Made by a program: the position numbers and the translations under genes. Source: Candidatus Omnitrophota bacterium (lineage in GTDB: Bacteria; Omnitrophota; Gorgyraeia; Zapsychrales; Aceulaceae). From it: 64,000 nucleotides of DNA. The stretch lies in assembly GCA_028693815.1 (NCBI GenBank), contig JAQUUP010000002.1, forward strand, positions 7,056 to 71,055, given 5' to 3'. Positions within the stretch are counted from its first letter, which is position 1; each line of letters begins with the position of its first letter. Below the pieces are notes generated by a model. That model ran no database searches. It was not told the origin of the DNA and worked only from the letters and a program-made list of their open reading frames with translations. This document shows, in pieces, positions 1 to 64,000 of this stretch.

Positions 1-220
1 TGCCAGAAATGCTATGGTGGCATGTTCGGCCGATATTATTGTGGCTCTTCCTGGGAGCCATGGGACAAATTGTGAGATTTGCTACGGTCTTGTTTATAAA
101 AGACCTGTGATTGATCTTGGAAATTGGGGAATTGATGGTATGATAAAAGTTGAAAATTTAGAAGAAGCAAAAAATAAGATTAAAGAATATATAGACGAAA
201 TCAAGCAAGCAAGGAGTTAG
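1..220 (+). CDS. C-terminal fragment of a LOG/TIGR00725-like Rossmann-fold protein (5' partial, runs off the window start)
   Basis: ORF is open from base 1. The motif ADIIVALPGSHGTNCEI plus the PVIDLGNWG tail resembles the TIGR00725/LOG family C-terminus. Confidence 0.4.
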   Translation, partial: ARNAMVACSADIIVALPGSHGTNCEICYGLVYKRPVIDLGNWGIDGMIKVENLEEAKNKIKEYIDEIKQARS

Positions 221-225
221 ATTTT

Positions 226-912
226 ATGAAAAAACGAGTGCAAGTCGATAGCCTTATTCTATCATCCACCATTATTCTTACGGGAGCGCTCTATTTGTTT
301 CCTGGGTTGTATTCCAAAAATATTTGGTCAGATAATATTTTTGATTATTTGGGATTTTTAGCTCTACTTTTAGGTGTTTATTTACGTATGGCTGCTCGTG
401 GATATAAAAAAGAATTTTCTAGGAAAGGTCACGGGCTTGTGTCCAACGGATTGTATGCGTTTGTTCGAAATCCAATGTATTTGGGAAGTTTTTTGATGGG
501 GTCGGGATTTTTATTGATTGTTTGGCCATGGTGGGCTCTACCTATTTTTGCGCTTGCTTTTTATCGAAGATTTAACAAGCAAATGATCAAAGAAGAGAAG
601 CACCTAGAGACACTTTTTGGTGATGAATATAGAAATTATTGCAAGAAGACACCACGTCTTTTTCCTGAAATTAAGAAAATAAAAAAGTTAAAGTTTTCAG
701 AAGTATTTCCTTGGGACATCACTTGGAGCACAAAAGAAAAACGAGGGCTTTTTTTATGGCCGCTTTTAGGCATTTTGCTTGAAACATTTCAACAGCAAGT
801 TATCTTTCATCAGATTAATGTTGGGCAAACAATTAAGATTGCTGTTTTTGCAGGAATTGTTTTTGCGATCAGTTTAAAAGTGCTATACAGAAACAATAAG
901 AATTTAAAATAG
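226..912 (+). CDS. Isoprenylcysteine carboxyl methyltransferase / phospholipid methyltransferase family membrane protein
   Basis: Multi-TM protein. The motif GLYAFVRNPMYLGSFLM...EEKHLETLFGDEYRNY matches the ICMT/PEMT SAM-binding signature. Confidence 0.6.
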   Translation: MKKRVQVDSLILSSTIILTGALYLFPGLYSKNIWSDNIFDYLGFLALLLGVYLRMAARGYKKEFSRKGHGLVSNGLYAFVRNPMYLGSFLMGSGFLLIVWPWWALPIFALAFYRRFNKQMIKEEKHLETLFGDEYRNYCKKTPRLFPEIKKIKKLKFSEVFPWDITWSTKEKRGLFLWPLLGILLETFQQQVIFHQINVGQTIKIAVFAGIVFAISLKVLYRNNKNLK

Positions 913-928
913 AAAAGTCCTGCCTCTT

Positions 929-1738
929 TTGAAAGTGTTCTTAGGGCAAGATCATGGTTTCATAATTATGCTAAAAAATCAGTATCAGCTAAAAATTGCA
1001 TCAAACAAAAAGATAACAAAAAATTTGTATCATATGATCTTTTCTGGCAAAGCAATTGGCATGGATGCAAAGCCAGGTCAATTTGTCCATTTGCGCGTTA
1101 ATGATAAGCTGACACCTTTTTTCCGTCGGCCCTTTGGGGTGTTTCGCCTAAAAGATTCTCTCGAGATTCTTTATGATGTTGTGGGTTTAGGAACAACGAT
1201 ATTATCACAAAAGAAAAAGGGAGACATCTTAGATGTTATTGGTCCTTTGGGTTCATTTTTTTGTATGCCGCCCAAAGGAATAAAAACAGTTGTTTTAATT
1301 GCAGGCGGCATTGGCATTGCTCCTTTGCTTTCGCTTTCAGACGCATTGAGAAAAAAGAAATACAAAGTCGTTCTTTTGCAAGGGGGGCGCAACAAAGACC
1401 AGATTGTTGCTTCGAGTGAATTTAAGAAAAATGGTTGTGTTGTTCATGTTTCAACTGATGACGGAAGCGTTGGGATAAAGGGGAGAGTGTCAAAATTGTT
1501 TTCCAACATAAAAGGAAACTCAGATGAAATTTTTATTTATGCGTGTGGTCCTAAGCTAATGATAAAATCTGTTCAGACATTTGCAAAGAAACAAAATATT
1601 TGCGGTCAAGCATCTTTAGAAGAAGTCATGGCTTGCGGAATCGGGACATGTTTAGGCTGCTCGACAAAAACAAAAAATGGATACAAGACGGTTTGTAAAG
1701 ATGGACCGGTTTTTAGTTTGGATGAGGTTGTAATTTAG
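929..1738 (+). CDS. pyrK: Dihydroorotate dehydrogenase electron-transfer subunit PyrK (FAD/NAD-binding, 2Fe-2S)
   Basis: C-terminal CGIGTCLGCSTKTKNGYKTVCKDGPVF 2Fe-2S motif with a ferredoxin-reductase-like fold, and pyrD lies downstream. The true start may be an internal Met (~968 or ~1035). Confidence 0.8.
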   Translation: MKVFLGQDHGFIIMLKNQYQLKIASNKKITKNLYHMIFSGKAIGMDAKPGQFVHLRVNDKLTPFFRRPFGVFRLKDSLEILYDVVGLGTTILSQKKKGDILDVIGPLGSFFCMPPKGIKTVVLIAGGIGIAPLLSLSDALRKKKYKVVLLQGGRNKDQIVASSEFKKNGCVVHVSTDDGSVGIKGRVSKLFSNIKGNSDEIFIYACGPKLMIKSVQTFAKKQNICGQASLEEVMACGIGTCLGCSTKTKNGYKTVCKDGPVFSLDEVVI

Positions 1739-1748
1739 GAGGTTTGCT

Positions 1749-2108
1749 ATGCCGTATCTTTTGTACGTTTTAGTTGGATTGGTTGGTGGAATCTTTAGCG
1801 GGATTTTTGGAATTGGTGGCGGGGCGATTATGATTCCAGCGCTTGTTTATTTTTTTGGGCTTACGCAACATCAGGCGCAAGGAACATGTTTGGCGATTTT
1901 GCTTCCGCCTATTGGTATTTTAGCGGTTCTTCGCTATTATCAAGCAGGACATGTGAATTGGGTGATGGCAGGGTTTATAGCCCTTGGATTTGTTTTTGGA
2001 GCCTATTTTGGTGCAGATTGGATTCAGGCGATTCCTGGTCCGCAGCTTAAAAAAGCGTTTGGTTTGTTTTTAATCATCCTTGGTTTAAAAATGTTTTTCT
2101 TAAAATAA
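1749..2108 (+). CDS. Small TauE/SafE (DUF81)-like membrane protein, half-size single repeat
   Basis: Sequence GIGGGAIMIPALVYFFGL...LAILLPPIGILAV is the TauE/SafE signature. Only 119 aa, inserted between pyrK and pyrD. Confidence 0.5.
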   Translation: MPYLLYVLVGLVGGIFSGIFGIGGGAIMIPALVYFFGLTQHQAQGTCLAILLPPIGILAVLRYYQAGHVNWVMAGFIALGFVFGAYFGADWIQAIPGPQLKKAFGLFLIILGLKMFFLK

Positions 2109-2110
2109 TA

Positions 2111-3019
2111 ATGAAAAATCTCTCTATTAAAATCGGTAATGTCACTTTTAAAAATCCTGTCACGGTTGCTTCCGGAACATTTGGATATGTTGAGAAATAT
2201 TATAAAATAAGTGATGTTAAAAAGCTTGGTGCAATTGTTCCAAAAACAGTTACTCTTAATTCTAGAGAAGGAAACCCGTCGCCGAGGATTGTTGAAACCG
2301 CATATGGCATGATTAATGCGATTGGTATTGAGAATTTAGGCGTTGATTATTTTATCAAAGAAAGAATACCACAACTTTCAAAACTAGGCGTGCCAATTAT
2401 TGTAAGCATTTCAGCTGGTTCGAATAAAGAATTTGTTATTTTGGCGAAAAAGCTAAATCAAGTTAAGACTATTAAAGCGATTGAGCTTAATTTGTCTTGT
2501 CCGAATCTTAAAAGTAAGAAATTAATTGCTCAAGACAAAAAAGCAACTTTTGAAGTTGTGCGTGCCGTTAAAAAAGCAGTTCAAAAACCAATTATTGCTA
2601 AGTTATCTCCAAATGTGACAGATATTACAGAGATTGCTATAGCTGCTGAAAAAGGTGGAGTTGATGCTGTCAGTTTAATCAACACGTTAATGGCAACCGC
2701 GATTGATATTAAGACACGAAAATTTATCTTAGGAAATAAAACTGGAGGCTTAAGCGGTCCTGCGATTAAGCCGATTGCATTAAAGATGGTTTATGATGTT
2801 GCGCAAAAGGTTAAGATTCCGATTATTGCCATGGGCGGCATTATGACAGCTGATGATGCATTAGAGTTTATTGTTGCAGGGGCATCCATGGTTGCCGTTG
2901 GCACAGCTAGCTTTGTTGATCCGAATGCGCCTTTGGATATTTTGAAAGGGATTGACGTTTATATGAGAAAAAATAAAATCAAGTCCATAAAACAATTAAT
3001 AGGGAGTATTAACGAATAA
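2111..3019 (+). CDS. pyrD: Dihydroorotate dehydrogenase catalytic subunit, class 1B
   Basis: Motifs NPVTVASGTFGY, IVPKTVTLNSREGNPSPRI and AIGIENLG are hallmarks of class 1 DHOD. Sits adjacent to pyrK. Confidence 0.85.
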   Translation: MKNLSIKIGNVTFKNPVTVASGTFGYVEKYYKISDVKKLGAIVPKTVTLNSREGNPSPRIVETAYGMINAIGIENLGVDYFIKERIPQLSKLGVPIIVSISAGSNKEFVILAKKLNQVKTIKAIELNLSCPNLKSKKLIAQDKKATFEVVRAVKKAVQKPIIAKLSPNVTDITEIAIAAEKGGVDAVSLINTLMATAIDIKTRKFILGNKTGGLSGPAIKPIALKMVYDVAQKVKIPIIAMGGIMTADDALEFIVAGASMVAVGTASFVDPNAPLDILKGIDVYMRKNKIKSIKQLIGSINE

Positions 3020-3020
3020 C

Positions 3021-3761
3021 ATGAGCAAAGAAAAACCAAAACTTATTGTTGCTCTGGATGTTAGAACTTTTGAAGAAGCTAGAAATCTTATTGAAACGCT
3101 GTCTCCTGTTGTTGATATTTTTAAGGTAGGCAGCCAGCTTTTTACTTCTTGTGGCCCTGTTTCGGTTCGATATATTCAGGCTAAGGGCAAAGAGGTTTTT
3201 TTAGATTTAAAGTATCATGACATTCCTAACACTGTTGCTAACGCTGTAGAAGCCGCATCTTATTTGCAGCCATCTGGCAGCCCAGAGTTTAACAATAGTA
3301 ATAAAAGTATTTTAATGTATACATTGCATACCGTAGGTGGTAAAGAAATGCTTCAAAAAGCTGCCCAAATGGCTCAAAAGACTGCCCAAAATTTAGGCTT
3401 TCGAAAACCGCTAAGTTTAGGCATAACAGTCTTGACAAGCGAAGAGAATGGGGATAATATACAAAATCTTGTTGTGCAAAGAGCTCTTTTAGCTAAAGAG
3501 GCGGGTCTTGATGGTGTTGTTGCTTCTGTTCATGAAGCCGCGCTGATTCGCCAAAAGCTGGGGGAAGATTTTGTTATTGTCACTCCTGGGATTCGTCCCA
3601 AGGATTCTGATGTTGGAGATCAGAAGCGCGTGGCAACACCTTCTTTAGCTGTATCAGCCGGGAGTAATTATTTGGTTGTTGGGCGTCCGATTGTTCAATC
3701 CAAAGATCCTCTAGAGTCCGCACAAAAGATACTTGAAGAAATTCAAAACGCAAGCAAATAA
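3021..3761 (+). CDS. pyrF: Orotidine 5'-phosphate decarboxylase
   Basis: LIVALDV...FKVG...FLDLKYHDIPNTV (DxK motif) plus the C-terminal VVGRPI phosphate-binding segment. Confidence 0.85.
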   Translation: MSKEKPKLIVALDVRTFEEARNLIETLSPVVDIFKVGSQLFTSCGPVSVRYIQAKGKEVFLDLKYHDIPNTVANAVEAASYLQPSGSPEFNNSNKSILMYTLHTVGGKEMLQKAAQMAQKTAQNLGFRKPLSLGITVLTSEENGDNIQNLVVQRALLAKEAGLDGVVASVHEAALIRQKLGEDFVIVTPGIRPKDSDVGDQKRVATPSLAVSAGSNYLVVGRPIVQSKDPLESAQKILEEIQNASK

Positions 3762-3869
3762 AGTTATTTGAGAATTCAATACACAATAAACAAATAACAA
3801 ATAATATACAATTTCCAAGAATCAAAAAATAAACTTATTTGTGCTAAGTTTTTAAAATTTGTGATTTGG

Positions 3870-3904
3870 AATTTGTTTGGTGCTTATTCTTTGTGATTTA
3901 TAAT
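3870..3904 (+). promoter_or_regulatory. Putative sigma70 promoter for the V-ATPase operon, with TTTGTGATTT direct repeats
   Basis: Perfect TATAAT at 3899-3904, 24 nt upstream of the atpE ATG, with a weak -35 TTGGTG at 16-17 nt spacing. A 10-nt direct repeat TTTGTGATTT occurs at ~3858 and ~3890. Confidence 0.3.
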
Positions 3905-3927
3905 TTTTATTCTAAAGGGAGAAAAAC

Positions 3928-4539
3928 ATGGGAAGACAAGTTCAAGATTTAATCGATAAAATTAAACAAGAGGGCCTTGAGGCCGCAGAACAAAAATCTC
4001 AAGAGCTTGAACTAAAAGCACAGAAGAAAGCTGATGAGATTGTTGCCCAAGCAAAAAAAAAGGCTGCTTCAATCATTGAAAATGCTAAAGCCGAGTCTGA
4101 TAAACTTGAGGCAAGCGCAAAAACAGCTGTGACTCAAGCGTCTCGCGACATGCTTCTTGATCTTAGAAAGAAAATTCAAGAAATGCTTAATAAAATTATT
4201 CTTAAAGAAACAACACAGGCGTTAACGCCAGAGATGATTTGTGAAGTTTTAAAGACAATTATTAAAAACTCTATGGATTCAAAGGCGGATGCCAAGATTG
4301 ATATTAAGCTAAATCCAAAAGATCTTGATGCTGTTTCAAACGGTGTTGTTGCAAAGCTCAAAGAAGACGTAAGGAAAAATATTGAAATTCATGCCTCTGA
4401 AGATATTGACGTGGGATTTACCATCAGTTTTGATGCCGGCAAATCTTCGTTTGAATTTACAAATCAGAGTTTAGCAGAATACTTAAGTATTTATTTAAAT
4501 CCAAAAGTTGCAGAGCTTTTAAAAGAGTCATCAAAATAA
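3928..4539 (+). CDS. atpE: V/A-type ATP synthase subunit E
   Basis: Charged coiled-coil N-terminus (AEQKSQELELKAQKKADEIVAQAKKKA), typical of V-type subunit E, and first gene of the V-ATPase cluster. Confidence 0.7.
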   Translation: MGRQVQDLIDKIKQEGLEAAEQKSQELELKAQKKADEIVAQAKKKAASIIENAKAESDKLEASAKTAVTQASRDMLLDLRKKIQEMLNKIILKETTQALTPEMICEVLKTIIKNSMDSKADAKIDIKLNPKDLDAVSNGVVAKLKEDVRKNIEIHASEDIDVGFTISFDAGKSSFEFTNQSLAEYLSIYLNPKVAELLKESSK

Positions 4540-4545
4540 ATTTTT

Positions 4546-5094
4546 ATGAACAATCCGTACTATTATCTTATTTCGAGTTTGCCGATGTTAGACTTTGATA
4601 AAGAAGCCAATCTTTCTTATCAAGAGTTTTTTGATCTTTGCAAAGAACAGCTAAGCGATAGCGATTTTAGAATTCTAGAGAAAGCCACTTTGGATTATGA
4701 TGATCCAACGCAGGAAAACCATGTATTAAACGGTTGGGCAAAGTTTAATCGAAGATTTAGAAATGAAATGATTCGTATTCGTGCAAAAAATCAATCAAGA
4801 GATTCTTCTGATTATATTCGAGGAGATCGTTACGTAGACGCGTCTTCTATCGAAGTAATAAACCGTGCGTTAAAAGCGGAAAATCCTTTGGAAGCAGAAA
4901 AAATGTTGGATCGTTTTAAATGGAAGAGATTAAGCGAATTTATCAAGCGGGATATTTTTCATGTTGAGGCGTTGATTATTTATAGTTTGCATCTCCAAAT
5001 TTTAGAACGATACAAGACAATCAATTCTTCTCAAGGCAAAGAAAGATTCGAAGAATATAAACAATCAAAAGTACTGCAGTTAGTTTCAAAATAA
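4546..5094 (+). CDS. Hypothetical protein occupying the V-ATPase subunit C/F position (CT309/BB0095-like)
   Basis: No recognisable motif. Conserved position between atpE and atpA, as in chlamydial and spirochaetal V-ATPase operons. Confidence 0.4.
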   Translation: MNNPYYYLISSLPMLDFDKEANLSYQEFFDLCKEQLSDSDFRILEKATLDYDDPTQENHVLNGWAKFNRRFRNEMIRIRAKNQSRDSSDYIRGDRYVDASSIEVINRALKAENPLEAEKMLDRFKWKRLSEFIKRDIFHVEALIIYSLHLQILERYKTINSSQGKERFEEYKQSKVLQLVSK

Positions 5095-5097
5095 TTC

Positions 5098-5192
5098 TTA
5101 AGGAAACCCCGCGTCGCTTAAAGGCGTTCCTGGGGTAAATTCGCATAGCAACTTGCGAGCACTAACGTTCCGCAAGATTGCGTGCTCATTTA
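5098..5192 (+). repeat. Intergenic structured repeat element, copy A (5' of atpA)
   Basis: Shares the 5' module CCCCGCGTCGCTTAAA..GGGGTAAATTCGC, a hairpin CTTGCG-AGCACTAACGTTC-CGCAAG, and the 3' end GTGCTCATTTAGG with other copies. Confidence 0.5.
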
Positions 5193-5201
5193 GGAGAAAA
5201 T

Positions 5202-6947
5202 ATGTCAGATAATTTAAGAAAAGGACAAGTCATTGGTGTCAATGGCAACATGGTATCTGTTGAATTCTTGACGAATGTCATGCAAAACGAAGTGGCGTAT
5301 ATCGTGCAAGGTAGCGATCGATTAAAGTCGGAAGTTATCCGTATTCGCGGAAAGCGTGCTGAGCTTCAGGTTTTTGAGGATACCAATGATATCAAAATTG
5401 GTGATTGTGTTGAATTTTCTGGTGAGCTTTTAAGTGTTGAGTTAGGTCCAGGTCTTTTAGGGCAAGTGTTTGATGGGCTTCAAAATCCATTGCCTCGTTT
5501 AGCACAGGATCATGGATTTTTCTTAAAACGTGGTGTTTATTTAAGCGCTTTAGAAGATGATCAGCAATGGGAATTTACGCCAACTGTAAAAAAAGGAGAT
5601 AAGGTTCGATCTGGTTCAAAACTTGGATTTGTCCCAGAAAAGATATTTGAACACAGCATTATGGTTCCATTTCATCTTTCAGGTGAATTGGAAGTTGTTG
5701 AAATTGTTGCAAAAGGAAAATATAAAATAAAAGATGTTGTCGCAAAAGTAAAGAGTTTGGATGGAAAAACACACGATGTTTGTATGAAAACTATTTGGCC
5801 TGTCAAAATGCCTATTAATGCATATTCAAAAAAACTAAAACCTATAAAACCTCTTGTTTCGAAAATTCGTATTATTGACACGCTTGTCCCTGTTGCTGTG
5901 GGTGGAACATTTTGTACTCCGGGACCTTTCGGTGCTGGAAAAACTGTTTTGCAGCATTTGCTTAGTCGACACGCGGAGGTGGATGTTGTTGTCATTGCTG
6001 CTTGCGGTGAGCGTGCAGGTGAGGTAGTAGAAGTTTTGAAAACATTTCCAGAGCTTAAAGATCCTCGGACTCAAAAAACATTGATGGATAGAACGATTAT
6101 TATTTGCAACACAAGTTCTATGCCTGTTGCGGCTCGAGAGTCTAGTGTTTATACGGCTGTAACCATTGCAGAATATTATCGTCAAATGGGATTAAATGTT
6201 TTCTTGTTGGCAGATTCAACTTCCCGATGGGCGCAAGCTATGCGCGAGATGTCGGGCCGTTTAGAAGAAATTCCAGGAGAAGAAGCTTTTCCAGCGTATC
6301 TTGAGACACGTATTGCTTCTTTTTATGAGCGTGCGGGTATTGTTCAGCTAAGAGACGGAAAAACAGGTTCTGTCACTATCGGTGGTGCGGTTAGTCCGGC
6401 TGGTGGAAACTTTGAAGAGCCGGTAACGCAGGCGACTTTAAAAGTTGTTGGCGCCTTTCATGGACTTTCGCGAGATCGTGCTAATGCACGAAAATATCCG
6501 GCGATAGATCCTTTGCAAAGTTGGAGCAAATACGAAAGCTTTATTGAATTTGAAAAAGTAGAAAAAGGTATCCGCATTTTAAAAAGAAGTGATCAGATTG
6601 ATCAGATGATGAAGGTTGTTGGGGAAGAAGGCACAACGTTGGATGATTTTGTGGAGTATCTTAAAGGTGATTTTTTTGATTCTGTTTATTTGCAACAAAA
6701 TGCCTTTGATGAAGTGGACGAGGCAACGATTGCCGATAGACAAAAATATATTTTTGATATTATTGTTGAGATCATTGATAAAAAGTTTGATTTTAAAGGA
6801 AAAGAAGACGCTCGAAAGTTTTTCTTAGACTTGCGTCAGAAATTTATCAACTGGAACACAAAAAAATTTAATTCTAGCGAATTTAAGAGTCTTGAAAAAA
6901 ATGTTTTAGATCAAATACAAGTGACAAAGGTGGAGCAAAATGCATAA
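5202..6947 (+). CDS. atpA: V/A-type ATP synthase catalytic subunit A
   Basis: Walker [12 protein letters not shown] and overall A-subunit similarity. The start is re-assigned to the ATG at 5202 with an AGGAG Shine-Dalgarno; the track's TTG at 5178 lies inside the upstream repeat element. Confidence 0.9.
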
Positions 6948-8235
6948 AGTTTATAATGAAATTATTCAAATTGCTGGAGATGTTATTACGGTTGAAGCAA
7001 AGAATGTTGGTTATAACGAATTAGCTGAAGTTCAAACGCAAGGGAGCATTTCCTTAGCACAAGTTATTCGTCTTGACGGAGATCGTGTGTCTTTGCAGGT
7101 TTTATCAGGAAGCCGTGGAATTTCGACAAACGATAAGGTTCGATTTCTAAAGCACCCTATGCAAGTGTCTTTTACGCAAGATCTTTTGGGTAGAATTTTT
7201 ACCGGAAGTGGTGAGTCTAGAGACAATGGTCCTGCTTTAACAGAAAATATGATTGCTATTGGCGGGCCATCTGTTAATCCAGCTAAACGTATTATCCCGA
7301 AAAATATGATTCGAACCGGTATTCCGATGATCGATGTTTTTAATTCTTTGGTTGAATCTCAAAAACTTCCGATTTTTTCTGTGGCTGGCGAACCGTATAA
7401 TCCGTTGTTGGCCCGCATCGCGATGCAGGCCGAAGTTGACATGATTATTTTAGGCGGTATGGGATTAAAATATGATGATTATTTATTTTTTAAAGACACG
7501 CTAGAAAAACAAGGTGCATTATCTCGATCAATTTTATTTGTACACACTGCTTCAGATCCGACGGTCGAATGCTTGCTTGTGCCTGACATGTCTTTAGCGG
7601 TTGCTGAACAATTTGCTCTTGAAGGAAAGCGAGTTTTGGTATTGCTTACAGATATGACAAATTTTGCTGATGCTTTAAAAGAAATCGCTATTACCATGGA
7701 ACAGATTCCTTCAAATCGTGGATATCCGGGTGATCTTTATAGCCAGTTAGCTAAGCGTTATGAAAAAGCAGTTGATTTTGATGGAGCAGGATCAATCACG
7801 GTTTTGGCAGTTACTACGATGCCCGGTGATGATGTTACGCATCCGGTTCCGGACAACACAGGATATATTACTGAGGGACAATTTTATTTAAAAGGTGGAA
7901 GGATTGAACCTTTTGGATCTTTAAGTCGATTAAAGCAACAGGTTAATGGAGATACTCGTGACGACCATCGTACGATTATGGATCGTATGATTCAATTTTA
8001 TGCGGACTATAGAGAAACTTTAGAAAAGAAATCTATGGGTTTTCAGATGAGTGGTTGGGATAATAAGCTTTTAAAATATGGGGATCGATTTGAAAAAGAA
8101 TTAATGGCTTTGTCTGTTAACATTCCTTTAGAAAAGGCTTTGGATTTAGGATGGGAAATTTTATCAAGCACATTTGACAAATCCGAAACCGGCATCAAAG
8201 ATGCTTTGATTGAAAAATATTGGCCTAAAAAATAA
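6940..8235 (+). CDS. atpB: V/A-type ATP synthase subunit B (non-catalytic)
   Basis: B-subunit nucleotide-binding fold lacking a canonical Walker A ([14 protein letters not shown]). Overlaps atpA by 8 nt. Confidence 0.9.
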
Positions 8236-8237
8236 AT

Positions 8238-8322
8238 TAGGGAAAGCCCGCGTCGCTTAAAACCGCTTCTGCTGCTTCGTTTTGCAAGCAAAAGCGAAGC
8301 AAAGCGACAGGGGCTCATTTAA
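8238..8322 (+). repeat. Intergenic structured repeat element, copy B (5' of atpD)
   Basis: Same termini (CCCGCGTCGCTTAAA ... GGGGCTCATTTAA) but a different internal hairpin (GCTTCG-TTTTGCAAGCAAAA-GCGAAGC). Confidence 0.5.
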
Positions 8323-8325
8323 ATT

Positions 8326-8943
8326 ATGGCAAAGATTAAATTAACAAAAAGCGAACTTAAAAAACAGCGGGATAGTCTCGATCAGTTCTCGCATTATTTG
8401 CCGACGCTGCAGCTTAAGAAGCAGCAATTGCAAATTAAGGTTTTTGAGATTCGAAAATCTTTAGCAGAAAAGCAAGCAATGCTCGATTCTCTTAAAGTCA
8501 GTATTGATTCATGGATCGGTCTTTTGTCGGATCCAGGCGTTGATATTGAAGAATGGATTATTCCTCAAAACGTTTCTTTGGCGACCCACAACATTGCTGG
8601 CGCGGATATTCCTGTTTTTGAAAAGGTAGAGTTTAAAAACGTGGATTATGATCTTTATGTTATGCCTTTTTGGGTTGACGAGGGAATTGAGATTATAAAG
8701 AAGTTTTTTTCTTTTCTACTTGAAATAGAAATTATCAAGAAACAAATTGTAATTTTACAAAAAGAGCTGATGACGACAACGCAGCGTGTTAATTTGTTTG
8801 AAAAAGTAAAAATTCCAGAGTGCCTTGAAAATATCCGAAAAATAAGAATTTATTTAGGTGATCAACAGGCAAGTGCGGTGGGGGTGAGCAAGGTCGCAAA
8901 GAAAAAAATTGAGCAAGCAGTCCTTGCGGAGATGGGCGTATGA
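8326..8943 (+). CDS. atpD: V/A-type ATP synthase subunit D
   Basis: N-terminus MAKIKLTKSELKKQRDSLDQF plus a coiled-coil, typical of the central-stalk subunit D. Confidence 0.8.
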   Translation: MAKIKLTKSELKKQRDSLDQFSHYLPTLQLKKQQLQIKVFEIRKSLAEKQAMLDSLKVSIDSWIGLLSDPGVDIEEWIIPQNVSLATHNIAGADIPVFEKVEFKNVDYDLYVMPFWVDEGIEIIKKFFSFLLEIEIIKKQIVILQKELMTTTQRVNLFEKVKIPECLENIRKIRIYLGDQQASAVGVSKVAKKKIEQAVLAEMGV

Positions 8944-10706
8944 TTATTTCAATGAAGAAAATTTCTATTGTTGTTCAGAAAAAAGATGCTCAAGAAGCTT
9001 TGATGCGTTTAAGAGATATTGGTGTTGTGCATGTTCAGCATGAAAACATTCCCGAGAACGTAAGCATTTCTGAGACTAAAGAAGAAATTCAAAAGCTTCA
9101 AGACGCGATTAATTTTCTTGAAGGCCAAGGTGCCGCCCATGTGCCTCAGAGTTCAGGCCAAAAAGAAATGATCGATCGTATCATAGAGTGCATTCATCAG
9201 ATTCGTCAAATTGAAGACGATATGGCCAAGCGAAATTCTCTAATTAATCAATGGGAGCTGTGGGGAGATTTTAATCCGCAGGAATTAGAAAAATTTTCTC
9301 ATCATGGATTTTGCGCTGGGCTTTTTAAGATTCCAGTTAAAGAAGTAGAAAGTCTTCCCAAAGATGTTGTTTGCGAAAAAATCTTTGTTAAAGAAAAAAT
9401 CGCGCATTGTTTTGTTTTGTGTAAAGAAAAAAAATCTTTAGGGTTTCAGCAAGTTCATCTGCCTTCGCTAGGTTTATCTGAAATGAAGGATGTTCAAGCA
9501 AAAGACGCGCAGAAAATCCAAAACATAAAAAACGAGCTTAAGCGGTATTATCCATGTTTAAGTAGCTTTAAGCATTTTCTAGGGGAAAAACAATCAGATT
9601 TTCGTCTTAAGGAAGCGCTGGCAGGCATGGGACAAGATCAAGAGCTTTCATATCTTGTTGGGTTTTGTCCAGCCAATGTTTGCATTGAGCTTCAAAACGC
9701 TTCTCGAAAAGAAAAATGGGGCCTTGTCATCGAAGACCCATCAGATGACGATAAGATCCCAACACTTTTAAGAAATCCAAAATGGGTCAATATGATCAAG
9801 CCTGTTTTTTCGATGATGAATATTTTGCCAGGATATAAAGAATTTGATATTAGTGTATTTTTCTTAGTGTTTTTATCTGTCTTCTTTGGCATTTTAATCG
9901 GCGATGCTGGTTATGGTGCGATTTTCTTTTTAGCCACATTGATTGCGCATATTAAGTTAAACAAAAAAATGAAAGACAAAGCACCGCTATTCTTAATGTA
10001 CACATTAAGCGCGTGCGCGATTGTTTGGGGACTTTTGACAGGCACGATATTTGGTCAGGAGTGGATTAAGGGAATCTTTGATCCACTTTTGCCTTGGTTG
10101 ACAGATACAGAAAATATGCAGATGTTGTGTTTTTTAATTGGAGCGATTCATCTAAGTATCGCGCATATTTGGCGAGCGATTTTAAAAATGCCATCTTTTT
10201 CGGCTCTTTCAGAGGTGGGCTGGATTTCGATTTTGTGGGGAATGTTTTTTGTCGCTAAAATGCTTATCTTAAGCGATCCTTTGCCAGAGGTCGGTAAGCT
10301 TGCTTTGTTGGTTGGTTCCGGATTGGTTGTGTTTTTTAGTCAGCCAAAAAGAAATATTTTTAAAACAGTTGGCCTGGGGTTAGGCGAGCTTTTAATGAGC
10401 ATTGTTAATATGTTTACGGACATTGTTTCGTATATTCGACTTTTTGCTGTTGGTCTTGCAACCGTAGCTGTGGCTGATGCATTTAATCAAATGGCTTTAG
10501 GTATCGGGTTTAATAGTTTCTTTGCAGGACTTGCTACGGCGATGATTTTGGTTTTGGGGCATGTTTTAAATATTGCTTTAGGCGCTATGGCGATTTTGGT
10601 TCACGGAATACGTTTAAATGTTTTGGAATTTTCTAGCCATCTAAATATGGAATGGGCGGGCATTGCCTATAATCCGTTTCGAAAAGTAGAAGAGATTAAA
10701 AATTAA
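8940..10706 (+). CDS. atpI: V/A-type ATP synthase subunit I (membrane a-subunit)
   Basis: Soluble N-terminal half and polytopic C-terminal half with a conserved Arg-containing helix (SYIRLFAVGLA). ATGA overlap with atpD. Confidence 0.8.
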   Translation: MIISMKKISIVVQKKDAQEALMRLRDIGVVHVQHENIPENVSISETKEEIQKLQDAINFLEGQGAAHVPQSSGQKEMIDRIIECIHQIRQIEDDMAKRNSLINQWELWGDFNPQELEKFSHHGFCAGLFKIPVKEVESLPKDVVCEKIFVKEKIAHCFVLCKEKKSLGFQQVHLPSLGLSEMKDVQAKDAQKIQNIKNELKRYYPCLSSFKHFLGEKQSDFRLKEALAGMGQDQELSYLVGFCPANVCIELQNASRKEKWGLVIEDPSDDDKIPTLLRNPKWVNMIKPVFSMMNILPGYKEFDISVFFLVFLSVFFGILIGDAGYGAIFFLATLIAHIKLNKKMKDKAPLFLMYTLSACAIVWGLLTGTIFGQEWIKGIFDPLLPWLTDTENMQMLCFLIGAIHLSIAHIWRAILKMPSFSALSEVGWISILWGMFFVAKMLILSDPLPEVGKLALLVGSGLVVFFSQPKRNIFKTVGLGLGELLMSIVNMFTDIVSYIRLFAVGLATVAVADAFNQMALGIGFNSFFAGLATAMILVLGHVLNIALGAMAILVHGIRLNVLEFSSHLNMEWAGIAYNPFRKVEEIKN

Positions 10707-10724
10707 TTAAGAGGAGGGATTGTT

Positions 10725-11180
10725 ATGGAAACCGGAGTATTAATGCAATTTCAGGAATTAGGGGCTGTGGCTGCTTTGGCATTGGCGGCTATTGGCTCAG
10801 CCTTAGGAACAGGTGCTGCTGGCATGGCTGCGGTTGGTGCGTGGAAGAAATGTTTTGCGCAAAGCAAGGCTGCGCCTTTTATTTTAACAGTTTTTGTTGG
10901 TGCGCCTCTTTCGCAGACGATTTATGGAATGATTGTTATGAATTATATTGTGACAGCTGTCGCCAAGGGAAATTATTTGTGGAGCGCAGGTGTTTTAGGC
11001 GGGATTGCTATGGGCATGTCTGCTTGGATGCAGGGAAAAGCAGGAGCTGCTGCGGCAGATGCTATGGCCGAAACTGGCAAAGGATTTGGAAATTATTTAA
11101 TTGTTTTAGGCGTTATTGAAACTGTTGCTCTTTTTGTAATGGTTTTTATTATGATGGGTGCAGGAAAATTGGTCGGTTAA
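10725..11180 (+). CDS. atpK: V/A-type ATP synthase subunit K (proteolipid c subunit)
   Basis: Gly/Ala-rich four-helix proteolipid (GSALGTGAAGMAAVGA), last gene of the cluster. Confidence 0.8.
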   Translation: METGVLMQFQELGAVAALALAAIGSALGTGAAGMAAVGAWKKCFAQSKAAPFILTVFVGAPLSQTIYGMIVMNYIVTAVAKGNYLWSAGVLGGIAMGMSAWMQGKAGAAAADAMAETGKGFGNYLIVLGVIETVALFVMVFIMMGAGKLVG

Positions 11181-11217
11181 GACGTTTTTTGGTGAGCATA
11201 AGGGAAAAATAAGGCAG

Positions 11218-11246
11218 TTGACATAAATTTAATTTTATTGTAATAT
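11218..11246 (+). promoter_or_regulatory. Sigma70-type promoter of the tRNA operon
   Basis: TTGACA (11218-11223), a 17-nt spacer, then TAATAT (11241-11246), about 12 nt upstream of the tRNA-Val 5' end. Confidence 0.5.
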
Positions 11247-11258
11247 ACGTTTTCTATC

Positions 11259-11334
11259 GGGCGATTAGCTCAGTTGGTTAGAGCATCTGACTTACATTCA
11301 GAGGGTCGGGGGTTCGAGTCCTCCATTGCCCACC
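11259..11334 (+). tRNA. tRNA-Val (anticodon TAC)
   Basis: Hand-folded cloverleaf: acceptor GGGCGAT/ATTGCCC, D-stem GCTC/GAGC, anticodon stem TCTGA/TCAGA with loop CTTACAT, T-arm GGGGG-TTCGAGT-CCTCC, encoded CCA. Confidence 0.9.
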
Positions 11335-11360
11335 ATATTTTCTTTTTTTTAAAAATGCTT

Positions 11361-11438
11361 GGACCCGTGGTGTAGCTTGGTTAACATGTCAGATTGTCGA
11401 TCTGAAGATCGCGAGTTCAAATCTCGTCGGGTCCGCCA
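11361..11438 (+). tRNA. tRNA-Asp (anticodon GTC)
   Basis: Acceptor GGACCCG/CGGGTCC, anticodon stem TCAGA/TCTGA with loop TTGTCGA, T-loop TTCAAAT, encoded CCA. Confidence 0.9.
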
Positions 11439-11444
11439 TATAAA

Positions 11445-11484
11445 GAAAGCACTTGTCCCATTTGGGGCAAGTGCTTTCTTATTC
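11445..11484 (+). terminator. Rho-independent terminator after the tRNA pair
   Basis: Stem AGAAAGCACTTGTCCC / GGGCAAGTGCTTTCT with loop ATTT, followed by a T-rich tail. Confidence 0.6.
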
Positions 11485-11574
11485 GACGGTCTGACAGCTT
11501 TGAGGGTGCAAGCGAAGCTAACGAGTGACCGAGCGCAAGCGAGGGTGTCAAATCTTGAACCCTCCTTGATTTGA

Positions 11575-11700
11575 ACTTTTTAAAGGAGATCCCAATTTTT
11601 CGCTTTGCGAAAAATGGGATAAATTTGCACGGATGACTTACGAACGCTTACGCTCCGCAAATCATGTGCTCATTTAAGCGAAGGTATATAGTGCTTGAGC
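11575..11700 (+). repeat. Intergenic structured repeat element, copy E (in the long non-coding region after the tRNAs)
   Basis: Hairpin CCCAATTTTTCG/CGAAAAATGGG followed by ATAAATTTGC, then ...GTGCTCATTTAAGCG, a variant of the same family. Confidence 0.4.
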
Positions 11701-12057
11701 GAAGTGAAAGCATCAAATCTCAGACTGTCAGTGAGACAAGTTCGTAGTGATGACCCTTAGGTCATTAGCTTGAAGGTCGGGTAAAAATTTCCAGAAAATG
11801 TATCAACCTCACCATACATCTTTTAAATTTTTAGATTCATTTCGACAATTATAATAATCTTTCAAACTTTTCTTGTTGCCGTGTTAAAATGCTTGAACAA
11901 AGAAAAAGGAAGGAAAAAGAGAAAGAAGGGGTATCACCTTTTTCTTTGGAAAGATTGATCTAGGGTTGTTCTATTATAGGATATAAAGAGCTTATTATTA
12001 AGCTTATAAAACAATCACATCAGAAGTAGTCCGCTTAACAAGTTTCTGGATTTAATT

Positions 12058-12873
12058 ATGAAGAAAATTATTCATATGAGTGATTTGCATATTGGTTTCG
12101 AAGGTCTCGGCGAACGATTCCAGCGAATAATTAATAATTTGATATCTAAAAAAGGCGATAATGCTGGTGAATATGTTATTGTCATTACCGGAGATCTTGT
12201 GGATAACGCTCATCATCAGGAGAGTTATGTAGAGGTTAAATCAGGTCTAGATGTTCTAAGGCGGGCTGGTTTTGAGAATATCCTTCTTATTCCGGGGAAT
12301 CATGATTATGGAACGGGAAGCTATGGTGATAAAAAATTCGTTAACCTCTTTCAGCAAACTATTTTTGGAGATCTTACGGGTTATCCGAGAAGAAATATTA
12401 TTGAAGACGTTGCGTTTATTGGATTGGATTCTACCGCGGAGGAGTTACAATGGTATGATGCCATCTGGTCTGAAGGAGAACTTGGGATAAGCCAATTAAA
12501 TCGGTTAAGCGCCATGTTGGAGGACGATGAAGTTTGCGCTTGTAAAAAGAGAGTCGTTTATTTGCACCATCATCCTTTTGCTGCAAGGCCTTTTCATCAA
12601 CTTAAAGATTCCAAAAAGCTAGAAAAGATTTTAAGGGCAGCTTTTGATAAGGGCATATCGATTGATGTCCTTCTTTATGGCCATAATCACGAAGGGAAGG
12701 CTCATAATGGAAAATGGGGAGTTGCTCGCTGTTATGACGCGGGTTCGGCCACTAATAAGCCTCGGCCTAAGGAAGTTGAGGGCATGGCTTGGTTTCAGGT
12801 TAGATCCGCTATCCGGGTAATTGATTTTGAAAAAGAAGACGTTGGTTGTGATTATGTGCTTTCGCTTCTTTAA
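12058..12873 (+). CDS. Calcineurin-like metallophosphoesterase
   Basis: Motifs MSDLHIG, GDLVDN, GNHDYG, HHHPF and GHNHEG cover all metallophosphatase metal-ligand positions. Confidence 0.75.
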   Translation: MKKIIHMSDLHIGFEGLGERFQRIINNLISKKGDNAGEYVIVITGDLVDNAHHQESYVEVKSGLDVLRRAGFENILLIPGNHDYGTGSYGDKKFVNLFQQTIFGDLTGYPRRNIIEDVAFIGLDSTAEELQWYDAIWSEGELGISQLNRLSAMLEDDEVCACKKRVVYLHHHPFAARPFHQLKDSKKLEKILRAAFDKGISIDVLLYGHNHEGKAHNGKWGVARCYDAGSATNKPRPKEVEGMAWFQVRSAIRVIDFEKEDVGCDYVLSLL

Positions 12874-12991
12874 ATTAATGTAACAAAAGAGCTGTGGTCT
12901 TTTGACAAACTCGGCAGACGGAAGAAAAGTGACAGCCACCAACCAGGGGGCAGTCTTTGTCAATATTGGCATTAAGGATAAGGGGTTTTGA

Positions 12992-13678
12992 ATGAAGAGA
13001 ATAAAGTTTGGAAATATAATAAAAATAGTATTATTGATAGTTTTTGTTTTCTTGGGTTTTCATGGGTATTCTTTTTTTCAAAGAGCTATTTTGCGAGAAC
13101 AGGCATTGAGGAAAGTTATCTCTAGATTAAATGCGGATTCTAGAATAGCAGAAGTGCTAGTTACTGGTGTTAATTTTGATGAAAAATCTAATAAGGTGCT
13201 TACGACTATTAAATTTCTAGAATATGACTCAAAAGCAAGGCCTCTTGAGCCAAAGTATTTTACATTTTCAGGGAATATTATTCAGTTCCAATCTTTGGTT
13301 ATTAGGTTTGATGATAAATTTGTTGAAGCTAAGGATAGCTTAAAAGGAAAAAGCATTTTTCTTTTTTGGAAAGTTTTTATGTTAGATGGCAAGGATACGC
13401 AAGAGTATGAAATAACAAAAATGAATGAAGTTCCTCGAGGATACAAGTTAGATGACAATATAGATAGTTTTGAAGAAAAAATATGGGAGAAATTCTGGGA
13501 ATATGCGCTTAATAAAGATAAATCGAGCAAAATGGGCATAAAGAATGCTCAAATAGAGGCTCCAGGCACTATGTTTATGCCTGGCAATATATACACTCTA
13601 AAGATAGAGCATGACGGTGGAATAAGAATAGATGTGCTCTCCATTCCTAAGGTGCTTCAAGGAGAGAAGATATTGTAG
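12992..13678 (+). CDS. Hypothetical membrane-anchored protein
   Basis: N-terminal TM helix. No recognisable motif. Confidence 0.35.
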   Translation: MKRIKFGNIIKIVLLIVFVFLGFHGYSFFQRAILREQALRKVISRLNADSRIAEVLVTGVNFDEKSNKVLTTIKFLEYDSKARPLEPKYFTFSGNIIQFQSLVIRFDDKFVEAKDSLKGKSIFLFWKVFMLDGKDTQEYEITKMNEVPRGYKLDDNIDSFEEKIWEKFWEYALNKDKSSKMGIKNAQIEAPGTMFMPGNIYTLKIEHDGGIRIDVLSIPKVLQGEKIL

Positions 13679-13775
13679 AAAAAAGAAAAAGGGGACAGTT
13701 TTTTATCTTTTCGTTAAAATGGTTACAGAAAAGTTTTGGTTATTTTTTAATAATGTGTTTTAAAGGAGGTTAGCA

Positions 13776-14156
13776 GTGAGAGTACTTCATGTAATGTTTC
13801 GAGTTTCTGATTTAGAGAAATCGCTAAGTTTTTATATGGATGTTTTGAAGATGAAGCTTTTAAGAAAACAGGATTTTCCAGAAGGTAAATTTACGTTGGC
13901 CTTTTTAGGTTACGGCGATGAATCCGAGTCAACGGTTTTAGAGCTGACCCATAATTGGGATACGAACAAATATGACCTAGGCAATGCGTATGGGCATTTG
14001 GCTATTGGTGTTGATGATGTTTATAAGGCCTGTGAGGATATTAAGAAAAACGGAGGCAAAATAACACGTGAAGCAGGTCCGATGAAACACGGAACAACCG
14101 TCTTGGCTTTTGTCCAAGATCCTGATGGATATAAGATTGAGTTGTTGCAGGATTAA
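13776..14156 (+). CDS. gloA: Lactoylglutathione lyase (glyoxalase I)
   Basis: N-terminus [20 protein letters not shown] and HLAIGVDD...GYKIELLQ (VOC fold, GloA). GTG start 7 nt after an AAGGAGG Shine-Dalgarno. Confidence 0.85.
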
Positions 14157-14226
14157 TATTGTCTTTGCACCCATGATACCATGCCCAGCCGGGTGCAACA
14201 TTCCAGTTGTTTAAACTTTTAGAACT
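14157..14226 (-). pseudogene. Relic duplicate of the C-terminal coding end of the downstream GT-C-like membrane protein gene
   Basis: The minus-strand frame reads KSLNNWNVAPGWAWYHGCKD, matching ETFGNWGNEPGWAWYHAVKI at the C-terminus of the 14484..16112 gene. It is a 24/26-nt DNA direct repeat (14172-14197 vs 14519-14544). Confidence 0.45.
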
Positions 14227-14229
14227 TGT

Positions 14230-14487
14230 TTATACTTCTTTTAATTTACAATTAAAGATATCGAGAATCATTATTGCGGCAATTAAAATAGCGCAGAGGA
14301 CAGGAGACAAGCCTTTGCTTAAAAGAACGATTACGCCTGTGGATAAGGCGATTGCAATGCAAAGCTGTAAATCCCATTTTCTGGCAAGAGCTGCACCGCA
14401 TTTTTCGCATTTTATGTAAGGGTATGCGCGCACGCGTATCCAGAGTCTAAATGGTGATATAGGATTAGAACATCTAGGACATTTCAT
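14230..14487 (-). CDS. Small zinc-ribbon membrane protein (CxxC..CxxC plus 2 TM)
   Basis: N-terminus MKCPRCSNP...CEKCGAAL then hydrophobic helices. Its ATG (14487-14485) overlaps the TGA of the upstream gene (ATGA), implying translational coupling. Confidence 0.5.
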   Translation of the reverse strand: MKCPRCSNPISPFRLWIRVRAYPYIKCEKCGAALARKWDLQLCIAIALSTGVIVLLSKGLSPVLCAILIAAIMILDIFNCKLKEV

Positions 14488-16112
14488 TTGTTCTCCTTTC
14501 GTTTCAAAATTTTTACCGCATGATACCATGCCCACCCGGGCTCATTTCCCCAATTTCCAAATGTTTCAACAGCGGTGAAGTTTTCATCAATATATTTTTT
14601 CAAAACAGGGCAATAGGTTTTTCCAAATGTTCCAAGGCCGGCCTCTTTTGAGTCAGAGCGGCTAGACAAAACAATATAGGCAGCATTGTTTTCTTTTAAA
14701 TCAGAAATAATGGCTCGTTCTTGTTCTTGTGGAATATTAATATAATCAAAAAAGATGAGTTCTCGAGTCGGGCTTTTTTTATTTGTTAGAAAATAATAAA
14801 GCGAATCATAAGGGAGTGCAAGAAAGGTTTCATCTTTGTTCACATTTTTCTTGAGATAGTCGACAGAAGAAGTAACCGTATTAATCCAAGAAGGTGGATT
14901 TTCAATATAAACTTTTGTTTTGTTGATTTGTAGCAAATGATTATTATTTTTATACAGAGCGACGATTTTATGTTGTTGCACAGCGCTTGTTAAGGCAACA
15001 ATAAGAAAGATTATATAGATTGAGAATCTAATAACTTTAGATAAATTTTTGATGGCATATTCAATGATGAGAAAAATAAAAAGCATTTGAAAAGGGTTGA
15101 CCCAGCGCATGCGATAAACGATAGCGCTTGCAAAGAATTCGTGAAGACCAAAAAATATAAATAAAATTAAAGAAATAAGAAACAAAAAGAATTCTTTTGT
15201 TTTGTTTTCTTGACTGTTTTTTAGCATTGCTTGAATTGAACGAAAGCCGCAAAGAAAAATAATTATGGCAAAAATACGGTTGGGCAAAGACCACGATGTT
15301 ATATTCCAGAGGACGACGCGCCATAGTTTTACGAGAGACATCCAAATGCTCGCGTGAGTTGGGTCGTAGGATGGAAGATAAGGAAAACATTGTTTGATAA
15401 AATATATTGGCAAGTTTCGTGTAAGTAGCCAATAAATCAAGAACGCCAAGGCTGGAATGCCGAGCAGCGAAAGGATGTAGATTTTCTTATTTTGGATCTT
15501 TTTTTCTTTAATGTAGTCAGTTAGAGCAAAAGTTATCAGGGTGGATAACAGAAAGAAAAATCCCATGTTGGCTTTAATCAAGAAAATTGTAGAAATTGAT
15601 AACAATGTGGCATAAATAAATTTCTTCTGACAAGATTGAATGTAGTGGGCGATAAAAAACATCGTGAGAATAAAGAAAGGAATGGCACCTGTGTGATTGT
15701 AGGTATAAAAAAATTCGGGTCGAAAAGCCAAAAACCAAACTGTAGCGGCCATAGCCATCATGGGCGAGGCAAAAAGAGAAATTGTTAGATAAAAAAGAAT
15801 GCCTGCAATAAGGATGAGAAAGATTTTGGCGATCAAAATGCTTTGAATGCTTATGCCAAGAATTTTATAAGCGCTGGCATAATAATATGGCATAGCTGGT
15901 CCATAGACCCACCAGTAGTCTTCATAAGGGGTTGATCCTTCAAGGGTTGAGCGAAAGGCATAAAGATCGCGACCATGATCTCCTTGCGCTAAGATAGGCT
16001 GAAAGTTGGCGTAAGGTGCTAGGATGAATATTCCTAGAATGCAAGTAAGGACTAGAAGAAGAATTTTCTGATTTTTAGATAAAAAAGTAGATAAAAGTTG
16101 TATTTTTTTCAT
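14484..16112 (-). CDS. Polytopic membrane protein with periplasmic C-terminal domain, GT-C (ArnT/PMT-like) glycosyltransferase candidate
   Basis: Roughly 11-13 TM helices, with an acidic/aromatic first loop (QGDHGRDLY...EDYWWVYGP) and a ~150-aa soluble C-terminus. Family assignment is tentative. Start taken at MKKIQLL. Confidence 0.45.
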   Translation of the reverse strand: MKKIQLLSTFLSKNQKILLLVLTCILGIFILAPYANFQPILAQGDHGRDLYAFRSTLEGSTPYEDYWWVYGPAMPYYYASAYKILGISIQSILIAKIFLILIAGILFYLTISLFASPMMAMAATVWFLAFRPEFFYTYNHTGAIPFFILTMFFIAHYIQSCQKKFIYATLLSISTIFLIKANMGFFFLLSTLITFALTDYIKEKKIQNKKIYILSLLGIPALAFLIYWLLTRNLPIYFIKQCFPYLPSYDPTHASIWMSLVKLWRVVLWNITSWSLPNRIFAIIIFLCGFRSIQAMLKNSQENKTKEFFLFLISLILFIFFGLHEFFASAIVYRMRWVNPFQMLFIFLIIEYAIKNLSKVIRFSIYIIFLIVALTSAVQQHKIVALYKNNNHLLQINKTKVYIENPPSWINTVTSSVDYLKKNVNKDETFLALPYDSLYYFLTNKKSPTRELIFFDYINIPQEQERAIISDLKENNAAYIVLSSRSDSKEAGLGTFGKTYCPVLKKYIDENFTAVETFGNWGNEPGWAWYHAVKILKRKENK

Positions 16113-16232
16113 AGTAAACAAAGGAGTTGTCGAAGCACTGTATTTAATGGTAACATTGGCACATCTGTCATTCAAGTGCTTTTCTAAAGAAAGCCCTTGT
16201 GGTAGAATGATTCGTCAAATTTAACTTTAACA

Positions 16233-16320
16233 GAAAGGCTCCGACACGCTTCGCGTGCGGAGTTAATTCGGGCATGTAACTTATGAGCACTAGCGTTCCA
16301 TAAGTTACGCCCTTATTAAA
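16233..16320 (+). repeat. Intergenic structured repeat element, copy C (5' of the tRNA-binding protein gene)
   Basis: Hairpin CTCCG-ACACGCTTCGCGTG-CGGAG plus TTAATTCGG, then hairpin CTTATG-AGCACTAGCGTTC-CATAAG, ending ...TTATTAAAGGAG. Confidence 0.5.
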
Positions 16321-16330
16321 GGAGTTTTTT

Positions 16331-16651
16331 ATGATTAATTTTAAAGATTTTCAGAATCTTGAGCTTATTGTCGCTCAAATTGTAGAAGTTAAAGAACATC
16401 CTAACGCGGATAAGCTTTATGTGCTTAAAATCAACACAGGCAAAGAAGAAAAACAGATTGTGGCTGGAATTAGAAATGCGTATTCTAAAGAGGCTTTGCT
16501 GGGAAGAAAAATTATTGTTGTTAATAACTTAGAGCCTGTTGTACTCAGAGGTGAGGAATCAAATGGAATGCTTTTAGCCGCTTCGGATGACTTTGGCCCA
16601 TCTGTTTTATCGCCGGATCGTGATGTTAAAATCGGGAGCAGGGTTAAATAA
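16331..16651 (+). CDS. Standalone tRNA-binding domain protein (Trbp111/CsaA/MetRS-C-terminal Myf domain)
   Basis: Sequence LELIVAQIVEVKEHPNADKLYVLKINTGKEEKQIVAGIRN...IIVVNNLEPVVLRGEESNGMLLAA matches the OB-fold tRNA-binding domain consensus closely. Confidence 0.85.
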   Translation: MINFKDFQNLELIVAQIVEVKEHPNADKLYVLKINTGKEEKQIVAGIRNAYSKEALLGRKIIVVNNLEPVVLRGEESNGMLLAASDDFGPSVLSPDRDVKIGSRVK

Positions 16652-16661
16652 AAGGGTGAGT

Positions 16662-17135
16662 ATGGTTAACTTAAAACAATTTGTTGATCAAGAAACTTGT
16701 TTGGCGTGTAGGGGCTGTTGCCGATTTTATGAAGAAAAAAGTTTGTGGCGACCTAAGCTAACAAAACAAGAGGCGGCCTATGTTAGCGAAGAGATTATCG
16801 ACGAGGATTATCGTGTTAAAAGTGTTGTATCGGGTAGTCAGTATCTTTGCAGCTTTCTTGATGAAAAAACATCTCTTTGCCGAAAATATGTAGAGCGTCC
16901 TTTTGAATGCGTGCTTTATCCCTTCGTTTTAGTTAAAGATAATGATAAGGTAATGGTCGCTGTGCATTTAGCCTGTCCGTTTGTTCAAGAAAAAAGAGCG
17001 TCAGGTGAGTTTTCGCAATATCGTGAAAATCTAAAGAATTTTTTTAGTAGTGTTGAAGATAAGTCTGATATTAGCGCGTTGGCACAAGCGTATCCAGACG
17101 CTAGCCAAGAACTAGACATTTTATTCTCGATATGA
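16662..17135 (+). CDS. YkgJ-family (UPF0153) cysteine-cluster protein, putative Fe-S or Zn binding
   Basis: CLACRGCCRF plus the downstream Cys residues (LCSF, LCRKY, ECVLYPF, LACPF) typical of the YkgJ family. Start at MVNLKQ after a GGGTGAG Shine-Dalgarno. Confidence 0.6.
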   Translation: MVNLKQFVDQETCLACRGCCRFYEEKSLWRPKLTKQEAAYVSEEIIDEDYRVKSVVSGSQYLCSFLDEKTSLCRKYVERPFECVLYPFVLVKDNDKVMVAVHLACPFVQEKRASGEFSQYRENLKNFFSSVEDKSDISALAQAYPDASQELDILFSI

Positions 17136-18028
17136 GCCAAGACATATTTGCGCAAAGAAAAATTGTTGATCAGTTTTTGCAAAAGACTGGCTTTGAGCTT
17201 TCATCGTATTCATTTATTAATATTTTTGCATGGCAAGATTTCTTTGATTTTGAGTTTCAAGTGATAGATGAAAGACTGCTTGTTTTTGCTGGTAATGACT
17301 TGGGAAGCTTTCTTTATTTACCTCCTTTAGGGAAAGGCATTTCAAGAGAATGCGTTGACACCTGTTTCAGAATTTTAAATGAGAAAAATAATGGTAAAGG
17401 CGTTGGGCGTATTGAGAATGTGGAAGAAAAGGACTTGGGCCTTTTTGGTGAAAAAGATTTTGTTAGATTTGAGAAATCTAGAGAAACGGTTTATTCTCGA
17501 TGTGATATTGCAAACCTCCAAGGTAATCGATTTAAATCAAAGAGATCGTCTTATAATCATTTTGTTAAAAATTATAAGTTTGAATTTTGCCCGTATCGCG
17601 ACAGCATGAAAAAGAATTGTTTTTTGCTCTATGATCAATGGACAAAAAAGCGAAAAAAGAGAAATAGTGACGAGATCTATCAACAGATGATCGATGAAAG
17701 CGGTGTTGCTTTAAGACGTTGTTTAAATAATTTTCAAAATCTCGGTTTGATTGGATGTGTTGTTTTTGTTGAAGGTAGAATCGTTGGCTACAGTTTTGGG
17801 TTTGCTCTTAAGCAGGATGTTTTTTGCATTCTTTTTGAGATTGCTGATCTAGAAATGAAGGGACTTTCGACTTATCTTTTTAGTGAATTTTGTAAAATGA
17901 AGGCTGTTGAGTCGTTTAATTTTATAAATGTTATGGATGACTTTTCTCTAGACAATGTTCGGTCAACAAAATTATCGTTTAAACCGGCTAAGCAAATTAA
18001 AACGTATACTATTTCACAAAAGGATTAA
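17132..18028 (+). CDS. DUF2156-like protein (homolog of MprF C-terminal aminoacyl-tRNA-dependent transferase domain), tentative
   Basis: A ~300-aa soluble protein with SYSFINIFAWQDFFDF...FLYLPPLG, resembling the LPG_synthase_C/DUF2156 family. Assignment from memory of the family, not verified. ATGA overlap with the upstream gene. Confidence 0.4.
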   Translation: MSQDIFAQRKIVDQFLQKTGFELSSYSFINIFAWQDFFDFEFQVIDERLLVFAGNDLGSFLYLPPLGKGISRECVDTCFRILNEKNNGKGVGRIENVEEKDLGLFGEKDFVRFEKSRETVYSRCDIANLQGNRFKSKRSSYNHFVKNYKFEFCPYRDSMKKNCFLLYDQWTKKRKKRNSDEIYQQMIDESGVALRRCLNNFQNLGLIGCVVFVEGRIVGYSFGFALKQDVFCILFEIADLEMKGLSTYLFSEFCKMKAVESFNFINVMDDFSLDNVRSTKLSFKPAKQIKTYTISQKD

Positions 18029-18031
18029 TTG

Positions 18032-18586
18032 ATGCAAGATATTTTAGATAAAGAGTTTGTTATCTTTGACGTAGAAACAACAGGATTGTCGCCGGTAGGG
18101 GGAGACCGTATTGTTGAGATTGCAGCGCTGAAAGTAAGAAATTTAGAGCCTGTGGAGCGATTTCATTCTTTGATTAATCCGGATCGTTCTATTTCTCCCG
18201 GCGCGTTTGAAGTGAATCGGATTTCAGAGTCGATGCTTATCGATGCTCCAAGAAGCCATGAGATTTTACCAGCATTTCTAGAGTTTCTAGGAGATGCCAT
18301 TATCGTTGGGCACAACATCAATTTTGATTTAGGTTTTTTACGAAACGAGCTTAATTTAGCAGGTCTTGTGCCTGCAGAATCGTTTAATGCAGTAGACACT
18401 ATCCGGATTTCGAAGCGTGTGATGCCGCACTTAAAGCGATATCCTTTATGGTTTGTAGCAAGCAGCCTCGGTGTTGAGCGTAAACAATCTCATCGGGCTA
18501 TGGCGGATGTTGAAATGACATTTGAGGTTTTTTATAAACTTGTTCATCTTGCAAAAGAACAAAATATTTTATCCCAGATTTTGTGA
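18032..18586 (+). CDS. DEDDh-family 3'-5' exonuclease (DnaQ/RNase T-like)
   Basis: Exo I FVIFDVETTG, Exo II HNINFDLGFL, Exo III HRAMADVEMT. Starts immediately after the upstream stop. Confidence 0.8.
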   Translation: MQDILDKEFVIFDVETTGLSPVGGDRIVEIAALKVRNLEPVERFHSLINPDRSISPGAFEVNRISESMLIDAPRSHEILPAFLEFLGDAIIVGHNINFDLGFLRNELNLAGLVPAESFNAVDTIRISKRVMPHLKRYPLWFVASSLGVERKQSHRAMADVEMTFEVFYKLVHLAKEQNILSQIL

Positions 18587-18690
18587 AAGAAATAATGGTA
18601 ACCGGGATTACCTAACGCTTTTTTGATAAAATACTAGGGAAGGCTAATTTTGAACAATACGCAAAATTTGGGATTAAAGGAGATTTCTTT

Positions 18691-20103
18691 TTGAAAAAAA
18701 CGTTTTCGAAAACATATGATTTCTCAGGAAAAAGTGAGGATATTTTCTTGGCTTTTTCAGATGAACCGATGTTGTTTTTTTTAGATAGCAGTTTGAGCCA
18801 GCCGAGTCGAGGACGATTTTCTTTTATTGGATTTAAGCCTTTTGATATTGTTTCAGCAAGCGGAAAGAATTCTTTAGAAATGCTTCAAGATAAATTTGAT
18901 CAACATCAGATTTGTCTCGACAATCAATTAACACCTTTTTCTTCAGGGGCTGTTGGATTTTTAGGTTATGAACTTGGGGGTCAGTGGGAAGATATCCTTT
19001 TGCGTGAAAAGCCAGGGATATCTTTGCCAGATTGTTTTTTTGGATTTTATAATGGCGTTATTGCCATTGATCATGTTTTAAATAAGCTACATATTATTAC
19101 AACGGGAATTCCAGAGAAAAATGATTTGTTGAGAGAAAAGAAAGCCTTGGAAGATTTGCGCTATATTGAGAATCGGCTTAACAAAGAATATAAAGAAGAA
19201 AAAAAACAAGTTGTTGATTTTGATTTTTCAGAGGAATATTCGCAGTCTTCTGAGTTTTCAAGTAATTTTACGAAAGAAAAATATTTAGAAGCTGTTGATC
19301 GTGCGCTTGAATATATTCGTCAGGGCGATATTTATCAAGTCAATCTATCTCAAAGGTTTTTGCTTAAAAAGGATTTCTCAAATACTAAAGATTTGGCAAG
19401 GTTATATGTTTTTTTAAGAGCGATTTCTCCGTCGAGCTTTGGCTCTTATTTTGATGCAGGAGATTTTCAGATTATTAGCAGTTCCCCAGAAGAATTTTTG
19501 TGTAAGCGAGGCCAGCACATTGAAACAACGCCAATGAAAGGAACGCGGCCGCGATCACAAAATATTATTGATGATGAGATTTTTAAGCGAGATCTTTTAG
19601 AGAGCCCTAAGGAAAAGGCAGAGCTTTTGATGGTGACTGATTTAGAGCGTAACGATTTAGGAAAAGTGTGCTTGCCGGGTTCGGTTCGTGTTCGATCGAT
19701 GCGAACACTCGAAGAATATAGAACTGTTTTTCAGACAACATCAACCGTCGAGGGTGTGTTGGCAGAGAATAAAAATGTATTTGATATTTTAAGGGCATGT
19801 TTTCCATCTGGATCTGTAACGGGATGCCCAAAGATTCGTGCCATGCAAATTATTAATGAGCTTGAGCCTAATAAACGAGAAGCGTATACGGGATCTTTTG
19901 GGTATATTGGATTTGATGAGTCGATGGATTTTAATATTCTTATTCGAACTCTTGTTGCGAAAAAAGACAAATTGTCTTTTCATGTGGGTGGTGGTATTGT
20001 TGCTGATTCTATCGCGGAGAACGAATATGACGAAACGCTTTTAAAGGCACTTGCTTTGCGAAAAAGTATTTCTAGCATTTTCTTGGAGAAATTAGGAGTT
20101 TAA
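18691..20103 (+). CDS. pabB: Aminodeoxychorismate synthase component I (chorismate-binding enzyme)
   Basis: GDIYQVNLSQRF, MKGTRPR, LLMVTDLERNDLGKV and SGSVTGCPKIRAMQII are chorismate-utilising enzyme motifs. Probable TTG start after AAAGGAG. Confidence 0.75.
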   Translation: MKKTFSKTYDFSGKSEDIFLAFSDEPMLFFLDSSLSQPSRGRFSFIGFKPFDIVSASGKNSLEMLQDKFDQHQICLDNQLTPFSSGAVGFLGYELGGQWEDILLREKPGISLPDCFFGFYNGVIAIDHVLNKLHIITTGIPEKNDLLREKKALEDLRYIENRLNKEYKEEKKQVVDFDFSEEYSQSSEFSSNFTKEKYLEAVDRALEYIRQGDIYQVNLSQRFLLKKDFSNTKDLARLYVFLRAISPSSFGSYFDAGDFQIISSSPEEFLCKRGQHIETTPMKGTRPRSQNIIDDEIFKRDLLESPKEKAELLMVTDLERNDLGKVCLPGSVRVRSMRTLEEYRTVFQTTSTVEGVLAENKNVFDILRACFPSGSVTGCPKIRAMQIINELEPNKREAYTGSFGYIGFDESMDFNILIRTLVAKKDKLSFHVGGGIVADSIAENEYDETLLKALALRKSISSIFLEKLGV

Positions 20104-20106
20104 TTG

Positions 20107-20949
20107 ATGGAGAAAAAAGTTATTTTTTTAGATGGGTTTATGATTCCGGTAACGCATTCATGGTCTAAGATGTTGTCTCCAGGGATTTTGTCTGGTGCTG
20201 GCGTTTTTGAAACGATGCGTTCTTATCAAGGAGAGGTGTTTGCTTTTGAAGAACATTTAAAAAGGCTTTACGATGGGCTCAAGACATTAAAAATGATCGC
20301 ACCTTGCACAAAAAAGGAGATGATCAAATATCTTAAAGCATCTCTTGAGGCAAACAAATTAAAGAATGCGCGCATTCGTCTCATGGTTTGGAAGGCAAAG
20401 GAAAAGACAAGAATTTCAATAGCTGTTTTTCCCTATCATCCTTTTTCAAAAGATAAATATAATCAAGGGCTTAAGGCTATTTTTTCAGATATTCGAAGAG
20501 ATGAAGAATCAGTTACTTCAAGGATTAAAACAGTTAACTATTTACCGCTTTTAATGGCACAAAGAAAAGCAAAAGCACGCGGCAATGATGAAGCCATTCT
20601 TTTGAATCGCAAAGGATTTGTTGTTGAAGGTAGTAAGAGCAATATCTTTTTTGTGAAAGACCAGAAACTTTATACGCCGGCGCTTAAAAGTGGCTGTCTC
20701 AATGGGATTACCCGTCAGATTATTATAAAGATTGCGCACAAGATGGATATGGACTGCAAGGAGGTTTTAGTTCTTCCAGATGATTTGATTGAGGCGAAGG
20801 AGGCTTTTTTGACTAATTCTTTGATGGAAATTATGCCTTTGACATTTGTGCAAGGGAAAATGATTGGCTCTGGAAAAGCGGGACCGGTTACCAATAAAAT
20901 TCTTCGTGCTTATCGAAAAGAAATCCGTAGCCGCTTGCATCAGATTTAA
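20107..20949 (+). CDS. pabC: Aminodeoxychorismate lyase / class IV aminotransferase
   Basis: Class IV PLP fold (ETMRSYQGEVFAFEEHLKRL, NIFFVKDQKLYTP), adjacent to pabB. Confidence 0.65.
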   Translation: MEKKVIFLDGFMIPVTHSWSKMLSPGILSGAGVFETMRSYQGEVFAFEEHLKRLYDGLKTLKMIAPCTKKEMIKYLKASLEANKLKNARIRLMVWKAKEKTRISIAVFPYHPFSKDKYNQGLKAIFSDIRRDEESVTSRIKTVNYLPLLMAQRKAKARGNDEAILLNRKGFVVEGSKSNIFFVKDQKLYTPALKSGCLNGITRQIIIKIAHKMDMDCKEVLVLPDDLIEAKEAFLTNSLMEIMPLTFVQGKMIGSGKAGPVTNKILRAYRKEIRSRLHQI

Positions 20950-21011
20950 AAGCTAGATTTTTTGTTTGCGTTGTTTTTACGACAGTATATAATATATTTA
21001 TATATTTTCTT

Positions 21012-22340
21012 ATGTATATTAAAAAAAATATGAAAAAATATCTATTTATACTTTTCTTTATATTCTACATTTCTTCTTTGTCTTTCGGCCAAACTATCTC
21101 TGACGGCGATATTGATGAGGTTATTTCTTCTGAAGAATCGATGAAGGATATTTATCAGACATTAAAAAAGCAGGCAAGAGCTCTTTTAGAGAAAAATAGA
21201 ATAATTAGCAGTGAAAATGATTTATACGAAGAGAAAAAGTCCGCATTAGTTGAAGAGCTTAGGGTTTTATCGGACAAAGAGAGCAGGCTTCAAGCAGAGC
21301 CTTTGAGAAGAAAGAAGAAGATAGAAAAGCTCAAAGAGCGAGCAAAGGATTTGGCCGCAGAGATAAAAGATACTGAAAATCAGATTGTTTCAATGAACTC
21401 GAATAGTTTGAGTGACCAAAAAAAGATTTTTGATGCGGAGAAAAAGAATTCTGATCTTATGAAAACATTGAGCAATATAAGCCAGCAGAAAGATCAGATG
21501 TTAGCAGCGCTTCATTCGCAGCCTCGCTTTGATGCTCGGGAGTTTGGTCAGCAGCTTGATCAGCTTAAAAGAGACTTGCTGAAAAGCCAAAATGAGCTCA
21601 AGCAAGAGCAAAAGGAGTTTCAGGAAAAACAAGAAGCTTTATCTACGCTCAAAGCTATGATTAGAGATTCACTTAATCAAAATTTATCAGACGAAAGTTT
21701 TAAAATATCTTCATTTGATGAAAATCCAGATTTTAAGGAAATTGTTGATCTAAAGAAGGATTTTGATCAGACATCCCAAGATATTACGAGTCTTTTTAAA
21801 AAGGCTGAAAAGGAAGGGTTGTTTCTTGATCGGGAAGCAAAAGAGACCAGAAATACAATATCTTTTAGTTATTCGTTGACAGATTTTCGTTATCAAAAAC
21901 AAAAACTTTTGGCGTCTATTAATGATCTTGAAAGCGAGATTGAAGACTTAAAACAGCGTCCTGAAAGAGAACGTTTTGAAAGAGACCAAAAGATTATAAT
22001 TCTTCAAAAGGATATAGCAGGACTTAAAGAGCAAATTTTAAAGAAGCAAAATGAACAAGAAGAGATTATTTGCGAACAAGAAGACAAGCTGTTGACTCGT
22101 GTAGAAGACTTGAAAGTTATCAATCTTTCTTTAAGCAGTCAAGTATTTGATTTAAATAGGCAAATACAGAAGACGGAAAAACAGAGAGCGACTTTATCTG
22201 GATTGTTGAGCACAACAACTGAGGCGTCGCCTCCCTTGAAGCCTAGCGAAAATGATGCATGCAAGGATGTCGAGTGTGACCGGCCGAATAATAGTGTTTT
22301 GCCAAAATCGCTTTTTAAGACACCAGAGATTTTAAAATAG
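21012..22340 (+). CDS. Secreted or membrane-anchored coiled-coil protein
   Basis: Signal-peptide-like N-terminus followed by ~400 aa of heptad-rich E/K/Q/L sequence. Confidence 0.4.
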   Translation: MYIKKNMKKYLFILFFIFYISSLSFGQTISDGDIDEVISSEESMKDIYQTLKKQARALLEKNRIISSENDLYEEKKSALVEELRVLSDKESRLQAEPLRRKKKIEKLKERAKDLAAEIKDTENQIVSMNSNSLSDQKKIFDAEKKNSDLMKTLSNISQQKDQMLAALHSQPRFDAREFGQQLDQLKRDLLKSQNELKQEQKEFQEKQEALSTLKAMIRDSLNQNLSDESFKISSFDENPDFKEIVDLKKDFDQTSQDITSLFKKAEKEGLFLDREAKETRNTISFSYSLTDFRYQKQKLLASINDLESEIEDLKQRPERERFERDQKIIILQKDIAGLKEQILKKQNEQEEIICEQEDKLLTRVEDLKVINLSLSSQVFDLNRQIQKTEKQRATLSGLLSTTTEASPPLKPSENDACKDVECDRPNNSVLPKSLFKTPEILK

Positions 22341-22365
22341 ATGATGTTCGGAAATTTAAAAGTTA

Positions 22366-22528
22366 ATACTTCGACACGTTTCACGTGCGGAGTAAATTCG
22401 CAGTTCTAAGTTATAGGTTTTTTTAGATCTTAGAGTTTAATTGCTCATTAGCCCCGCTTAGCGGGGTAAATTCGCCCAGCAAACTTACGCTCACTAACGC
22501 TCGCGTAAGCTTGGGGCTCATTTAAGGA
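22366..22528 (+). repeat. Two tandem copies (D1, D2) of the intergenic structured repeat element, 5' of lrp
   Basis: D1: CTTCG-ACACGTTTCACGTG-CGGAG plus TAAATTCGC ... TTGCTCATTA. D2: GCCCCGC-TTAG-CGGGG plus TAAATTCGC, hairpin CTTACG-CTCACTAACGCTCG-CGTAAG, ending GGGGCTCATTTAAGGAGG. Confidence 0.5.
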
Positions 22529-22534
22529 GGAAAC

Positions 22535-23020
22535 ATGAATGAAATTCTAGAAATCTTGGCTCAAGATGCGCGTATTCGAGCAGAGGAAATTGCAAAGTTA
22601 GTGGGGCAAAGCGTTGCCTCTGTTAAGAAAGCGATCCAAAAGTTTGAAAAAAATGGCGTTATTGTTAAATATAAGACCGTCATCAACAAAGACCTCGTTG
22701 AAGAAGAAACTTCTTTTGTTCGCGCTCTTATTGAAGTGAGCATGACACCTAAAAAAGATGTGGGATTCGATTATATTGCAGAGCGTATTTATCGTTTTCC
22801 AGAAGTTAAAAGTTGTTATTTGCTTTCTGGATCGTACGATCTTCTTTTGGAAGTTGAAGGAAGCAGCGTTCAGATGGTTGCAAGTTTTGTTGCCTCAAAA
22901 TTATCTGCCATGCCAGATGTGCGAAGTACAGTGACACATTTTTTGCTGAAGAAATACAAAGAGGACGGGCACGTTCTTAAGAAACAAAAACAGAAACAGA
23001 AATTAAATATTTCATATTAA
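22535..23020 (+). CDS. Lrp/AsnC-family transcriptional regulator
   Basis: N-terminal HTH (ILEILAQDARIRAEEIAKLVGQSVASV) plus a C-terminal RAM domain (YLLSGSYDLLLEV). Confidence 0.85.
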   Translation: MNEILEILAQDARIRAEEIAKLVGQSVASVKKAIQKFEKNGVIVKYKTVINKDLVEEETSFVRALIEVSMTPKKDVGFDYIAERIYRFPEVKSCYLLSGSYDLLLEVEGSSVQMVASFVASKLSAMPDVRSTVTHFLLKKYKEDGHVLKKQKQKQKLNISY

Positions 23021-23037
23021 AGTAAGGTATTCATAAA

Positions 23038-24186
23038 ATGGAAATTTCAAAAAAGGTTGAACAATTAAAACCTTCGGGGATACGGGTCTTTTTCGATTTA
23101 GTATTAAACATGAAAGAGGTTATTTCTCTGGGCGTTGGTGAGCCGGATTTTGTCACGCCTTGGAGAATTCGAGAAAAAGCTATTTTTTCTCTCGAACAAG
23201 GATATACGTCGTACACTTCAAATAAAGGAATGGCCGAGCTTAGAAAGCGTATCGTTGATTTCTTAGATCGACGTTATGGCTTAAAATATGATTTTGATGA
23301 GGAGACTTTGATTACGGTCGGTGTTAGTGAGGGTCTTGATTTAGCTGTACGAGCTATTCTAAACCCAGGAGAAACGGTGCTTATTCCAGAGCCTTGTTAT
23401 GTTTCGTATGGGCCTGTTGTTGATTTGGCTGGTGGCAAACCAGTTTTTCTAAAAACAAGCGTTAAAGATGGGTTTAAAATTTCTTCTGAGCAAATCGAAA
23501 AAGCATGTACAAAAAATACTAAAGCGCTACTTCTTAATTATCCGTGTAATCCAACAGGAGCTTCTTATACCAAAAAAGAACTTCAGGATATTGCTCGTGT
23601 TGTTAAAAAGAAGAATTTAATTGTTATTAGCGACGAAGTTTACGATGAACTGACATATGATTTTCAGCATATGCCTTTATCAAGTTTATCGGGTATGAAA
23701 AATCATGTGATTTATTTGAACGGTTTTTCGAAATCTTATGCAATGACTGGATTTCGTTTAGCATGGGCTTGTGGGCCAGCTAAAATTATTGCTGCGATGA
23801 CAAAGATCCATCAGTATACAATGCTTTGTGCTCCGATTACAAGTCAGGTCGCTGGTATTGAGGCTTTGAGATTTGGGCTTTCTGACGTCTTAGAGATGAA
23901 AAAAGAATATATGCGAAGGCGACGTTTCGTTGTGAGCCGCTTGAATGAAATTGGATTAGATTGCCATATGCCGCAAGGGGCTTTTTATGTTTTTCCTTCC
24001 ATTAAACGATTTAATAAAAGTTCGTTAGATTTTGCAAACGATTTATTGAAAAAGAAAAAAGTTGCTTTGGTGCCAGGCGTAGCTTTTGGTGATTCTGCCG
24101 AAGGCCACGTTAGAATTTCATATGCATCAAGTTACGAAAATCTAAAAGAAGCTTTATTGCGAATAGAGCAATATTTAGGAAAATAA
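23038..24186 (+). CDS. PLP-dependent aminotransferase, class I (aspartate/aromatic family)
   Basis: Motifs GEPDF, YVSYGP, NYPCNPTG and the SKSYAMTGFRLAW lysine motif. Confidence 0.8.
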   Translation: MEISKKVEQLKPSGIRVFFDLVLNMKEVISLGVGEPDFVTPWRIREKAIFSLEQGYTSYTSNKGMAELRKRIVDFLDRRYGLKYDFDEETLITVGVSEGLDLAVRAILNPGETVLIPEPCYVSYGPVVDLAGGKPVFLKTSVKDGFKISSEQIEKACTKNTKALLLNYPCNPTGASYTKKELQDIARVVKKKNLIVISDEVYDELTYDFQHMPLSSLSGMKNHVIYLNGFSKSYAMTGFRLAWACGPAKIIAAMTKIHQYTMLCAPITSQVAGIEALRFGLSDVLEMKKEYMRRRRFVVSRLNEIGLDCHMPQGAFYVFPSIKRFNKSSLDFANDLLKKKKVALVPGVAFGDSAEGHVRISYASSYENLKEALLRIEQYLGK

Positions 24187-24229
24187 TTCCTTCCGCTTCC
24201 GAAATATAATAATTAGCAAGAGAGGTAGA

Positions 24230-26617
24230 ATGCTTAAGAAATACACATTGCTCCTTTTAGGGGTTGTTTTAGTTTTTTGTGCGTGCTCTTGTCAGAAGGC
24301 TGAGCAGGTAGAAGAAAACAATATATTTAAAGAAAAGGCAAAAGTTTTTGCTGAAAGGTCTAAGAAGTATTATGAGCAGGCTGTTGAAAGTTATAAGAAA
24401 GCCCTTGAGTCTGGCGATGACCCTGAGGACATTTATTACAAATTAGGTTCTTTGTATTATGATCATGGTCAATATGAAAAAGCGGCGGATGCGTTGAGGA
24501 AAACTAATTCCGATTTTGCGAAGAAATTGTTGGCTATTTGTTTTTATAAAGCAGGAAACAACACAGATGCCTTGTCTATTTTTGAGAAATTTGAACAAGA
24601 TGATGATAGTGAATATCTTTATTATCATGGTTTGACATGTGAAGAGCATAATTTGCACACAAAGGCTTTAGAGCTATACGAAAGAATTACTGCTGAACCT
24701 TTTGCGTCAAAAGCACAGCAGCGTATTAATGATATTAATGCGTTAAAAGAAAAGATAACGCTTGAAGGCCTTGATTCAAAAATTCGTGATTTGATTCTTA
24801 GTGCACCGTCACAAGAAGATTTTCCGCAGGCCGGGGCTGTTATTTTGCTTGCTGAAGAAAGTATAGAGGTTCGTGAAGATCACTCTGTTTATTCCGAGGA
24901 ACATTATTTGATTAAAATTCTTAACGAGCGAGGTAAGCGACTTGGGGAGATTCAAGTTCCGTATGATTCAACTTATGGAAAAGTTGAGATTGAGTTTGCG
25001 CGCACTATCAAGCCAGATGGTGAAGTTGTTTCCGTTGGTTCGAAGCATATCCGAGATGTTTCGCGATATCTTAATTTTCCGCTTTATAGCAATGCCCGTG
25101 TAAAAATTATTTCTATGCCAGAGGTTACTGTTGGCGCTGTTTTAGAATATAAGGTAAAGACTTTTGAAAACAAAATGGTTGCTAATGACAAGCTTGGTGC
25201 ATCGTATTTTGTTCAGAGCGCAGAACCGATTCAAAATGCTCAATTCCAGATCAGTTTGCCTAAAGGCCAAGAACTGCAAACACGTATCATTAACCAGGAA
25301 TTGAATCAACAAAATTTTGATTTTGAGCCTAAAATTACGCAAGGGGAGAAAACAACAACGTATTCTTGGGTTTTTCAAAATGTCGATCAAATTATTCCTG
25401 AGCCTTTGATGCCTCCTTTTTCTGAGTCGGCAGCAGCAATTTTGATGACGACATTTAAAAGTTGGGATGAAATTTATACCTGGTGGTGGGATTTGGCAAA
25501 AGATAAAATAAAGGCTAATGAAGACATCAAGGAGAAAGTAGCAGAGCTTACAAAAGGGCTTGAGACACCGAAAGAAAAAGCGAAAGCGATCTATACTTTT
25601 TGTGCGCGAGATATTCGCTATGTTGGTATTGAATATGGACAGGCCGGATACGAGCCTCATCAGGCAGCAGAAATCTTTTCTAATAAGTATGGAGATTGTA
25701 AAGATCAAGCCATTTTGCTTATTGCCATGCTTCGAGAAGCTGGCATTGCCTCTTATCCTGTTTTGATCGGGACGCGAGATGTTCCAAGTTTGGCAGAAGA
25801 GTTTCCGTCACTTCTTTTTAATCACTGCATTGCTGTGGCACAAATTGACGGGGAGTATATTTTTCTTGATCCGACGGGAGAAGTTGTTTTGTTTGGGGAT
25901 CTTCCGCGTGGTGATCAGGGAAGAGACGTTTTTGTTTGTTTCGAAAACGAAGGTCGTATCTTAACTGTTCCAAAGTTTTCCTATTCGCATAATAAAATTG
26001 AGAAGTCTATGCGCCTTGTCTTTGATGAAAAAGAAAAAGTATCTGGATCTCGTCGCGTTAATACAACAGGATTTTTTGATCAGATGCAAAGAGGATGGTT
26101 ACGCTATACGATGCCAATTTTGGTCAAAGAGTCTTTGCAGGAGAAGATTCAGGGAATTGTTCCAGGCTCGGTGCTTATATCTTATGATGTTGAGAATTTA
26201 GGTGAGATGAAAAACGATATTATTTTATCTTATCTTTTTTCAGGATCAGATTTCCTTTTGAGAGCAGGAAAATCGATACGCGTTATTCCACAATTAACAA
26301 AGATTGATTTAGAGATTGTTTCAAAGCCAAGTCGAGTGTATGCCATTGATCTTATTGTTCCGCAGCAAGAAGAAAATATATTTGAGATTGTTTTGCCGAG
26401 CAATTATCGGATTAAATCTCTTCCAGATTCCGTGATTAGCGAAACACCGTGGTATCGTTATGAGAATATTTATCAGAAAGAAAATAATAAGATTATTTTT
26501 AAGGAAAGCAATATTGTGAAGATAGATCGTATTGATCCTTCTGATTATGTGTCTTACAAAGAAAGCTTAGAAGATCTTTCGACGAAAGTTCGTCAAAGTA
26601 TTGTTTTGGAGAAATAA
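24230..26617 (+). CDS. Lipoprotein with N-terminal TPR repeats and transglutaminase-like cysteine-protease domain (DUF3857/TGase architecture)
   Basis: Lipobox LVFCAC. TPR-like helical repeats, then YGDCKDQAILLIAMLREAGIASYPVLIGTRD (the transglutaminase-like Cys core). Confidence 0.6.
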   Translation: MLKKYTLLLLGVVLVFCACSCQKAEQVEENNIFKEKAKVFAERSKKYYEQAVESYKKALESGDDPEDIYYKLGSLYYDHGQYEKAADALRKTNSDFAKKLLAICFYKAGNNTDALSIFEKFEQDDDSEYLYYHGLTCEEHNLHTKALELYERITAEPFASKAQQRINDINALKEKITLEGLDSKIRDLILSAPSQEDFPQAGAVILLAEESIEVREDHSVYSEEHYLIKILNERGKRLGEIQVPYDSTYGKVEIEFARTIKPDGEVVSVGSKHIRDVSRYLNFPLYSNARVKIISMPEVTVGAVLEYKVKTFENKMVANDKLGASYFVQSAEPIQNAQFQISLPKGQELQTRIINQELNQQNFDFEPKITQGEKTTTYSWVFQNVDQIIPEPLMPPFSESAAAILMTTFKSWDEIYTWWWDLAKDKIKANEDIKEKVAELTKGLETPKEKAKAIYTFCARDIRYVGIEYGQAGYEPHQAAEIFSNKYGDCKDQAILLIAMLREAGIASYPVLIGTRDVPSLAEEFPSLLFNHCIAVAQIDGEYIFLDPTGEVVLFGDLPRGDQGRDVFVCFENEGRILTVPKFSYSHNKIEKSMRLVFDEKEKVSGSRRVNTTGFFDQMQRGWLRYTMPILVKESLQEKIQGIVPGSVLISYDVENLGEMKNDIILSYLFSGSDFLLRAGKSIRVIPQLTKIDLEIVSKPSRVYAIDLIVPQQEENIFEIVLPSNYRIKSLPDSVISETPWYRYENIYQKENNKIIFKESNIVKIDRIDPSDYVSYKESLEDLSTKVRQSIVLEK

Positions 26618-26618
26618 T

Positions 26619-27014
26619 ATGGATTGCAAAGAAGTAAAAAACAAAAAGAAAAATGAACAATTTGAAATCCAATTCTTCGAAGGGGTTTTAGAAAAGAGTC
26701 CAAATTTTATTGAAGCATTGGTTGCTTTAGGTGATTTGTATACAAAGCACGGATTTTATGAAAAAGGACTTTATGTTGACCAGAAACTTGTTCGACTTAA
26801 GCCAGATGATCCGATTATTCTATATAATTTAGCGTGCAGCTATTCACTGTTGGGAAGTCTTGAGAAATCATTTTGTGTTATTCAGATGGCTGTTGCACGC
26901 GGATATGATGAATTTGATTTTATGCAAAAAGATAGTGATTTGAAGAATTTGAGGCATTATTTACCTTTTAAAAATTTTTTATGTCAGTTAAAATCCGCTA
27001 AGGCAAAAGTTTAA
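26619..27014 (+). CDS. Small TPR-like protein
   Basis: ALVALGDLYTKHGFYEKG...ILYNLACSYSLLG helical repeats. Start at MDCKEV. Confidence 0.4.
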   Translation: MDCKEVKNKKKNEQFEIQFFEGVLEKSPNFIEALVALGDLYTKHGFYEKGLYVDQKLVRLKPDDPIILYNLACSYSLLGSLEKSFCVIQMAVARGYDEFDFMQKDSDLKNLRHYLPFKNFLCQLKSAKAKV

Positions 27015-27059
27015 GAATTGATATATTTTAAGTGAAGCCATGATGGATAGGTGATATTT

Positions 27060-27476
27060 ATGAAAAGTTACAAACAAGAGCTTTGGTTTTCAACGGAACA
27101 AAGGCGAGAATATATTAATATTACGGATGTTGTTCAAAAGGCAATTGATAAAAGCGGAATCAAAGAAGGGCTGTGTCTTGTCAATGCCATGCATATCACT
27201 TCTAGCGTTTTTATTAATGATGATGAGCGTGGCCTTATTCAGGATTTTGATGATTGGCTTGAAAAGCTTGCTCCGCACGAGCCGGTTTCAAGTTATCGGC
27301 ACAATACAGGAGAAGATAACGCTGATGGTCATATGAAGCGTCAGATTATGGGGCGAGAAGTGGTTGTGGCTGTGACGCAAGGACGTCTTGATTTTGGCCC
27401 GTGGGAGCAGATTTTCTATGGGGAATTTGATGGGCGAAGGAAAAAGAGGGCGTTGATAAAAATTATTGGTGAATAA
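27060..27476 (+). CDS. yjbQ: YjbQ/UPF0047 family protein (secondary thiamine-phosphate synthase-like)
   Basis: Sequence [18 protein letters not shown]...[35 protein letters not shown] is the YjbQ signature. Confidence 0.75.
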
Positions 27477-27660
27477 TTTAATAAAACAACAATAACCAAG
27501 ATACAAAAACCAAATAAATTCTAAATACTAAAATTTAACGACTTTTAAATACATAAATTTATGATTTTATTAATGTTTGAGATATTGGATATTTGAATAT
27601 TGGATATTGTTTGATGTTTGTTTTTTTGGTTATTGGTTATTATTTAAGGAGTCAAAATCG

Positions 27661-28566
27661 ATGAGTTTATTAGTTTCAGGAACAGTTGCGTTAGATAGCA
27701 TTAAAACACCTTTTGGGCTTCGACCTCGTTTGTTGGGAGGTTCAGCGTCTCATTTTTGCATGAGCGCATCCTTGTTTACAGAAGTTTCTCTTTCGGGAGT
27801 GATTGGAAAAGATTTCCCAAAGAAATATTTGAAGCTATTTGAGTCAAAAAAGATTAATTTAGATTCTTTGGTTTATAAGGATGGAAAAACATTTCATTGG
27901 AATGGAGAATACAAAAAAGGAGATTTTAATAACGCAGTGACAAATGCAACTGAGCTCGGTGTCTTGGAAGGCTTTATTCCAAATATTGTTTCAGCGCATA
28001 GATTGATCCCAAATGTATTTTTAGCCAATGATGACCCTGAGATTCAAAGAAAAGTTTTAGAGTCGATGAAATGCCCAAGATTAGTTGGGCTGGATAGCAT
28101 GAATTTGTGGATAGAACATAAAAAGAGTTCTTTGTTGAAACTTATTAAAAAAGTTGATCTATTTGTTGCCAACGATGCTGAAGCAAGAGCATTGTCTGGG
28201 GAAGACAATTTAATTAAAGCGGCTAAGGCGTTACGAAAATTGGGACCAAAGATGATTATTGTTAAAAAAGGGGAGCATGGTGTTTTGTTTTATAGTGATA
28301 ATCTTATGTTTTCTTATTCTGCATATCCTATTGAGAAGGTGGTTGATCCGACGGGCGCAGGAGATACTTTTGCCGGTGGGTTGATGGGATATTTGAGTCG
28401 GGCCAAAACACTAAACCATCAATCGCTTAAACAAGCGCTTTGTTATGCAACGATATTGTCATCCTTTAATGTTGAAGGTTTTGGAGTCGCTCGGACATCA
28501 AAGTTGACAATGGCAGAAGTCAACGAAAGGAAGAAAAAGTTTATAGAATTCATTTCTTACAAGTAA
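27661..28566 (+). CDS. PfkB-family carbohydrate/nucleoside kinase (ribokinase-like)
   Basis: C-terminal DPTGAGDTFAGGLMGYL anion-hole motif. Start re-assigned to MSLLVSG after an AAGGAG Shine-Dalgarno; the track ORF begins inside an upstream repeat tract. Confidence 0.75.
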   Translation: MSLLVSGTVALDSIKTPFGLRPRLLGGSASHFCMSASLFTEVSLSGVIGKDFPKKYLKLFESKKINLDSLVYKDGKTFHWNGEYKKGDFNNAVTNATELGVLEGFIPNIVSAHRLIPNVFLANDDPEIQRKVLESMKCPRLVGLDSMNLWIEHKKSSLLKLIKKVDLFVANDAEARALSGEDNLIKAAKALRKLGPKMIIVKKGEHGVLFYSDNLMFSYSAYPIEKVVDPTGAGDTFAGGLMGYLSRAKTLNHQSLKQALCYATILSSFNVEGFGVARTSKLTMAEVNERKKKFIEFISYK

Positions 28567-28570
28567 TGTT

Positions 28571-29539
28571 ATGAATAAAAAAGAATTTCAGAAAAACTTA
28601 AAAGCAACAGTGAAATTGATTCGAAAGAGTCAGAGGATTATTTTGGCTTGCCATATGAATCCGGATGGAGATGCGATCGGGTCTATGATGGGATTAGGTC
28701 TTGGCTTGGCTAAGATAAGCAAAAAGGTTATTTTTCTTTGCCCAGATGCTATTCCTGCCCGATACGAAGCGCTTCCTGGCGTTAAGCAGGTAAGGAGCCA
28801 ATGCAAGGATGTGGGAGATTTGGCGATTACTCTTGATTGCGCAAGTATTACGCAGCTGCCTCGCATTGATCGAATTCTTGAGAAATCAAGATATATCGTT
28901 GAGATTGACCATCATATTTACCGTAATCAATTTGGTGATATTCAGTTGATTTCAGAAAACGCTTCTTCGGTTGGAGAAATTGTACTTAAGCTTTTGAATT
29001 GTTTGAGAATTAAAATAGATAAAAGAATTGCAGAATGTCTTTTGACATCGGCGATCGTTGAAACATGTTCTTTTAGCGGAGAGAGCGTTAGCAGCGATAC
29101 TTTTGAGACTTGTGCTAAATTGATTCAAACGGGTGTTGATTTTAATAAAATTTCACAACGCTATTATTGGAAAAAGAATTTACCGGCCATGCATTTAACG
29201 GGACTTGCTTATTTAAGGGTTAAGATAGTGAAAAACAGCAATGTAGTCTGGTCGATTATTTATAAGGAAGATTTTAAGAAATTTAATGGAAAGCAAGAAG
29301 ACGTGGATCCTGTGGCTGACGATATTCTCGTGACGGGTGAAGCAAAGATTTCGTTATTTTTTAGAGAAATAGAAAATAACATGATGCGCGTTAGTCTTCG
29401 CTCTAAAGGAATAATTGATGTTGGGCGTCTGGCTACAACTTATGGCGGCGGTGGGCATCAAAATGTATCGAGTTGTCGGATTCATAACACAAAGCGAGCA
29501 ATTGAGAAATTGATAAAAAAAGCGGCACAACTAACGTAG
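28571..29539 (+). CDS. nrnA: DHH/DHHA1 phosphoesterase, NrnA-like oligoribonuclease/pAp phosphatase
   Basis: CHMNPDGDAIGS, VEIDHH and the C-terminal GGGH DHHA1 motif. Confidence 0.8.
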   Translation: MNKKEFQKNLKATVKLIRKSQRIILACHMNPDGDAIGSMMGLGLGLAKISKKVIFLCPDAIPARYEALPGVKQVRSQCKDVGDLAITLDCASITQLPRIDRILEKSRYIVEIDHHIYRNQFGDIQLISENASSVGEIVLKLLNCLRIKIDKRIAECLLTSAIVETCSFSGESVSSDTFETCAKLIQTGVDFNKISQRYYWKKNLPAMHLTGLAYLRVKIVKNSNVVWSIIYKEDFKKFNGKQEDVDPVADDILVTGEAKISLFFREIENNMMRVSLRSKGIIDVGRLATTYGGGGHQNVSSCRIHNTKRAIEKLIKKAAQLT

Positions 29540-29548
29540 TAAGAAAAT

Positions 29549-29821
29549 ATGGACGAGACATTGATTCAAAAAGTAGGATTGATTGCTGCGATTGCTTTGC
29601 CTTTCTGGAACATTCCTTTAGTGATTCGAATTATTAAGAGGAAATCATCTAAGGATATTAGTCTTTTGTGGGTGATTGGGGTTTGGATTTGTTTGATTTT
29701 GATGGCCCCATCCGGATTTGCTTCCGAGGATATTGTTTGGAAAGTGTTTAATATTGTTAATTTGGTATTGTTTTCATTAGTTTTTGTTGTTGCACTTATT
29801 TATCATAAAGGGAGATCATGA
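29549..29821 (+). CDS. Small 3-TM membrane protein, hypothetical
   Basis: Three hydrophobic helices. ATGA overlap with era. Confidence 0.35.
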   Translation: MDETLIQKVGLIAAIALPFWNIPLVIRIIKRKSSKDISLLWVIGVWICLILMAPSGFASEDIVWKVFNIVNLVLFSLVFVVALIYHKGRS

Positions 29822-30741
29822 GCGATTCTGTTGATAAAGATTTTAAAGCTGGGTTTGTTTCAATTGTCGGGAGGCCTAATGTTGGAAAATCAACATTGCT
29901 CAATGCGATTGTTGGACAAAAAGTTGCGATTGTCTCACGCGTTCCTCAGACAACGCGTAATCAAATTCGGGGTATTTATAATGAGGATAGAGGGCAAATT
30001 GTTTTTATTGATACGCCTGGGCTTATGCGAGGAAAAGATCAGCTTGACCAATTTATGAGACAGTCTTCATTTGGATCATTGGGAGATGTTGATTGCGTGA
30101 TTCATCTTGTGGATGCCAACAAAGCTCTAGGGGAGGGCGAGCAAATGATTATGGAGCGTCTTGCTAAAATGAAAGAGCCTTTGATCTTAGGATTAAATAA
30201 AGTTGATTTGAAAGGTAAGAGAGTTCCGGAGTATATTGAGGCATATCAACAAAAGCTAGAGGAAAAGTTTGGTGATTCAAAGAAATTTATTATCCTTCCT
30301 CTTTCAGGTGAGACAGGATTTAATATCGATAAGTTGACAGATCTTATATTTGATTTTCTACCCGTTAGCCCGCCGCTTTATCCTCGAGATATGGTTTCGG
30401 ATGTTCCGCAGAAAATTGCTATTTCAGATATTATTCGAGAAAAATTGCTTGCGCTTATGCGAGATGAGATTCCTTATTCGCTTGCGGTTGATATTGTGCA
30501 GATGGAGCGAAGAAAAAATAAACTTTTCTATATTGAGGCTGTTATCTTGGTCTCGGAATCAACGCATAAGGAAATTGTGATCGGTAAAAAAGGACAAAAC
30601 TTAAAAACGGTTGGAACGCTTGCGCGAGAAGATCTTGAAAAGATTTTGGATAGACGTGTTTTTCTTGATTTAAATGTTAAGGTTCAAAAAAAGTGGAGAG
30701 ACAATATTTCTGTTTTAACAGATTTGGGTTATGTTAATTAA
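29818..30741 (+). CDS. era: GTPase Era
   Basis: G1 GRPNVGKS, G3 DTPG, G4 NKVD, plus a C-terminal KH domain. Confidence 0.9.
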   Translation: MSDSVDKDFKAGFVSIVGRPNVGKSTLLNAIVGQKVAIVSRVPQTTRNQIRGIYNEDRGQIVFIDTPGLMRGKDQLDQFMRQSSFGSLGDVDCVIHLVDANKALGEGEQMIMERLAKMKEPLILGLNKVDLKGKRVPEYIEAYQQKLEEKFGDSKKFIILPLSGETGFNIDKLTDLIFDFLPVSPPLYPRDMVSDVPQKIAISDIIREKLLALMRDEIPYSLAVDIVQMERRKNKLFYIEAVILVSESTHKEIVIGKKGQNLKTVGTLAREDLEKILDRRVFLDLNVKVQKKWRDNISVLTDLGYVN

Positions 30742-30808
30742 AGGCATTATTTATGGAACGAAGAGAGATAAGTAGGGCCCCGAAATTATAGCCAAAGGGT
30801 ATTTAGGA

Positions 30809-31498
30809 ATGAAAGCTTTTGCCACAAAGCAAGTACAGCGTTTAGATAGAATTGCGATTGAAAAATTTGGTATTCCATCGATTGTTTTGATGGAAAATGC
30901 AGGACGTTTAACCGCATCTGAAATTATGCAGATGCTTAAAAATCCCAAAGATCATTTTGTTTGTGTTGTTTGTGGTGCGGGTAATAATGGCGGTGATGGA
31001 TTTGTTGTTGCTCGACATTTGATTAGTTGTGGATATCGCGTAAAGGTATTTTTGATTGGGTCCGCTTACAAGCTTAAGAATGATGCAGCGGTTAATTATA
31101 AAATCTTAAAGAAATTAAAATGTTCGATTCAAAGTGTTCGTGGTTTGAATCGCGATATGTTAAAAGATTTTAAGAAAACAACGCTAATTGTGGATGCGAT
31201 TTTTGGCGTTGGATTAAGCCGAGCGATAAGCAATCCTTTTAAGGACATTATAGAGGCGATTAACATATCAAAAAAACGTGTGATTGCTGTCGACGTTCCT
31301 TCTGGATTAGACGCAACGACAGGGCGCACTTGTGGTGCTTGTATCAAAGCATATCGAACTATTACTTTTGCTGTTTTGAAAAAAGGATTATTAGGATTTG
31401 ATGGTTTGACGCATGCGGGAAAAATTAAGGTTGTTGATATCGGCATCCCAAAGCAAATTGAAAAAGAGATTTTAGGCAATGGTTCAGCTGTCAGATAA
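30809..31498 (+). CDS. nnrE: NAD(P)H-hydrate epimerase (YjeF N-terminal domain)
   Basis: VVCGAGNNGGDGFVVARHL is the YjeF_N signature. Confidence 0.75.
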   Translation: MKAFATKQVQRLDRIAIEKFGIPSIVLMENAGRLTASEIMQMLKNPKDHFVCVVCGAGNNGGDGFVVARHLISCGYRVKVFLIGSAYKLKNDAAVNYKILKKLKCSIQSVRGLNRDMLKDFKKTTLIVDAIFGVGLSRAISNPFKDIIEAINISKKRVIAVDVPSGLDATTGRTCGACIKAYRTITFAVLKKGLLGFDGLTHAGKIKVVDIGIPKQIEKEILGNGSAVR

Positions 31499-32147
31499 AA
31501 AACGTATTGATAAGATTGTTTGTTTGCTTCGCAAGGCTGTTAAGAATTTGAGTGAACCGTCTGTGACCCTTGTAGGCAAGAAATGGAATGACCCATTTTT
31601 AGTTCTTGTTTCTTGTATTTTAAGTTTACGAACAAAAGACGAGACAACGCTTTTAGCATCTCAAAGGTTGTTCGAATTAGCCATGAATCCTAAGGCGATG
31701 TTGACGCTGTCGGTTTTGCAGATTGAAAAGGCCATTTATCCGGTTGGATTTTATAAAACAAAGGCACGCAACATTAAGGGGATGTGTAAGGATATTCTAG
31801 AGAAGTTTGGCGGCAGGGTGCCGGATGAAATTGAGGACTTGCTTACCCTCAAAGGAGTCGGAAGAAAAACTGCTAATCTGGTTTTAACGGAAGGGTATGG
31901 TAAGCTCGGTATCTGTGTTGATACCCATGTTCACCGAATATCAAATCGACTAGGATATATAAAAACAAAGAATCCAGAGCAGACAGAAATGGCTTTAAGA
32001 AAAAAATTGCCAAAAAAGTTTTGGATAGAGTATAATGCGCTGCTTGTCACGTGGGGACAAAATGTGTGTCGGCCAATATCGCCAAGATGTACTGAATGCG
32101 CGATTTCAGAATTGTGCTCAAAGAAAAGCGTGACAACGAAAAGATAA
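31479..32147 (+). CDS. nth: Endonuclease III (HhH-GPD DNA glycosylase, 4Fe-4S)
   Basis: LKGVGRKTANLVL helix-hairpin-helix, catalytic D, and C-terminal CRPISPRCTECAISELC cluster. Confidence 0.85.
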   Translation: MVQLSDKKRIDKIVCLLRKAVKNLSEPSVTLVGKKWNDPFLVLVSCILSLRTKDETTLLASQRLFELAMNPKAMLTLSVLQIEKAIYPVGFYKTKARNIKGMCKDILEKFGGRVPDEIEDLLTLKGVGRKTANLVLTEGYGKLGICVDTHVHRISNRLGYIKTKNPEQTEMALRKKLPKKFWIEYNALLVTWGQNVCRPISPRCTECAISELCSKKSVTTKR

Positions 32148-32150
32148 ATC

Positions 32151-32359
32151 AACTTATAAGTTTTAAGTTGTAAGTTTTAAGTTTAAAGAAGGCATTTAGG
32201 GAATTGTCAGCATTGACAAGGAAAAAGGTCTAGCGGATAATTATTCTTTTTGCGTTTTATTCACAGCGCACCTTTTAGTAAAAACTTGTTTTATTTAGAA
32301 CCTAACACTTAACACTTAATACTTATAACTTATAACTTAACGCTTACATCTTACAACTT
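32151..32359. promoter_or_regulatory. Symmetric repeat/operator region: TAAGTT-type repeats, palindrome TTGTCAgcatTGACAA, then a tandem AACTTAA-type heptamer array
   Basis: 12-nt perfect palindrome AACTTATAAGTT at 32151-32162, followed by TAAGTT repeats to ~32188. TTGTCAGCATTGACAA at 32204-32219. About 8 degenerate heptamers (cACTTAA / tACTTAT / aACTTAa) from 32303 to 32359, ending 5 nt before the ATG. Confidence 0.4.
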
Positions 32360-32364
32360 TTATT

Positions 32365-33651
32365 ATGGACCTTTTTATTTTTTTCTCAGAAATTTTAGGC
32401 AGGAAAGTTATTGACCAAAACAATGACTGCATAGGGACTTTGTGTGATATTGGGATGAATGTCGGAAAAGAGGTTTATCCTAAGTCTAGCTATCTTGTTG
32501 TTAAAAGAGGTTTTTTTGGCAAACGCTTTGCCCAAGTTCCTTGGGAAAAGGTGTATGATCTAAGCAAGGCGTTTAGGGTTTCTGTTGTAAAAAGTGAGAT
32601 TCAATATCAGAAGCAACGACCTCAATATGAGCTTACGCTTTGCCGGGATGTTTTAGATCAGCAGGTTGTTGATACGGATGATCAAAAAGTTGTGCGTGTC
32701 AATGATGTGAGTTTTTTAAAAGTTGATAATTTTCTTTATATGGCGCATATGGATGTTGGGTTGCGCGGACTTGCTCGACGGTTGGGTTGGGCAAAAATGA
32801 TCGATAATTTCTTAAAATCATTCTTTCCTAACGTTTTATATTTAACAAAAGAAGATTTTATTCCTTGGAAAAATACACAAATTCTAACGCTTGGGCGCAC
32901 GAAGAATGTTTTGCGTCTTAATATTGCACGAGAAAAATTATCTCAAATTCCTCCAGCTGAATTAGCCGAGATTATGGAGGATTTGGATATTTTTGAGAAA
33001 TATTCCTTATTTAAATCATTTGAGCCTCTTGTTCAGCAGCGAGTGTTTTCTGATCTGTCCACTTCTGAACAAGAAGAAATTATTGATCAAATGAGTGATG
33101 AGGAGGCAGGAAAACTTCTTGAGAGTATTCCGTCTGATGATGCGGTTGATCTTTTGCTGAGTTTGCCAAAAGAGAAGACTTCTGTTTTGATGCGCTTGAT
33201 GGGAACAAAGAAATCTAAGAAATTGCGTGAACTTCTAGATTTTGAAAGAGATTCGGCGGGCGGCTTGATGACCACAGAATATTTATTTTTGCCGCAAAAT
33301 GCATTAGTTAAAGACGCGATGAAAAAAATTCAAGACAATGTGCAATCATCGGCAAATATTTATTATATTTATATTGTTGATGAAAAACATCATTTGCTAG
33401 GGTTCACATCATTGCGTAATTTTATTAATAAAGATTCGTGGATACCAATATTAGATACGTGTTATCCAAAAAACGTTTTTGTACGCACAGATGATGGCAT
33501 GGAAGAAATTGCTCTTCTTTTAGAAAAATATAAGTTTTCCGTGATTCCTGTTTTAGATGAAAACGATGTTTTAAAAGGTGTTATTACCATCGACGATGTT
33601 TTAGAAGAGCTAATTTCTATTGCATGGGGTAAATATAAGGAAAAATTATAA
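32365..33651 (+). CDS. Soluble PRC-barrel + MgtE N-terminal domain + tandem CBS protein (MgtE cytoplasmic Mg2+-sensing module without a TM domain)
   Basis: MgtE_N signature PAELAEIMEDLD...SDDAVDLLLSLP...DSAGGLMTTE, then a CBS pair. No hydrophobic segment. Confidence 0.8.
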   Translation: MDLFIFFSEILGRKVIDQNNDCIGTLCDIGMNVGKEVYPKSSYLVVKRGFFGKRFAQVPWEKVYDLSKAFRVSVVKSEIQYQKQRPQYELTLCRDVLDQQVVDTDDQKVVRVNDVSFLKVDNFLYMAHMDVGLRGLARRLGWAKMIDNFLKSFFPNVLYLTKEDFIPWKNTQILTLGRTKNVLRLNIAREKLSQIPPAELAEIMEDLDIFEKYSLFKSFEPLVQQRVFSDLSTSEQEEIIDQMSDEEAGKLLESIPSDDAVDLLLSLPKEKTSVLMRLMGTKKSKKLRELLDFERDSAGGLMTTEYLFLPQNALVKDAMKKIQDNVQSSANIYYIYIVDEKHHLLGFTSLRNFINKDSWIPILDTCYPKNVFVRTDDGMEEIALLLEKYKFSVIPVLDENDVLKGVITIDDVLEELISIAWGKYKEKL

Positions 33652-34919
33652 TGAAGATTATTGAGCGGATAAAAAACACAAAAATGGTCAGGAACTTTTT
33701 TATATTCTTGGCGATTATGGGGCCAGGAATTATAACGGCAAATGTCGATAATGATGCGGGTGGTATTGCGACTTATTCTTTGGCAGGAGCTCATTTTGGC
33801 TATACGCTTTTGTGGTCGCTTATTCCGATTATGATTGCTTTGATTATTATTCAGGAAATGTGTGCGCGCATGGCTGTTGCGACAGGCAAGGGCTTGGCTG
33901 ATCTTATTCGCGAAAATTTTGGCGTTAAGATTACGTTTCATTTGATGTGGATCTTGCTCGTGGTTAATCTTTTAAACGTTATGGCAGAATTTGCTGGTGT
34001 TGCTGCAAGTCTTGAAATTTTTCATGTGAACAAACTTATTTCTGTTCCCTTGGCGGCATTATTTGTTTGGATGCTCGTGGTTAAAGGGACATATAAGTCA
34101 GTGGAAAAAATATTTTTGACAGCTTGTTTGTTTTATGTGACATATGTTTTTTCTGGATTCATCGCAAAGCCAGAATGGACCGAAGTTCTTAAGCAAACCA
34201 TAGCTCCTGAGTTTACATTTGATTTTAAATATTCTGTCATGTTAGTCGGTATTATTGGAACAACGATTGCTCCTTGGATGCAGTTTTATTTGCAATCATC
34301 AATTGTTGATAAAGGGGTCAGTGTTGAAGAATACAAGCATGTGCGCATGGATGTTGTTGGAGGAAGCATCATCGCTCCAGTGGTTGCTTTTTTTATTGTG
34401 GTAGCGTGTGCAGCGACGTTGTTTAAAGCCGGGATTACGATCGAAAGCGCTAAAGATGCGGCAATGGCTCTTGAGCCGTTGGCAGGACAAAATGCAAAAT
34501 GGTTGTTTGCTTTTGGTCTTTTTAATGCGTCTATTTTTGCAGCGTCTGTTTTGCCGTTATCAACGGCGTATTGTATTTGTGAAGGAATGGGATGGGACAC
34601 TGGCGTTGATAAGCGTTTTGAAGAAGCGCCTCAATTCTTCGGTCTTTATACAGCTTTGATTATTATTGGTGCTGGCGTTGTTTTGATTCCTAATTTTCCT
34701 TTGCTTAAAATTATGTATTTTTCTCAGGTTGGAAACGGCATCTTGCTTCCATTTATTCTGATTTTCATGTTGCTTTTAATTAATGATAAGAAATTGATGG
34801 GAGACTTTATTAATAATCGATTCCTAAATATTATCACGTGGATAACGGTTGTATTGATTATTGTGCTAACAGTATTGATGGTTGTTTTTTCTTTGTTGAA
34901 TCCTGGTCAGTTGATATAA
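33651..34919 (+). CDS. Nramp-related transporter with non-canonical metal site (NRMT-like, putative Mg2+ transporter)
   Basis: Nramp/LeuT-fold topology. TM1 has VDNDAGG instead of DPGN and TM6 has APW instead of MPH (Asn to Gly, Met to Ala), as reported for Nramp-related Mg2+ transporters. TAATG overlap with the upstream gene. Confidence 0.75.
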   Translation: MKIIERIKNTKMVRNFFIFLAIMGPGIITANVDNDAGGIATYSLAGAHFGYTLLWSLIPIMIALIIIQEMCARMAVATGKGLADLIRENFGVKITFHLMWILLVVNLLNVMAEFAGVAASLEIFHVNKLISVPLAALFVWMLVVKGTYKSVEKIFLTACLFYVTYVFSGFIAKPEWTEVLKQTIAPEFTFDFKYSVMLVGIIGTTIAPWMQFYLQSSIVDKGVSVEEYKHVRMDVVGGSIIAPVVAFFIVVACAATLFKAGITIESAKDAAMALEPLAGQNAKWLFAFGLFNASIFAASVLPLSTAYCICEGMGWDTGVDKRFEEAPQFFGLYTALIIIGAGVVLIPNFPLLKIMYFSQVGNGILLPFILIFMLLLINDKKLMGDFINNRFLNIITWITVVLIIVLTVLMVVFSLLNPGQLI

Positions 34920-35275
34920 AAGAGTATAAGTTTTTCAAAAATGAGCATCTTTTCGATATTGGATTCTTGTTTTTTACATGAATGTATTGACAACGGTTCC
35001 TCAGTATGTTAAAAAAAATATAAAGAAAGTTAACGTAGGTTCTTAAAATTATGATTTTATTCATGAACAAGTACGAAAATTTAGGTATTTCCTTTTCAAG
35101 GATTTTTGTCTTCTTAACAAGGCGGGCAAGTCCTGCTGCTCGAGGTTTGTGGATGGGAACAACGGCTTTAGCGAGTGGGCTTCATTGACATACTATGTCC
35201 ATCAAATAAGATTTTCAAACGAAAGGATTTCATAAAAGAATTATAACTTAAACTTATAATTCTTTTTTTTTGATC

Positions 35276-36289
35276 ATGACAATGATAATTGGTTTGACAT
35301 ATGATGCAAAAGAAGATTGTCCTGTACGCCAAGGTCAGCCTATTGATTTTAATGCTGAACTAGATCCGCCGGATACGATCAATGGTATTATCGCGGCGCT
35401 AGAGTCTGGTGGGCACAAAGTTAAGAAAATAGGAAATTTTAGAAATCTTCTTTCACAGATTGATTGTCTTTGTGTTGACATTGTTTTTAATATTTCTGAA
35501 GGGTTGGTTGGAAGAAACAGAGAATCGCAGATTCCAATGTTGCTTGAGCTGTATGATATTCCATATATTGGATCAGATGCGCTAACGCTTGGAATAACGT
35601 TGGACAAGATGGTTTCCAAAAAATGCTTTGTTGCTGATAATATTCCAACAGCGCGATCATTGATCGCAAGGTCAGTTGAGGACCTAAAAGATCTTGGAGG
35701 CCTTCAGTTTCCTTTGATGGTTAAACCGTGCTATGAAGGAACATCCAAAGGGATTACATCATTATCGCGAGTTGAGAATTCAGAATCACTAGAGACCCAG
35801 GTAAGGTTTGTTACCAACCAATATCATCAGCCAGCGATCGTTGAGGAGTTCATCAAAGGAAGAGAGTGCACGGTTGTTGTTTTAGGAAATGATGAGCCTA
35901 TCCCTATGCCTATTGTGCAATATCAGATTGATGACCAGCTTGATGGAGATGCTTTTTATACTTCTGAGCATGTGCGCAAAGAAAGTGTTAATTATATTTG
36001 TCCTGCACAAATAAGCCCAGAGTTGACTTCTCGGCTGCAAGAGCTAGCTGTTAAAGTTTATAAAAGTGTTGGATGCCGCGATTTTGGCCGAGTTGATTTT
36101 CGGATTGACGAGAACGACAATCCGTATGTTCTTGAGATTAATCCGTTGCCGTGTTTAGCACGAAAAGATACTTTTTCGTTTGTTGCCAAAGAGATAGGCA
36201 AATCGTTTGAAGAAATGATTCTTTGGGTTTTGGACGAAGGACTAAAAAGATTAAAAATGGATAAACAAACAATAGGAACTTGCGCATGA
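35276..36289 (+). CDS. Ddl-like ATP-grasp ligase (non-canonical N-terminus)
   Basis: IPYIGSDALTLGITLDKMVSKK, EEFIKGRECTVVVLGN and GRVDFRIDENDNPYVLEINPLP parallel D-Ala-D-Ala ligase motifs, but the N-terminal GGxSxExxVS motif is absent. Confidence 0.65.
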   Translation: MTMIIGLTYDAKEDCPVRQGQPIDFNAELDPPDTINGIIAALESGGHKVKKIGNFRNLLSQIDCLCVDIVFNISEGLVGRNRESQIPMLLELYDIPYIGSDALTLGITLDKMVSKKCFVADNIPTARSLIARSVEDLKDLGGLQFPLMVKPCYEGTSKGITSLSRVENSESLETQVRFVTNQYHQPAIVEEFIKGRECTVVVLGNDEPIPMPIVQYQIDDQLDGDAFYTSEHVRKESVNYICPAQISPELTSRLQELAVKVYKSVGCRDFGRVDFRIDENDNPYVLEINPLPCLARKDTFSFVAKEIGKSFEEMILWVLDEGLKRLKMDKQTIGTCA

Positions 36290-37467
36290 ACCCAATTAAT
36301 GAAACAACTCAACAGGCTCAAGAAAAAGCGATTGCGCTAAGAGTTAGTTTATCTTCTAAAGAGAATCGTTTTATTAATTTCTTTGAGAATGCTACTCCGA
36401 TTGATTGGGAAGATTGGACTTGGCAAATTAGTCATCGTATTAGGACTAAAGAAACTTTGTCTGAGATGCTTGATTTAACTTCTGAAGAAATTCAAGGCAT
36501 CGAAGGGTGTGGGCAAAAACTAACTATGGCAATTCCTCCTTATTTTGCTTCGTTAATCGATCCGAACGATTCTAATTGTCCAATTCGAAGGCAATGTATT
36601 CCTGTCAAAGATGAGTTGATAAAATCTGCCAATGAGCTAGAAGACCCATGCGCAGAAGATAATCATTCTCCTGTGCCAGGGCTTGTACATCGATATCCGG
36701 ATCGAGTTTTGTTTTTAGTTAGCGAAATGTGTGCGATGTATTGCCGTCATTGTACGCGTTCGCGCATGGTTGGAGAAGGAAGGCGCAAGAGAAAAACGTC
36801 TCATTATGAAGATGCATATAATTATATTCGATCAAATAAAAAAATTCGTGATGTTTTAATTTCTGGCGGAGATCCATTGATGCTAAGCGATGAAACGCTC
36901 GAAGACATTATCAAGAACATTAAAGCTATTGCGCATGTGGAGCTTGTCCGCATTGGAACAAGGGTGCCTGTTACGATGCCGCAGCGGATCACTGGCAACT
37001 TAGTGGCTATGCTAAAGAAATATAGTCCTCTTTGGATGAGTATTCATTTTAATCATCCTAAAGAAATTACTAAACGTGTGCGTTTTGCTTGTGAGCTTTT
37101 ATCTGACAATGGTATTCCTTTGGGGAGTCAGACTGTGCTTTTAAAAGGAATTAATGACAAGCCGTATATTATGAAAAAATTAATGCACGAGCTTCTCAAA
37201 ATTCGCGTTCGTCCATATTATATTTATCAATGTGATCCGATTGTCGGGTCTAGCCATTTTCGCACACCAATTTCAACAGGAATTGGCATTATTGATAAAT
37301 TGCGGGGGCATACTACCGGGTACGCAGTTCCCAAGTATGTTATTGACGCGCCCGGCGGCGGTGGCAAAATTCCTATCGAACCGAATGCCATTATTTCTCA
37401 AGATCAGAATACATATGTTTTGCGGAATTTTGCCGGAGAACAATATACTCATCACGATCCACAATAA
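36286..37467 (+). CDS. kamA: Lysine 2,3-aminomutase family radical-SAM enzyme (KamA-like)
   Basis: CAMYCRHCTRSR (CxxxCxxC) plus KamA-family flanks. At 395 aa it is longer than EpmB. ATGA overlap with the ATP-grasp gene. Confidence 0.8.
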   Translation: MNPINETTQQAQEKAIALRVSLSSKENRFINFFENATPIDWEDWTWQISHRIRTKETLSEMLDLTSEEIQGIEGCGQKLTMAIPPYFASLIDPNDSNCPIRRQCIPVKDELIKSANELEDPCAEDNHSPVPGLVHRYPDRVLFLVSEMCAMYCRHCTRSRMVGEGRRKRKTSHYEDAYNYIRSNKKIRDVLISGGDPLMLSDETLEDIIKNIKAIAHVELVRIGTRVPVTMPQRITGNLVAMLKKYSPLWMSIHFNHPKEITKRVRFACELLSDNGIPLGSQTVLLKGINDKPYIMKKLMHELLKIRVRPYYIYQCDPIVGSSHFRTPISTGIGIIDKLRGHTTGYAVPKYVIDAPGGGGKIPIEPNAIISQDQNTYVLRNFAGEQYTHHDPQ

Positions 37468-37679
37468 AGCATTGTTCTAGAATTAAATTCAATTTTTTAA
37501 AATAATTTATTTTTATGCCAAATCACAAGAATACATAAGTTATTATTTCTCAATGACTTGTATTATATATCATGGCCGTAATGAAAGCGCTTGCTTTAGA
37601 GGCCTTGGTTTCATTGAAAGATGGTGAAGATATGCTATCTTTTATAAGGTTTTAGGAGAACCATTAAAAGGAGAGTGAA

Positions 37680-40600
37680 ATGAGAAACTTGTCTAAGAAA
37701 TCAAATACTTTTCGCTATGTCACAATTTTTACTTTGGTGTCTTTCTTTTTTCTTTCTGTCATTCCATCTCAAGCTTTAGCGCAAGGGGTGCTGGGTCTGC
37801 CCCAGCCGGGCGCAATGGTTAATTTAAGCCCTTCGTTTCATCCGGCTCTCCTAAGAGGTATTCAAATCCAGCCCAATGATCCTTTGCGCTTTGATTTTAT
37901 TGTGGATACCGGGGAAACAGGCCTTGAAGGCAAAGCCTTTGAAGTCGAAGCCACCAAGCTCATCAAGTATTTTCTCGCTTCCCTCACCATTCCTGAAGAA
38001 CAGTTTTGGGTCAACCTGTCTCCTTATGAGAAAGAGCGTATCATTGCCGATTCCTTAGGGGAGACCGAGATGGGCCGTGACCTTTTAGCTCAAGATTATG
38101 TTTTAAAGCAATTAACTGCCACCCTTGTGGATCCCAATAGTGATTTAGGCAAGAAGTTCTGGGAGCGTGTTTATAAAAAGGCCTATGAGATGTATGGCAC
38201 AACCCAGATGCCAGCCAATACCTTTAATAAGATATGGATTATTCCAGATGAGGCTGTTGTTTACGAAGAAGGCAACATCGCATTTGTTGGAGAAAGACAT
38301 TTAAAGGTGATGCTCGAAGAAGATTATCTTTCCCTTCAAAGCAATGCCAAGCGAGAAGACTTAGGCGTTAGCAAGCTCCAAGACGAAGAAATGAAGAAAC
38401 TCGCCGCGGTTTCTTCTGGCGTTGTCCGTGATGTCCTTGTTCCTGAAATAGAGAAAGAAGTCAACGGCGGTAAGCTCTTTGCTAATTTGCGACAGATCTT
38501 TGATGCCTTGATCTTGGCCACATGGTATAAGAAAACCCTTAAAGATAGTCTTTTAGGCCAGGTCTATGTGGATAAAAACAAGACGAAGGGTGTCGATGTT
38601 GATGATAAAACGATTAAAGATCAGATTTATCAGCAATACCTTGAGTCCTTTAAGAAGGGTGTCTTTAACATGATCAAGGTTGAAAAGGATGCTGTCTCTG
38701 GTAAGAATATCCCGCGCAAGTACTTTTCAGGTGGTATCACCACGGGTTCATCTGTTCTGAGTATCAAAAAATTGGTTGTCAAGAAAATAAGGTTTTTAGG
38801 AAAAGAAGTTAGAAATCTTTTTATGTCATTTGATGAAAAGGGCAGAATGTTCAAAGTCGGCGCAGGTGTTGGGACGAGTCAAGGTTTTCCTCCTAGAGCG
38901 CCTACCTTAGGAGAACGACAGGAAGAGAGGTACGAAAATCTTTTGGCTTCTTTGCCGAATGCAACGGGAGAAAATGCTCGTACAATTTTCTTGCAGTTAG
39001 CCGGAAGGGTTGTGGAAAATCCCGGAGAATGGTGGCACCGTGTCGCTTTGTATATGAGCAATGAATTATTTCCTTCGGCGGTTGACGCATTGATAATGGA
39101 AGCTGACTCTCTTTTAAAAATTAAAAAGGAGTTATCAAGTGTACAAGATTATTCTAGAAAGAATATGCCGTATGTCAATAATCTTACACAGCAAGAAAGA
39201 AAATCAGGCAGAGCTATCAATCAATTGCTTATGATTCTGCTGAGATCCATCGACATAAAGACAGTAAGCCTTGTAAGCGATTCTGATCTCGATAAATTAG
39301 ATCAGTTAAAGAGAAATGCTCCGGGGGAAGGTATTCTTCAAGGTGGAGAGCAGGAATATCTTAGTGGCCTTATCTTTCGTGCGAGAAACATGAATGCTCA
39401 GGCAGAGCTTCTTAAATTAAAGGGGCTGGCCGGGACATATAATCGGATCGGAGATTCTCGCCAAGCAGACCCTCAAAAAAGTGCTCCAACATTGAAGGAA
39501 TTACAAACTCGATTATTGCCTTATTTAGAGGGAATTAACTTAAATTTAGCTGAAGCCCTAGAGTCTTGGGGCGACAGAGATGGGTTTGTATTGATCGAGC
39601 TCATGCTCCGCGAGGAAGAAGGAGCTAGAGTTTTCAATCAAGCAGTTGGCAAACAGCCAGCGGAAGAAATTTCTACAATGACAGGTGAAGGGCTGATACG
39701 TTTTCTTTATGATCAAGGCTTGAGCGAACATACAAGCAGTGAAGTTCGCAAGGCCGGCTCGGCGATTATCGAGCGAGTAAAAGATATTTTAGAGGAAAAC
39801 TATCCAACTCTTATGAGCAAAGGTCTTTATTTTAAAGAAGTAGCAACCAACAAGGGGAATGCCCTTTTATTATCATCTTATCATGAAGAAGGATCGTTAA
39901 TGATATATCAAGATATGTCCAATGAAGTTGATGGCCAGCAAAATGTTGTAATTCAACAAATAGTAAAGCTGCTTGAACTACCAGATGAAGAAGAAATAGG
40001 AGGGGTAAGTGGCGTAAAGAGGTATTTTATTAACTCAAGATATAATATACTTTTTGAAAGAAATGTTAACAGAACTACTGATGAAGACATTAAGAATGTT
40101 ATTGATCTTTTTATTAAGGACAAAGGGAGAGTCGCTTCGTCAGGGGTGAGCGTTACAACTAATAGGGTTTTAAGAGTTTTGAATACTTATGCCTTGCAAA
40201 AGAGAGGCATTGAGCGAAAAATTATAAATCTTCTTTCTGGCCCTAAGGCAGTATTTATATTCAGGTCAGGCCAAAGCTCAAAAGAGGGAGGCTTATTCTT
40301 TTATGAAGGGAAAAATGGGATTTCTTATATTAAAAGAGGAAGAGCTTATGTTGTTATTCCGGATTTTGTTTCAGATCCCTTAAGCATAATTGCTTCAAGA
40401 AAAACTGTAAAGATGAATGTGAGTGATTTAACAGAAGAAAAGATTCGAGAGGTTATTGATGAATTTCTTGCAGAAGATTCACAAAAAGAACAAGAATTTA
40501 AGAAATTAAAAGATGAGTTATCTCAAAAAGATAAAGAAAAAATGGATTCTTTAATACGGGGCCTTTTGGTATTTACAGAGCACTGTAAGGAAATTGAAGA

Positions 40601-42242
40601 AGATTCCGGTCCGCTGCTGGTAAGAACTGCCTTAAGCAAAGAGATTGACAGGATCGATGGCGATCTTTTTACTTTGCATGAAGGATATCAAGGATTTCCG
40701 CAGGCTCAACAAAAGATTGATTCCGCTAGAAATATTTTTAAAGAATTTCAAACTGATTTAATCGGGTCTCTCACGCTTTCCAATCCAAAAGATACTGCGT
40801 TTGATAGGACCATGCGATCTAAATCGTATGTTTATAATCGAGCTATTTCTAACCTTAGATCTTTGACTGGATCATCATCGCTTACTTTTAATCAAGCAAA
40901 GCAATGGGTTTTAAAAATTTTGAAAGAGGATGCCAATAGTCGAAATCCTGTCTTTTTAGAGGGCGAGATTGAGCGAGTTAGTAAAGTTGAAACCATACTA
41001 GGTTTACAAGTTGTTAGCCTTAGATTGCTTCGAGATCTTGACAAAATGAACGCTGAAGATGTGCAAAATCCTCTAGGGCTTATCAACGCAAAAGAAGCCT
41101 TAGTTGATTTTCGTTATGCAGTCCGAGAAGCACGAAATCAAAAACGGGGGAGTGTGGGCTCTAAACAAGATTATTTTAATAAGAAATATTCTGTCATGAC
41201 TCGAACTGAAGCACGCGATGAAATCTTAGCTATCATGAACACAATTAAAGAGCGAGATCCTAATAATGCGCTTGCCTGGAGAGAAAATAGAATGGAACAA
41301 CAAGTAGGAGATTTTCTCACCTTCCATAGTTTATATAATTTTGCCTCTGAATTTTTAGATGACGCTGAGTCTGATTTAAAAGAAAATCCTCCAGAGACTC
41401 TTGAAGATGAACATTTAATTTATGAGGTTATTGTTCGCCTAAACAATCTTCTTTATAGTATTGAAGATCAGGCAAGGCAAGAGCTTGGAGACGAGCTAGT
41501 GGAGGAAGATGGGTTACAGGGCTTAACTTTTGCTAATGGACGAATAGCAGATAGCGCTGATAAGGCCTCATCAGGCGATATTGATTTAAATGCAGATGGC
41601 ACCGGCCAAGGTACCGCCGGCTCGGCGATCACGCTGGATCAGGCAAAAAAGATGGTCATGGGAGAAATAGCAAGGCTTAAGCAGCCAGGCAATGAAGGAG
41701 AGCGAACGATCTTTCCTGATAAAATACGAAATCAATCGGTCGTGATTAATAAGAATGGCATAGCCATGCTTGCCTTTGGTGGGTTGATAGGCCAGGATCA
41801 GGCGCCGAGTACCCAGTATGATTTCTTAGAAATTGCGTCTGATTTGTTGGTGGAACTTTCAGAGAATCTTGAAAATCCAGATAAAATTATAGAGACGTTG
41901 GTAAGCGGAAAGGAGATCAAGATTAAGGATTTTGTGGGCAATGCCAAAGAGATCGATATTCAAAGCCTAACTTCAAGACAGCAAGATGTTTTTAGGACTG
42001 TTATAGCGGCCAGAGCCGAAAAGCAGACGGTTGGTGGTATTGATTTAGGTCAGGCAAGTTCGGTATTGCAAATCAAGCGTGATGGAAACGGAATGGTGTT
42101 ACCGCTTAATCAGCAGTCGTTGGAATTTCAGAATATTCAAGGATTTACACCGTTTATTATTAATGTGACAACGTTTAATCCCGCAGCCTTATTAAGTCAG
42201 ATTGAGTCTGGAGGTAGCGAGGTTGCATCGTTGGATACGTAA
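37680..42242 (+). CDS. Giant secreted protein (1520 aa), hypothetical
   Basis: Signal peptide with no recognisable catalytic motif. The N-terminal ~1.5 kb is markedly GC-richer than the rest of the gene and the genome. Confidence 0.5.
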   Translation: MRNLSKKSNTFRYVTIFTLVSFFFLSVIPSQALAQGVLGLPQPGAMVNLSPSFHPALLRGIQIQPNDPLRFDFIVDTGETGLEGKAFEVEATKLIKYFLASLTIPEEQFWVNLSPYEKERIIADSLGETEMGRDLLAQDYVLKQLTATLVDPNSDLGKKFWERVYKKAYEMYGTTQMPANTFNKIWIIPDEAVVYEEGNIAFVGERHLKVMLEEDYLSLQSNAKREDLGVSKLQDEEMKKLAAVSSGVVRDVLVPEIEKEVNGGKLFANLRQIFDALILATWYKKTLKDSLLGQVYVDKNKTKGVDVDDKTIKDQIYQQYLESFKKGVFNMIKVEKDAVSGKNIPRKYFSGGITTGSSVLSIKKLVVKKIRFLGKEVRNLFMSFDEKGRMFKVGAGVGTSQGFPPRAPTLGERQEERYENLLASLPNATGENARTIFLQLAGRVVENPGEWWHRVALYMSNELFPSAVDALIMEADSLLKIKKELSSVQDYSRKNMPYVNNLTQQERKSGRAINQLLMILLRSIDIKTVSLVSDSDLDKLDQLKRNAPGEGILQGGEQEYLSGLIFRARNMNAQAELLKLKGLAGTYNRIGDSRQADPQKSAPTLKELQTRLLPYLEGINLNLAEALESWGDRDGFVLIELMLREEEGARVFNQAVGKQPAEEISTMTGEGLIRFLYDQGLSEHTSSEVRKAGSAIIERVKDILEENYPTLMSKGLYFKEVATNKGNALLLSSYHEEGSLMIYQDMSNEVDGQQNVVIQQIVKLLELPDEEEIGGVSGVKRYFINSRYNILFERNVNRTTDEDIKNVIDLFIKDKGRVASSGVSVTTNRVLRVLNTYALQKRGIERKIINLLSGPKAVFIFRSGQSSKEGGLFFYEGKNGISYIKRGRAYVVIPDFVSDPLSIIASRKTVKMNVSDLTEEKIREVIDEFLAEDSQKEQEFKKLKDELSQKDKEKMDSLIRGLLVFTEHCKEIEEDSGPLLVRTALSKEIDRIDGDLFTLHEGYQGFPQAQQKIDSARNIFKEFQTDLIGSLTLSNPKDTAFDRTMRSKSYVYNRAISNLRSLTGSSSLTFNQAKQWVLKILKEDANSRNPVFLEGEIERVSKVETILGLQVVSLRLLRDLDKMNAEDVQNPLGLINAKEALVDFRYAVREARNQKRGSVGSKQDYFNKKYSVMTRTEARDEILAIMNTIKERDPNNALAWRENRMEQQVGDFLTFHSLYNFASEFLDDAESDLKENPPETLEDEHLIYEVIVRLNNLLYSIEDQARQELGDELVEEDGLQGLTFANGRIADSADKASSGDIDLNADGTGQGTAGSAITLDQAKKMVMGEIARLKQPGNEGERTIFPDKIRNQSVVINKNGIAMLAFGGLIGQDQAPSTQYDFLEIASDLLVELSENLENPDKIIETLVSGKEIKIKDFVGNAKEIDIQSLTSRQQDVFRTVIAARAEKQTVGGIDLGQASSVLQIKRDGNGMVLPLNQQSLEFQNIQGFTPFIINVTTFNPAALLSQIESGGSEVASLDT

Positions 42243-42307
42243 ACCCCATTAGAGAATAAAGATCTCTAATAGGGCAAGATGAAAAATTTAAAGGTTGGTG
42301 ATTAAAT

Positions 42308-42347
42308 GGGGCAGTTTCGCCTTTTGGCGAGACTGCCCTTATTGTTT
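42308..42347 (+). terminator. Rho-independent terminator after the giant gene
   Basis: GGGCAGTTTCGCC-TTTT-GGCGAGACTGCCC followed by TTATTGTTTT. Confidence 0.6.
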
Positions 42348-42541
42348 TATCCATCCTTTTTTGGCATTTTTTAGCCGTTTTTTCCCCTTTACATTTTATT
42401 AAATTATAATATAATGATGGCTTGAGAATTCCGGGAAATAGATCCCGAGCCTTCCAGGCTTCGAGATGAACCATTAGGAGAGGAGGTCTTGATGTTGTCC
42501 CAATGGTTCATAATCAAAAAAGAAAAAGAGGTGATTTACCA

Positions 42542-42703
42542 ATGGCGGAAGTCAAAGTAACTGACAGTTTCGAAAAAGCCATGAGAGTTTTTAAAAAGCA
42601 ATGCCAACGCGAAGGTTTTTTGATGCAGATCAAAGAAAAGCGTTATTACTCTAAGCCTTCAGAAATTAAAAGACGTAAAAAAGCAAAAAGTAAAAGAGCA
42701 TAA
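42542..42703 (+). CDS. rpsU: 30S ribosomal protein S21
   Basis: MAEVKVTDSFEKAMRVFKKQCQREGFL...KRRKKAKSKRA matches S21. Start at MAEV after an AAGAGG Shine-Dalgarno. Confidence 0.8.
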   Translation: MAEVKVTDSFEKAMRVFKKQCQREGFLMQIKEKRYYSKPSEIKRRKKAKSKRA

Positions 42704-42772
42704 GGTTTTTTAGAGAGACCTGGCACAATTAAGCGTTTAAATCCAATCACTAAATCTGAATTATATTAAGAT

Positions 42773-44329
42773 ATGTTGAAAGTAAAGCGTGCACTGATAA
42801 GTGTTTCTGACAAGACTGGTCTTGTTGAATTCGCTAAAGGTCTGTCTGCCCTTGGTATTGAAATCATATCAACCGGCGGGACAGCCAAGCTTTTAAAGAA
42901 TTCTGGCATTGCCGTCAAAGAGGTTTCGGATTACACTGGTTTTCCAGAAATGCTTGATGGGCGCGTGAAGACGCTGCATCCCAAAATTCACGGAGGGCTT
43001 TTAGCTGTTCGTAGCGACCCTTCCCACATGCAACAAATTCAAGAGCATGATATTGGATTGATTGATTTGGTTGTTATCAATCTATATCCTTTTGAAAAAG
43101 TAATTGCAAAAAAGAACGTTAGCCTAGAAGAGGCGATTGAGAATATAGATATCGGCGGGCCTTCTATGCTGAGGTCTGGGGCAAAGAACTTTAAAAGCGT
43201 TGGCGTTGTTTGTAACCCAAAGCGTTATCAGGAAATTTTAAAAGAATTGGATGCTAATAGCGGTATTTTGCCAGATCGTTTTTTGATCAATCTGGCTGTT
43301 GAAGCTTTTGGCACGACAGCGCGCTATGATCGCATTATTTATGATTTTCTGAGTTGCCGCTTTAAGAGTAGTGATTTGTCACCTCTTCCACAAGAGCTAG
43401 TTTTTCGATTTTCTAAAGCTCAAGATCTTCGCTACGGAGAAAATCCTCATCAATCGGCTGCTTTCTATCATCAATCTGACGACTTAACTGGTTTAGCAAA
43501 GATGCAACAGTTAAGCGGAAAAGAACTTTCGTACAACAACATTCTTGATTTAAACAATGCTATTGATGTGGTCAAAGATTTTAGTTCTCCTGCGGCAACG
43601 ATCATCAAACACAATAATCCAACAGGTGTGGCAGAGGACAAAGATTTAGCTAAAGCTTATTTGATGGCACACAAGTGCGATCCTCTTTCGGCTTTTGGTG
43701 GCATTGTGGGATTAAACCGAAAAGTGGACGCAAAGACAGCAGAATTAATTTTTAAAAGTGGTTTTATGGAATGTGTGGTGGCGCCTGGATATGCAGTGGC
43801 TGCTTTGAAGATTTTAAAGAAAAAAAAGAATTTAAGAATTATTGAGCTTGATTTTAAAGATGTTCAGAAGAAAGATTTTGATTTTAAGAAAGTCAAAGGG
43901 GGCCTTTTGGTTCAAGATCAGGACGCTCTTAAAGTTGGTTTGAAGGATTTAAAAGTTGTCACAAAACGTAAGCCTACAACAGCACAGTTAGAGTCTTTGC
44001 TTTTTGGATGGAATGTTGTCAAGAATATCAAGTCCAACGCAATTGTTTTGGTTAAAGGTAAAAAAACAGTTGGCATCGGATGTGGCCAGACGAGTCGGGT
44101 GGGAAGTGTTGCCATTGCTATTGAAAAAGCAGGCAAGAATGCTAAAGGCTCACTTTTGGTTTCGGATGCATTTATTCCAAAAATAGACAATATCCAGATT
44201 GCTGCAAAGGCAGGTATCAAAGCCATTATTCAAACCGGCGGTTCTATCGCCGATCAAGACGTCATTAAAGAGGCCGATTACAAGAATATTGTGATGGTCA
44301 TGACTGGCGTTAGACATTTTAAGCATTAA
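42773..44329 (+). CDS. purH: Bifunctional AICAR transformylase / IMP cyclohydrolase
   Basis: N-terminal MGS-like domain (RALISVSDKTGLVEFAKGLSALGIEIISTGGTAK) plus a C-terminal AICARFT domain. Confidence 0.9.
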   Translation: MLKVKRALISVSDKTGLVEFAKGLSALGIEIISTGGTAKLLKNSGIAVKEVSDYTGFPEMLDGRVKTLHPKIHGGLLAVRSDPSHMQQIQEHDIGLIDLVVINLYPFEKVIAKKNVSLEEAIENIDIGGPSMLRSGAKNFKSVGVVCNPKRYQEILKELDANSGILPDRFLINLAVEAFGTTARYDRIIYDFLSCRFKSSDLSPLPQELVFRFSKAQDLRYGENPHQSAAFYHQSDDLTGLAKMQQLSGKELSYNNILDLNNAIDVVKDFSSPAATIIKHNNPTGVAEDKDLAKAYLMAHKCDPLSAFGGIVGLNRKVDAKTAELIFKSGFMECVVAPGYAVAALKILKKKKNLRIIELDFKDVQKKDFDFKKVKGGLLVQDQDALKVGLKDLKVVTKRKPTTAQLESLLFGWNVVKNIKSNAIVLVKGKKTVGIGCGQTSRVGSVAIAIEKAGKNAKGSLLVSDAFIPKIDNIQIAAKAGIKAIIQTGGSIADQDVIKEADYKNIVMVMTGVRHFKH

Positions 44330-44335
44330 CTTCCT

Positions 44336-45796
44336 ATGGTTTTTAAAAAAACCACCGATTATCTCGATTCCCTTATTAATTATGAACAAAAAGGTCTTCC
44401 CTACAAAAGCCGTACGTTTAAACTTTCCCGTGTTAAGAAACTTCTCAAAACTTTAAATCATCCTGAAAAGAATTTTTCTGTTATCCATATTGCCGGCACT
44501 AAAGGCAAGGGGTCGACAGCTGCTTTTGCTGCTTATATTTTAAGAGAAGCCGGATTAAAAGTCGGGCTTTATACCTCTCCTCATCTTTTTAGCCGAAGAG
44601 AACGTATCCGTATTTTAAAACCAAATGTTTCAAAGAGTAAGCTTTGCAGTGATTTAGAAGGATGTATTTCTGAAAAAAGTTTGAATATAGCGATCTCTGA
44701 TATTTTGGAGAAGGCAAAAGAAGAAAGCATTATCGCAAAAAAACGTATTAGTTTCTTTGAATTCTTCACCATCTTAGCTTTTTATTATTTTGCACAACAA
44801 AAAATAGATGTTGCTGTTGTTGAGGTAGGATTAGGCGGACGATTAGATGCAACCAATGTTTTAGATTCGGATATTTGCGGGATAACGCCAATTGGCCTTG
44901 AGCACACTGAACAACTTGGAAATTCTATTTTAGAAATCGCACAAGAAAAAGCTGCTATTATTAAGAATCAAACAAAGATGGTTGTTGTTTCTCCTCAGAA
45001 AAAACAAGCCTTGGATGCGATCAAAAAACAAGCCCAGAAAACAAACACTCCTATTTTGGTAGCAGGAAAAGATTTTACTTATAAGCTGTTGGAAGTTGAT
45101 ATTAAAAAACAAACGTTTTGCTTGTCTATGAAAAAGAAGAAGGATATTGTTTTGTGCACGCAGCTTTTAGGGTCGCATCAAATTGTTAATGCGTCTGTTG
45201 CGGCAGTCATGGTACAATATTTTTTATCAGAAAGCTTTAAGAATATAGCGGGTGATCTGTCGAAGAATATTTCGTGCTTAAATAGCCGACTAAAGTTGCA
45301 AACTCGCGCGGAACATTTATCGATAATTCACTCAACGACTGAAAATTTAGAGAAATATATTGTTGATGGCATAAAAAATACATGTTGGCCTGCGCGTTTC
45401 GAAATTCTTTCGAAAAGACCATTTGTTGTCGTTGATAGCGCGCATACAAAAGATTCCGCGCAAAAACTTGTTGAAGCTGTTAGGAGTATTTTTCCTAAAC
45501 AAAAAGTTATTTTAGTTTTAGGAGCTTCAAGAGATAAAGATGTTAGAGGTATTTGCTCAGAGCTAAAAAGTATTGCTAAAGAAATAATCTTAACAAAATC
45601 AAAACACCCAAGAGCATTTTTGTTTTCTCAAGATTTTTCTAAAAAACTTTTTAGTGATAAAGAAATTGTAATTGAGCCGAATGCAAAAACGGCATTGGCT
45701 CAAGCGCTAAGCAGGGCTAGAAAAAGAGATGTTGTTTTAGTTGCAGGCTCTGTTTTTCTTGCTGCCGAGATAAGAAGGCAATTGATTAAAGGGTAA
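44336..45796 (+). CDS. folC: Folylpolyglutamate synthase / dihydrofolate synthase (Mur-ligase family)
   Basis: IHIAGTKGKGST P-loop and YTSPHL motif. Confidence 0.85.
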   Translation: MVFKKTTDYLDSLINYEQKGLPYKSRTFKLSRVKKLLKTLNHPEKNFSVIHIAGTKGKGSTAAFAAYILREAGLKVGLYTSPHLFSRRERIRILKPNVSKSKLCSDLEGCISEKSLNIAISDILEKAKEESIIAKKRISFFEFFTILAFYYFAQQKIDVAVVEVGLGGRLDATNVLDSDICGITPIGLEHTEQLGNSILEIAQEKAAIIKNQTKMVVVSPQKKQALDAIKKQAQKTNTPILVAGKDFTYKLLEVDIKKQTFCLSMKKKKDIVLCTQLLGSHQIVNASVAAVMVQYFLSESFKNIAGDLSKNISCLNSRLKLQTRAEHLSIIHSTTENLEKYIVDGIKNTCWPARFEILSKRPFVVVDSAHTKDSAQKLVEAVRSIFPKQKVILVLGASRDKDVRGICSELKSIAKEIILTKSKHPRAFLFSQDFSKKLFSDKEIVIEPNAKTALAQALSRARKRDVVLVAGSVFLAAEIRRQLIKG

Positions 45797-45888
45797 TGCA
45801 TACTGATTCTTTGTAATTTGTTTTATAGTTTTAAAGAATTTTATCAAATCAGTATATTCTTAAGGAAATTTTTAATAGTAGAGGAAAA

Positions 45889-47286
45889 ATGTATCAAGAA
45901 AGTTTAAACGACACAATTTCAGCAATCTCAACGCCTCAAGGACAAGGGGGAATTGGAATTGTGCGCCTAAGTGGCAAAGAAGCTTTAAAAATTGCGGATA
46001 AAATCTTTGTTGCCAAAAATAACAAAAAACCATCCAGTTTCTCTACCTATAGTGTTCATTACGGAAAAGTTATTGATGCTAATGATGATGCACAAGTTAT
46101 TGACGAGGCATTGATTATTGTGATGAAGGCTCCAAAAAGTTATACGGCTGAAGATGTTGTTGAGATTAGTTGTCATGGTGGGATTGCATCTTTAAAGAAG
46201 ATTTTGAGTCTGACTCTTGAAAGTGGTGCGCGTTTAGCTCAGCCCGGAGAATTTACAAAAAGAGCTTTTTTAAATGGCCGCATGGATTTAACACAAGCTG
46301 AAGCGGTTTTGGATGTTATTCAGGCAAAAACAGAGGCATTCTTAAGAACGAGCGTTAATCAACTTAAGGGGGATTTGACGTTTGAGCTTGAATCAATTCG
46401 AGAACTTTTAATGAATGTGTATATCGAAATTGAGGCGATTGTTAATTTTCCAGAAGATGATATTGATACTTTGAGTCGTCAGGGATTGATGGATCGCATT
46501 GATTCTGTTATCAAAAGAGTTGATGTGCTGTTACTTTCGAGTGAGCAGGGACGTATTATGAAAGAGGGGGTAAAGGTTGTTATCTGTGGAAAACCTAATG
46601 TTGGAAAATCTTCTTTGCTTAATGTCTTATTGCGCACGCCGCGCGCAATTGTAAGTGATGTTAAAGGGACGACACGCGACACGATTGAAGAATTTGCTCA
46701 AATTAAAGGAATCCCTTTGCAGCTTGTGGATACGGCAGGGATTTTACATCCGCGTAATTCAATTGAAAGAGAAGCTGTCCGTCGGAGTCATCTTAATATT
46801 GATCAGGCAGAGCTTGTTCTTTTTATGGTTGATATTTCTGAGCGCATTTCTAAAGAAGACCAACAGATTATCGATAAAATAAAAGGAAAGAATGTTATTG
46901 TTGTTTTAAACAAGAGTGACAAAAAGATGCGTGCGGATGTTGAAACGATCAAGAAACAATTAGAAAGCAGTTTGCAGGTTAAGATTTCTGCTGTAAACAA
47001 GCAAGGCATTGATGTCTTAGAAGAAAGCCTTGTTAGAAATATTCTGCATGGAACAGAGTTTCAAGATTCTAGAATTATGATTAGCAATGTTCGCCAGATT
47101 GAATCTCTCAAGAAATGCTTATTTTCTATTCAAAATGCCAAACAACATTTTTTTGACCAGTTATCTTTAGAATTTGTATCTGAGGAAATCAAGTTGGCTA
47201 TTGATTTTTTGGATGAAATAACAGGAAAGAATATCTCCCAAGATCTTTTAGATAAGATCTTCTCTTCATTTTGTATCGGAAAATAA
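45889..47286 (+). CDS. mnmE: tRNA modification GTPase MnmE
   Basis: N-terminal THF-binding domain, G-domain GKPNVGKSSLLN/DTAG/NKSD, and C-terminal CIGK. Confidence 0.9.
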   Translation: MYQESLNDTISAISTPQGQGGIGIVRLSGKEALKIADKIFVAKNNKKPSSFSTYSVHYGKVIDANDDAQVIDEALIIVMKAPKSYTAEDVVEISCHGGIASLKKILSLTLESGARLAQPGEFTKRAFLNGRMDLTQAEAVLDVIQAKTEAFLRTSVNQLKGDLTFELESIRELLMNVYIEIEAIVNFPEDDIDTLSRQGLMDRIDSVIKRVDVLLLSSEQGRIMKEGVKVVICGKPNVGKSSLLNVLLRTPRAIVSDVKGTTRDTIEEFAQIKGIPLQLVDTAGILHPRNSIEREAVRRSHLNIDQAELVLFMVDISERISKEDQQIIDKIKGKNVIVVLNKSDKKMRADVETIKKQLESSLQVKISAVNKQGIDVLEESLVRNILHGTEFQDSRIMISNVRQIESLKKCLFSIQNAKQHFFDQLSLEFVSEEIKLAIDFLDEITGKNISQDLLDKIFSSFCIGK

Positions 47287-47292
47287 TTTGGG

Positions 47293-48048
47293 TTACTTTT
47301 CAAAAAGGTCTTCGGAGTTTTCTTTAAGGATTGTTGAGTATAGTCCCATGATGTTTTGGGTAAAATCTTTGTCTTGAAGAAGTTTTTGAATTTTTGGATC
47401 ATTGACAAGAGCAGTGATGTCGCGATTTTCGATTTTTTCCTTTAAAGCGGCATCGTTAACGATTTCTTGCAGCGATTCGTTTTGAGAGATATTTTGAAAT
47501 TCTTTGCTTGCTCGAAAAACTTTTATTTGTTTTTCGCTGATGTTGATAGGAAGATTGTCTATCAGTGAGGTAGAATCATTTTGTGTTCTTTGTTTGATAA
47601 ATTTTTGAAATAGTGGAATACGATTTGCGATATTCATATATGTAAAAGATTGAAAGATGTTTGTTTTTATTTCTTGAGCTAAGGGAGTGTTAAGCGGAAG
47701 AATTAAGATTGAGAAAATGACTATCAGTGCAATCCAGAGTCCCCAGCTTAGTCCAAGAATGCTGCCAAGCACTCGACTTAGAGCGGCGGGTGTTTTTGAG
47801 TGGCTAATTTTTTTATTCCAGATTTTTAAAAGAATGGACAATGCCACAGCAAGGCCAATGGATCCAAATATTAAAATAGCAATGCTTTGCAAGATGTTTT
47901 GAGTTGCGCTAAAATGATAGAGGGAAAATGCAGCTCCCAAAAACATGGCAATAAATTTAAGAGAAACGCGCACAATGCCTTTTCGCCAGCCTGAGGCAAA
48001 AAAGAAGAGGACAAAAATAAAGATAATAATATCGACTGAATTAATCAT
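47293..48048 (-). CDS. CvpA-family membrane protein with C-terminal soluble extension
   Basis: Four-TM N-terminal half resembling CvpA, then a ~100-aa hydrophilic tail. Confidence 0.55.
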   Translation of the reverse strand: MINSVDIIIFIFVLFFFASGWRKGIVRVSLKFIAMFLGAAFSLYHFSATQNILQSIAILIFGSIGLAVALSILLKIWNKKISHSKTPAALSRVLGSILGLSWGLWIALIVIFSILILPLNTPLAQEIKTNIFQSFTYMNIANRIPLFQKFIKQRTQNDSTSLIDNLPINISEKQIKVFRASKEFQNISQNESLQEIVNDAALKEKIENRDITALVNDPKIQKLLQDKDFTQNIMGLYSTILKENSEDLFEK

Positions 48049-48132
48049 AGAGTTTTTAGTAATATGTGCTTACTATATCGTAAATTAAAGGTTAACGCAA
48101 TAATCATGGTTTAAATTTTATAAGGAGAAAAT

Positions 48133-48510
48133 ATGCAAGCGGAACAGCTTCACGTTATTGATGCAAATATTTTTAAAGGCAAAAGAAAGATTGTTTTTTT
48201 TGTGTGCGTTATCGTTTTGCTGGCGGGATTATTTTTTACGCGAGGAAAGCTATATGTAATTTATTTGTCCTTAAAAGCTTCATCTGCAACTAATGCGGGA
48301 AACTTTGAAAAAGCTGAGGCTCTTTATCAGGAAATCATTACCTTAGATCCAAAGGCGGCAGAACCTTATTGGCAGTTAGGTGTTGTTTATATAAGTACAA
48401 ATAATGAGCTTGGGGTTTCAAGGCAAATTGTAAAATTAAAGCAAATGGGACGTTCTGATTTAGCCGTTTCATTAAGGAAACTATTTCAAGCCAAAGAAGT
48501 GAGATATTAG
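48133..48510 (+). CDS. Small membrane-anchored TPR-like protein, hypothetical
   Basis: One TM helix plus EALYQEIITLDPKAAEPYWQLGVVY. Confidence 0.35.
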   Translation: MQAEQLHVIDANIFKGKRKIVFFVCVIVLLAGLFFTRGKLYVIYLSLKASSATNAGNFEKAEALYQEIITLDPKAAEPYWQLGVVYISTNNELGVSRQIVKLKQMGRSDLAVSLRKLFQAKEVRY

Positions 48511-48515
48511 GTCTT

Positions 48516-48755
48516 TTATTTAGGTGCAGTTGCCAACATAAAAGCAAAATAAGCCATAACGCAGAAAGAGAGAGCAGCAAAAATCAGGCCTATAGAGGTA
48601 AAAATTTTGCTGATAAGTTTTTTTTGTTTTTTATTTTTTTGATGTAGCTCGATGTCTTTTTGCCTTTGAGCTTGGTAGTCTTTGAAGTCCACCTGTTCAA
48701 CATCGGGGAGCAAAGCTTTTTTCTTTTGTTCTTGATTTTCGGTATTTTCAGTCAT
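48516..48755 (-). CDS. Small membrane protein, hypothetical
   Basis: Charged N-terminus followed by one C-terminal TM helix. Confidence 0.3.
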   Translation of the reverse strand: MTENTENQEQKKKALLPDVEQVDFKDYQAQRQKDIELHQKNKKQKKLISKIFTSIGLIFAALSFCVMAYFAFMLATAPK

Positions 48756-48959
48756 TGGTATCCTGTTGTGTATAAAGGGGTTATTTCTTTTTGATGGGAT
48801 TCAATATATCATAGGGAAAAAAGAGAATCAATCTTTTTATTATTTTGATTATTTCATTTCAATCTCTTGATTATCGCTCATAGATATGTTATATTTATCT
48901 TAGCCACGAAGCCACGAGAGTAATAAATTCATAATTCTTAATAATGGGATGATAAAAAT

Positions 48960-49274
48960 ATGAATAAAAGACTAAATGCTCGCTATGAGTGTCGTGTTCC
49001 TTTGTTGGATGAAAAGAGAGAAGTTCTCTCTAGTAGCCAGACTACTGATATTAGCAAGTCTGGTGTTGGTTTCGTTTCTGCTTGTTTTATCCCCGCGAAT
49101 ACTAATATGATGGTTGAACTTTCGCTGACAAGAGACGGCTCGCCTGTCTTGGTTCAGGGAAGAGTAAAATGGGTTGAAAGAATGAAAAATTCTTCGAATT
49201 TTCGTGTTGGCATGGTTTTTCCAGACATATCACCGCAAGCGGAGTCCCGTATAGAGAATTGTTTTAAAGATTAG
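48960..49274 (+). CDS. PilZ-domain protein (c-di-GMP receptor candidate)
   Basis: RYECR (RxxxR) and DISKSGVGF (DxSxxG) motifs. Confidence 0.65.
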   Translation: MNKRLNARYECRVPLLDEKREVLSSSQTTDISKSGVGFVSACFIPANTNMMVELSLTRDGSPVLVQGRVKWVERMKNSSNFRVGMVFPDISPQAESRIENCFKD

Positions 49275-49321
49275 AAGTTTATCACATCGCGTATTAAAGC
49301 CACGGAGAAAGAGAGTTTGAG

Positions 49322-49651
49322 GTGACCAAGGGTTATCAGGATCAACGTCTTTTTGATCGTGTCAATATTCGATTTCCGGTTAGGCTTTCAAGAGAAAATT
49401 CTCATGACTGTTGCAATACGGTTGTTCGAGATGTTTCGGCACAAGGAGTTAGGATCTATTCACCTGAAAAACTCTCTATTTTTGATAGACTTTCTTTATC
49501 TGTTGATATCCCTGGTTCGTCCGAACCTTTAGGGGTTGATGGGCACGTTGTTTGGGCTTCTGGTGAATCAACAAATTCTTGGCAAGCTGGAGTTAAGTTT
49601 GATTACCCGAACTTAATGAAAACAGGAATAATTCTGCACGCCTTCCAGTAG
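49322..49651 (+). CDS. PilZ-domain protein, second copy
   Basis: RLFDR and DVSAQGVRI motifs, with a probable GTG start. Confidence 0.6.
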   Translation: MTKGYQDQRLFDRVNIRFPVRLSRENSHDCCNTVVRDVSAQGVRIYSPEKLSIFDRLSLSVDIPGSSEPLGVDGHVVWASGESTNSWQAGVKFDYPNLMKTGIILHAFQ

Positions 49652-49780
49652 GATCTAAAGCAATACACAATTAATGCAAATAAAAACTTGACCCGCTGAT
49701 ATTTTCCGTGTTAAACTCGTTTTTCTAAAATTGTCATTAAATAATAACACTATTATAGAATTTATAAAATAGGGGAACTT

Positions 49781-52201
49781 ATGAAATACGGTCATTTTTC
49801 TAAAGATAATCTCGAATATATTGTTACCGCGCCAGAAACACCATATCCTTGGATTAATTATTTAACCAACGAAACATATTGTTCGATTATTTCACAATGT
49901 GCAGGTGGATATAGCTTTTATCGTGATTGCCGCACGAATCGTGTTACGCGTTGGCATCCAGAAGATTATCATCTTGATCGACCTGGAAAATATATTTTTG
50001 TTCGTGAAGATAAAAAAGCCTACTCGCTCACATATCAGCCTTTGCGTGCAAAACCATCTTATTATGCTTGTCATCATGGATTAGGCTATACTTCTATCGA
50101 TGCTGTCAATAGAGGATTAAAATCAAATGTCACTTATTTTGTTCCTGAAAAAGATCATTGTGAGGTCTGGATTGCAACGTTAACAAATCAGACAAAAAAG
50201 ACAAAGAACTTGGAAGTGTTTCCTTATGTTGAGTTTTTAATTGGTGATTATCACGAAGAGCTGCGTTATCGCAATATTATGAATCTTTATAATCGCGTTT
50301 GGTTTGATAAAAAGGAAAAAGCGATTTTTGCAAAAAAAACAGCACAGTGGCAAGGAATGAATATTCAGCCGTTTTCAAGCCAAATCTTTTTTGCTTCATC
50401 TTTAAATGTGGTAAGTGTTTGCACGCAAAAAGAAGCTTTTCTCGGTCGTTACAATAATGAAGAAAAACCAGATGCTGTTTTAAAAGAAAATGGATTTAAA
50501 GATTTTCCTGTTTGCTCTGGAGAGGATGGCATCGGATCGTTTAAGCATGTGATAAGCTTGAAACCAGGTGAGACAAAAGAATTTACGATTGTTTTAGGTC
50601 AGACAGAAAAGATGTCGGATATTAAGAGAATTTTAAAGAATTATAAAAAAGTTTCTTACGCTAAAGCACAATTAAAGAAAACTAAGAAAATATGGCAAGA
50701 CAGAATCATAGATAATATTGAGATTAAAACACCAGACAAAGATTTTGATACAATGGCCAACGTTTGGTTGAAATATCAAACATATATTTGTAATTTATGG
50801 TCAAGATCGCCAAGTTTTTTTCATGAAGGCTCTGGAGGCCGAGGGTATCGTGATTCTTGTCAAGATTCCGAAGCGATTGTTTCGATTAATTCAGAATTGG
50901 CTAAAAATAAGATTTTTAAGATTGCTTCTTTAATCCGACGAGACGGCACGTCTGCTCCTGGCTGGTCTGAAACAGACGGGCCACATAAATTTTTGCCTAA
51001 TAAAGATCATCAGATTTGGCTGACAACAACTGTTTGCGCATATGTTAAAGAAACAGGAGACAAAGCGATTCTTTCGACTAAATTGCCATATCTTAAGGAT
51101 CGATGGATCAAGGGATGGAAAATTGATACTAGTTGGAAAGGTGGGGCAAAGCAAGATGGTGAAGGAACATTGCTTGAGCATTTAGAGGCAAATTTGACAT
51201 TTTGTTTTAATGATGTTGGTGTTAAAGGATTCCCAAAGATTGGTCATGCTGATTGGAATGATGCGATTGATGCTGCTGGTATCAAGCATAAAGGCGAGAG
51301 CGTTTGGTTGGCACAGGCTTTGGTTCGATCGCTTAGAATATTGGCGGAACTTTGTGATTTTATTGGTGATCAGAATAAGAAAAATAAATACTTAAAGATG
51401 GCTGATGTTATGGATGCGCGCGTTAATGAAAAAGGATGGGATGGTCAGTGGTATGTGCGCGGATTTGATGACAATGGCCAAGTTTATGGAACGAAAAAAG
51501 ATAAAGAAGGAAAGATTTTTTTGAATGCGCAATCTTGGGCGGTTTTGTCGGGTATTGCTAAAAAAGATCGTCTTAAAAAAGTTTTAGATTCTGTCGACAA
51601 ACATTTAAATGGGCCGCATGGATTGGCTTTATTTGCGCCTGCTTATTCGTTTTGGGTCAAGCGGTTGGGACGCATTAGCATGTTTTCAGAAGGGACAAAA
51701 GAAAATGCTGCTGTTTTTTGTCATGCGGCAACATTTATGGCTGTGGCGTATGCAATGAGTGGTTGTGGTGACAAGGCTTATGAAGCGATTAAAAAGATTA
51801 TGCCAAATAAACAAGAAGATATGGAGCTGTACCGAACAGAGCCATATGTTTTTGCTGAATATTTAGTAGGTCCTCAAAATCCTTATCGATACGGGGAAGG
51901 TGCTTTTACTTGGATTACTGGAACAGCTGGATGGAATTTTATGGCTGCCACCGAATGGATCCTTGGTGTCCGACGAGATTTTAATGGACTTCGTATTGAT
52001 CCGAGCATCCCTTGTTCATGGAAAAAGTGTTTTGTTCGTCGTCCTTTTAGGGGTAGTATTTATGAAATCGAAATTCAAAACCTGAACGGCAAGCAAAGCG
52101 GAGTAAAACAAATTACTGTTGATGGAAAAGAAATAGAAGGAAATATTCTTCCTGTTTTCGCCGACAAAAAGACACATAAAGTTATTGTCACGCTCGGCTA
52201 A
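49781..52201 (+). CDS. GH94 disaccharide phosphorylase (cellobiose/chitobiose phosphorylase family)
   Basis: The N-terminus MKYGHFSKDNLEYIVTAPETPYPWINYL...AGGYSFYRD matches the conserved GH94 N-terminus, and the ~800 aa length fits. Confidence 0.8.
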   Translation: MKYGHFSKDNLEYIVTAPETPYPWINYLTNETYCSIISQCAGGYSFYRDCRTNRVTRWHPEDYHLDRPGKYIFVREDKKAYSLTYQPLRAKPSYYACHHGLGYTSIDAVNRGLKSNVTYFVPEKDHCEVWIATLTNQTKKTKNLEVFPYVEFLIGDYHEELRYRNIMNLYNRVWFDKKEKAIFAKKTAQWQGMNIQPFSSQIFFASSLNVVSVCTQKEAFLGRYNNEEKPDAVLKENGFKDFPVCSGEDGIGSFKHVISLKPGETKEFTIVLGQTEKMSDIKRILKNYKKVSYAKAQLKKTKKIWQDRIIDNIEIKTPDKDFDTMANVWLKYQTYICNLWSRSPSFFHEGSGGRGYRDSCQDSEAIVSINSELAKNKIFKIASLIRRDGTSAPGWSETDGPHKFLPNKDHQIWLTTTVCAYVKETGDKAILSTKLPYLKDRWIKGWKIDTSWKGGAKQDGEGTLLEHLEANLTFCFNDVGVKGFPKIGHADWNDAIDAAGIKHKGESVWLAQALVRSLRILAELCDFIGDQNKKNKYLKMADVMDARVNEKGWDGQWYVRGFDDNGQVYGTKKDKEGKIFLNAQSWAVLSGIAKKDRLKKVLDSVDKHLNGPHGLALFAPAYSFWVKRLGRISMFSEGTKENAAVFCHAATFMAVAYAMSGCGDKAYEAIKKIMPNKQEDMELYRTEPYVFAEYLVGPQNPYRYGEGAFTWITGTAGWNFMAATEWILGVRRDFNGLRIDPSIPCSWKKCFVRRPFRGSIYEIEIQNLNGKQSGVKQITVDGKEIEGNILPVFADKKTHKVIVTLG

Positions 52202-52233
52202 GAAAATTGTTAAAAATAAATAATTTTAGATCG

Positions 52234-55200
52234 CTAGAATCTTTTTTTGTAGAAAAGACGAAAGATGTTTTGTGTATCGATTGTAGGCGTTGTGCTTCCC
52301 ATGTATGGCGTTGAAGACGCATAGGCGCTATAAATTGACGGGCCTACACCATAGCTGAAACTTAGCTTACTATCTTCATCAAATAAATACTGTGCTTCAA
52401 AAAAGATGTTGTGATGATCTTTCATCACGATGTCTTCACTTCCGTTATAAACAACATCGTTAACATTTTTTAAGCGACTCCAAGTATATTTTGCGAAGAA
52501 CCCAAGTTTTTTTGTTGCAAGATAAGAAGCCGCAAGGCCAATATGATTCATGTTGTCATCAATTGGGCCTGCGTATTCGTATGGATTGCGGGCAAAGTCT
52601 AGATAGATATTCCATTGATCGTTAGGTGTGATTTCAATTCCTGTTCTAAAAATGTGGTGATATTCGTAAGGCGGCAAAGGAAAATTTCCTTGATCATAAA
52701 GATATGAATAAGTTCTTCTGTAGATGTTGTCATAGCTTTCGTATGTTGTTGTGCCGATATCGTTTAGAATCCCGCGAGGAAAGTTGTCGACTCCGGCAGC
52801 AAAATCATTGGTGTGTTCCCATGCTCCGTTCCAAGAAAGATATTTTGAGAAATCGTATTTTAATCCAATGGAGGTCGTGTATCCGCTTGGGTCGACCCCG
52901 TCTTCGATGGCGTCATTTAAAACAGGTTCACCGTTTGCATCTGTAATGTAAGGATCAACCCCTCCGGTTGTTTTTGGCAGATGGTGTCCAATAAGTAAGA
53001 GGCGTGTTTCTAACTTATCGGTTGCTTGATATGACCATTCCGTGCGTGCGACGGTTTCGATATACTTATTTGAGCTCGTGGCATGTGCGTTTCGGATATC
53101 TGTTAGTCCTTTTAATCTTCCAGACCAGAAAGAAGAATCTGTTCGCCAATTAATCACGTAACGACCATAGTCAATGCTGTTTCCAATACGAAACGGTTCG
53201 ATGTCATAATAAGAAAGGCCAGGGTAATTCATTGGATCGCGAAATGTGATGTGTCGACTCCAAAATTGATCGTCTTTGGTTTCGCGATAATTTGCTAGGG
53301 TTGATTCAAATCCGTTATCCATTCTGGTCATGCGTAATTGTGTTTTAAAAAATGTTTCTTCGTCTTTTTCTGGTTGTATTGCAAGATAGTTAGTGTCTGG
53401 AGATTCGATACCGTTAGTGGTGCCAACAATAGAAAGATCGTAAGCGTTGCCATCAGTACGTGTATTGTAATTTTCAAAAGAGCGATCTTGTTCAAGGAAA
53501 GAAAAAGCATATTCTGCTTTTATTTGAAGGCCAGGATTAATAAGCCATCCGGCATCGTAGCCACTGACGATATTGTAGGCATCAATATTACCGTTAATAA
53601 GGCCGAGATGAATATTTTCAATATTGCCAATATAGAAATTGTCGGAAACATTTTTTTGAATACGGAAACTCCCAGGAATTGCATCAAATTCGTCGTAGTC
53701 TTGCCATAGCGTTTTAGGTGAAGCGACAACCATATCAATCTGAGTGTCGTCTGTTGTCGTGTTAAGAGAGAACCCTCGTAGCGCTGTTAAGCGCTTGCCA
53801 TCACTATCTCGGGTTTGGAATGCTAAGGCATCGTTCCATCGACCTTTTGTAAAATCTTGAGGACTGTTCCATATATTGATGTGTCCAGGAGTCCAGTTAG
53901 CCAACCAAGGACTTTCTTCCCACCAGATATGGTTATTCGATAATCCCAAAGGATCATTAGAGCTTAAAGCTTTGTTTTCAAATCCGTAAGGGAAAAATTG
54001 AATCTTAGTTTCGTCTGTCGGTTGATAATCAACCCATAATTCTCTTAGAGGCCAGAAATTTTTCTTGACGTGCATGTCTGGATAAGTGAAGAAATTCACA
54101 TTTTTAGAAGTGAACATTCCTCCGGGGACTGTAGAGTTACTGACTTTAAGTTCGGGAAGCGCGATGATGTCACCGTAATCAAGTGTAAAAAGATTGCTGT
54201 TGACTGTGTAGCCCGTATTGCCCCAAGAGAGAAATTGGAGGTCAATGGTATCGACTAAGGCGTATCCTCTCAAAGTAAGCTTGTCAGTTTTTCCGGTAAA
54301 ACTCCATGGGTCAATAGTGATATTCGCGTGGTAAGAAAGCTTGCTATCTTTTGGATTAACGTCAATATCAAAGCTAAGCCGGTCGTAAATGCCTGGGTCA
54401 TAAGTATTCATTCTTTTGTTAAGCTGATCTGGTGAAATTAAACGCCAGTTTTTTTCATTTAAATCAAAATTGGCTCTGTTCCAAAGTAGATCATTGTTTT
54501 TAGCATCGTATCCAAGCCCAATACGAACTTCACCGCTAACATCTACATCCGCTTCTATTGTTTTATGTATTTTTTTTGAAGCAGCAGGATTGGGCGCTTC
54601 TTTAGATTCAGATACAGAAAGTTCTTTGGATTTGGATGAGCTATCAAGAATAGCAGTGGGTTTTGATTCGGTTATTGTTTTATTATTTCTAACACTAGCG
54701 GTATTCTTTTCTTCAGGCTTAGATAAATTATTTTTTTTAGGTTCAGATGAGACAACGGGGTCAGAAGTGGTTTTTGATATTTTTTCTGTCTTATTTGTTT
54801 TTATTTCATTGTTAGGAGCCGAAGAGCTTTTTGCTTGATATTTTCTTTCAATAGCATCGAGTTCTTTTGCTATTTTTTCTTCGATTGTTTCAATTTTTTT
54901 AGGTTTGGCAGGTTCCTTAGGTTTGGTTGCTTGTTCGGGTTTATCAAGTTGCTTTGGCGCATCAGGCTGCTTAAGTTTGTAAGAAGCTTGTTTTACAAAG
55001 CCACCTTTTTGTTCCTCAAAATCTTTAGACCATTTAATAAGTTCAACATATGCTCGAGCTTTTTGGCTAGCGGGATTGATTGCCAAGATTCTTTGAAATT
55101 CGATTAAAGCCTCATTGTATTGTCCTTTTTCGTAAAGCATGATAGCAAAATCAGTATCTACTGCAGAATCTGAAGCCAAGGTAAGAGAAGGTGAAAAAAC

Positions 55201-55266
55201 AAGAAATACCCACAATGCTATTGCACAGCAAGGCAATAGTATCATGCGCTTATGAAACGTTTTCAA
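52234..55266 (-). CDS. Large outer-membrane protein: signal peptide, short TPR-like segment, K/P/E-rich linker, ~750-aa predicted beta-barrel ending in Phe
   Basis: Cleavable N-terminus, a low-complexity KPKEPAKPKK region, alternating aromatic/Gly beta-strand-like C-terminal region, and an ...LFYKKRF terminus. Confidence 0.5.
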   Translation of the reverse strand: MKTFHKRMILLPCCAIALWVFLVFSPSLTLASDSAVDTDFAIMLYEKGQYNEALIEFQRILAINPASQKARAYVELIKWSKDFEEQKGGFVKQASYKLKQPDAPKQLDKPEQATKPKEPAKPKKIETIEEKIAKELDAIERKYQAKSSSAPNNEIKTNKTEKISKTTSDPVVSSEPKKNNLSKPEEKNTASVRNNKTITESKPTAILDSSSKSKELSVSESKEAPNPAASKKIHKTIEADVDVSGEVRIGLGYDAKNNDLLWNRANFDLNEKNWRLISPDQLNKRMNTYDPGIYDRLSFDIDVNPKDSKLSYHANITIDPWSFTGKTDKLTLRGYALVDTIDLQFLSWGNTGYTVNSNLFTLDYGDIIALPELKVSNSTVPGGMFTSKNVNFFTYPDMHVKKNFWPLRELWVDYQPTDETKIQFFPYGFENKALSSNDPLGLSNNHIWWEESPWLANWTPGHINIWNSPQDFTKGRWNDALAFQTRDSDGKRLTALRGFSLNTTTDDTQIDMVVASPKTLWQDYDEFDAIPGSFRIQKNVSDNFYIGNIENIHLGLINGNIDAYNIVSGYDAGWLINPGLQIKAEYAFSFLEQDRSFENYNTRTDGNAYDLSIVGTTNGIESPDTNYLAIQPEKDEETFFKTQLRMTRMDNGFESTLANYRETKDDQFWSRHITFRDPMNYPGLSYYDIEPFRIGNSIDYGRYVINWRTDSSFWSGRLKGLTDIRNAHATSSNKYIETVARTEWSYQATDKLETRLLLIGHHLPKTTGGVDPYITDANGEPVLNDAIEDGVDPSGYTTSIGLKYDFSKYLSWNGAWEHTNDFAAGVDNFPRGILNDIGTTTYESYDNIYRRTYSYLYDQGNFPLPPYEYHHIFRTGIEITPNDQWNIYLDFARNPYEYAGPIDDNMNHIGLAASYLATKKLGFFAKYTWSRLKNVNDVVYNGSEDIVMKDHHNIFFEAQYLFDEDSKLSFSYGVGPSIYSAYASSTPYMGSTTPTIDTQNIFRLFYKKRF

Positions 55267-55428
55267 AATAGTCTCCTTGAAAAAGTGAAAGTCATCATTT
55301 TTATTAATATATATAATAAAATGATTTGTTGAATAAGTATAGCATATAATTTCTTAGAAAATCAAGGTATCTCAAGTAAATTATTTAAAATAGATAATTT
55401 CTTGATTTTTCTTGTGTCGATTCTGATT

Positions 55429-55457
55429 TTGACAAAATAAAATCACTATGTTATACT
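55429..55457 (+). promoter_or_regulatory. Sigma70-type promoter for the sugar ABC operon
   Basis: TTGACA (55429-55434), a 17-nt spacer, then TATACT (55452-55457). An upstream 10-11-bp inverted repeat AGAAAATCAAG / CTTGATTTTTCT lies at ~55355 and ~55401. Confidence 0.45.
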
Positions 55458-55522
55458 GCCATTTCAATTAATTTGCACATTAAATTGACGATTGCTTAAA
55501 TAATGCAGAGGCAAAAATTTTA

Positions 55523-56818
55523 ATGAGAAAAATTTTTTTATTTCTTTTTTGTGTTGCTTTTTTCTTAGCAGGCTGTTCGCAGAGAAACCAAGCAAATGTT
55601 GTTAATGTTTGGCATTGGATGATTGATCGCCAAGAAACCTTCCTAGAGCTTGCTCAACAATATAAAGAACAAACAGGTATTGAAGTTAAGTTTGAACTAT
55701 ATGCTCCATCCGAGACGTATTCAAGAAAAATTATAGCTGCGGCGCAAGCACGTGTATTACCAGACATTTACGGCATTTTAGGTGACAAAAAGAAGCTCGC
55801 TTCTTTTATCAATAGTGGATTTGTGGCTGATTTAACCAAAGACTTTGAGGGCAATGGTGGAGCTTGGGAAAAAAGTATTTTTTCAAAAGCGCTAGATTCG
55901 AATCGTTTTGAAGAAGGAAATGTTTATAGTGTTAATTCAGGTATTTATGGAGTCCCGATTGATGTTATGAATATCCAAATGCTATACAACAAAGATCTTC
56001 TTGCTAAAGCTGGCATTAAGCGATATCCAAAAACTTTTACAGAATTTATGGAAGATATTGCTGCGCTTAACCGCATCGGAATTGAAGGTCTTATTTCTGG
56101 ATGGGGAGAAACTTGGATGGTTGACTGTTTTGCGTCTAACTATGCGTTTAATATTATGGGTGAAGAAAAAGTGATGGCAACATACAAAGGGGACGTTCCT
56201 TATACGGACGAAGATTGGATTAAAGTATTTACATTATTTAAAGATTTAAGAGAAAATAATGCTTTGGCTCAGGGTATTGTAACTAAAGGTAATAAGTATG
56301 CTGAGCAAGATTTTGCTTTAGGGCGTAGTGCATTTGCTTTTAATGGATCTTGGTGTGTCAATGTTTATAATGAGATGGATCAAAATTTAAATTATGGCGT
56401 GATGTTACCGCCTGTAGTTAACGAAGAAAGGCCGATGCAGATTTGGGGTGGAGCAGGGTCTTCTTTTGTTGTGAATGATAGCTCTAAGAATAAACAGCAA
56501 GCTATTAATTTTCTAAAATGGCTTACGGCTAAAGAGCAGCAGGCTTTTTTATCTAAAAAAACAAAAAATTTACCAGCTAATCGTTATGCGTTATCATCGA
56601 TTCCAGAAATTCTTTCGCAATTTGCAAGTGCAATGGACAAAACCACGCATCCTTCTATTTGGAAGTATAATGAGGACGCGATGGTTCAAGAGACGTTTGA
56701 TAGAGGGATTCAGTCAATTATTATTGGCGAAAAAACGCCTGAAGAAGTGGCCCAAGCTGTTCAAGCGATGAAAGTTCGCGAGATGGAAAAAGCTCAAAAG
56801 AGAATGAAGAGGCAATGA
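55523..56818 (+). CDS. ABC transporter sugar-binding lipoprotein (family 1 solute-binding protein)
   Basis: Lipobox FLAGCSQ, with size and composition typical of an oligosaccharide-binding protein. First gene of the permease operon. Confidence 0.8.
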   Translation: MRKIFLFLFCVAFFLAGCSQRNQANVVNVWHWMIDRQETFLELAQQYKEQTGIEVKFELYAPSETYSRKIIAAAQARVLPDIYGILGDKKKLASFINSGFVADLTKDFEGNGGAWEKSIFSKALDSNRFEEGNVYSVNSGIYGVPIDVMNIQMLYNKDLLAKAGIKRYPKTFTEFMEDIAALNRIGIEGLISGWGETWMVDCFASNYAFNIMGEEKVMATYKGDVPYTDEDWIKVFTLFKDLRENNALAQGIVTKGNKYAEQDFALGRSAFAFNGSWCVNVYNEMDQNLNYGVMLPPVVNEERPMQIWGGAGSSFVVNDSSKNKQQAINFLKWLTAKEQQAFLSKKTKNLPANRYALSSIPEILSQFASAMDKTTHPSIWKYNEDAMVQETFDRGIQSIIIGEKTPEEVAQAVQAMKVREMEKAQKRMKRQ

Positions 56819-57738
56819 AAAATAAGACGTTTGATAAGTTTTCATTTTTAAAGTTTAAAGATGCTACTGAAAACTATTTTTTTATTTTTCCTGCGCTTGC
56901 GATTTTTGCGGTTTTTTATATTTATCCATTTTTTGAGATTTTTAACTTATCTTTGCATGAGTGGAATGGAATTAGTTTAACACGTGATTTTATTGGCATA
57001 AGCAATTTTAAAGAAATTATGCAAGACAAAGTGTGGTGGTCATCGATGTGGCATGCAGGATACATCACGCTTATTGCATTAACGCTTCAAAATATGTTGG
57101 CTTTTGCCCTTGCTTTGTCATGTGATCGCGATATTCGTATGCGCAAGTTTTATCGTGTTGTTTTTTATTTGCCACCTGTTTTGTCTGAGATCGTTGTTGG
57201 TTTAATTTGGCAATGGATTTTAAATTCTGGCATGCAATCTGGTCAGCCGATTGGTCTTTTGAATTATTTCTTAACTAAGGTTCATCTGAATCATCTTGTT
57301 CATCATTGGCTTTCTGATCCTAAGACAGCCTTGACATGTATTGCTGTTGTTCATAGTTGGAAAGGATTTGGTTGGGGTTTTATTATTTTATTAGCAGGTT
57401 TGCAAACAATTGACCGCCAGCTTTATGAAGCCGCTTATGTTGATGGGGCAGGCGCATTCAGCACGTTTAAAAATATTACAGTTCCGATGATGATTCCAGT
57501 TTTTGTGATGGTTATGATTCTGACGATTTTAGGGTCGATGCAGGTTTTTGTTTTGGTGCTTTCGATGGTTGGTCAGGGACTAGTGTATCACACAGAGGTC
57601 CCGGTTACCCGCATTTTAAGTTCGATGACAGGGGCGAGTCGTTTTGGATATGCTTGTGCGCAGGGTATTGTTTTTGGTTTGATTTTAATGATGAGTGCGT
57701 TTATACTCAATAAGATATCAAAGAAAGCTAAGCAATAA
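56815..57738 (+). CDS. ABC sugar permease (MalF/UgpA type)
   Basis: 6-TM with the EAA-loop region AAYVDGAGAFSTFKNITVP. Confidence 0.8.
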   Translation: MKNKTFDKFSFLKFKDATENYFFIFPALAIFAVFYIYPFFEIFNLSLHEWNGISLTRDFIGISNFKEIMQDKVWWSSMWHAGYITLIALTLQNMLAFALALSCDRDIRMRKFYRVVFYLPPVLSEIVVGLIWQWILNSGMQSGQPIGLLNYFLTKVHLNHLVHHWLSDPKTALTCIAVVHSWKGFGWGFIILLAGLQTIDRQLYEAAYVDGAGAFSTFKNITVPMMIPVFVMVMILTILGSMQVFVLVLSMVGQGLVYHTEVPVTRILSSMTGASRFGYACAQGIVFGLILMMSAFILNKISKKAKQ

Positions 57739-57756
57739 TAAAAAAGAGGGTTTAGT

Positions 57757-58602
57757 TTGATTATTAATCGTTACAAGGCAATTAAAGTTATTGGTTCAAT
57801 CTTTACGCATACATTTTTAATGGCTGTGGCCATGACTTGCTTGTTTCCTCTTTTTTGGATGTTTCGTTCGGCGTTAATGACAAATCAGACCATATTTGTC
57901 GATAAAGGACTTATTCCAAGTTCTGTTCATTTTCAAAATTTTTATTTAGCTTGGACTAAAGGCGGCTTTGGAATGTATTTTGTGAACAGCGTTATTTATA
58001 CTGTGTGTGTTGTCTTTGGCATTGTTCTTGTTTCATCTTTAGCAGCTTATGCATTTTCACGGCTAAAATTTCCGGGAAAAAATTTCTTTTTTTATATGTT
58101 TTTAGCTGCTATGATGATTCCCTTACCTGGAAGCTTTGTTCCGCTGTATGTTTTAATGAATAAACTTCATTTGGCGAATACGCGTATTGGGTATATTTTA
58201 TGCATGATTAACGTCGGGCTTTCGTTAAGCATTTATCTGCTCAAAACGTTTTTTGATAAAATGCCATCGGATTTAGAAGATGCTGCGCGTATGGATGGAT
58301 GCTCAAAGCTTGGCATATGGCTGCACGTGGCTTTGCCTTTGGCACGTCCAGCAATTGCTGTTATTGTTATTTTTAACACGCTCAATGTTTGGAATGAGTA
58401 CGTTCTAGCCATGTTGCTTTTAAATGATAAATCGCTTATGCCTTTGCAACGTGGTTTGATGGTTTTTCAAGGGACGCATAGTGTAGATTATCCGCTTTTG
58501 ATGGCAGGCTTGACGATTACGGTTGCGCCTGTTATTTTAGTGTATCTCTTTATGCAAAAACATATTATAAAAGGTCTATCGTCAGGAGCAATTGTCGGAT
58601 GA
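57757..58602 (+). CDS. ABC sugar permease (MalG/UgpE type)
   Basis: EAA loop DLEDAARMDGCSKLGIWLHVALP. Confidence 0.8.
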   Translation: MIINRYKAIKVIGSIFTHTFLMAVAMTCLFPLFWMFRSALMTNQTIFVDKGLIPSSVHFQNFYLAWTKGGFGMYFVNSVIYTVCVVFGIVLVSSLAAYAFSRLKFPGKNFFFYMFLAAMMIPLPGSFVPLYVLMNKLHLANTRIGYILCMINVGLSLSIYLLKTFFDKMPSDLEDAARMDGCSKLGIWLHVALPLARPAIAVIVIFNTLNVWNEYVLAMLLLNDKSLMPLQRGLMVFQGTHSVDYPLLMAGLTITVAPVILVYLFMQKHIIKGLSSGAIVG

Positions 58603-60929
58603 AAAAAATATTATTTTCAAATCGTTTGTCTATCATTTTTCAAGTATTCGTTTTTTTTATTTTTTGTTTAATTTCTACGCATAGTTTGGCGCAGATAGTA
58701 AGTTCTCAAGATTATGTTTTAAAAGCATGGGAAGCTTCTTCGAGTGGAAATTTTGAAGAAATTGAGCGACTTGCCACCGAATGTATTCAAGTGTATAGAG
58801 AGGAGGCAAAACAGCAGCAAGCGATATTGAAAACTTTTCCTTTAAAAGGAACGGAAGAAGAATATAGCGTGCTTAATGGTGTAGCCACATGCTTGTTTAT
58901 TTACGCAGAAGCTTTGATGAACAAAGGCGAGACTGAAAAAGCAATGGATCTTTTTAGGCAAGTAATTTCTGAATATTCTTGGGCGCAATCTTGGGATCCT
59001 AGAGGTTGGTATTGGTCAGTTGCTGAAAAAAGTCAAGCAAGTTTAGATAAGCTGGAAGGGAAAGAACAAGAAAAAGAAGAAATTGTAATTGATCGTGGTC
59101 CTGAAACAATGCCAACGATTGCTTTTCCTGGCACTGAGGATGTAATTGATTATGAGAAGTATGGTCATTTTGAGGATATTGGAACAAAAGAATATCGGTA
59201 TGTTGCGGATGATCCTGCCGGATTGATGAAAGCTATTGGCGAAGGAATTTATCCAAATACCAGTGGTGTTTTAAAGGATCCGACGTATCAAGAATTTCAA
59301 AAAGAGGGTGCCCTTTCTAGAAGTCATTGGGATTATGTTCAAACCGATGATCTTCAAAAAGCTTTTTATAAGTGGGCGACTGCATCTGAGCCACAGGGTG
59401 TTAAGCTTTTTTATTTAGGTCTTGTTTTTGAAAAAGCTGGCATGATATATGAAGCGCTTAAAGCATATCGTGCGATTCAAATTCATTTTCCAGCTTCCAT
59501 AGGAAAAACGTATTGGAACACTCCTTGGTATCCAGGTCAAACCGCTATTGCAAAAATTCGGCATATTATTAAAATACATCCAGAGTTAGATTTAAAATAT
59601 GAGGGCGCAAAGATTCAAGTTATTAACGGATTTGATAATGATATCGCCAATGATGTTGTTTTGACTTGGCCTGGAGTTTTACAAAAGAAAACATTTTGGG
59701 ATAAAATGATCGAAAGAATTAAATCATTTCTTCCTTCTCTGATGAACAAATATCGAATTAAGGATATTAAGAAAACAATTGGCGGGCCAAAAGTTCGACT
59801 TGTTCAATCTGATGAGACCGAACATTGGCAACTTCTTGTTGATGATAAGCCATTTATGATTCAAGCGGTTACTTATCAAGCCACGAAAGTTGGGCAAAGT
59901 CCTGATAAAGGGACATTGGCTGATTGGGCCGTAGAAGATACTAATAATAATGGCCTCGCGGATGGTCCATACGATTCTTGGGTGGATAAGAATTTAAATA
60001 ATGTACAAGATGAAGACGAGCCTGTTGTTGGTGATTTTCAGCTTATGAAAGATATGGGTGTTAATACGATTCGTGTGTACAAACAACCTTATAATCCTAA
60101 CAAAGAGCTTCTTCGAAAAATGTATGAAGATTATGGCATTATGGTGATTATGGGGGATTTTTTAGGAAAATATGCTCTGGGTTCTGGCGCGACATGGTTT
60201 GAAGGAACAGATTATGAAAATCCAGAACATAAGAAGAATATGATGGCATCTGTTCGCAAGATGGTTGAAGAATTTAAAGATGAGCCATATGTTTTAATGT
60301 GGCTTTTAGGTAATGAAAATAATTATGGTTTAGGCTGTAACGCTGATAAAAAACCGTATGCGTATTATGAGTTTATTGAAGAAGTTGCACAAATGATTAA
60401 GAGCATTGATAGGAGTCATCCGGTTGCAATATCAAATGGAGATACGCTTTATTTAGATATTTTTGCAGAAAATTGCCCATCAATTGATGCATTTGCTGCC
60501 AATGCTTATCGAGGTGATTATGGATTTGGTTCTTTTTGGGAGCAAGTTTTTGGTGCTTCTGGAAAGGCTGCTTTTATTACCGAATATGGATGTCCGGCTT
60601 ATGCCAATCATTTAACTCGTGAACAAGCAGAGCAAGCCCAAGCCGATTATCATCAAGGAGCTTGGAGTGATATTATGTTGAATTCAGCAGGAACAAAAGA
60701 GGGCGCGGGTAATGCTATTGGGGGAGTTGTTTTTCAATGGATAGATGAGTGGTGGAAGAATTATGAGCCATCGGTTCATGATAAAACGGCAGGGGCTATT
60801 GGTCCTTTTCCAGATGGATATATGTATGAAGAATGGTTTGGCTTAACAGGGCAAGGAGATGGCAAAAATAGCCCATTTTTGCGCCATTTGCGTAAATCAT
60901 ACGATTATTATAAAAGTGTCTGGAATTGA
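58599..60929 (+). CDS. Secreted clan GH-A glycoside hydrolase (GH2/GH5-like TIM barrel) with an N-terminal novel helical domain
   Basis: Signal peptide. The N-terminal ~140 aa are homologous to the repeat units of the 61028 protein. The catalytic region has VNTIRVY, LGNENNYG (acid/base NE) and ITEYGCP (nucleophile E). Confidence 0.6.
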   Translation: MKKILFSNRLSIIFQVFVFFIFCLISTHSLAQIVSSQDYVLKAWEASSSGNFEEIERLATECIQVYREEAKQQQAILKTFPLKGTEEEYSVLNGVATCLFIYAEALMNKGETEKAMDLFRQVISEYSWAQSWDPRGWYWSVAEKSQASLDKLEGKEQEKEEIVIDRGPETMPTIAFPGTEDVIDYEKYGHFEDIGTKEYRYVADDPAGLMKAIGEGIYPNTSGVLKDPTYQEFQKEGALSRSHWDYVQTDDLQKAFYKWATASEPQGVKLFYLGLVFEKAGMIYEALKAYRAIQIHFPASIGKTYWNTPWYPGQTAIAKIRHIIKIHPELDLKYEGAKIQVINGFDNDIANDVVLTWPGVLQKKTFWDKMIERIKSFLPSLMNKYRIKDIKKTIGGPKVRLVQSDETEHWQLLVDDKPFMIQAVTYQATKVGQSPDKGTLADWAVEDTNNNGLADGPYDSWVDKNLNNVQDEDEPVVGDFQLMKDMGVNTIRVYKQPYNPNKELLRKMYEDYGIMVIMGDFLGKYALGSGATWFEGTDYENPEHKKNMMASVRKMVEEFKDEPYVLMWLLGNENNYGLGCNADKKPYAYYEFIEEVAQMIKSIDRSHPVAISNGDTLYLDIFAENCPSIDAFAANAYRGDYGFGSFWEQVFGASGKAAFITEYGCPAYANHLTREQAEQAQADYHQGAWSDIMLNSAGTKEGAGNAIGGVVFQWIDEWWKNYEPSVHDKTAGAIGPFPDGYMYEEWFGLTGQGDGKNSPFLRHLRKSYDYYKSVWN

Positions 60930-61027
60930 TGAAATTTTCGGCAAAACCGAAAAAAGTATGCTATACTTCATTTAAATTGGTTGAGCATAGTCATATTAAA
61001 CTATAAAGTAAAAAGGGAGGATAAGTT

Positions 61028-61882
61028 ATGAGAAAAATTTTAATTTGTGCCTTGTTAGTTCTGGGCCTTGGGTTTGTTAGCCCTGCGATTTCATCGGCCT
61101 ATAATTATGGTGATTATCGATCAGTCACACTAGCAACAAAGGCTTGGGATGCACTTTCAAAAGGGGATATTGAAGCTGTTTTGGCATACACAAATAAGTG
61201 CGTTGAGCTTTATGGGGCGCAAGCTAGTAAAATGCAAGCATCGTTAAGCGGTTATGTTGAAGGTCCAAAGGAAGAGATTTTTAAGAAATGGGCTTTAAAT
61301 GATGTTGCAGTATGTCTTTTTGTTCAAGCAGAAGCTTATCGTAAAGCAAATATGATGGATGAGGCTAAAGAAGCATATCGAAAAATTATTGATAATTTTT
61401 CTTATGGTCAATGTTGGGATAATGGTGGATGGTTCTGGAAGCCGGCTGAAGCTGCGCAAGAAAAATTAGATGCAATCGAATCTGGCTTGGATGCAGATTT
61501 TAGCGATTCGACGTCTTCAGGTCTTACAGGTAAAGCTTGGGAAGCCTATGCAAACGATGATCTAGAAACTGTTTTGTTCTATACAAATAAATGTATGAAA
61601 TTGTATGGGGAAAAAGCAAAGGAGATGCAGGCTTCTTTGACAGAATTTCCATGGGAAACAAACGAAGAAATTTTTTCATATTGGGCTCTTAATGATGTTG
61701 GCGCTTGTCTTTTTATTCAGGGAGAAGCTTATAAAAAAGCCGGAATGCTTGAAGAGGCTAAAGCAGCGTTTAATGAGTTGATTAAAGATTATTATTTTGC
61801 ACAATGCTGGGATCCACAAGGATGGTTTTGGAAGCCGGCTGAAGCTGCAGAGCAAAGACTTCTTGAAATTGAAGAAATGTAA
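61028..61882 (+). CDS. Secreted protein made of two tandem copies of a novel ~140-aa domain
   Basis: Signal peptide. Repeat 1 (KAWDALSKGDIEAVLAYTNKC...GQCWDNGGWFWKPAEAAQEKL) and repeat 2 (KAWEAYANDDLETVLFYTNKC...AQCWDPQGWFWKPAEAAEQRL) are near-identical, with DNA-level identity in places (GGAAGCCGGCTGAAGCTGC). Confidence 0.5.
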   Translation: MRKILICALLVLGLGFVSPAISSAYNYGDYRSVTLATKAWDALSKGDIEAVLAYTNKCVELYGAQASKMQASLSGYVEGPKEEIFKKWALNDVAVCLFVQAEAYRKANMMDEAKEAYRKIIDNFSYGQCWDNGGWFWKPAEAAQEKLDAIESGLDADFSDSTSSGLTGKAWEAYANDDLETVLFYTNKCMKLYGEKAKEMQASLTEFPWETNEEIFSYWALNDVGACLFIQGEAYKKAGMLEEAKAAFNELIKDYYFAQCWDPQGWFWKPAEAAEQRLLEIEEM

Positions 61883-61950
61883 TTATTGTTTTAGAGTAAT
61901 CGAAGCAAATTCCATGGCAAAGATGTAAAAAGTTTTTTGAAAGGGGACGT

Positions 61951-62586
61951 ATGAGCAAAATACTCAAGGTCCTTTTTCTGCTTATGTTTGTTGTTGTCGC
62001 CGGATGTAGTCAGTCAGGCGCTCCTGTAGCAGAAAAAGAAACGCAAATACCTCAGGCTAATAATTCTTTTAATCCGTTTCCGATTTATACCAACATTGGA
62101 TCTCGGGACAATCATTTTGTTCCCTCTGGTTTTATGCCAGATGGGGCATGCATTGAATTTTCTGATCGATGGATAGAAAATTGTCATTCTGAAAAAACGT
62201 GTATTCGAGCGGATTATGATGTTGAATGCTCAAGACAAGGTGAGCGGTGGGTTGGTGTTTATTGGCAAAATCCAGCTAACAATTGGGGCAATCGAAAAGG
62301 TGGTTTTGATTTAAGCGGGGCAACAAAATTAACGTTTTGGGCTAAAGGAGAAAACGGTGGGGAGCGCATCGAAGAGTTCAAAATGGGTGGCATTACCGGA
62401 GATTATCCAGACACAGATACAGCATTTATTGGTCCTGTCGTTTTGACGCCAGAATGGAAACAGTACACTATTGATTTGCGAGGAAAAGACCTTTCATATG
62501 TTAGCGGAGGTTTTTCCTGGTCAACTAATGTTGACGTTAATCCTGAGAATTGTACATTTTATTTAGATGACATTCGATACGAATAA
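61951..62586 (+). CDS. Lipoprotein with C-terminal beta-sandwich, carbohydrate-binding-module-like domain
   Basis: Lipobox VVAGCSQ, with C-terminal WVGVYWQNPANNWG...TFYLDDIRYE resembling a CBM fold. Confidence 0.4.
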   Translation: MSKILKVLFLLMFVVVAGCSQSGAPVAEKETQIPQANNSFNPFPIYTNIGSRDNHFVPSGFMPDGACIEFSDRWIENCHSEKTCIRADYDVECSRQGERWVGVYWQNPANNWGNRKGGFDLSGATKLTFWAKGENGGERIEEFKMGGITGDYPDTDTAFIGPVVLTPEWKQYTIDLRGKDLSYVSGGFSWSTNVDVNPENCTFYLDDIRYE

Positions 62587-62611
62587 GTTTTTAGAAAACA
62601 ATATTTAAAAA

Positions 62612-62645
62612 AAGGGGCAACAAATGTTGCCCCTTTTTATTTTGT
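62612..62645 (+). terminator. Rho-independent terminator of the glycan locus
   Basis: AAAGGGGCAACAAATGTTGCCCCTTTTTATTTT. A second hairpin GAGAGAAATTTT-CTAT-AAAAATTTCTCTC follows at 62653-62681. Confidence 0.6.
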
Positions 62646-62895
62646 ATTTTGTGAGAGAAATTTTCTATAAAAATTTCTCTCATTAATTTTAAAAAAGAAT
62701 AGAAATAGACCAGAAACATTTTATTTTTTATATCTATTTTTAATTAATTTTTTAGTTTTTATTTAAAGATGAATAAAAAAAACATACTTTCCCTTGTTTT
62801 CTATTTAATAGTTTGATATATTACAATTAATAATATAAGTGTTCTTATAATGTAATTTTTAATATTATCTAACTTTTAATACGAAGAGGGGAATT

Positions 62896-64000
62896 ATGTC
62901 CAAAGCAGCAAAACAAGTTATTTTTATTTTATGTTTGCTTTTAGCCGTAAGCGTTTTTGTCGCTCTGTCGACATTTAATCAGAAATCTGCTTTTGAAGAA
63001 GAAAATGCTCAGTTGCAAGGACAGGTCGTCGAGAATAAGAAAAAAGCAGCAGATTATGAGCAAAAACATAAAGCGGCTTTAGACGAGTCGGCTGAGCTTA
63101 AAAGAAAAGCTGATGCACTTTTAGCTCAGAAAAAAGATTTAGAAGATGAGATCGATGCTTTTTCTGGTCGGATGGAAGACCTAAAGTCACGCGTTGAAGA
63201 GGCTACTCAAGAAAAAGAAGAATGGCGTTCTCGCTATCAAGCAGTGCAAAGAGAGCGAGATGATGCGATTGCGAAATTGCAAGTAGTGCAAAAACAACAA
63301 GCTGCTGCTGCAACAAGAGAGCCCGTCGTTGTTCGTGGTCCTGAGGTTGGCTCTATGAATGAAAAAGACACTGAGCAGCATTGGGCAAATATTTTAAAAG
63401 AAAGAACAGAGCTTGAAATTCGAATCGGTAAACTCGAGTCTGAGCTAGATCAAAGTGCCTTAGACATTGAAGAACTCCGGAAAAAGAATTCTGATTTAGA
63501 TCTTGAAATTGGACATCTGAACAATTCACGAGAGGAAGCAGAAAGAAAATTAACATATAATAATGAAATTATTGATAACTTGTCGATTGCTCTTGTTCGC
63601 GAAAAGAACGATAAGAAATATATTAACGAACGATTAGAAGCAATTAAAGAGGAAAACTTGATGTTGCGCGCACAAGTGAAACAGCTTAGCAACGTTAAGA
63701 TTGCACTTGAAAAAAGTGTGTCAAAAGTTCAAGAGGAAAAGGCGAAAGTTGAAAAAAGACTGGCTGAAACTGAAATTATTGTTCAGGATCGTATCGATGA
63801 AGTCATGGATATTAAGATGAATATTGATGAAAGATTGCGTAAAGATACGTTTTTAGATGATAAGAATGAAATTATGTTGCCACCAATTATTGTTAATGGT
63901 TCTTCCTCATCGAATAATGAAGAGTCTTCAGAGGCTCCATTTGTTTTGATGTCGTCTGGGGAAATTATTAGTGTGAATGATGATAATAATTTTGTTATTA
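62896..64000 (+). CDS. Membrane-anchored coiled-coil protein (3' partial, runs off the window end)
   Basis: Checked by eye: ATG at 62896, an N-terminal TM helix (VIFILCLLLAVSVFVAL), then a heptad-rich E/K/Q/L frame open to base 64000. Not in the ORF track because it has no stop codon. Confidence 0.45.
   Translation, partial: MSKAAKQVIFILCLLLAVSVFVALSTFNQKSAFEEENAQLQGQVVENKKKAADYEQKHKAALDESAELKRKADALLAQKKDLEDEIDAFSGRMEDLKSRVEEATQEKEEWRSRYQAVQRERDDAIAKLQVVQKQQAAAATREPVVVRGPEVGSMNEKDTEQHWANILKERTELEIRIGKLESELDQSALDIEELRKKNSDLDLEIGHLNNSREEAERKLTYNNEIIDNLSIALVREKNDKKYINERLEAIKEENLMLRAQVKQLSNVKIALEKSVSKVQEEKAKVEKRLAETEIIVQDRIDEVMDIKMNIDERLRKDTFLDDKNEIMLPPIIVNGSSSSNNEESSEAPFVLMSSGEIISVNDDNNFVI

Follow-up and report, generated by a model that had tools for sequence, protein, structure and literature searches.

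The intergenic repeats of a 64,000-nt stretch of DNA (the window), whose source is a relative of Ca. Aceula, belong to a family of non-coding elements of about 75-130 bp, which behave as REP- or MITE-like "junk" between genes and not as conserved regulatory RNA leaders. We consider that they are probably a non-autonomous mobile palindromic DNA element, nearest to REPINs, BIMEs and MITEs; the family fails one defining test of each. Related genomes have gained and lost copies, the hairpin modules (H1 and H2) of the element reassort, tandem arrays and head-to-head doublets sharing one H1 occur, fresh insertions bear short target duplications (two clean cases, with a null result over 69 copies), and compensatory changes hold the stems near-perfectly Watson-Crick.

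Architecture of the element and its copies in the window

H1, found in nearly all copies, is a simple or branched hairpin, almost free in sequence and length and conserved at its base only, A(U/C)CCC...GGG(G/A)U. It is followed on its 3' side by H2, an extended hairpin of about 57 nt of the form UAAAU-UC-GCNN-bulge-10 bp-loop-NNGC-UC-AUUUA. Two conserved 9-mers, UAAAUUCGC and GCUCAUUUA, pair together on either side of an internal loop of 2x2 pyrimidines (UC/UC), which is nearly invariant. Above it, a bulge of 1-2 nt leads to the 10-bp stem (ACUUAYG/CRUAAGU), which is capped by an apical loop that varies. A second hairpin had been recognised in the preliminary description, and it exists; since TAAAU pairs with AUUUA, it is really a long helix that spans both 9-mers. 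The motif TAAATTCGC, held there to be invariant, is not: copy C has TAAATTTGC, copy D has TTAATTCGG, and copy B is devoid of it. The modular organisation suspected at that stage was borne out, as H1 and H2 reassort between copies, the same H2 subfamily being joined to unrelated H1s in different genomes, and one H1 to different H2s on a single contig. The 5' module was variable or missing in four copies (L058, L098, L080:6695 and the window copy at 30735), and all six inverted pairs were head-to-head, with one H1 common to both partners. Short motifs alone, with mismatches allowed, were not found above chance; the significance resides in the whole architecture.

All six copies proposed for the window were present at their positions on the + strand. 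The whole window was scanned, unfiltered, with a covariance model built from 46 copies (R1). Copy A (5104..5192; H1 at 5106-5136, 5' end AAACCCC; core at 5132-5192, 62.8 bits with R1) occupies the spacer between a DUF2764 gene (stop at 5094) and the gene for V-ATPase subunit A (ATG at 5202), both named via Pfam. Copy B (8243..8319), located between the genes for V-ATPase B (stop at 8233-8235) and D (ATG at 8326), is a variant: as previously claimed, it has the family termini (5' AAAGCCC, 3' GGGGCTCATT) and a different internal hairpin, a single long one of H1 type lacking the H2 core. It gave no match to R1 in the window scan, and its fold z-scores were -3.5 (DNA) and -4.5 (RNA). Copy C (11589..11676; H1 at 11589-11620, core at 11616-11676, 64.4 bits) lies 3' of tRNA-Val, tRNA-Asp and their terminator; two stem mismatches suggest that it is decaying. 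Copy D (16234..16319; H1 at 16238-16263, core at 16259-16319, 59.1 bits) starts with AAAGG, has fold z-scores of -6.3 and -7.1, and is inserted with a TGnTAGAAT promoter-like site on its 5' side and the Shine-Dalgarno of a tRNA-binding-domain gene (ATG at 16331) on its 3' side. Copies E and F form a tandem pair. The first unit, E (22369..22450; H1 at 22369-22392, core at 22389-22450, 25.9 bits), is degenerate, with an eroded core stem and an H1 related to that of copy D (D/E repeat family D9). The second, F (22451..22524; H1 at 22451-22467, core at 22463-22524, 64.9 bits), is directly followed by AGGAGG, then by an Lrp/AsnC regulator gene (Pfam; ATG at 22535).

A weak R1 match on the - strand (30735..30792, 16.4 bits, E = 0.18) is probably a seventh copy, degenerate, devoid of H1 and antisense to its flanking genes. 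It sits in the 67-nt spacer between an Era-like GTPase gene (stop at 30739-30741) and a YjeF_N gene (ATG at 30809), its terminal TTA overlapping the stop of the former. No further candidates were detected in the window beyond A, C, D, E, F and this copy.

Covariation and distribution across genomes

The compensatory changes described for the second hairpin are confirmed: copy A has CTTGCG/CGCAAG, copy F CTTACG/CGTAAG and copy D CTTATG/CATAAG. Those of the first hairpin are confirmed too (CACGC/GCGTG in D against CACGT/ACGTG in E). Copy D retains all 19 modelled pairs because its outer stem is compensated too (TTAAT/ATTAA for TAAAT/ATTTA; GG/CC for GC/GC, that is GGGC/GCCC). Family-wide, 97.7% of stem cells were paired and double, compensatory changes were seen in 15 of the 19 pairs, a result that none of 500 shuffles equalled; upon shifting the partners by 1-3 columns, pairing fell to 17-45%. 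The first alignment agreed with the later covariation counts. Outer-stem covariation persisted in copies lying outside the exact search pattern (TAAGT/ACTTA, CAAGT/ACTTG, TTAAT/ATTAA, TCAAT/ATTGA). This is a true repeat family in which both hairpins have been preserved through compensatory changes, and in which structure, not only sequence, is under selection. That the covariation separates the family from REP-type repeats, or marks it as a leader or sRNA, is not supported: compensatory changes are reported to be common in the hairpins of mobile REPIN DNA (PMC3116915). Covariation and REP-like behaviour, initially opposed as alternatives, thus hold at once.

In sense copies, the stems comprised 983 Watson-Crick, 15 G·U, 8 A·C and 22 other cells (about 1030 in total), and in antisense copies 405 Watson-Crick, 3 G·U, 1 A·C and 4 other cells. 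Such rarity of mismatches, with G·U not clearly commoner than A·C, unlike the usual pattern of a selected RNA helix, fits better with a DNA palindrome than with an RNA.

The covariance model found 90 copies at 61 loci plus the window, in about 55 species-level Omnitrophota genomes. Positive loci are labelled Omnitrophota/Omnitrophica or "uncultured Planctomycetia/Planctomycetales", with the exception of one "uncultured bacterium" and one Paceibacterota. Eighty-five viral contigs matched the termini by chance, and a model scan of 80 gave 0 matches; plasmid and phage collections contained no match, and comparison with Rfam returned no matching family. The family is restricted, or nearly so, to the candidate phylum Omnitrophota, and apparently had not been described before.

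Insertion polymorphism and position relative to genes

Comparison with related Ca. Aceula genomes (74-83% nt identity in atpB) confirmed that the copies are insertions, with sites either empty or filled. The site of copy A is empty in L121, L122 and L123 (spacer of 13-17 nt), as is that of copy B (3-5 nt). That of copy D is empty in L123 and in L125, where an 81-nt spacer contains the same promoter-like sequence; in L125 and L126, the spacer 5' of the Lrp gene orthologous to that behind E and F contains no element. The Era-like GTPase and YjeF_N genes overlap by 11 nt in L125, so that the 30735 site is empty there, and in the window both gene ends are duplicated, junction sequence being found on both sides of the insert. 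Conversely, L125:1097 and L122:2909 hold copies at sites vacant in the window or in other relatives, and one relative bears a copy where the window bears none. At some sites, precise loss rather than gain may have occurred, the relatives being fairly diverged, with 83% nt identity in atpB at best. The copy C locus is also occupied in L121 (core at 14593-14654) and L123 (14532-14595); copy C is 60-66% identical to these two. Between genomes, orthologues at this locus are 57-66% identical, about as much as third codon positions of atpB (42-59%), and constraint on copy C in place is weak.

Copy B is flanked by 10-nt direct repeats, TAAATTAGGG (8233-8242) and TAAATTATGG (8320-8329), and L125:1097 by an exact 10-nt duplication, TTAAGTAAGG, which spans the last codon and the stop of the upstream gene. 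The duplications differ in length: two are of 10 nt, one is of about 15 nt, and that at the tRNA-Asp locus is of 12 or 54 nt. Over 69 copies, flanking direct repeats were not significant (mean score 4.33 versus 4.22 +/- 0.11 for permuted pairs), which leaves two clean cases, and two or three imperfect ones, as the basis of the claim of target duplication.

It had been proposed that each copy stands just before a start codon. As a family bias this is real but partial: 50 of 85 evaluable copies (59%) end between -3 and +20 nt from a same-strand start, whereas copy C has no adjoining start codon and some 380 nt of non-coding DNA downstream, and copy E is followed by copy F. Where a start follows, the 3' AUUUA of the element runs into AGGAGG or the AUG itself; the genes downstream of copies are mutually unrelated. 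Between 44 and 46 copies are sense to both neighbours and 17 (about a quarter) antisense to both, a sense bias of roughly 3:1, and in 15 cases the element adjoins a convergent gene's stop codon. The loop motif, read in element orientation, was CTTCG 46 times and CGAAG 11 times, against a background of 412 and 438. One copy (L088) lies 2 nt 5' of the 5' end of a tRNA.

Origin of the family

Could these repeats be true REPINs? The arms of H2 would then be an inverted REP doublet, moved as single-stranded DNA, which we regard as rather unlikely; similarly doubtful is the corresponding mover, a vertically inherited, single-copy HUH-Y1 enzyme (RAYT) reading the hairpin and a conserved flanking motif. 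The resemblance to the REPINs and REP sequences that accompany RAYT in Pseudomonas and Enterobacteria is nevertheless extensive: short, multi-copy extragenic hairpins with arms forming an inverted doublet around a spacer, abundant compensatory changes (PMC3116915), tandem arrays and inverted pairs, copies tight against gene ends, almost purely Watson-Crick stems, and long persistence within one lineage, here phylum-wide as expected of vertically inherited replicators. Single-strand DNA transposition also predicts a strand bias; here, orientation is inseparable from gene strand, with which GC skew is confounded, and 17 copies are oppositely oriented. Further differences are the second, variable hairpin H1, always on one side, the strong bias to sense positions just 5' of start codons, and motifs (TAAATTCGC and GCTCATTTA, with the UC/UC internal loop) unrelated to known REPs. 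IS200/IS605-type Y1 transposition is not known to make target duplications, whereas two young copies have clean ones of 10 nt. Finally, no transposase or other partner came to light: when every ORF of the loci, about 1.1 Mb in all, was compared with E. coli RayT by phmmer, no RAYT-like ORF appeared, although the power of this search was low. With the bacterial MITEs (Correia of Neisseria, RUP and BOX of pneumococcus, MITEAba12) the family shares small size, lack of coding capacity and autonomy, presence or absence among related genomes, target duplications, intergenic insertion near promoters and ribosome-binding sites, co-transcription and foldability, and with BOX modularity as well. Unlike them, it has no known parent insertion sequence, is conserved in sequence phylum-wide rather than within a genus, and conserves stem complementarity instead of arm sequence; its unit does not end in inverted repeats (termini AAACCCC... 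and ...GCTCATTTA), so that a classical DDE-type MITE is no natural fit. The BIMEs of E. coli are likewise mosaics of palindromic units and other modules in various combinations, repeated in tandem and placed between operon genes; their modules and sequences differ, and they alternate REP orientation where Omnitrophota arrays are head-to-tail H1+H2 units.

A cis-acting RNA module, selected at each locus for its effect on the downstream gene, whether as a leader (5'-UTR or intercistronic), as a hairpin for RNase III-type processing or for stabilisation, or as a device for translation initiation or coupling, would account for the start-codon and sense biases, the passage of AUUUA into AGGAGG or AUG, the position of the L088 copy, that of copy D inside a 5' UTR 3' of a conserved promoter-like site, the strong RNA folds (z-scores of -2.7 to -7.1) and the preference for pyrimidine-rich, UUCG-like loops on the sense strand. 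By functional analogy only, the intercistronic RNase III sites of T7-type phages are similar, being hairpins some 60 nt long that contain an internal loop and stand just 5' of the next ribosome-binding site in a polycistronic RNA; for the Omnitrophota elements cleavage would be hypothetical, and these are also found antisense, polymorphic between genomes and with DNA-like Watson-Crick stems. We find such a module improbable, and a leader or sRNA reading unsupported: orthologous genes of related genomes do not keep copies, downstream genes are unrelated, the strand-specific features are unchanged in the 17 antisense copies, 15 copies stand at convergent stops, G·U is not clearly above A·C, orthologous copies C drift about as third codon positions do, and Rfam holds no such family. 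A SINE-like element, whose transcript ending in H2 would be reverse-transcribed at nicked A+T-rich targets, is very improbable. The variable duplication lengths, 3'-junction microhomology and 5'-truncated copies that it would predict do have counterparts in the lengths listed above, in 3' junctions always overlapping target-like sequence (CATT|TAGGAG, CATT|TAAATT, CTTATT, the last common to copy D and its empty site) and in a conserved H2 next to a variable or missing 5' module; yet the element has no linked reverse transcriptase, every copy without H1 begins exactly at TAAAT rather than at a random point of truncation, the stems lack the G·U enrichment to be expected for a structurally selected RNA intermediate, and the 54-nt tRNA-Asp repeat more closely resembles the att-type duplication that site-specific integration leaves. 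That the repeats are gene-end signals, bidirectional intrinsic terminators or insulators alike by convergence only, is hardly credible. A/U-rich arms do flank the helix on both strands, antisense copies begin at the stops of groEL (L015, L061) and tuf-like (L012) genes, and in L015 H1 is followed by a nine-T run on the gene strand. The window, however, has canonical T-run terminators, for instance after tRNA-Asp, and the elements have no T-run; most copies lie 0-15 nt 5' of start codons inside operons such as that of the V-ATPase; and phylum-wide 9-mers combined with insertion polymorphism are not expected under convergence.

For the non-autonomous mobile DNA element that we favour, an enzyme supplied in trans would recognise the folded ends, the conserved internal loop and the 9-mers, and propagation would be limited to copies still able to fold; covariation would then reflect selection among replicators, not at each gene. 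Integration may occur by a staggered cut (10 bp, from the two clean cases) into A+T-rich DNA, right after stop codons or right before ribosome-binding sites, such targets presumably being nearly the only non-coding sites in compact genomes. Purifying selection would retain only those insertions that leave, at the base of the helix, an undamaged Shine-Dalgarno or start codon, which would explain the apparent placement immediately 5' of genes and the sense bias of about 3:1. This bias, the near-invariant internal loop and the strand-specific asymmetry of the loop motif could nonetheless reflect a function at the RNA or single-strand level. Once inserted, the elements would be co-transcribed, and may secondarily serve as mRNA hairpins for stability or processing, their folding holding stop and start codons near each other.

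Architecture of the repeat and its copies in the window

The preliminary description had placed six copies of the element in the window. All six were recovered, all on the plus strand and all between plus strand ORFs: A (5104-5192), B (8243-8319), C (11589-11676), D (16234-16319) and the tandem pair E (22369-22450) and F (22451-22524). A covariance model of the conserved part, derived from an alignment of 46 copies, was then run over the whole window with filters off. Copies F, C, A and D scored 59-65 bits and copy E 26 bits; a weak candidate match was detected at 30735-30792 on the minus strand, and no other convincing match was obtained on either strand of the window. Copy B, described earlier as keeping the family termini with a different interior, does keep them and lacks the core hairpin, which is why the model does not detect it. 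In all, the 64-kb window holds 6-7 copies, and the copies examined are all intergenic. Short motifs taken alone did not exceed chance once mismatches were allowed: the signal resides in the whole architecture.

The two "invariant" 9-mers base-pair together, so that the core is a single extended hairpin, H2. Its order is UAAAU, UC, GCNN, a bulge of 1-2 nt (sometimes with a small additional hairpin), a 10-bp stem ACUUAYG/CRUAAGU, an apical loop of 12-30 nt that often forms a mini-stem of its own, NNGC, UC and AUUUA. In nearly all copies H2 is preceded by a variable hairpin, H1, which is nearly free in sequence and length (17 to about 60 nt) except at its base, A(U/C)CCC...GGG(G/A)U, whose final U is also the first U of UAAAU. 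Branched H1 hairpins carry an additional 4-bp helix, covarying by eye (GCCU/AGGC, GCGU/ACGC, GCUU/AAGC, CCAA/UUGG, GUUU/AAAC).

The compensatory changes are extensive. In the first alignment 98.3% of cells were paired and 10 of 19 pairs showed double changes; among the 91 model matches, 97.7% of cells were paired over 19 positions, with double changes in 15 of the 19 pairs. None of 500 shuffles equalled this latter pairing, and slid partners paired in only 17-45% of cells. As the collection scan required exact termini, the outer stem can be assessed only from copies found later by the model, and these contain the variants TAAGT/ACTTA, CAAGT/ACTTG, TTAAT/ATTAA and TCAAT/ATTGA. Copy D retains 19 of 19 pairs by way of three compensations. 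The predicted folds of all six window copies agree with this architecture under DNA and RNA parameters alike (z-scores -1.7 to -7.1). Three further features were considered and rejected: a pseudoknot between the H2 loop GAGCAC and a 3' GTGCTC in copy A, which is unsupported by C, D and F (by eye); a small ORF on the complementary strand (TAA-ATG-AGC...), which is not conserved, the L029 and GCGC types stopping after 3 codons (by eye); and an extra 5' domain of a longer element, for which the sequence of about 100 nt upstream of copy C was a candidate, but which is confined to the tRNA-Asp locus of the window and of one related genome (L123).

The H2 subfamily of copy A, including its bulged A, was found in other genomes and at other loci next to unrelated H1s, and one contig carries two copies with the same H1 and different H2s. 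The modules therefore reassort between copies. In one MAG, at least 4 near-identical units (L067:104-6893 and a second locus, L003) share one H1 and one 5' flank, AATAATGATTCCGAAA. On the L067 contig, three of these units are found amid a triplicated paralogue pair made of ORFs of about 450 aa and 113 aa, the latter beginning MKLIIAMIQPHK; judged by eye, the pair resembles ammonium transporter and P-II genes. Another type of repetition is present in the window itself, where a 215-nt direct repeat (61266-61480 and 61659-61873, 71% identical, spacing 393 nt), with a third partial match at 58875, probably represents a repeated coding domain or paralogous genes.

Empty and filled sites, and the ends of the unit

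Orthologous regions were retrieved through the AtpB and Lrp homologues of related genomes, among them a Ca. Aceula lacicola-like genome (L121) and Ca. A. meridiana (L122). The spacer between DUF2764 and atpA, which holds copy A in the window, measures 13-17 nt in L121, L122 and L123, and the atpB-atpD spacer, which holds copy B, measures 3-5 nt in the same three. The site of copy D is empty in L123 and in another relative, L125, and the promoter-like GGTAGAAT upstream of this site is also found in L125. Upstream of Lrp, where the window has E and F, the spacer of L125 and L126 contains no element and cannot be aligned with the window spacer. Era and YjeF_N overlap by 11 nt in L125 and are 67 nt apart in the window, where the gap contains a degenerate antisense copy with junction sequence on both sides. 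Two copies occupy junctions that are empty elsewhere: L125:1097-1157 (75 bits), at a junction empty in the window, and L122:2909-2971, at one empty in L121 and L123. Only copy C, 3' of tRNA-Asp, is common to the window, L121 and L123. By these comparisons the copies are insertions. Because the relatives are not very close (nucleotide identity in atpB 74-83%, third codon positions 42-59%), the turnover of copies is to be read over species-level time.

In another Omnitrophota genome, the atpB-atpD junction that holds copy B contains a 142-nt insert (L124:11297-11438) with nested hairpins of its own, GGGTGTTT...AAACACCC around TCGAGAAAAT...ATTTTTCTCGA, and no H2 core. Either this junction is a possible hot spot where hairpins tend to insert, or the insert may be a relative of copy B, which has H1 only.

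An exact direct repeat of 10 nt, TTAAGTAAGG, borders the copy at L125:1097. This repeat includes the last codon and the stop of the upstream gene and so derives from the target, not from the element. Copy B lies between TAAATTAGGG and TAAATTATGG, 10 nt with one mismatch, which destroys the duplicated ATG. In this lineage the unit bounded by these duplications spans AAA(G)CCCC to GCTCAT(T). Clean target duplications are limited to these two cases, of 10 nt each; imperfect repeats of 10-15 nt border other young-looking copies (A, the 30735 copy, and copies L052:4399 and L128 of other genomes). Over 69 mostly old copies, flanking direct repeats gave no significant overall signal, which we take to mean that most copies are old. 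A metagenome scan for young Aceula-type copies gave 9 loci, too few for duplication statistics.

At the tRNA-Asp locus, a second copy of the tRNA 3' end directly follows the 3' end of the core in L121 (12 nt exact) and in L123 (54 nt exact, terminator included). This repeat resembles an att-type duplication that an old integration would have left. The locus carries an insert of about 200 nt 3' of tRNA-Asp and its terminator (window 11436-11800; L123:14340-14660; L121:14400-14720). In this insert a GC-rich stretch (GCAAGCGAAGCTAACGAGTGACCGAGCG...), conserved in both the window and L123, comes before a degenerate duplicate of the tRNA T-arm (TCAAATCTC), and copy C comes last. After copy C, at 11719-11790, lies a very degenerate element-like unit, TCTCAGACTGTCAGTGAGAC-AAGTTCG-TAGTGATGACCCTTAGGTCATTAGC-TTGAAGG, which the covariance model did not match; 3' of it, GGTCGGGT is similar to the tRNA-Asp 3' end. 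In L121, an IS3-family insertion sequence (L121:15919-17063; rve and HTH_Tnp_1 domains) is present 1.3 kb downstream of the tRNA-Asp-linked copy, where the contig ends; no link between it and the hairpin elements was seen.

Position, strand and nucleic acid

Ninety copies were sorted by position. Fifty end between -3 and +20 nt from a same-strand start codon (ORFs of at least 60 codons), 15 adjoin the stop codon of a convergent gene, 8 precede another unit of a tandem array, 12 lie elsewhere (three beside tRNA genes, plus window copy C) and 5 are too near the end of a locus to be evaluated. The location immediately 5' of start codons proposed initially is therefore a real bias (50 of 85 evaluable copies) and not a rule. 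In the start codon class, either AGGAGG precedes the ATG, or a Shine-Dalgarno sequence is missing and the ATG adjoins or overlaps the terminal ATTTA. The convergent stop TAA is the exact reverse complement of the terminal TTA of the element in 10 copies, and in three copies devoid of H1 the TAA of the 5' TAAAT is the stop codon of the upstream gene. All 6 inverted pairs are head-to-head, with one palindromic H1 in common.

With respect to the genes on both sides, 44-46 copies are in sense orientation and 17 in antisense. In short (8-kb) loci the sign of the GC skew tracks the gene strand, so that transcription-strand and replication-strand effects are confounded there. Along the window (1-64000), each 2-kb bin shows a strongly positive GC skew (+0.08 to +0.30), the long ORFs of the first 26 kb are nearly all on the plus strand, and the entire window seems to belong to one replication arm.

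A selected RNA helix normally tolerates many G·U and few A·C pairs, while a DNA palindrome treats both alike. Stem cells of sense copies comprised 983 Watson-Crick pairs, 15 G·U, 8 A·C and 22 others; those of antisense copies comprised 405, 3, 1 and 4, respectively. These counts, which are small, lean towards DNA. Antisense copies keep the features of sense copies: the bulge is in the 5' arm, the loop has the same sequence and H1 lies on the side of TAAAT. These strand-specific features are thus properties of the element rather than of the local transcript. Other observations favour a function of the sense strand in single-stranded form: copies are biased 3:1 towards sense, the UC/UC loop is nearly invariant and CTTCG loops outnumber CGAAG loops (46 vs 11; background 412 vs 438). 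On the complementary strand, the UC/UC loop and the CTTCG loops correspond to tandem G·A pairs and to loops of the GCGAAGC type, both stable single-stranded DNA motifs, so that either strand may be the functional one. Between genomes, the orthologous copies at the site of C share only 57-66% identity, and the window copy has two stem mismatches; constraint on the element once in place is weak.

Several roles in expression were considered. A promoter, with TAAATT as -10 box and a -35 box within H1, fits only D and E, and promoter-like sites in the region (52, against 49.6 in shuffled sequence) are not in excess. An intrinsic, Rho-independent terminator was rejected, as elements have no T-run 3' of the hairpins, and the class calls for a G+C-rich hairpin with a U run: what comes after H2 is CAUUUA and then a Shine-Dalgarno sequence or AUG. 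The 11 terminator-like sites in 4500-23500 all lie away from the elements, and after tRNA-Asp a separate canonical terminator is present. At the groEL loci of two genomes, whose GroEL proteins are 78% identical, an antisense copy begins at, or 2 nt after, the groEL stop (L015:2226-2345, L061:2214-2400). In L015 the H1 hairpin is followed on the gene strand by nine T, so that H1 would double as groEL terminator; in L061 a separate canonical terminator lies further along. The L015 T-run had hinted that H1 might be a pre-existing target, an idea that we rejected as a general rule, since the sites of A, B, D and L125:1097, where empty, contain no hairpin.

Distribution, affinities and significance

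A species-level scan (one genome per species) with the pattern TAAATTYGC-N30-50-GCTCATTTA gave at least 120 loci. About 55 of those listed are true family members by the covariance model, and the remaining 60-odd are chance matches from many phyla. Among the matches listed, true members are labelled Omnitrophota/Omnitrophica or "uncultured Planctomycetia/Planctomycetales", the latter labels being those given on binchicken third-party MAGs, with two exceptions: one "uncultured bacterium" and one Paceibacterota MAG. The Paceibacterota copy (L046:5994-6057, 36.5 bits), the single family-like copy outside PVC-labelled genomes among these matches, carries an H1 of its own and precedes a terminator-like hairpin; horizontal transfer, a binning error or chance could account for it. 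An Oribacterium MAG yielded three identical repeats that fit the search termini, CCCC-TAAATTCGC...GCTCATTTA-GGGG (L054, L056, L120). They are not matched by the covariance model and appear to be a separate, unrelated repeat family in a Firmicute. The pattern also matched 85 viral contigs, with no model match in the 80 scanned, and plasmid and phage collections gave no family members.

The window itself derives from an Omnitrophota bacterium, and its AtpB protein shares 95% identity with that of Ca. Aceula lacicola. Loci of related genomes retrieved through proteins and not through the element, 113 kb in total, contained some 7-8 copies, a density of about 1 per 15 kb, which by extrapolation would give in the region of a hundred copies for a whole genome.

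The closest likeness is to REPINs and MITEs, and the element departs from each in one defining feature. With REP-RAYT systems it shares short, multi-copy, extragenic palindromic repeats and the inverted doublet arranged as a long hairpin (the H2 arms) with compensatory changes, which are reported to be common in REPIN hairpins (PMC3116915). It differs from them by its 10-nt target duplications, of which two cases are clean. The IS200/IS605-type single-strand mechanism is not known to make target-site duplications. REP-RAYT genomes also have a RAYT (HUH-Y1 transposase) gene, typically with repeats on either side of it; a phmmer search with E. coli RayT against 4898 ORFs, covering 8-20 kb per genome, yielded no homologue (best E-value 0.44). 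Like MITEs, the element is small, non-coding and present or absent between relatives (A, B, D, 30735, L125:1097, L122:2909); unlike them, its ends, AAA(G)CCCC and GCTCAT(T), are not inverted repeats, only the internal H2 arms being inverted. MITEs make target duplications of a characteristic length; those observed here were 10 and 10 nt (clean) and about 15 and 12 nt (imperfect). Solo arms that might mark a longer autonomous element, or solo ends of a parent insertion sequence on either side of a gene, were sought in the examined loci, with only one truncated duplicate (L008:5697) and chance matches as the outcome. Integron attC sites (R''/R' boxes RYYYAAC...GTTRRRY, in arrays of promoterless cassettes) do not correspond to the termini TAAATTC...TCATTTA, and the flanking genes are core genes (V-ATPase operon, groEL, ribosomal protein genes) and not a cassette array. 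Comparison with Rfam, advised at the outset, matched no family at the gathering threshold or at permissive E-values: two tRNAs alone reached threshold in the window, and the best sub-threshold scores on A and E/F were 8-12 bits (E-values 7-9).

The best reading is that of a non-autonomous mobile palindromic element. An enzyme recognising the fold, the conserved loop and the 9-mers would propagate it, and selection among copies for mobility would yield the covariation. Its position next to starts and stops would follow from tiny intergenic spacers, A+T-rich targets and the loss of insertions that damage ribosome binding sites. It is plausible that co-transcribed hairpins affect the mRNA. A bolder proposal, which we consider improbable, is that of a long-lived, phylum-wide intragenomic replicator with a mechanism undescribed for small bacterial repeats (hairpin-defined ends, no terminal inverted repeats, duplications of at least 10 nt), perhaps co-opted as a "translation-neutral" spacer. 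Folding would then rejoin the upstream stop codon and the downstream start codon, so that the element could invade overlapping, translationally coupled junctions, such as atpB/atpD, Era/YjeF_N or DHOase/next gene, while leaving expression intact.

The Omnitrophota are uncultured bacteria, ultra-small for the most part, and their genomes are compact. Text searches in PubMed Central and in bioRxiv found no description of interspersed repeats in this phylum, and a term search of the paper naming Ca. Aceula gave no relevant mention of repeats, palindromes or transposases. The element can serve as a phylum marker, and should be kept in mind as a cause of assembly breaks and mis-annotated intergenic regions. 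Its copies also provide natural insertions to probe the tolerance of structured DNA or RNA between packed or overlapping genes, and they carry a warning, that strong covariation in a multi-copy element is not by itself proof of a functional RNA. The chief points of interest are its phylum-wide persistence, its two-module design and the mechanism that mobilises it. With the same two 9-mers and fold kept in about 55 species-level genomes among the matches listed, it would stand beside REPIN-RAYT systems as a rare case of very long-lived mobile DNA within one lineage.

Follow-up and report, generated by a model that had tools for sequence, protein, structure and literature searches.

Four genes stand head to tail in a 64,000-nucleotide window (the whole stretch of DNA analysed here) from a Candidatus Omnitrophota bacterium, and the question they raise is whether a tRNA-binding protein, a cysteine-cluster protein, a DUF2156-like transferase and an exonuclease form one tRNA-centred system, as a sequence-only reading had suggested, or whether only some of them belong together. 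The layout described in that reading was reproduced (plus strand, 16331-18586; its junctions are a gap of 10 nt, an ATGA overlap and a start adjoining a stop), and its four family calls (PF01588, PF03692, PF09924 and PF00929) all scored over the Pfam cutoffs. The genes are referred to as g1 to g4, and the features of the locus are collected in Table 1.

Table 1. Features of the locus and its flanks, in window coordinates.
Feature	Position	Strand	Remarks
GT-C/PMT_2-like membrane protein gene	14484-16175	-	divergent from g1; about 10 TM segments, count read from a relative
Candidate extended -10 promoter	16200-16208	+	TGGTAGAAT; read from sequence; for a g1-g4 transcript
Two-hairpin intergenic repeat	16239-16312	+	in the 5' UTR
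g1	16331-16651	+	106 aa; AAGGAG Shine-Dalgarno 7 nt 5' of ATG
g2	16662-17135	+	157 aa; real start is ATG 16662
g3	17132-18028	+	298 aa; ATGA stop/start overlap with g2
g4	18029-18586	+	184-185 aa; two start options
pabB-like gene	18691-20103	+	downstream of g4
Class IV aminotransferase/pabC-like gene	20104-20949	+	downstream, after the pabB-like gene

Gene order, spacing and the upstream region

The gap between g1 and g2 (16652-16661) reads AAAGGGTGAG, and a longer ORF that would start g2 at 16587 was rejected. For g4, the start is either TTG 18029, which abuts the preceding TAA, or ATG 18032, with AAGGA 5' of it. In a four-gene system the Trbp111-type protein would deliver the tRNA, the DUF2156 protein would transfer, the YkgJ protein would assist, and the exonuclease would trim or recycle the 3' end; this is favored by the common direction of the genes, by junctions of 10, -4 and 0 nt, and by no terminator-like site being seen within the run. 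Tight spacing nevertheless says little here, because the genome is compact and a block of about 12 kb around g1-g4 is syntenic throughout the Omnitrophota. In the window, 51 of 55 ORFs lie on the plus strand, and small gaps are usual (12 nt or less at 21 of 48 same-strand junctions; median gap 18 nt). The pabB/pabC-like pair is part of this conserved block, with pabB downstream in 35/47 Omnitrophota loci, right behind g3 in 18 of them, and in none of the Nitrospirota loci. The membrane protein on the other flank, whose match to PF13231 is weak and under the cutoff (5.5e-4), is likewise a conserved Omnitrophota neighbour, with homologues upstream in 29 loci.

Upstream of g1, TGGTAGAAT may be the promoter element of the g1-g4 transcript; an identical sequence precedes g1 in two related loci (L001 and L002), and a consensus promoter scan made no call at these positions. 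The structured repeat that had been noticed ahead of the operon is real: it consists of a first hairpin (16239-16262), a TTAATTCG linker and a second hairpin (16270-16312) with the loop AGCACTAGCGTTC, folds with an MFE z-score of -3.9, and has related copies at 5112-5185 and 22369-22520, while an Rfam search with it returned no match. The repeat is present upstream in L002 but absent in L001, the closest relative, and its role as operon leader was rejected; it is an intergenic repeat and not part of the enzyme module.

Linkage of a cysteine-cluster protein and a tandem-GNAT protein

Gene neighbourhoods were compared in 66 related loci from Omnitrophota and Nitrospirota, where the expected co-occurrence of four genes came down to two: the only constant members across loci are g2 and g3, g1 being confined to Omnitrophota and g4 to about half of the Omnitrophota loci. 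In 58 of the 60 informative loci (44/46 in Omnitrophota and 14/14 in Nitrospirota) g2 and g3 lie side by side in the same orientation; the exceptions are a locus with g1 and g3 without g2 (L034) and one where g2 lies 1.6 kb off (L013). Furthermore, the two are fused as a single ORF in 15 loci (10 Omnitrophota and 5 Nitrospirota). Both PF03692 and PF09924 were found in one protein in 7 of the 120 best g3 homologues, and fusions of at least 400 aa, with an N-terminal CxxCxxCC and a C-terminal DUF2156 region, make up at least 60 of the best 150 representatives (50% clustering), among which, as among the best g3 homologues, no tRNA_bind or DEDDh domain was seen fused to g2 or g3. Long Pro-rich linkers occur in several of the fusions, which makes it uncertain whether g2 and g3 meet in a rigid interface; the model of a fusion reached only a moderate pTM of 0.71.

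The neighbourhood of the pair is unrelated between the two phyla, which bears on the simplest account of the locus, namely that four unrelated housekeeping genes were packed together in a streamlined genome and form no module. The compact, strand-biased genome and the long block of unrelated genes whose order is conserved across Omnitrophota fit this account, but repeated g2-g3 fusion, together with adjacency in a second phylum amid wholly different genes, makes it scarcely credible for the locus as a whole, and for g2-g3 the fusions refute it. Packing is the default explanation for g4 and a possible one for g1.

The gene context of g2-g3 gives no pointer to an acceptor. In Nitrospirales, a KamA-family aminomutase cluster adjoins the pair, a neighbour that we take to resemble the AblA/AblB beta-lysine acetylation pair.

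The g3 product matches PF09924 (DUF2156/LPG_synthase_C) over its full length (2.1e-21; 76.7 bits, cutoff 27.5; profile positions 9-297 of 298), and its AlphaFold2 model (pLDDT 93.6, pTM 0.90) has two alpha/beta lobes, GNAT I and GNAT II, joined by a basic helix at residues 132-147, NRFKSKRSSYNHFVKN. Across 79 g3 sequences, K135 of this helix never varies, nor does W170, and the conservation of K137 and R138 is 90% or more. The likeness to the MprF C-terminal domain, already noticed from the sequence, was confirmed by the fold, with Foldseek TM-scores of 0.85 for 2HQY, 0.61-0.69 for MprF C-domains, 0.64 for FemX and 0.54-0.57 for Sba18/Sbb17. The g3-family profile matches PDB 2HQY at 9e-40; searched with the 79 sequences against the PDB at E up to 10, it found 2HQY only and no MprF chain. 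Because of the full-length PF09924 match and the fold matches to MprF, Sbb17/Sba18 and FemX, aminoacyl-tRNA-dependent transfer, one half of what the sequence-only reading had proposed for the locus, is a reasonable reading of g3, and the result that was to refute it, the lack of a DUF2156- or Fem-like match for this protein, did not occur. We take g3 as the module's core and as its putative aminoacyl-tRNA transferase. It is not an MprF, since it has 298 aa with the synthase-like domain only and is preceded by the soluble g2. In the DUF2156 enzyme class the basic helix binds the tRNA acceptor stem (PMC6103681, PMC7334510, PMC13219428), and by analogy helix 132-147 of g3 would contact tRNA.

The g2 product belongs to the CxxCxxCC/YkgJ family (PF03692; 1.9e-9; 38.5 bits, cutoff 23), with which it shares the CxxCxxCC motif and four more conserved cysteines. 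C13, C16, C19, C20, C63, C73 and C83 are invariant among 50 g2 homologues, and the eighth, C105, is invariant in seven g2-g3 fusions. A related motif holds a [4Fe-4S] cluster in FliB (PMC8598068), and two Cys4 metal sites have been predicted for DpdM from AlphaFold2 models (bioRxiv 10.1101/2023.04.13.536721); the eight cysteines of g2 would suffice for two putative Cys4 sites, binding Fe-S and/or Zn.

Our preferred account, to which we give an even chance, is that the functional unit consists of g2 and g3, a soluble aminoacyl-tRNA transferase in two parts or fused, with a metal-cluster module at the acceptor site. In this scheme g3 would take the aminoacyl group off a charged tRNA, whose acceptor stem would be bound by helix 132-147 and whose aminoacyl-CCA end would enter the GNAT II pocket round W170. 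The g2 protein, supplied in trans here and in cis in the fused versions, would be an obligate partner that most likely builds or gates the cleft for the acceptor and the tRNA 3' end, or ties activity to redox or iron status, after the example of the N-terminal metal domain in ATE1. As acceptor, a lipid, a small molecule with an amine or hydroxyl group, or a peptide may be envisaged. Domain identities, the fold, and the linkage and fusion of g2 with g3 are shown; dependence on tRNA, metal content, the role of g2 and any part played by g1 are inferred.

Two other readings keep the pair and change its chemistry. In the first, g2-g3 would be a tRNA-independent acyltransferase that uses acyl-CoA or another activated donor on a metabolite or protein, with g2 as a metal-binding accessory. 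The acyl-CoA-dependent tandem GNATs clavulanate ORF14, VipF, glucosamine N-acetyltransferase and MshD were found, at lower ranks, in the g3 fold search, 2HQY has no assigned function and its Bacteroides gene adjoins an ordinary GNAT, and the KamA-family cluster next to the pair in Nitrospirales points the same way. We consider this reading unlikely.

In the second, g2 would itself be catalytic, as a FliB/DpdM-like metal-dependent N-methyltransferase acting on the transferred aminoacyl amine, or on an acceptor amine before transfer, in a two-step pathway. The only characterised proteins with such a cysteine cluster methylate primary amines: FliB methylates lysine, with [4Fe-4S] and SAM (PMC8598068), and DpdM, termed a YkgJ homologue, methylates the aminomethyl group of preQ1 (bioRxiv 10.1101/2023.04.13.536721). 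Also, g2 equals them in its total of eight cysteines, in a 4+4 sequence layout, and a fusion of genes is a usual sign of successive steps in one pathway. Against this, g2 is small, no SAM-binding motif was identified in it, and in a profile search at E up to 10 it was significant for PF03692 only, matching no FliB or DUF3109 model. FliB and DpdM, whose relation to g2 is taken from statements in the papers on them, are the only characterised YkgJ/PF03692 relatives, are standalone methyltransferases, and have no tie to either a GNAT or tRNA. Catalysis by g2 is, on balance, distinctly improbable, and the transferase with an accessory metal-cluster module is retained as the working account.

The flanking genes g1 and g4

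The first gene codes for what, by sequence, appears clearly to be a free-standing OB-fold tRNA-binding protein (PF01588; 3.4e-31; 107.7 bits, cutoff 27) of the Trbp111/MetRS C-terminal-domain type. It scored slightly under the cutoff of TIGR00399 metG_C_term (111.3 bits, cutoff 116.65), reached 87 bits with the NF007492 'tRNA-binding protein' model (cutoff 150), and matched the MetRS C-domain 1MKH, the closest solved structure, at 5e-30 and Trbp111 (1PYB) at 1e-21. Of the double label Trbp111/CsaA given to it earlier, the second half was dropped: scores with the CsaA models are far under their cutoffs (TIGR02222, 52.5 vs 119.65 bits; NF007496, 34.6 vs 171 bits), and CsaA matches in the PDB reach only 1e-6.

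The fourth gene is well over the PF00929 RNase_T cutoff (6.7e-37; 128 bits, cutoff 24), and its translation contains the three Exo motifs with the His (FDVETTG, HNINFD and HRAMAD), from which we identify it as a DEDDh 3'-5' exonuclease of the DnaQ/PolC proofreading type. It reached 104.7 bits with TIGR00573 dnaq (cutoff 71.5), up to 1.6e-45 with PolC/DEDD models, 3e-52 with the PHROG 'DNA polymerase exonuclease subunit', 1.5e-29 with the PolC-type exonuclease 2P1J and 1.4e-22 with DnaQ (8H18). Its designation as RNase T/DnaQ type thus stood for DnaQ, whereas RNase T was rejected on these best matches: the 25 best NCBIfam matches are all of PolC/DnaQ/DinG type, with no RNase T model among them, and the nine PDB matches at E up to 1e-10 are DNA polymerase exonucleases, DnaQ, DinG and Cas2-DEDDh, again with no RNase T. 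The idea of a tRNA-end-processing module loses its support because g4 is nearest to PolC/DnaQ, not RNase T.

These data, together with the distribution of the two genes, decide how far the four-gene system can be sustained. In its favor, 40/44 Omnitrophota loci have a same-strand g1 upstream of g2-g3 and 25/47 have g4 next to the pair, and ErdS (PMC13219428) offers an example of a tRNA-elbow clamp beside a DUF2156 domain. However, the 14-16 informative Nitrospirota loci retain g2-g3 but have none of g1, g4 and pabBC (g1, 0/14; g4, 0/16), about 16 loci have further genes between g1 and g2, and g4 is missing in 22/47 Omnitrophota loci, with pabB then directly behind g3. The affinity of g4 to DNA proofreading domains, the lack of tRNA_bind or DEDDh fusions and the phylum-wide synteny described above also argue against it, as does mean identity across homologues, which is 65% for g1 against 37% and 42% for g2 and g3, as expected of a housekeeping gene. 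A single system of all four genes is, accordingly, decidedly improbable.

Both flanking proteins are ordinary members of their families (Trbp111/MetRS C-terminal domain and DnaQ/PolC exonuclease domain), and neither sequence carries a tie to g2-g3. In this context, g4 is probably a facultative neighbour within the syntenic block, outside the module, and g1 looks like a lineage-specific Omnitrophota neighbour, frequent but loosely placed. Under the preferred account of a g2-g3 transferase, g1 would be dispensable; in Omnitrophota it may grip the tRNA body for the transferase, and a role as a housekeeping tRNA chaperone is equally possible.

Significance and comparison with known systems

DUF2156 enzymes use charged tRNAs, withdrawn from translation, for the modification of lipids (MprF, ErdS, ErgS) or metabolites (VlmA), and their architectures in the searchable literature are flippase-fused, aaRS-fused and free-standing; pairing or fusion with a Cys8 protein is not among these. 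The YkgJ-DUF2156 combination is common (hundreds of representative clusters, in at least two phyla, mostly of uncultured bacteria), and both proteins are small and soluble. If the proposed account is true, it would be a fourth DUF2156 architecture, probably with a new acceptor molecule too, and would bring metal-cluster control of tRNA-dependent aminoacyl transfer to bacteria, for which eukaryotic ATE1 is the sole precedent. The picture of a four-part tRNA cassette is thereby corrected: the exonuclease is a neighbour by synteny, and the tRNA-binding protein probably is one too. A further extension, which we hold to be quite unlikely, is that YkgJ-DUF2156 proteins are a new class of metal-cluster-dependent aminoacyl-tRNA transferases in Omnitrophota, Nitrospirota and relatives, making an unseen aminoacylated lipid or metabolite, with the Cys8 protein either as an Fe-S redox or iron switch, in bacteria the equivalent of the ATE1 cluster, or as a FliB/DpdM-like N-methyltransferase of the transferred amino acid, and the Trbp111-type protein as a tRNA clamp in trans in Omnitrophota.

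Among known proteins, the closest solved relative of g3 is 2HQY (BT_3689-type, Bacteroides thetaiotaomicron), a free-standing DUF2156 protein of 23-25% identity, a likeness that does not tell the reaction; in Bacteroides its gene lies between LrgAB and an Acetyltransf_9 GNAT, without a YkgJ partner. The MprF C-domain (PDB 4V34-36, 6LV0, 5VRV, 7DUW) has PF09924, the tandem-GNAT fold and the inter-lobe basic helix in common with g3, at 8-16% identity, a likeness at the fold level only. MprF-type enzymes move the aminoacyl group from aminoacyl-tRNA to an acceptor hydroxyl (PMC6103681), the chemistry proposed for g3. Unlike MprF, g3 lacks the N-terminal flippase/membrane domain; MprF has no known metal-cluster partner, and a lipid would be one possible acceptor for g3.

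Soluble DUF2156 enzymes without a flippase are known from fungi: ErgS uses aminoacyl-tRNA from a separate synthetase, and ErdS is an AspRS-DUF2156 protein in which an extra tRNA-elbow-binding element keeps the tRNA placed (PMC8913301, PMC13219428), a role imaginable for g1. Compared by description, these enzymes differ from g3 in being eukaryotic, in using ergosterol as acceptor, and in having an aaRS domain or helix as partner, not a Cys-cluster protein. VlmA and the aminoacyl-tRNA-dependent peptide synthases Sbb17/Sba18 (PDB 9WQW-9WQY) are small-molecule aminoacyl-tRNA transferases of natural-product pathways, encoded in actinomycete biosynthetic gene clusters, whereas the g2-g3 pair is conserved phylum-wide with no biosynthetic cluster around it.

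ATE1, an aminoacyl-tRNA transferase with the GNAT fold, carries at its N-terminus a CX2CXnCC domain that binds Zn or an O2-sensitive [4Fe-4S] cluster, gives the substrate cleft its shape and touches the 3' end of the tRNA (PMC9884297, PMC10115844). It was absent from the matches of the fold searches, has four cysteines in this domain against the eight of g2, and is a eukaryotic enzyme that targets protein N-termini. The analogy is one of architecture, not homology, and in architecture the module order of ATE1 is that of the YkgJ-DUF2156 fusions.

Gene order and distribution of the four genes

The sequence-only reading had taken g1-g4 as one coupled cassette for aminoacyl-tRNA transfer or tRNA-end processing. 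Its gene layout was borne out, with four head-to-tail genes on the plus strand, a 10-nt spacer (AAAGGGTGAG) between g1 and g2, an overlap and a stop-adjacent start (table below), and the four Pfam families it had proposed were all matched above curated thresholds: tRNA_bind in g1, a Trbp111/MetRS-C-type tRNA-binding protein (PF01588, 3.4e-31); CxxCxxCC in g2, a YkgJ-family protein (PF03692, 1.9e-9); LPG_synthase_C/DUF2156 in g3, a free-standing tandem GNAT (PF09924, 2.1e-21, profile positions 9-297 of 298); and RNase_T in g4, a DEDDh exonuclease (PF00929, 6.7e-37). The close packing of these junctions is unremarkable, since small gaps are common throughout the window, where 21 of 48 same-strand junctions measure 12 nt or less (median 18 nt) and strand bias is strong (51/55 ORFs on the plus strand).

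Features in the window and in related loci (window positions unless a locus is named)
Feature	Position	Strand	Remark
g1	16331-16651	+	AAGGAG 7 nt 5' of ATG
g2	16662-17135	+	longer ORF from 16587 overlaps g1, not taken as gene
g3	17132-18028	+	ATGA overlap with g2
g4	18029 or 18032 to 18586	+	start right after TAA
Intergenic repeat	5112-5185	+	structured
Intergenic repeat	16239-16312	+	structured; 5' of g1
Intergenic repeat	22369-22520	+	structured; two units
Intergenic repeat	8237-8320	+	structured; degenerate copy
TGGTAGAAT	16200-16208; L001 ~675-683; L002 ~4617-4625		5' of g1
Large membrane protein	14484-16175	-	divergent from g1
UPF0047 gene	27051-27476
tRNA genes	11259-11332; 11361-11435	+
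Inverted repeat, 18 bp	11443-11480		near-perfect; 3' of the tRNA genes
g1 then g3	L034 5651-6885
g2 apart from g3	L013 3741-6894
2HQY-type gene row	L067/L068 3809-6948		Bacteroides
KamA cluster	L042, L044, L045, L047-L051, L053, L055, ~1-3.5 kb upstream of g2	-	Nitrospirales

In a scan with each species represented by a single genome, 66 loci with a g3 relative were found, on which the window proteins were placed by tblastn and ORFs were called and clustered. Nineteen loci so titled in their records were counted as Nitrospirota, and the other 47, with the Omnitrophota gene order, as Omnitrophota. Many of these 47 carry the record label 'uncultured Planctomycetales', which, on MAGs with the exact Omnitrophota block, looks like a labelling problem.

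The g2 gene lies directly upstream of g3, on the same strand, in 44/46 Omnitrophota and 14/14 Nitrospirota loci, and the two form a single-ORF fusion 10 times in the former and 5 times in the latter. In contrast to this pair, g1 was found within 6 kb upstream of g3 in 40 of 44 Omnitrophota loci (no more than 200 nt from g2 in just 24) and in none of 14 from Nitrospirota; g4 is adjacent to g3 in 25/47 and 0/16, respectively; and pabB-pabC, located 3' of g4 in the window, follow g3 in 35/47 Omnitrophota loci (18 with pabB right after g3) and in no Nitrospirota locus. The sole two exceptions to g2-g3 adjacency are L034, where g3 directly follows g1 after a 33-nt gap and the locus has no g2, and L013, where a 1.6-kb stretch with three small ORFs separates g3 from its upstream g2. 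Where g1 stands apart from g2, UPF0047 or larger genes intervene; a UPF0047 (YjbQ-like) gene does so in several relatives (e.g., L002, L016, L024 and L029), and the g1-g2 junction has gained or lost this gene in evolution. In the window, the UPF0047 gene is ~10 kb downstream of g1-g2.

Moreover, among the 120 top-ranking g3 homologues, 7 combined PF03692 and PF09924 in one protein. With a profile built from these fusions, 1.84 billion representatives yielded 416 matches at E ≤1e-30, and the best 150 of these included 60 proteins of at least 400 aa with N-terminal CxxCxxCC and C-terminal DUF2156, as well as ~10 further fusion matches that were N-terminally truncated. Neither a tRNA_bind nor a DEDDh fusion with g2 or g3 was seen among the best 120 g3 homologues or the best 150 fusion-profile matches. 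Since g2 and g3 are fused in part of the loci, and are constantly adjacent across two phyla with unrelated surroundings, they are functionally coupled and constitute the module, while g1, g4 and pabBC are lineage-specific neighbours; for g2-g3, the view that there is no module at all is refuted. Hence, of the four-gene interpretation, the link between g2 and g3 stood and the membership of g1 and g4 did not, and a single four-gene system, at odds with the distribution of the genes and with what g4 is, is very unlikely. A per-gene identity correlation across loci (partial, controlled for pabB) was rejected as a test, as g1, g2 and pabC were not separable in relation to g3.

Regarding the neighbours, the nearest matches of g1 are the MetRS C-terminal domain (1MKH, 5e-30) and Trbp111 (1PYB, 1e-21), whereas CsaA, to whose type it had also been assigned, is distant. 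On average, g1 proteins share 65% identity with the one in the window, against 37% for g2 and 42% for g3. In Omnitrophota, g1 could act in trans as a tRNA clamp, analogous to the elements through which ErdS retains its tRNA; a housekeeping Trbp111 or a split MetRS domain fits the data equally well. Of the two types named earlier for g4 (RNase T/DnaQ), only the second is borne out, its domain being a DEDDh domain of the DnaQ/PolC type, and the simplest view of g4 is that of a proofreading-type exonuclease present in the block by chance.

Genomic surroundings and upstream region

In Omnitrophota, the region is one long syntenic block with ~12 kb of conserved gene order, comprising V/A-ATPase subunits, a divergent GT-C-like membrane protein, g1, (UPF0047), g2, g3 and (g4), and then pabB, pabC, an unknown secreted protein, an AsnC regulator, an aminotransferase, a TPR protein and (PfkB). 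The large membrane protein encoded divergently from g1 (~10 TM segments, only a sub-threshold PMT_2 match) is conserved in Omnitrophota relatives and sometimes tandem-duplicated. In the window, two tRNA genes, with an inverted repeat 3' of them, lie between the V-ATPase c subunit and metallophosphoesterase genes.

The neighbours of g2-g3 in Nitrospirota are wholly different (Slp lipoprotein, CbbQ/NorQ, VWA protein and TerB). In 10/14 Nitrospirota loci, all from Nitrospirales, a cluster divergent from g2-g3 encodes three proteins: a radical SAM aminomutase of the KamA family (425 bits, resembling lysine 2,3-aminomutase), one of 83 aa that is glutaredoxin-like, and one of ~466 aa that carries no annotation. 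The loci concerned are close relatives, and the link may be mere synteny; the cluster is the only hint at a possible beta-amino-acid connection.

The structured repeat reported ahead of g1 was confirmed, with related copies elsewhere in the window. Its three parts are two hairpins, the first GC-rich and the second with a stem of ~14 bp and a conserved loop of 13 nt (AGCACTARCGTTC or CTCACTAACGCTC), and between them a (T/A)AAATTCG linker; stems vary among copies with pairing kept, and every copy occupies a gap between plus-strand genes, also within the V/A-ATPase operon. The repeat resembles a structured RNA element of the REP or MITE kind. Rfam searches of the window (gathering thresholds) and of 16100-16400 (E ≤1) returned only two tRNAs elsewhere and left the upstream hairpins unmatched, and a known riboswitch, T-box or leader was discarded. 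The two-hairpin repeat is present upstream of g1 in L002 and absent in L001, the closest relative; therefore, a conserved regulatory leader was rejected. The repeat is a matter separate from the g2-g3 module. Furthermore, TGGTAGAAT is an extended -10-like element kept in both closest relatives, and, judging from the sequence, g1-g4 are probably transcribed from it; in the window and L002, and not in L001, the repeat separates this element from the Shine-Dalgarno. A promoter/terminator scan of 16100-18750 was uninformative, with counts at or below shuffled expectation and no terminator.

Predicted fold of g3, the Cys8 domain of g2 and a possible mechanism

Against the PDB, the g3-family profile matched 2HQY, a free-standing Bacteroides DUF2156, at 5e-39 to 9e-40; MprF chains stayed unmatched even with E raised to 10. 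The AlphaFold model of g3 (79-sequence alignment; pLDDT 93.6, pTM 0.90) predicts two alpha/beta lobes linked by helix 132-147, and Foldseek against the PDB placed it nearest to 2HQY (TM 0.85), followed by MprF synthase domains (0.61-0.69), and then by the aminoacyl-tRNA-dependent peptide synthases Sba18/Sbb17 (0.54-0.57) and FemX (0.64), with acyl-CoA-dependent tandem GNATs ranked below all of these. In the inter-lobe helix (NRFKSKRSSYNHFVKN), K135 is invariant and K137, R138, Y141 and N142 are at least 90% conserved; aminoacyl-tRNA transferases share a basic helix at this position that binds the acceptor stem, and its neutralisation abolishes the activity of ErdS and ErgS (PMC6103681, PMC7334510, PMC13219428). 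As modelled, g3 displays the fold and basic helix of DUF2156 aminoacyl-tRNA transferases. A tRNA-independent acyl-CoA enzyme is unlikely, although 2HQY, the nearest solved relative, has no assigned function.

Additionally, W170 of g3 is invariant, ~35 residues past the helix, with a majority Arg at +4. The spacing equals that of W785/R789, which line the CCA pocket of ErdS (PMC13219428); compared by spacing and not by alignment, a counterpart of that pocket is a lead only. In GNAT I, many invariant aromatics (F28, W34, F38, F40, F60 and Y62) would suit a hydrophobic or aromatic acceptor, and may be mere core residues.

In Bacteroides (L067/L068), the 2HQY-type gene stands in a LrgA-LrgB-DUF2156-GNAT row, whose GNAT is an Acetyltransf_9 protein of 338 aa, with no YkgJ neighbour at these loci, and the homologue P0214 (478 aa) is a DUF2156-GNAT fusion. 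With GNAT as neighbour or fusion, the 2HQY-type clade thus has another conserved partner, and this context ruled out YkgJ pairing as a general trait of free-standing DUF2156.

The g2 protein is a conserved Cys8 domain (C13, C16, C19, C20, C63, C73, C83 and C105), in which seven cysteines never vary among 50 homologues and the eighth never varies among the fusions; homologues were gathered from the loci by tblastn, as a direct search needing shared 5-mers gave only 8 proteins. Neither a solved structure nor a family besides PF03692 was matched by g2. FliB, a lysine methylase, holds one [4Fe-4S] via a motif similar to that of g2 (PMC8598068), and DpdM, described as a YkgJ homologue, has two predicted Cys4 sites (3+1 and 1+3) and methylates preQ1 (bioRxiv 10.1101/2023.04.13.536721). 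A two-step pathway with g2 as such a methyltransferase seems quite improbable. ATE1, a GNAT-type arginyl-tRNA transferase, has an N-terminal CX2CXnCC domain that carries Zn or an O2-sensitive [4Fe-4S], holds the substrate cleft open and contacts the tRNA 3' end (PMC9884297, PMC10115844).

We infer tRNA binding and transfer by g3, and docking of a metal-carrying g2 onto it. Helix 132-147 would hold the acceptor stem of a charged tRNA, the aminoacyl-CCA end would enter GNAT II, and the amino acid would pass to an acceptor at the lobe interface. As in ATE1, g2, with Fe-S and/or Zn, would dock onto g3, where it would form or gate the acceptor site or else make g3 activity respond to redox or iron status. 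A PABA-related acceptor (from pabB/pabC), a lipid-linked one (from the GT-C membrane protein) and a beta-amino acid (from the KamA cluster) were not adopted because none of these neighbours occurs in both phyla.

Comparison with known DUF2156 architectures

In the searched literature, DUF2156 proteins are flippase-fused (MprF), aaRS-fused (LysX, ErdS) or free-standing (ErgS, VlmA) (PMC8913301, PMC7334510, PMC6103681). Full-text searches on both families found no mention of a YkgJ-DUF2156 pairing, and databases name such proteins only generically; consequently, the pairing is rated as new to the literature covered. The interest rests on the YkgJ-DUF2156 pair and not on a four-gene cassette. As a PF09924 member, g3 is distinct from MprF and has in g2 a new and obligate partner.

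Follow-up and report, generated by a model that had tools for sequence, protein, structure and literature searches.

The 64,000-nucleotide stretch of Candidatus Omnitrophota DNA analysed here, referred to as the window, carries two overlapping genes. The first (gene 1, 'sol') encodes a soluble protein that resembles the cytoplasmic part of an MgtE channel, and the second (gene 2) encodes an Nramp transporter of the NRMT clade. This pair is an ordinary member of a widespread cassette consisting of an MgtE-like cytoplasmic fragment and NrmT. The domain anatomy, homology, metal-site residues and near-obligate co-occurrence of the two proteins are direct observations. Direct regulation of the NRMT by the gene 1 protein is plausible, and the reading of gene 1 as a detached cytoplasmic sensor-brake on the transporter is cautiously favoured.

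Anatomy of the two genes and their junction

Gene 1 had been described in a preliminary description as a PRC-barrel, MgtE_N and CBS protein without a membrane domain, and this composition is borne out by Pfam matches to PRC (aa 5-66, 24.7 bits against a cutoff of 21.2), MgtE_N (aa 196-296, 1.5e-20) and CBS (two stretches, 6.7e-15). The N-terminal barrels fit the PRC model of Pfam (PF05239) as well as the CdpB structure, and the folds of the MgtE_N superhelix and the CBS pair are both present. The N-terminus indeed forms a PRC-barrel, although not the single one assumed, as two barrels stand in tandem and the second is highly conserved. While the first is the least conserved domain of the protein (0.52), the second ranks among its best-conserved regions, and the tandem is a constant trait of the sol proteins at the loci examined. 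Since Pfam shows no match to the C-terminal five-helix pore domain of MgtE (PF01769), gene 1 does not encode an MgtE channel. The TIGR00400 profile is matched only at positions 20-255 with 146 bits, below its cutoff of 232.75, and a search for hydrophobic segments in the protein found none (maximum KD19 1.26). In the C-terminal helix, D410 and D411 are invariant and W421, K423 and Y424 are nearly invariant.

Table 1. Features of the sol/NRMT locus (positions in the window)
Feature	Position	Strand	Basis or description
Upstream spacer, 217 nt	32148..32364	+	lineage-specific; inverted arrays of a 7-nt unit; sigma70-like promoter match at 32213-32241
Soluble partner gene 'sol', 428 aa	32365..33651	+	ORF; tandem PRC-barrels, MgtE_N, CBS pair and C-terminal helix, without membrane domain
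PRC-barrel 1, aa 1-75	32365..32589	+	Pfam PRC 5-66; beta strands in AF2 model
Second barrel, PRC-like, with helical insert, aa 92-173	32638..32883	+	invariant Q100, D103, R111, D114, R138, W168
MgtE_N helical domain, aa 185-292	32917..33240	+	Pfam; alignment to 2yvy/2yvx; invariant D258, D262
CBS pair, aa 298-408	33256..33588	+	Pfam CBS, two stretches
C-terminal helix, aa 409-427	33589..33645	+	corresponds to end of CBS domain and start of MgtE plug helix
Coupling junction	33637..33653	+	AAGGA ribosome-binding site within the end of gene 1; TAATG stop/start overlap
NRMT-clade Nramp transporter, 422 aa	33651..34919	+	Pfam Nramp; similarity to EleNRMT (7qia); site mapping

Gene 2 is an NRMT-clade Nramp according to its sequence. 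It matches the Pfam Nramp family (PF01566) with 2.8e-100, and its best relative of solved structure is EleNRMT (7qia, E 8.4e-116), whereas the canonical Nramps ScaDMT and DraNramp reach only about 1e-22 or weaker. The metal-site residues are D35, G38, T204, A207, W209 and Q359, located in part within the motifs NVDNDAGGI (31-39) and GTTIAPWMQ (203-211). In the alignment, D35, G38, T204, A207 and Q359 correspond to EleNRMT D55, G58, T224, A227 and Q379. The NRMT-type substitutions reported earlier for VDNDAGG and APW thus align residue for residue with D55/G58 and T224/A227, and the metal-site alignment places no canonical Met or Asn in gene 2. In TM1, the Asp is kept and Gly replaces the canonical Asn (DPGN to D-A-G-G); in TM6, A-x-x-M-P-H has become T-T-I-A-P-W, with Thr for Ala, Ala for Met and no His. 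These features recur in the sol-partnered transporters. D-x-G-G is kept in TM1 in 58 of 59 (the exception, L001, reads N-S-A-G), TM6 is of the NRMT type in all 57 with this region present and never carries canonical Met-Pro-His, and the helix 10 Gln occurs in 54 of 60 partnered homologues.

H+-uncoupled transport of Mg2+ (and of Mn2+, not of Ca2+) has been shown in EleNRMT (PMC8806188) and, in complementation tests, with proteins of C. acetobutylicum (PMC4072509). By analogy, gene 2 may transport Mg2+ and/or Mn2+, and its activity would be a proton-uncoupled import of hydrated Mg2+, and also of Mn2+, driven by the membrane potential.

Both reading frames and the TAATG overlap were confirmed at the coordinates first reported. 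The last A of the stop codon TAA (33649-33651) is the first A of the ATG of gene 2 (33651-33653), giving an overlap of 1 nt, and AAGGA lies 9 nt 5' of this ATG. The same overlap is found in three relatives (L081-L083), and the spacing suggests co-transcription of both genes. The locus sits in a string of housekeeping genes.

The 217-nt spacer upstream of gene 1 was considered as a candidate for a conserved leader RNA, as it folds with a z of -2.4. This candidate was rejected, because the spacer is missing in relatives with 84-87% identity, which have a 31-nt spacer at the same place; the spacer is therefore not a conserved regulator. Rfam gave no match to an M-box or other riboswitch in the window, nor in the region 31900-32600 at E-values up to 10. 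Of 16 other operons sampled, 2 have an upstream M-box, namely those with the sol genes of Pelotalea chapellei (L027) and of a Verrucomicrobiia MAG (L047), which ties this NRMT subclade to Mg2+.

Conservation of the pairing

The adjacency was counted in two independent collection scans. In the genomic scan, an NRMT gene lies directly downstream on the same strand in 59 of 80 sol loci from more than 15 phyla, with a gap of at most 30 nt or an overlap in 38 of these 59. In the metagenomic scan of 80 NRMT loci, sol was found directly upstream in 72 and adjacent but convergent in 2, while 5 loci were too short to judge and 1 had none, so that 74 of 75 assessable loci have an adjacent sol gene. This adjacency is far above chance, and the pairing with sol is nearly universal for the NRMT clade. 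The earlier suggestion that the two genes act together is supported by this near-obligate co-occurrence across phyla.

About 19 of the 80 sol loci lack an adjacent NRMT, including one in Omnitrophota that is syntenic (L003) and several in Pyrinomonadaceae; L012 and L051 are orphan copies too. In addition, Actinomycetota have the module of PRC, MgtE_N and CBS joined to a divergent MgtE membrane domain, as represented by L060 and by matches of roughly 600 aa. Both observations would fit a general PRC/CBS signalling protein that has its main target elsewhere and adjoins the transporter gene through co-regulation only. This explanation is improbable given the near-universal presence of sol at assessable NRMT loci and the frequent stop/start overlaps. 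Furthermore, no recurrent substitute transporter or other recurrent neighbour was found beside the orphan genes, which are flanked by PAP2, HATPase-domain, redoxin and SRPBCC proteins and an SLT transglycosylase.

When the two proteins were joined into one query, no true fusion of sol and NRMT was found. The search matched P0137 (834 aa), P0146, P0130 and others that combine MgtE_N/CBS with Nramp, but all candidates were discarded as Rosetta-stone evidence. P0137 and P0146 contain out-of-frame stretches rich in Arg, Gly and Pro, the contig of P0130 shows another frameshift, located between second barrel and N domain, so that this case is probably a long-read indel artefact, and P0126, in which MgtE_N is joined to the NRMT at a common AGG motif without the CBS pair, is probably a chimera or pseudogene. 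A mirror-tree comparison of 57 pairs gave a Pearson correlation of 0.49 (Mantel p 0.001) and a Spearman correlation of 0.05; this signal is weak, uninformative and confounded by shared phylogeny.

Metal and nucleotide sites and the putative sensor role

The Mg2+-site roles of the MgtE residues have been assigned previously, and mutating D91, D95 and D247 of T. thermophilus MgtE (TtMgtE) abolishes its Mg2+-dependent closure (PMC5882242). In the alignment to 2yvy/2yvx, D258 of gene 1 corresponds to D91 (Mg4), D262 to D95 (Mg6) and D411 to D247 (Mg4), and the equivalents of all three are kept in 99 of 99 sol family members. Among the acidic Mg2+ sites of MgtE, only the Mg4 and Mg6 residues are invariant in this family. 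At Mg5, D250 is replaced by Glu and D226 by Lys, and at Mg7 Lys or Arg replaces E59. D259 of Mg3 has become Lys (K423 in the window protein), and E258 of Mg2 is variable (K/S/R/T/G; G422 in the window protein). For the ATP pocket of the CBS pair (MgtE Y170, R187, D188, N203 and F227), R351 is kept in 94 of 99 members and F391 in 78 of 99, while Y334 is variable, D188 is changed to Arg or Asn and N203 to Tyr or Phe. Of the proposed MgtE-type sensor for Mg2+ and ATP, the part comprising Mg4/Mg6, R351 and F391 is thus retained, whereas the other Mg2+ sites and the positions of D188 and N203 have changed.

In the sensor-brake reading, the gene 1 protein would be produced in step with the transporter through the stop/start overlap. 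A divalent cation at the kept clamp between N domain and CBS pair (D258, D262 and D411) would close the module, which could then dock on the NRMT by the well-conserved second barrel, by the C-terminal helix with its basic and aromatic residues, or by both, and limit uptake once cytoplasmic Mg2+ is sufficient. Such a brake would correspond to the job of the same domains in cis within MgtE. Partner binding, the direction of regulation and the ion sensed are parts of this scheme that we infer. It builds on the identity of the transporter, on the near-obligate co-occurrence, on the complete retention of the D91, D95 and D247 equivalents, on the M-box upstream of two related operons and on the same hypothesis put forward by Shin et al. 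(PMC4072509). Since import by the NRMT would be uncoupled and electrogenic, a cytoplasmic brake is plausibly needed. A more specific version assumes a stoichiometric complex of the gene 1 protein and the NRMT, in which the transporter would be gated in trans according to cytoplasmic Mg2+, with the Mg4/Mg6 clamp as sensor and the second barrel and C-terminal helix for docking or plugging; it is held with slightly less than even confidence.

Several points argue against a sensor-brake. Basic residues occupy Mg3, Mg7 and half of Mg5, the Mg2 acid is lost, and the ATP site is kept only in part. NRMTs also work alone, as seen for EleNRMT in proteoliposomes (PMC8806188) and in complementation assays (PMC4072509). 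In the one co-expression test, with A. capsulatum Acp2976 and Acp2977 in B. subtilis, the partner had no added effect, and the transporter acted chiefly in Mn2+ import (PMC4072509). The orphan loci, the lack of a genuine fusion in the concatenated search and the weak mirror-tree signal count against it as well. Because of the A. capsulatum result, the 'Mg2+ uptake unit' and the regulation of the pore, both put forward in the preliminary description, are treated here as hypothetical.

The same experiment would also fit a pair that serves mainly Mn2+ or mixed divalent uptake, with a partner that senses Mn2+ or the adenine nucleotide or energy status. The riboswitch-less, partnered A. capsulatum NrmT rescued a Mn2+ import defect fully and Mg2+ deficiency only at millimolar Mg2+ (PMC4072509). 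Transport of Mn2+ by EleNRMT, the absence of the M-box from the window and 14 of 16 sampled loci, and the kept R351 and F391 point in the same direction. This alternative is nevertheless considered unlikely, as T204, the equivalent of EleNRMT T224, is kept in 58 of 58 sequences covering the position (the window and 57 partnered transporters), and the T224A mutation in EleNRMT abolishes Mg2+ transport while only mildly affecting that of Mn2+. Moreover, an M-box governs close homologues whose site motif is identical, such as the P. chapellei NRMT with its 64% identity, and the MgtE residues that contact ribose and adenine, D188 and N203, are not conserved.

Another possibility, raised as an alternative by Shin et al. 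(PMC4072509), is that the protein chaperones or buffers metal in the cytoplasm, taking up the hydrated ion where it leaves the transporter and passing it on without gating. The acidic character of the gene 1 protein (66 D+E against 57 K+R), its invariant carboxylate clusters, including D98/D103/D114/D130 of the second barrel, and the function of the transporter without a partner are compatible with this role. It is, however, quite doubtful, since cytoplasmic Mg2+ is millimolar and free, which leaves no obvious task for a Mg2+ chaperone, and in MgtE the corresponding domains serve for allosteric sensing.

Comparison with known systems

The genomic association has been known for more than a decade. 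Shin et al. (2014, PLoS Genet 10:e1004429, PMC4072509) reported that an 'MgtE-like fragment' gene adjoins most nrmT genes, among them some without a riboswitch, and suggested that its product serves in cytoplasmic feedback regulation or as a chaperone. The idea of protein-level control of an NRMT is therefore not new, contrary to the earlier supposition. The operons described there (C. acetobutylicum Ca_c0685 and A. capsulatum Acp2976/Acp2977) have the same order as in the window, with the gene for the MgtE cytoplasmic domain immediately upstream of the NrmT-outgroup transporter. An upstream M-box, which many members have without its being a requirement, is absent here, for which the riboswitch-less A. 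capsulatum pair provides a precedent. Unlike these operons, the window pair belongs to an uncultured Omnitrophota bacterium, overlaps by 1 nt, lies among housekeeping genes and follows a repeat-bearing spacer of 217 nt. No follow-up work on the partner protein was found in the searchable literature.

EleNRMT of Eggerthella lenta (PDB 7QIA; Ramanadane et al. 2022, eLife) is identical to gene 2 in about half of its residues over the full length, shares the metal-site residues D, G, T and A and the helix 10 Q, and likewise has Trp in place of the proton-pathway His. It was studied without any partner protein, and the parts of the structural paper covered by a search for 'MgtE' and 'operon' mention no sol-type partner. 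A sol gene does lie upstream of an Eggerthellaceae homologue that shares 72% identity with EleNRMT (L040).

Being typical of the cassette and coming from an uncultured organism, the window locus alone adds little. If the partner is a Mg2+ sensor-brake in trans, it would explain how overload is avoided with an uncoupled, voltage-driven Mg2+ importer, mark the MgtE sensor as a portable module and identify a missing subunit for NRMT biochemistry. If gating in trans holds true, this would be the first MgtE-type sensor acting on an unrelated LeuT-fold transporter, and the published NRMT structures and kinetics would cover only half of the natural machinery.

PRC-barrels usually serve to dock one protein onto another, and the partner is often a membrane protein. 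Barrels like those of gene 1 occur in the photosynthetic reaction-centre H subunit, RimM and archaeal CdpB1/CdpB2 (PDB 8QZO), whereas those of gene 1 share one protein with a metal-sensor module and have a presumed partner. Compared with the MgtE cytoplasmic domain (T. thermophilus 2YVY/2YVX; 8GPV; 2OUX), the gene 1 protein stops about 18 residues into the plug-helix region without a membrane domain, carries Lys or Arg at Mg3, Mg7 and half of Mg5, has lost the Mg2 acid and possesses an additional N-terminal PRC-barrel tandem. Its presumed target is an unrelated LeuT-fold carrier in trans. Shin et al. call the partner a 'small protein', and the passages searched do not mention tandem PRC-barrels. 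The constancy of this tandem, the invariance of Mg4 and Mg6 only and the M-box survey of 16 operons go beyond that work.

The two-gene cassette in the window

Both ORFs of the preliminary description were recovered by ORF and Pfam analysis, together with their TAATG overlap, in which the last base of the soluble-gene TAA is the first base of the NRMT ATG; a ribosome-binding site (AAGGA) is located 9 nt 5' of this ATG. The quoted transporter motifs are also present (NVDNDAGGI, residues 31-39; GTTIAPWMQ, 203-211). The NRMT gene product is a full-length Nramp (Pfam, 2.8e-100), and its best match by far among all PDB sequences is the Eggerthella lenta NRMT (EleNRMT, 7QIA; E 8.4e-116, end-to-end alignment), whereas the canonical Nramps ScaDMT and DraNramp reach only about 1e-22. 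In the EleNRMT alignment, D35, G38, T204 and Q359 correspond to D55, G58, T224 and Q379, and a Trp occupies the canonical His position. A207 matches the Ala standing in for the canonical Met, which bears out the proposed Met-to-Ala substitution. In EleNRMT, which transports Mg2+ and Mn2+ but not Ca2+ and without H+ coupling, D55 and Q379 are essential and T224 is required specifically for Mg2+ (PMC8806188). Based on the PDB match, the site residues and these published findings, every sequence criterion tested places the window transporter firmly in the NRMT clade; its transport activity is inferred.

The soluble protein comprises PRC, MgtE_N and CBS domains, with no MgtE pore domain detected by Pfam and no hydrophobic segment. 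The mgtE equivalog covers profile positions 20-255 only, scoring below its cutoff, and phmmer matches the protein to MgtE cytoplasmic domains (2YVY, 7e-35). An AlphaFold2 model from 99 homologues (pLDDT 85) contains two beta-barrels. Among 99 family members, mean column conservation is highest in the C-terminal helix (0.78) and the second barrel (0.75), compared to 0.52 in the first barrel.

Positions of the features discussed (window positions unless a protein or locus is named)
Feature	Position	Strand	Description
Soluble gene	32365..33651	+	428 aa
NRMT gene	33651..34919	+	422 aa; co-directional with soluble gene
Spacer 5' of soluble gene	32148-32364		217 nt; inverted arrays of 7-nt unit
TAAGTTN	32150-32190		about 5 copies
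Complement of TAAGTTN	32299-32353		about 8 copies
Promoter match	32213-32241		TTGACA-17-GATAAT, within spacer
ATP-grasp/KamA-like pair	35270-37467		overlapping genes
Long ORF	37680-42242		1520 aa; hydrophobic N-terminal segment
PRC	soluble protein, aa 5-66		Pfam
MgtE_N	soluble protein, aa 196-296		Pfam
CBS	soluble protein		Pfam, two stretches
Beta-barrel 1	soluble protein, aa 1-75		AlphaFold2
Beta-barrel 2	soluble protein, aa 92-173		AlphaFold2; helical insert
Disordered linker	soluble protein, aa 176-187		AlphaFold2
N domain, then CBS pair	soluble protein, after linker		AlphaFold2; ten helices in N domain
C-terminal helix	soluble protein, aa 409-427		AlphaFold2
M-box	L027, 3750-3915		Pelotalea chapellei DSM 13688; directly 5' of soluble gene
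M-box	L047, 508-704		Verrucomicrobiia MAG; directly 5' of soluble gene
Orphan soluble gene	L003, 4001-5716		Omnitrophota
Soluble gene and NRMT	L040, 4001-6676		Eggerthellaceae MAG
Fused form	L060, 3995-5743		Actinomycetota MAG

Pairing of the soluble gene with NRMTs

Scanning one genome per species with the soluble-protein alignment returned 80 loci from Omnitrophota, WOR-3, Elusimicrobiota, Planctomycetia, Acidobacteriota, Nitrospirota, Myxococcota, Chloroflexi, Dormibacterota, Desulfuromonadales, Peregrinibacteria, Eremiobacterota, Verrucomicrobia, Armatimonadota, Eggerthellaceae and archaea. An NRMT homologue lies directly 3' on the same strand in 59 of them, with an overlap or a gap of at most 30 nt in 38 of these pairs. 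All 57 downstream transporters with the TM6 region present carry the NRMT-type T-T/S-I/V-(A/T/S)-P-(W/Y/F) and none the canonical Met-Pro-His, while TM1 D-x-G-G is kept in 58/59. In the converse scan of metagenome contigs with the NRMT alignment, the soluble gene is directly 5' in 72 of 80 loci and adjacent but convergent in two; five contigs are too short to judge and one lacks the gene. An Eggerthellaceae NRMT 72% identical to EleNRMT also has the soluble gene immediately 5' (L040). Close relatives of the window locus (soluble protein 84-87% identical) keep the 1-nt overlap and share the era-nnrE-nth ... ATP-grasp-kamA neighbourhood. Taken together, functional linkage of the two genes is very well supported, and an NRMT-type Mg2+/Mn2+ importer with a dedicated partner is a highly probable description of the cassette. 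Published experiments on EleNRMT did not include this probable native partner. A mirror-tree correlation of the two proteins was uninformative.

A rival and less likely reading, a broader signalling role of the partner, is suggested by orphan copies without an adjacent NRMT (L003, L031, L037, L044, L046, L059, L069 and others). L003 keeps the window's flanking synteny with an SRPBCC gene where the NRMT would be. Pyrinomonadaceae orphans adjoin an SLT transglycosylase and a zinc-ribbon protein, and other loci of this family carry an NRMT-linked copy.

Upstream regions and neighbouring genes

An M-box riboswitch precedes the soluble gene in two of 16 loci scanned, so that riboswitch-less operons form the majority of this sample, which is not from Firmicutes. 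In these two genomes, both genes of the operon are thereby under Mg2+ control; of the two, P. chapellei is in culture and would allow work on the partner.

The spacer heptamer has 12 matches compared to 0.26 expected. A conserved leader was rejected, since the 84-87% identical relatives have just 31 nt with a GGGA/AGGA ribosome-binding site. The spacer is a lineage-specific insertion and looks like a small repeat element that displaced the original ribosome-binding site.

The ATP-grasp (D-Ala-D-Ala-ligase-like) gene and the KamA-like radical-SAM lysine 2,3-aminomutase gene are kept 3' of the cassette in L003 and L081-L083 and may belong to a beta-lysine-related pathway. The + strand carries 37 of the 40 window ORFs of at least 200 aa, GC skew is positive in all 2-kb bins, at a G+C content of about 37%; the whole contig seems to be on the leading strand of one replichore.

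Ancestry and possible function of the soluble protein

The soluble family comprises 388 clusters at 50% identity (E <=1e-30). In an Actinomycetota MAG (L060), PRC, MgtE_N and CBS are followed within one protein by a divergent MgtE-like membrane domain at the C-terminus, a weak match to the MgtE pore (PF01769, E 0.008); P0158, P0160 and the ~600-aa matches P0261-P0368 share this architecture. These fusions suggest that a PRC-bearing divergent MgtE-like channel may be the ancestor. Apparent MgtE_N/CBS-Nramp fusions (P0137; P0146 in L084; P0130 in L085) are frameshift artefacts of indel-rich contigs, and P0126 (531 aa, 12 member sequences), joining MgtE_N to NRMT at a shared AGG motif without the CBS pair, is probably a chimera created in assembly or else a pseudogene with a deletion.

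The novelty claimed for protein-level control of an NRMT is refuted by Shin et al. 2014 (PMC4072509), who already report the pairing, with M-box riboswitches preceding many such operons and not others, e.g. in A. capsulatum, and who suggest feedback regulation from the cytoplasm or a chaperone role for the partner. Their single test, co-expression of Acp2976 and Acp2977, gave no extra rescue, and the transporter was more effective in rescuing defective import of Mn2+ than of Mg2+. The partner is undiscussed in the searched text of the EleNRMT paper (PMC8806188) and the consulted part of Cellier's SLC11 phylogeny paper, and full-text literature searches found no later work on it. Of the proposed two-component Mg2+ unit, the linkage is supported by co-occurrence, and the sensor mechanism is thus the field's standing hypothesis. 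The window locus is a typical member of a known cassette.

Import that is driven by membrane potential and not coupled to H+ carries a risk of overloading the cell, a risk that MgtE and CorA avert through cytoplasmic Mg2+-sensing domains. The NRMT clade seems to have taken over the MgtE sensor as a detached copy. As an overall explanation, we lean slightly towards the soluble protein being a detached, carrier-binding sensor-brake; that a divalent cation exerts direct negative feedback seems about as likely as not. Alternatively, the partner may be a chaperone or buffer, or may sense Mn2+ or a nucleotide.

Residues of T. thermophilus MgtE, with Mg2+-site roles from PMC5882242, were transferred to the 99 family members by HMMER alignment. 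The position of D250 holds Glu, those of E59 (Mg7), D226 (Mg5) and D259 (Mg3) nearly always Lys/Arg, and that of E258 (Mg2) is variable. In the ATP pocket (PMC5529423), R187 and F227 are retained, and D188 and N203 are lost. The sensor-brake reading draws on the strongly conserved extra barrel and basic-aromatic C-terminal helix, and on the comparison with MgtE: the Mg4/Mg6 carboxylates are retained and invariant, whereas the plug-helix sites, which contact the pore in MgtE, are lost in the soluble protein.
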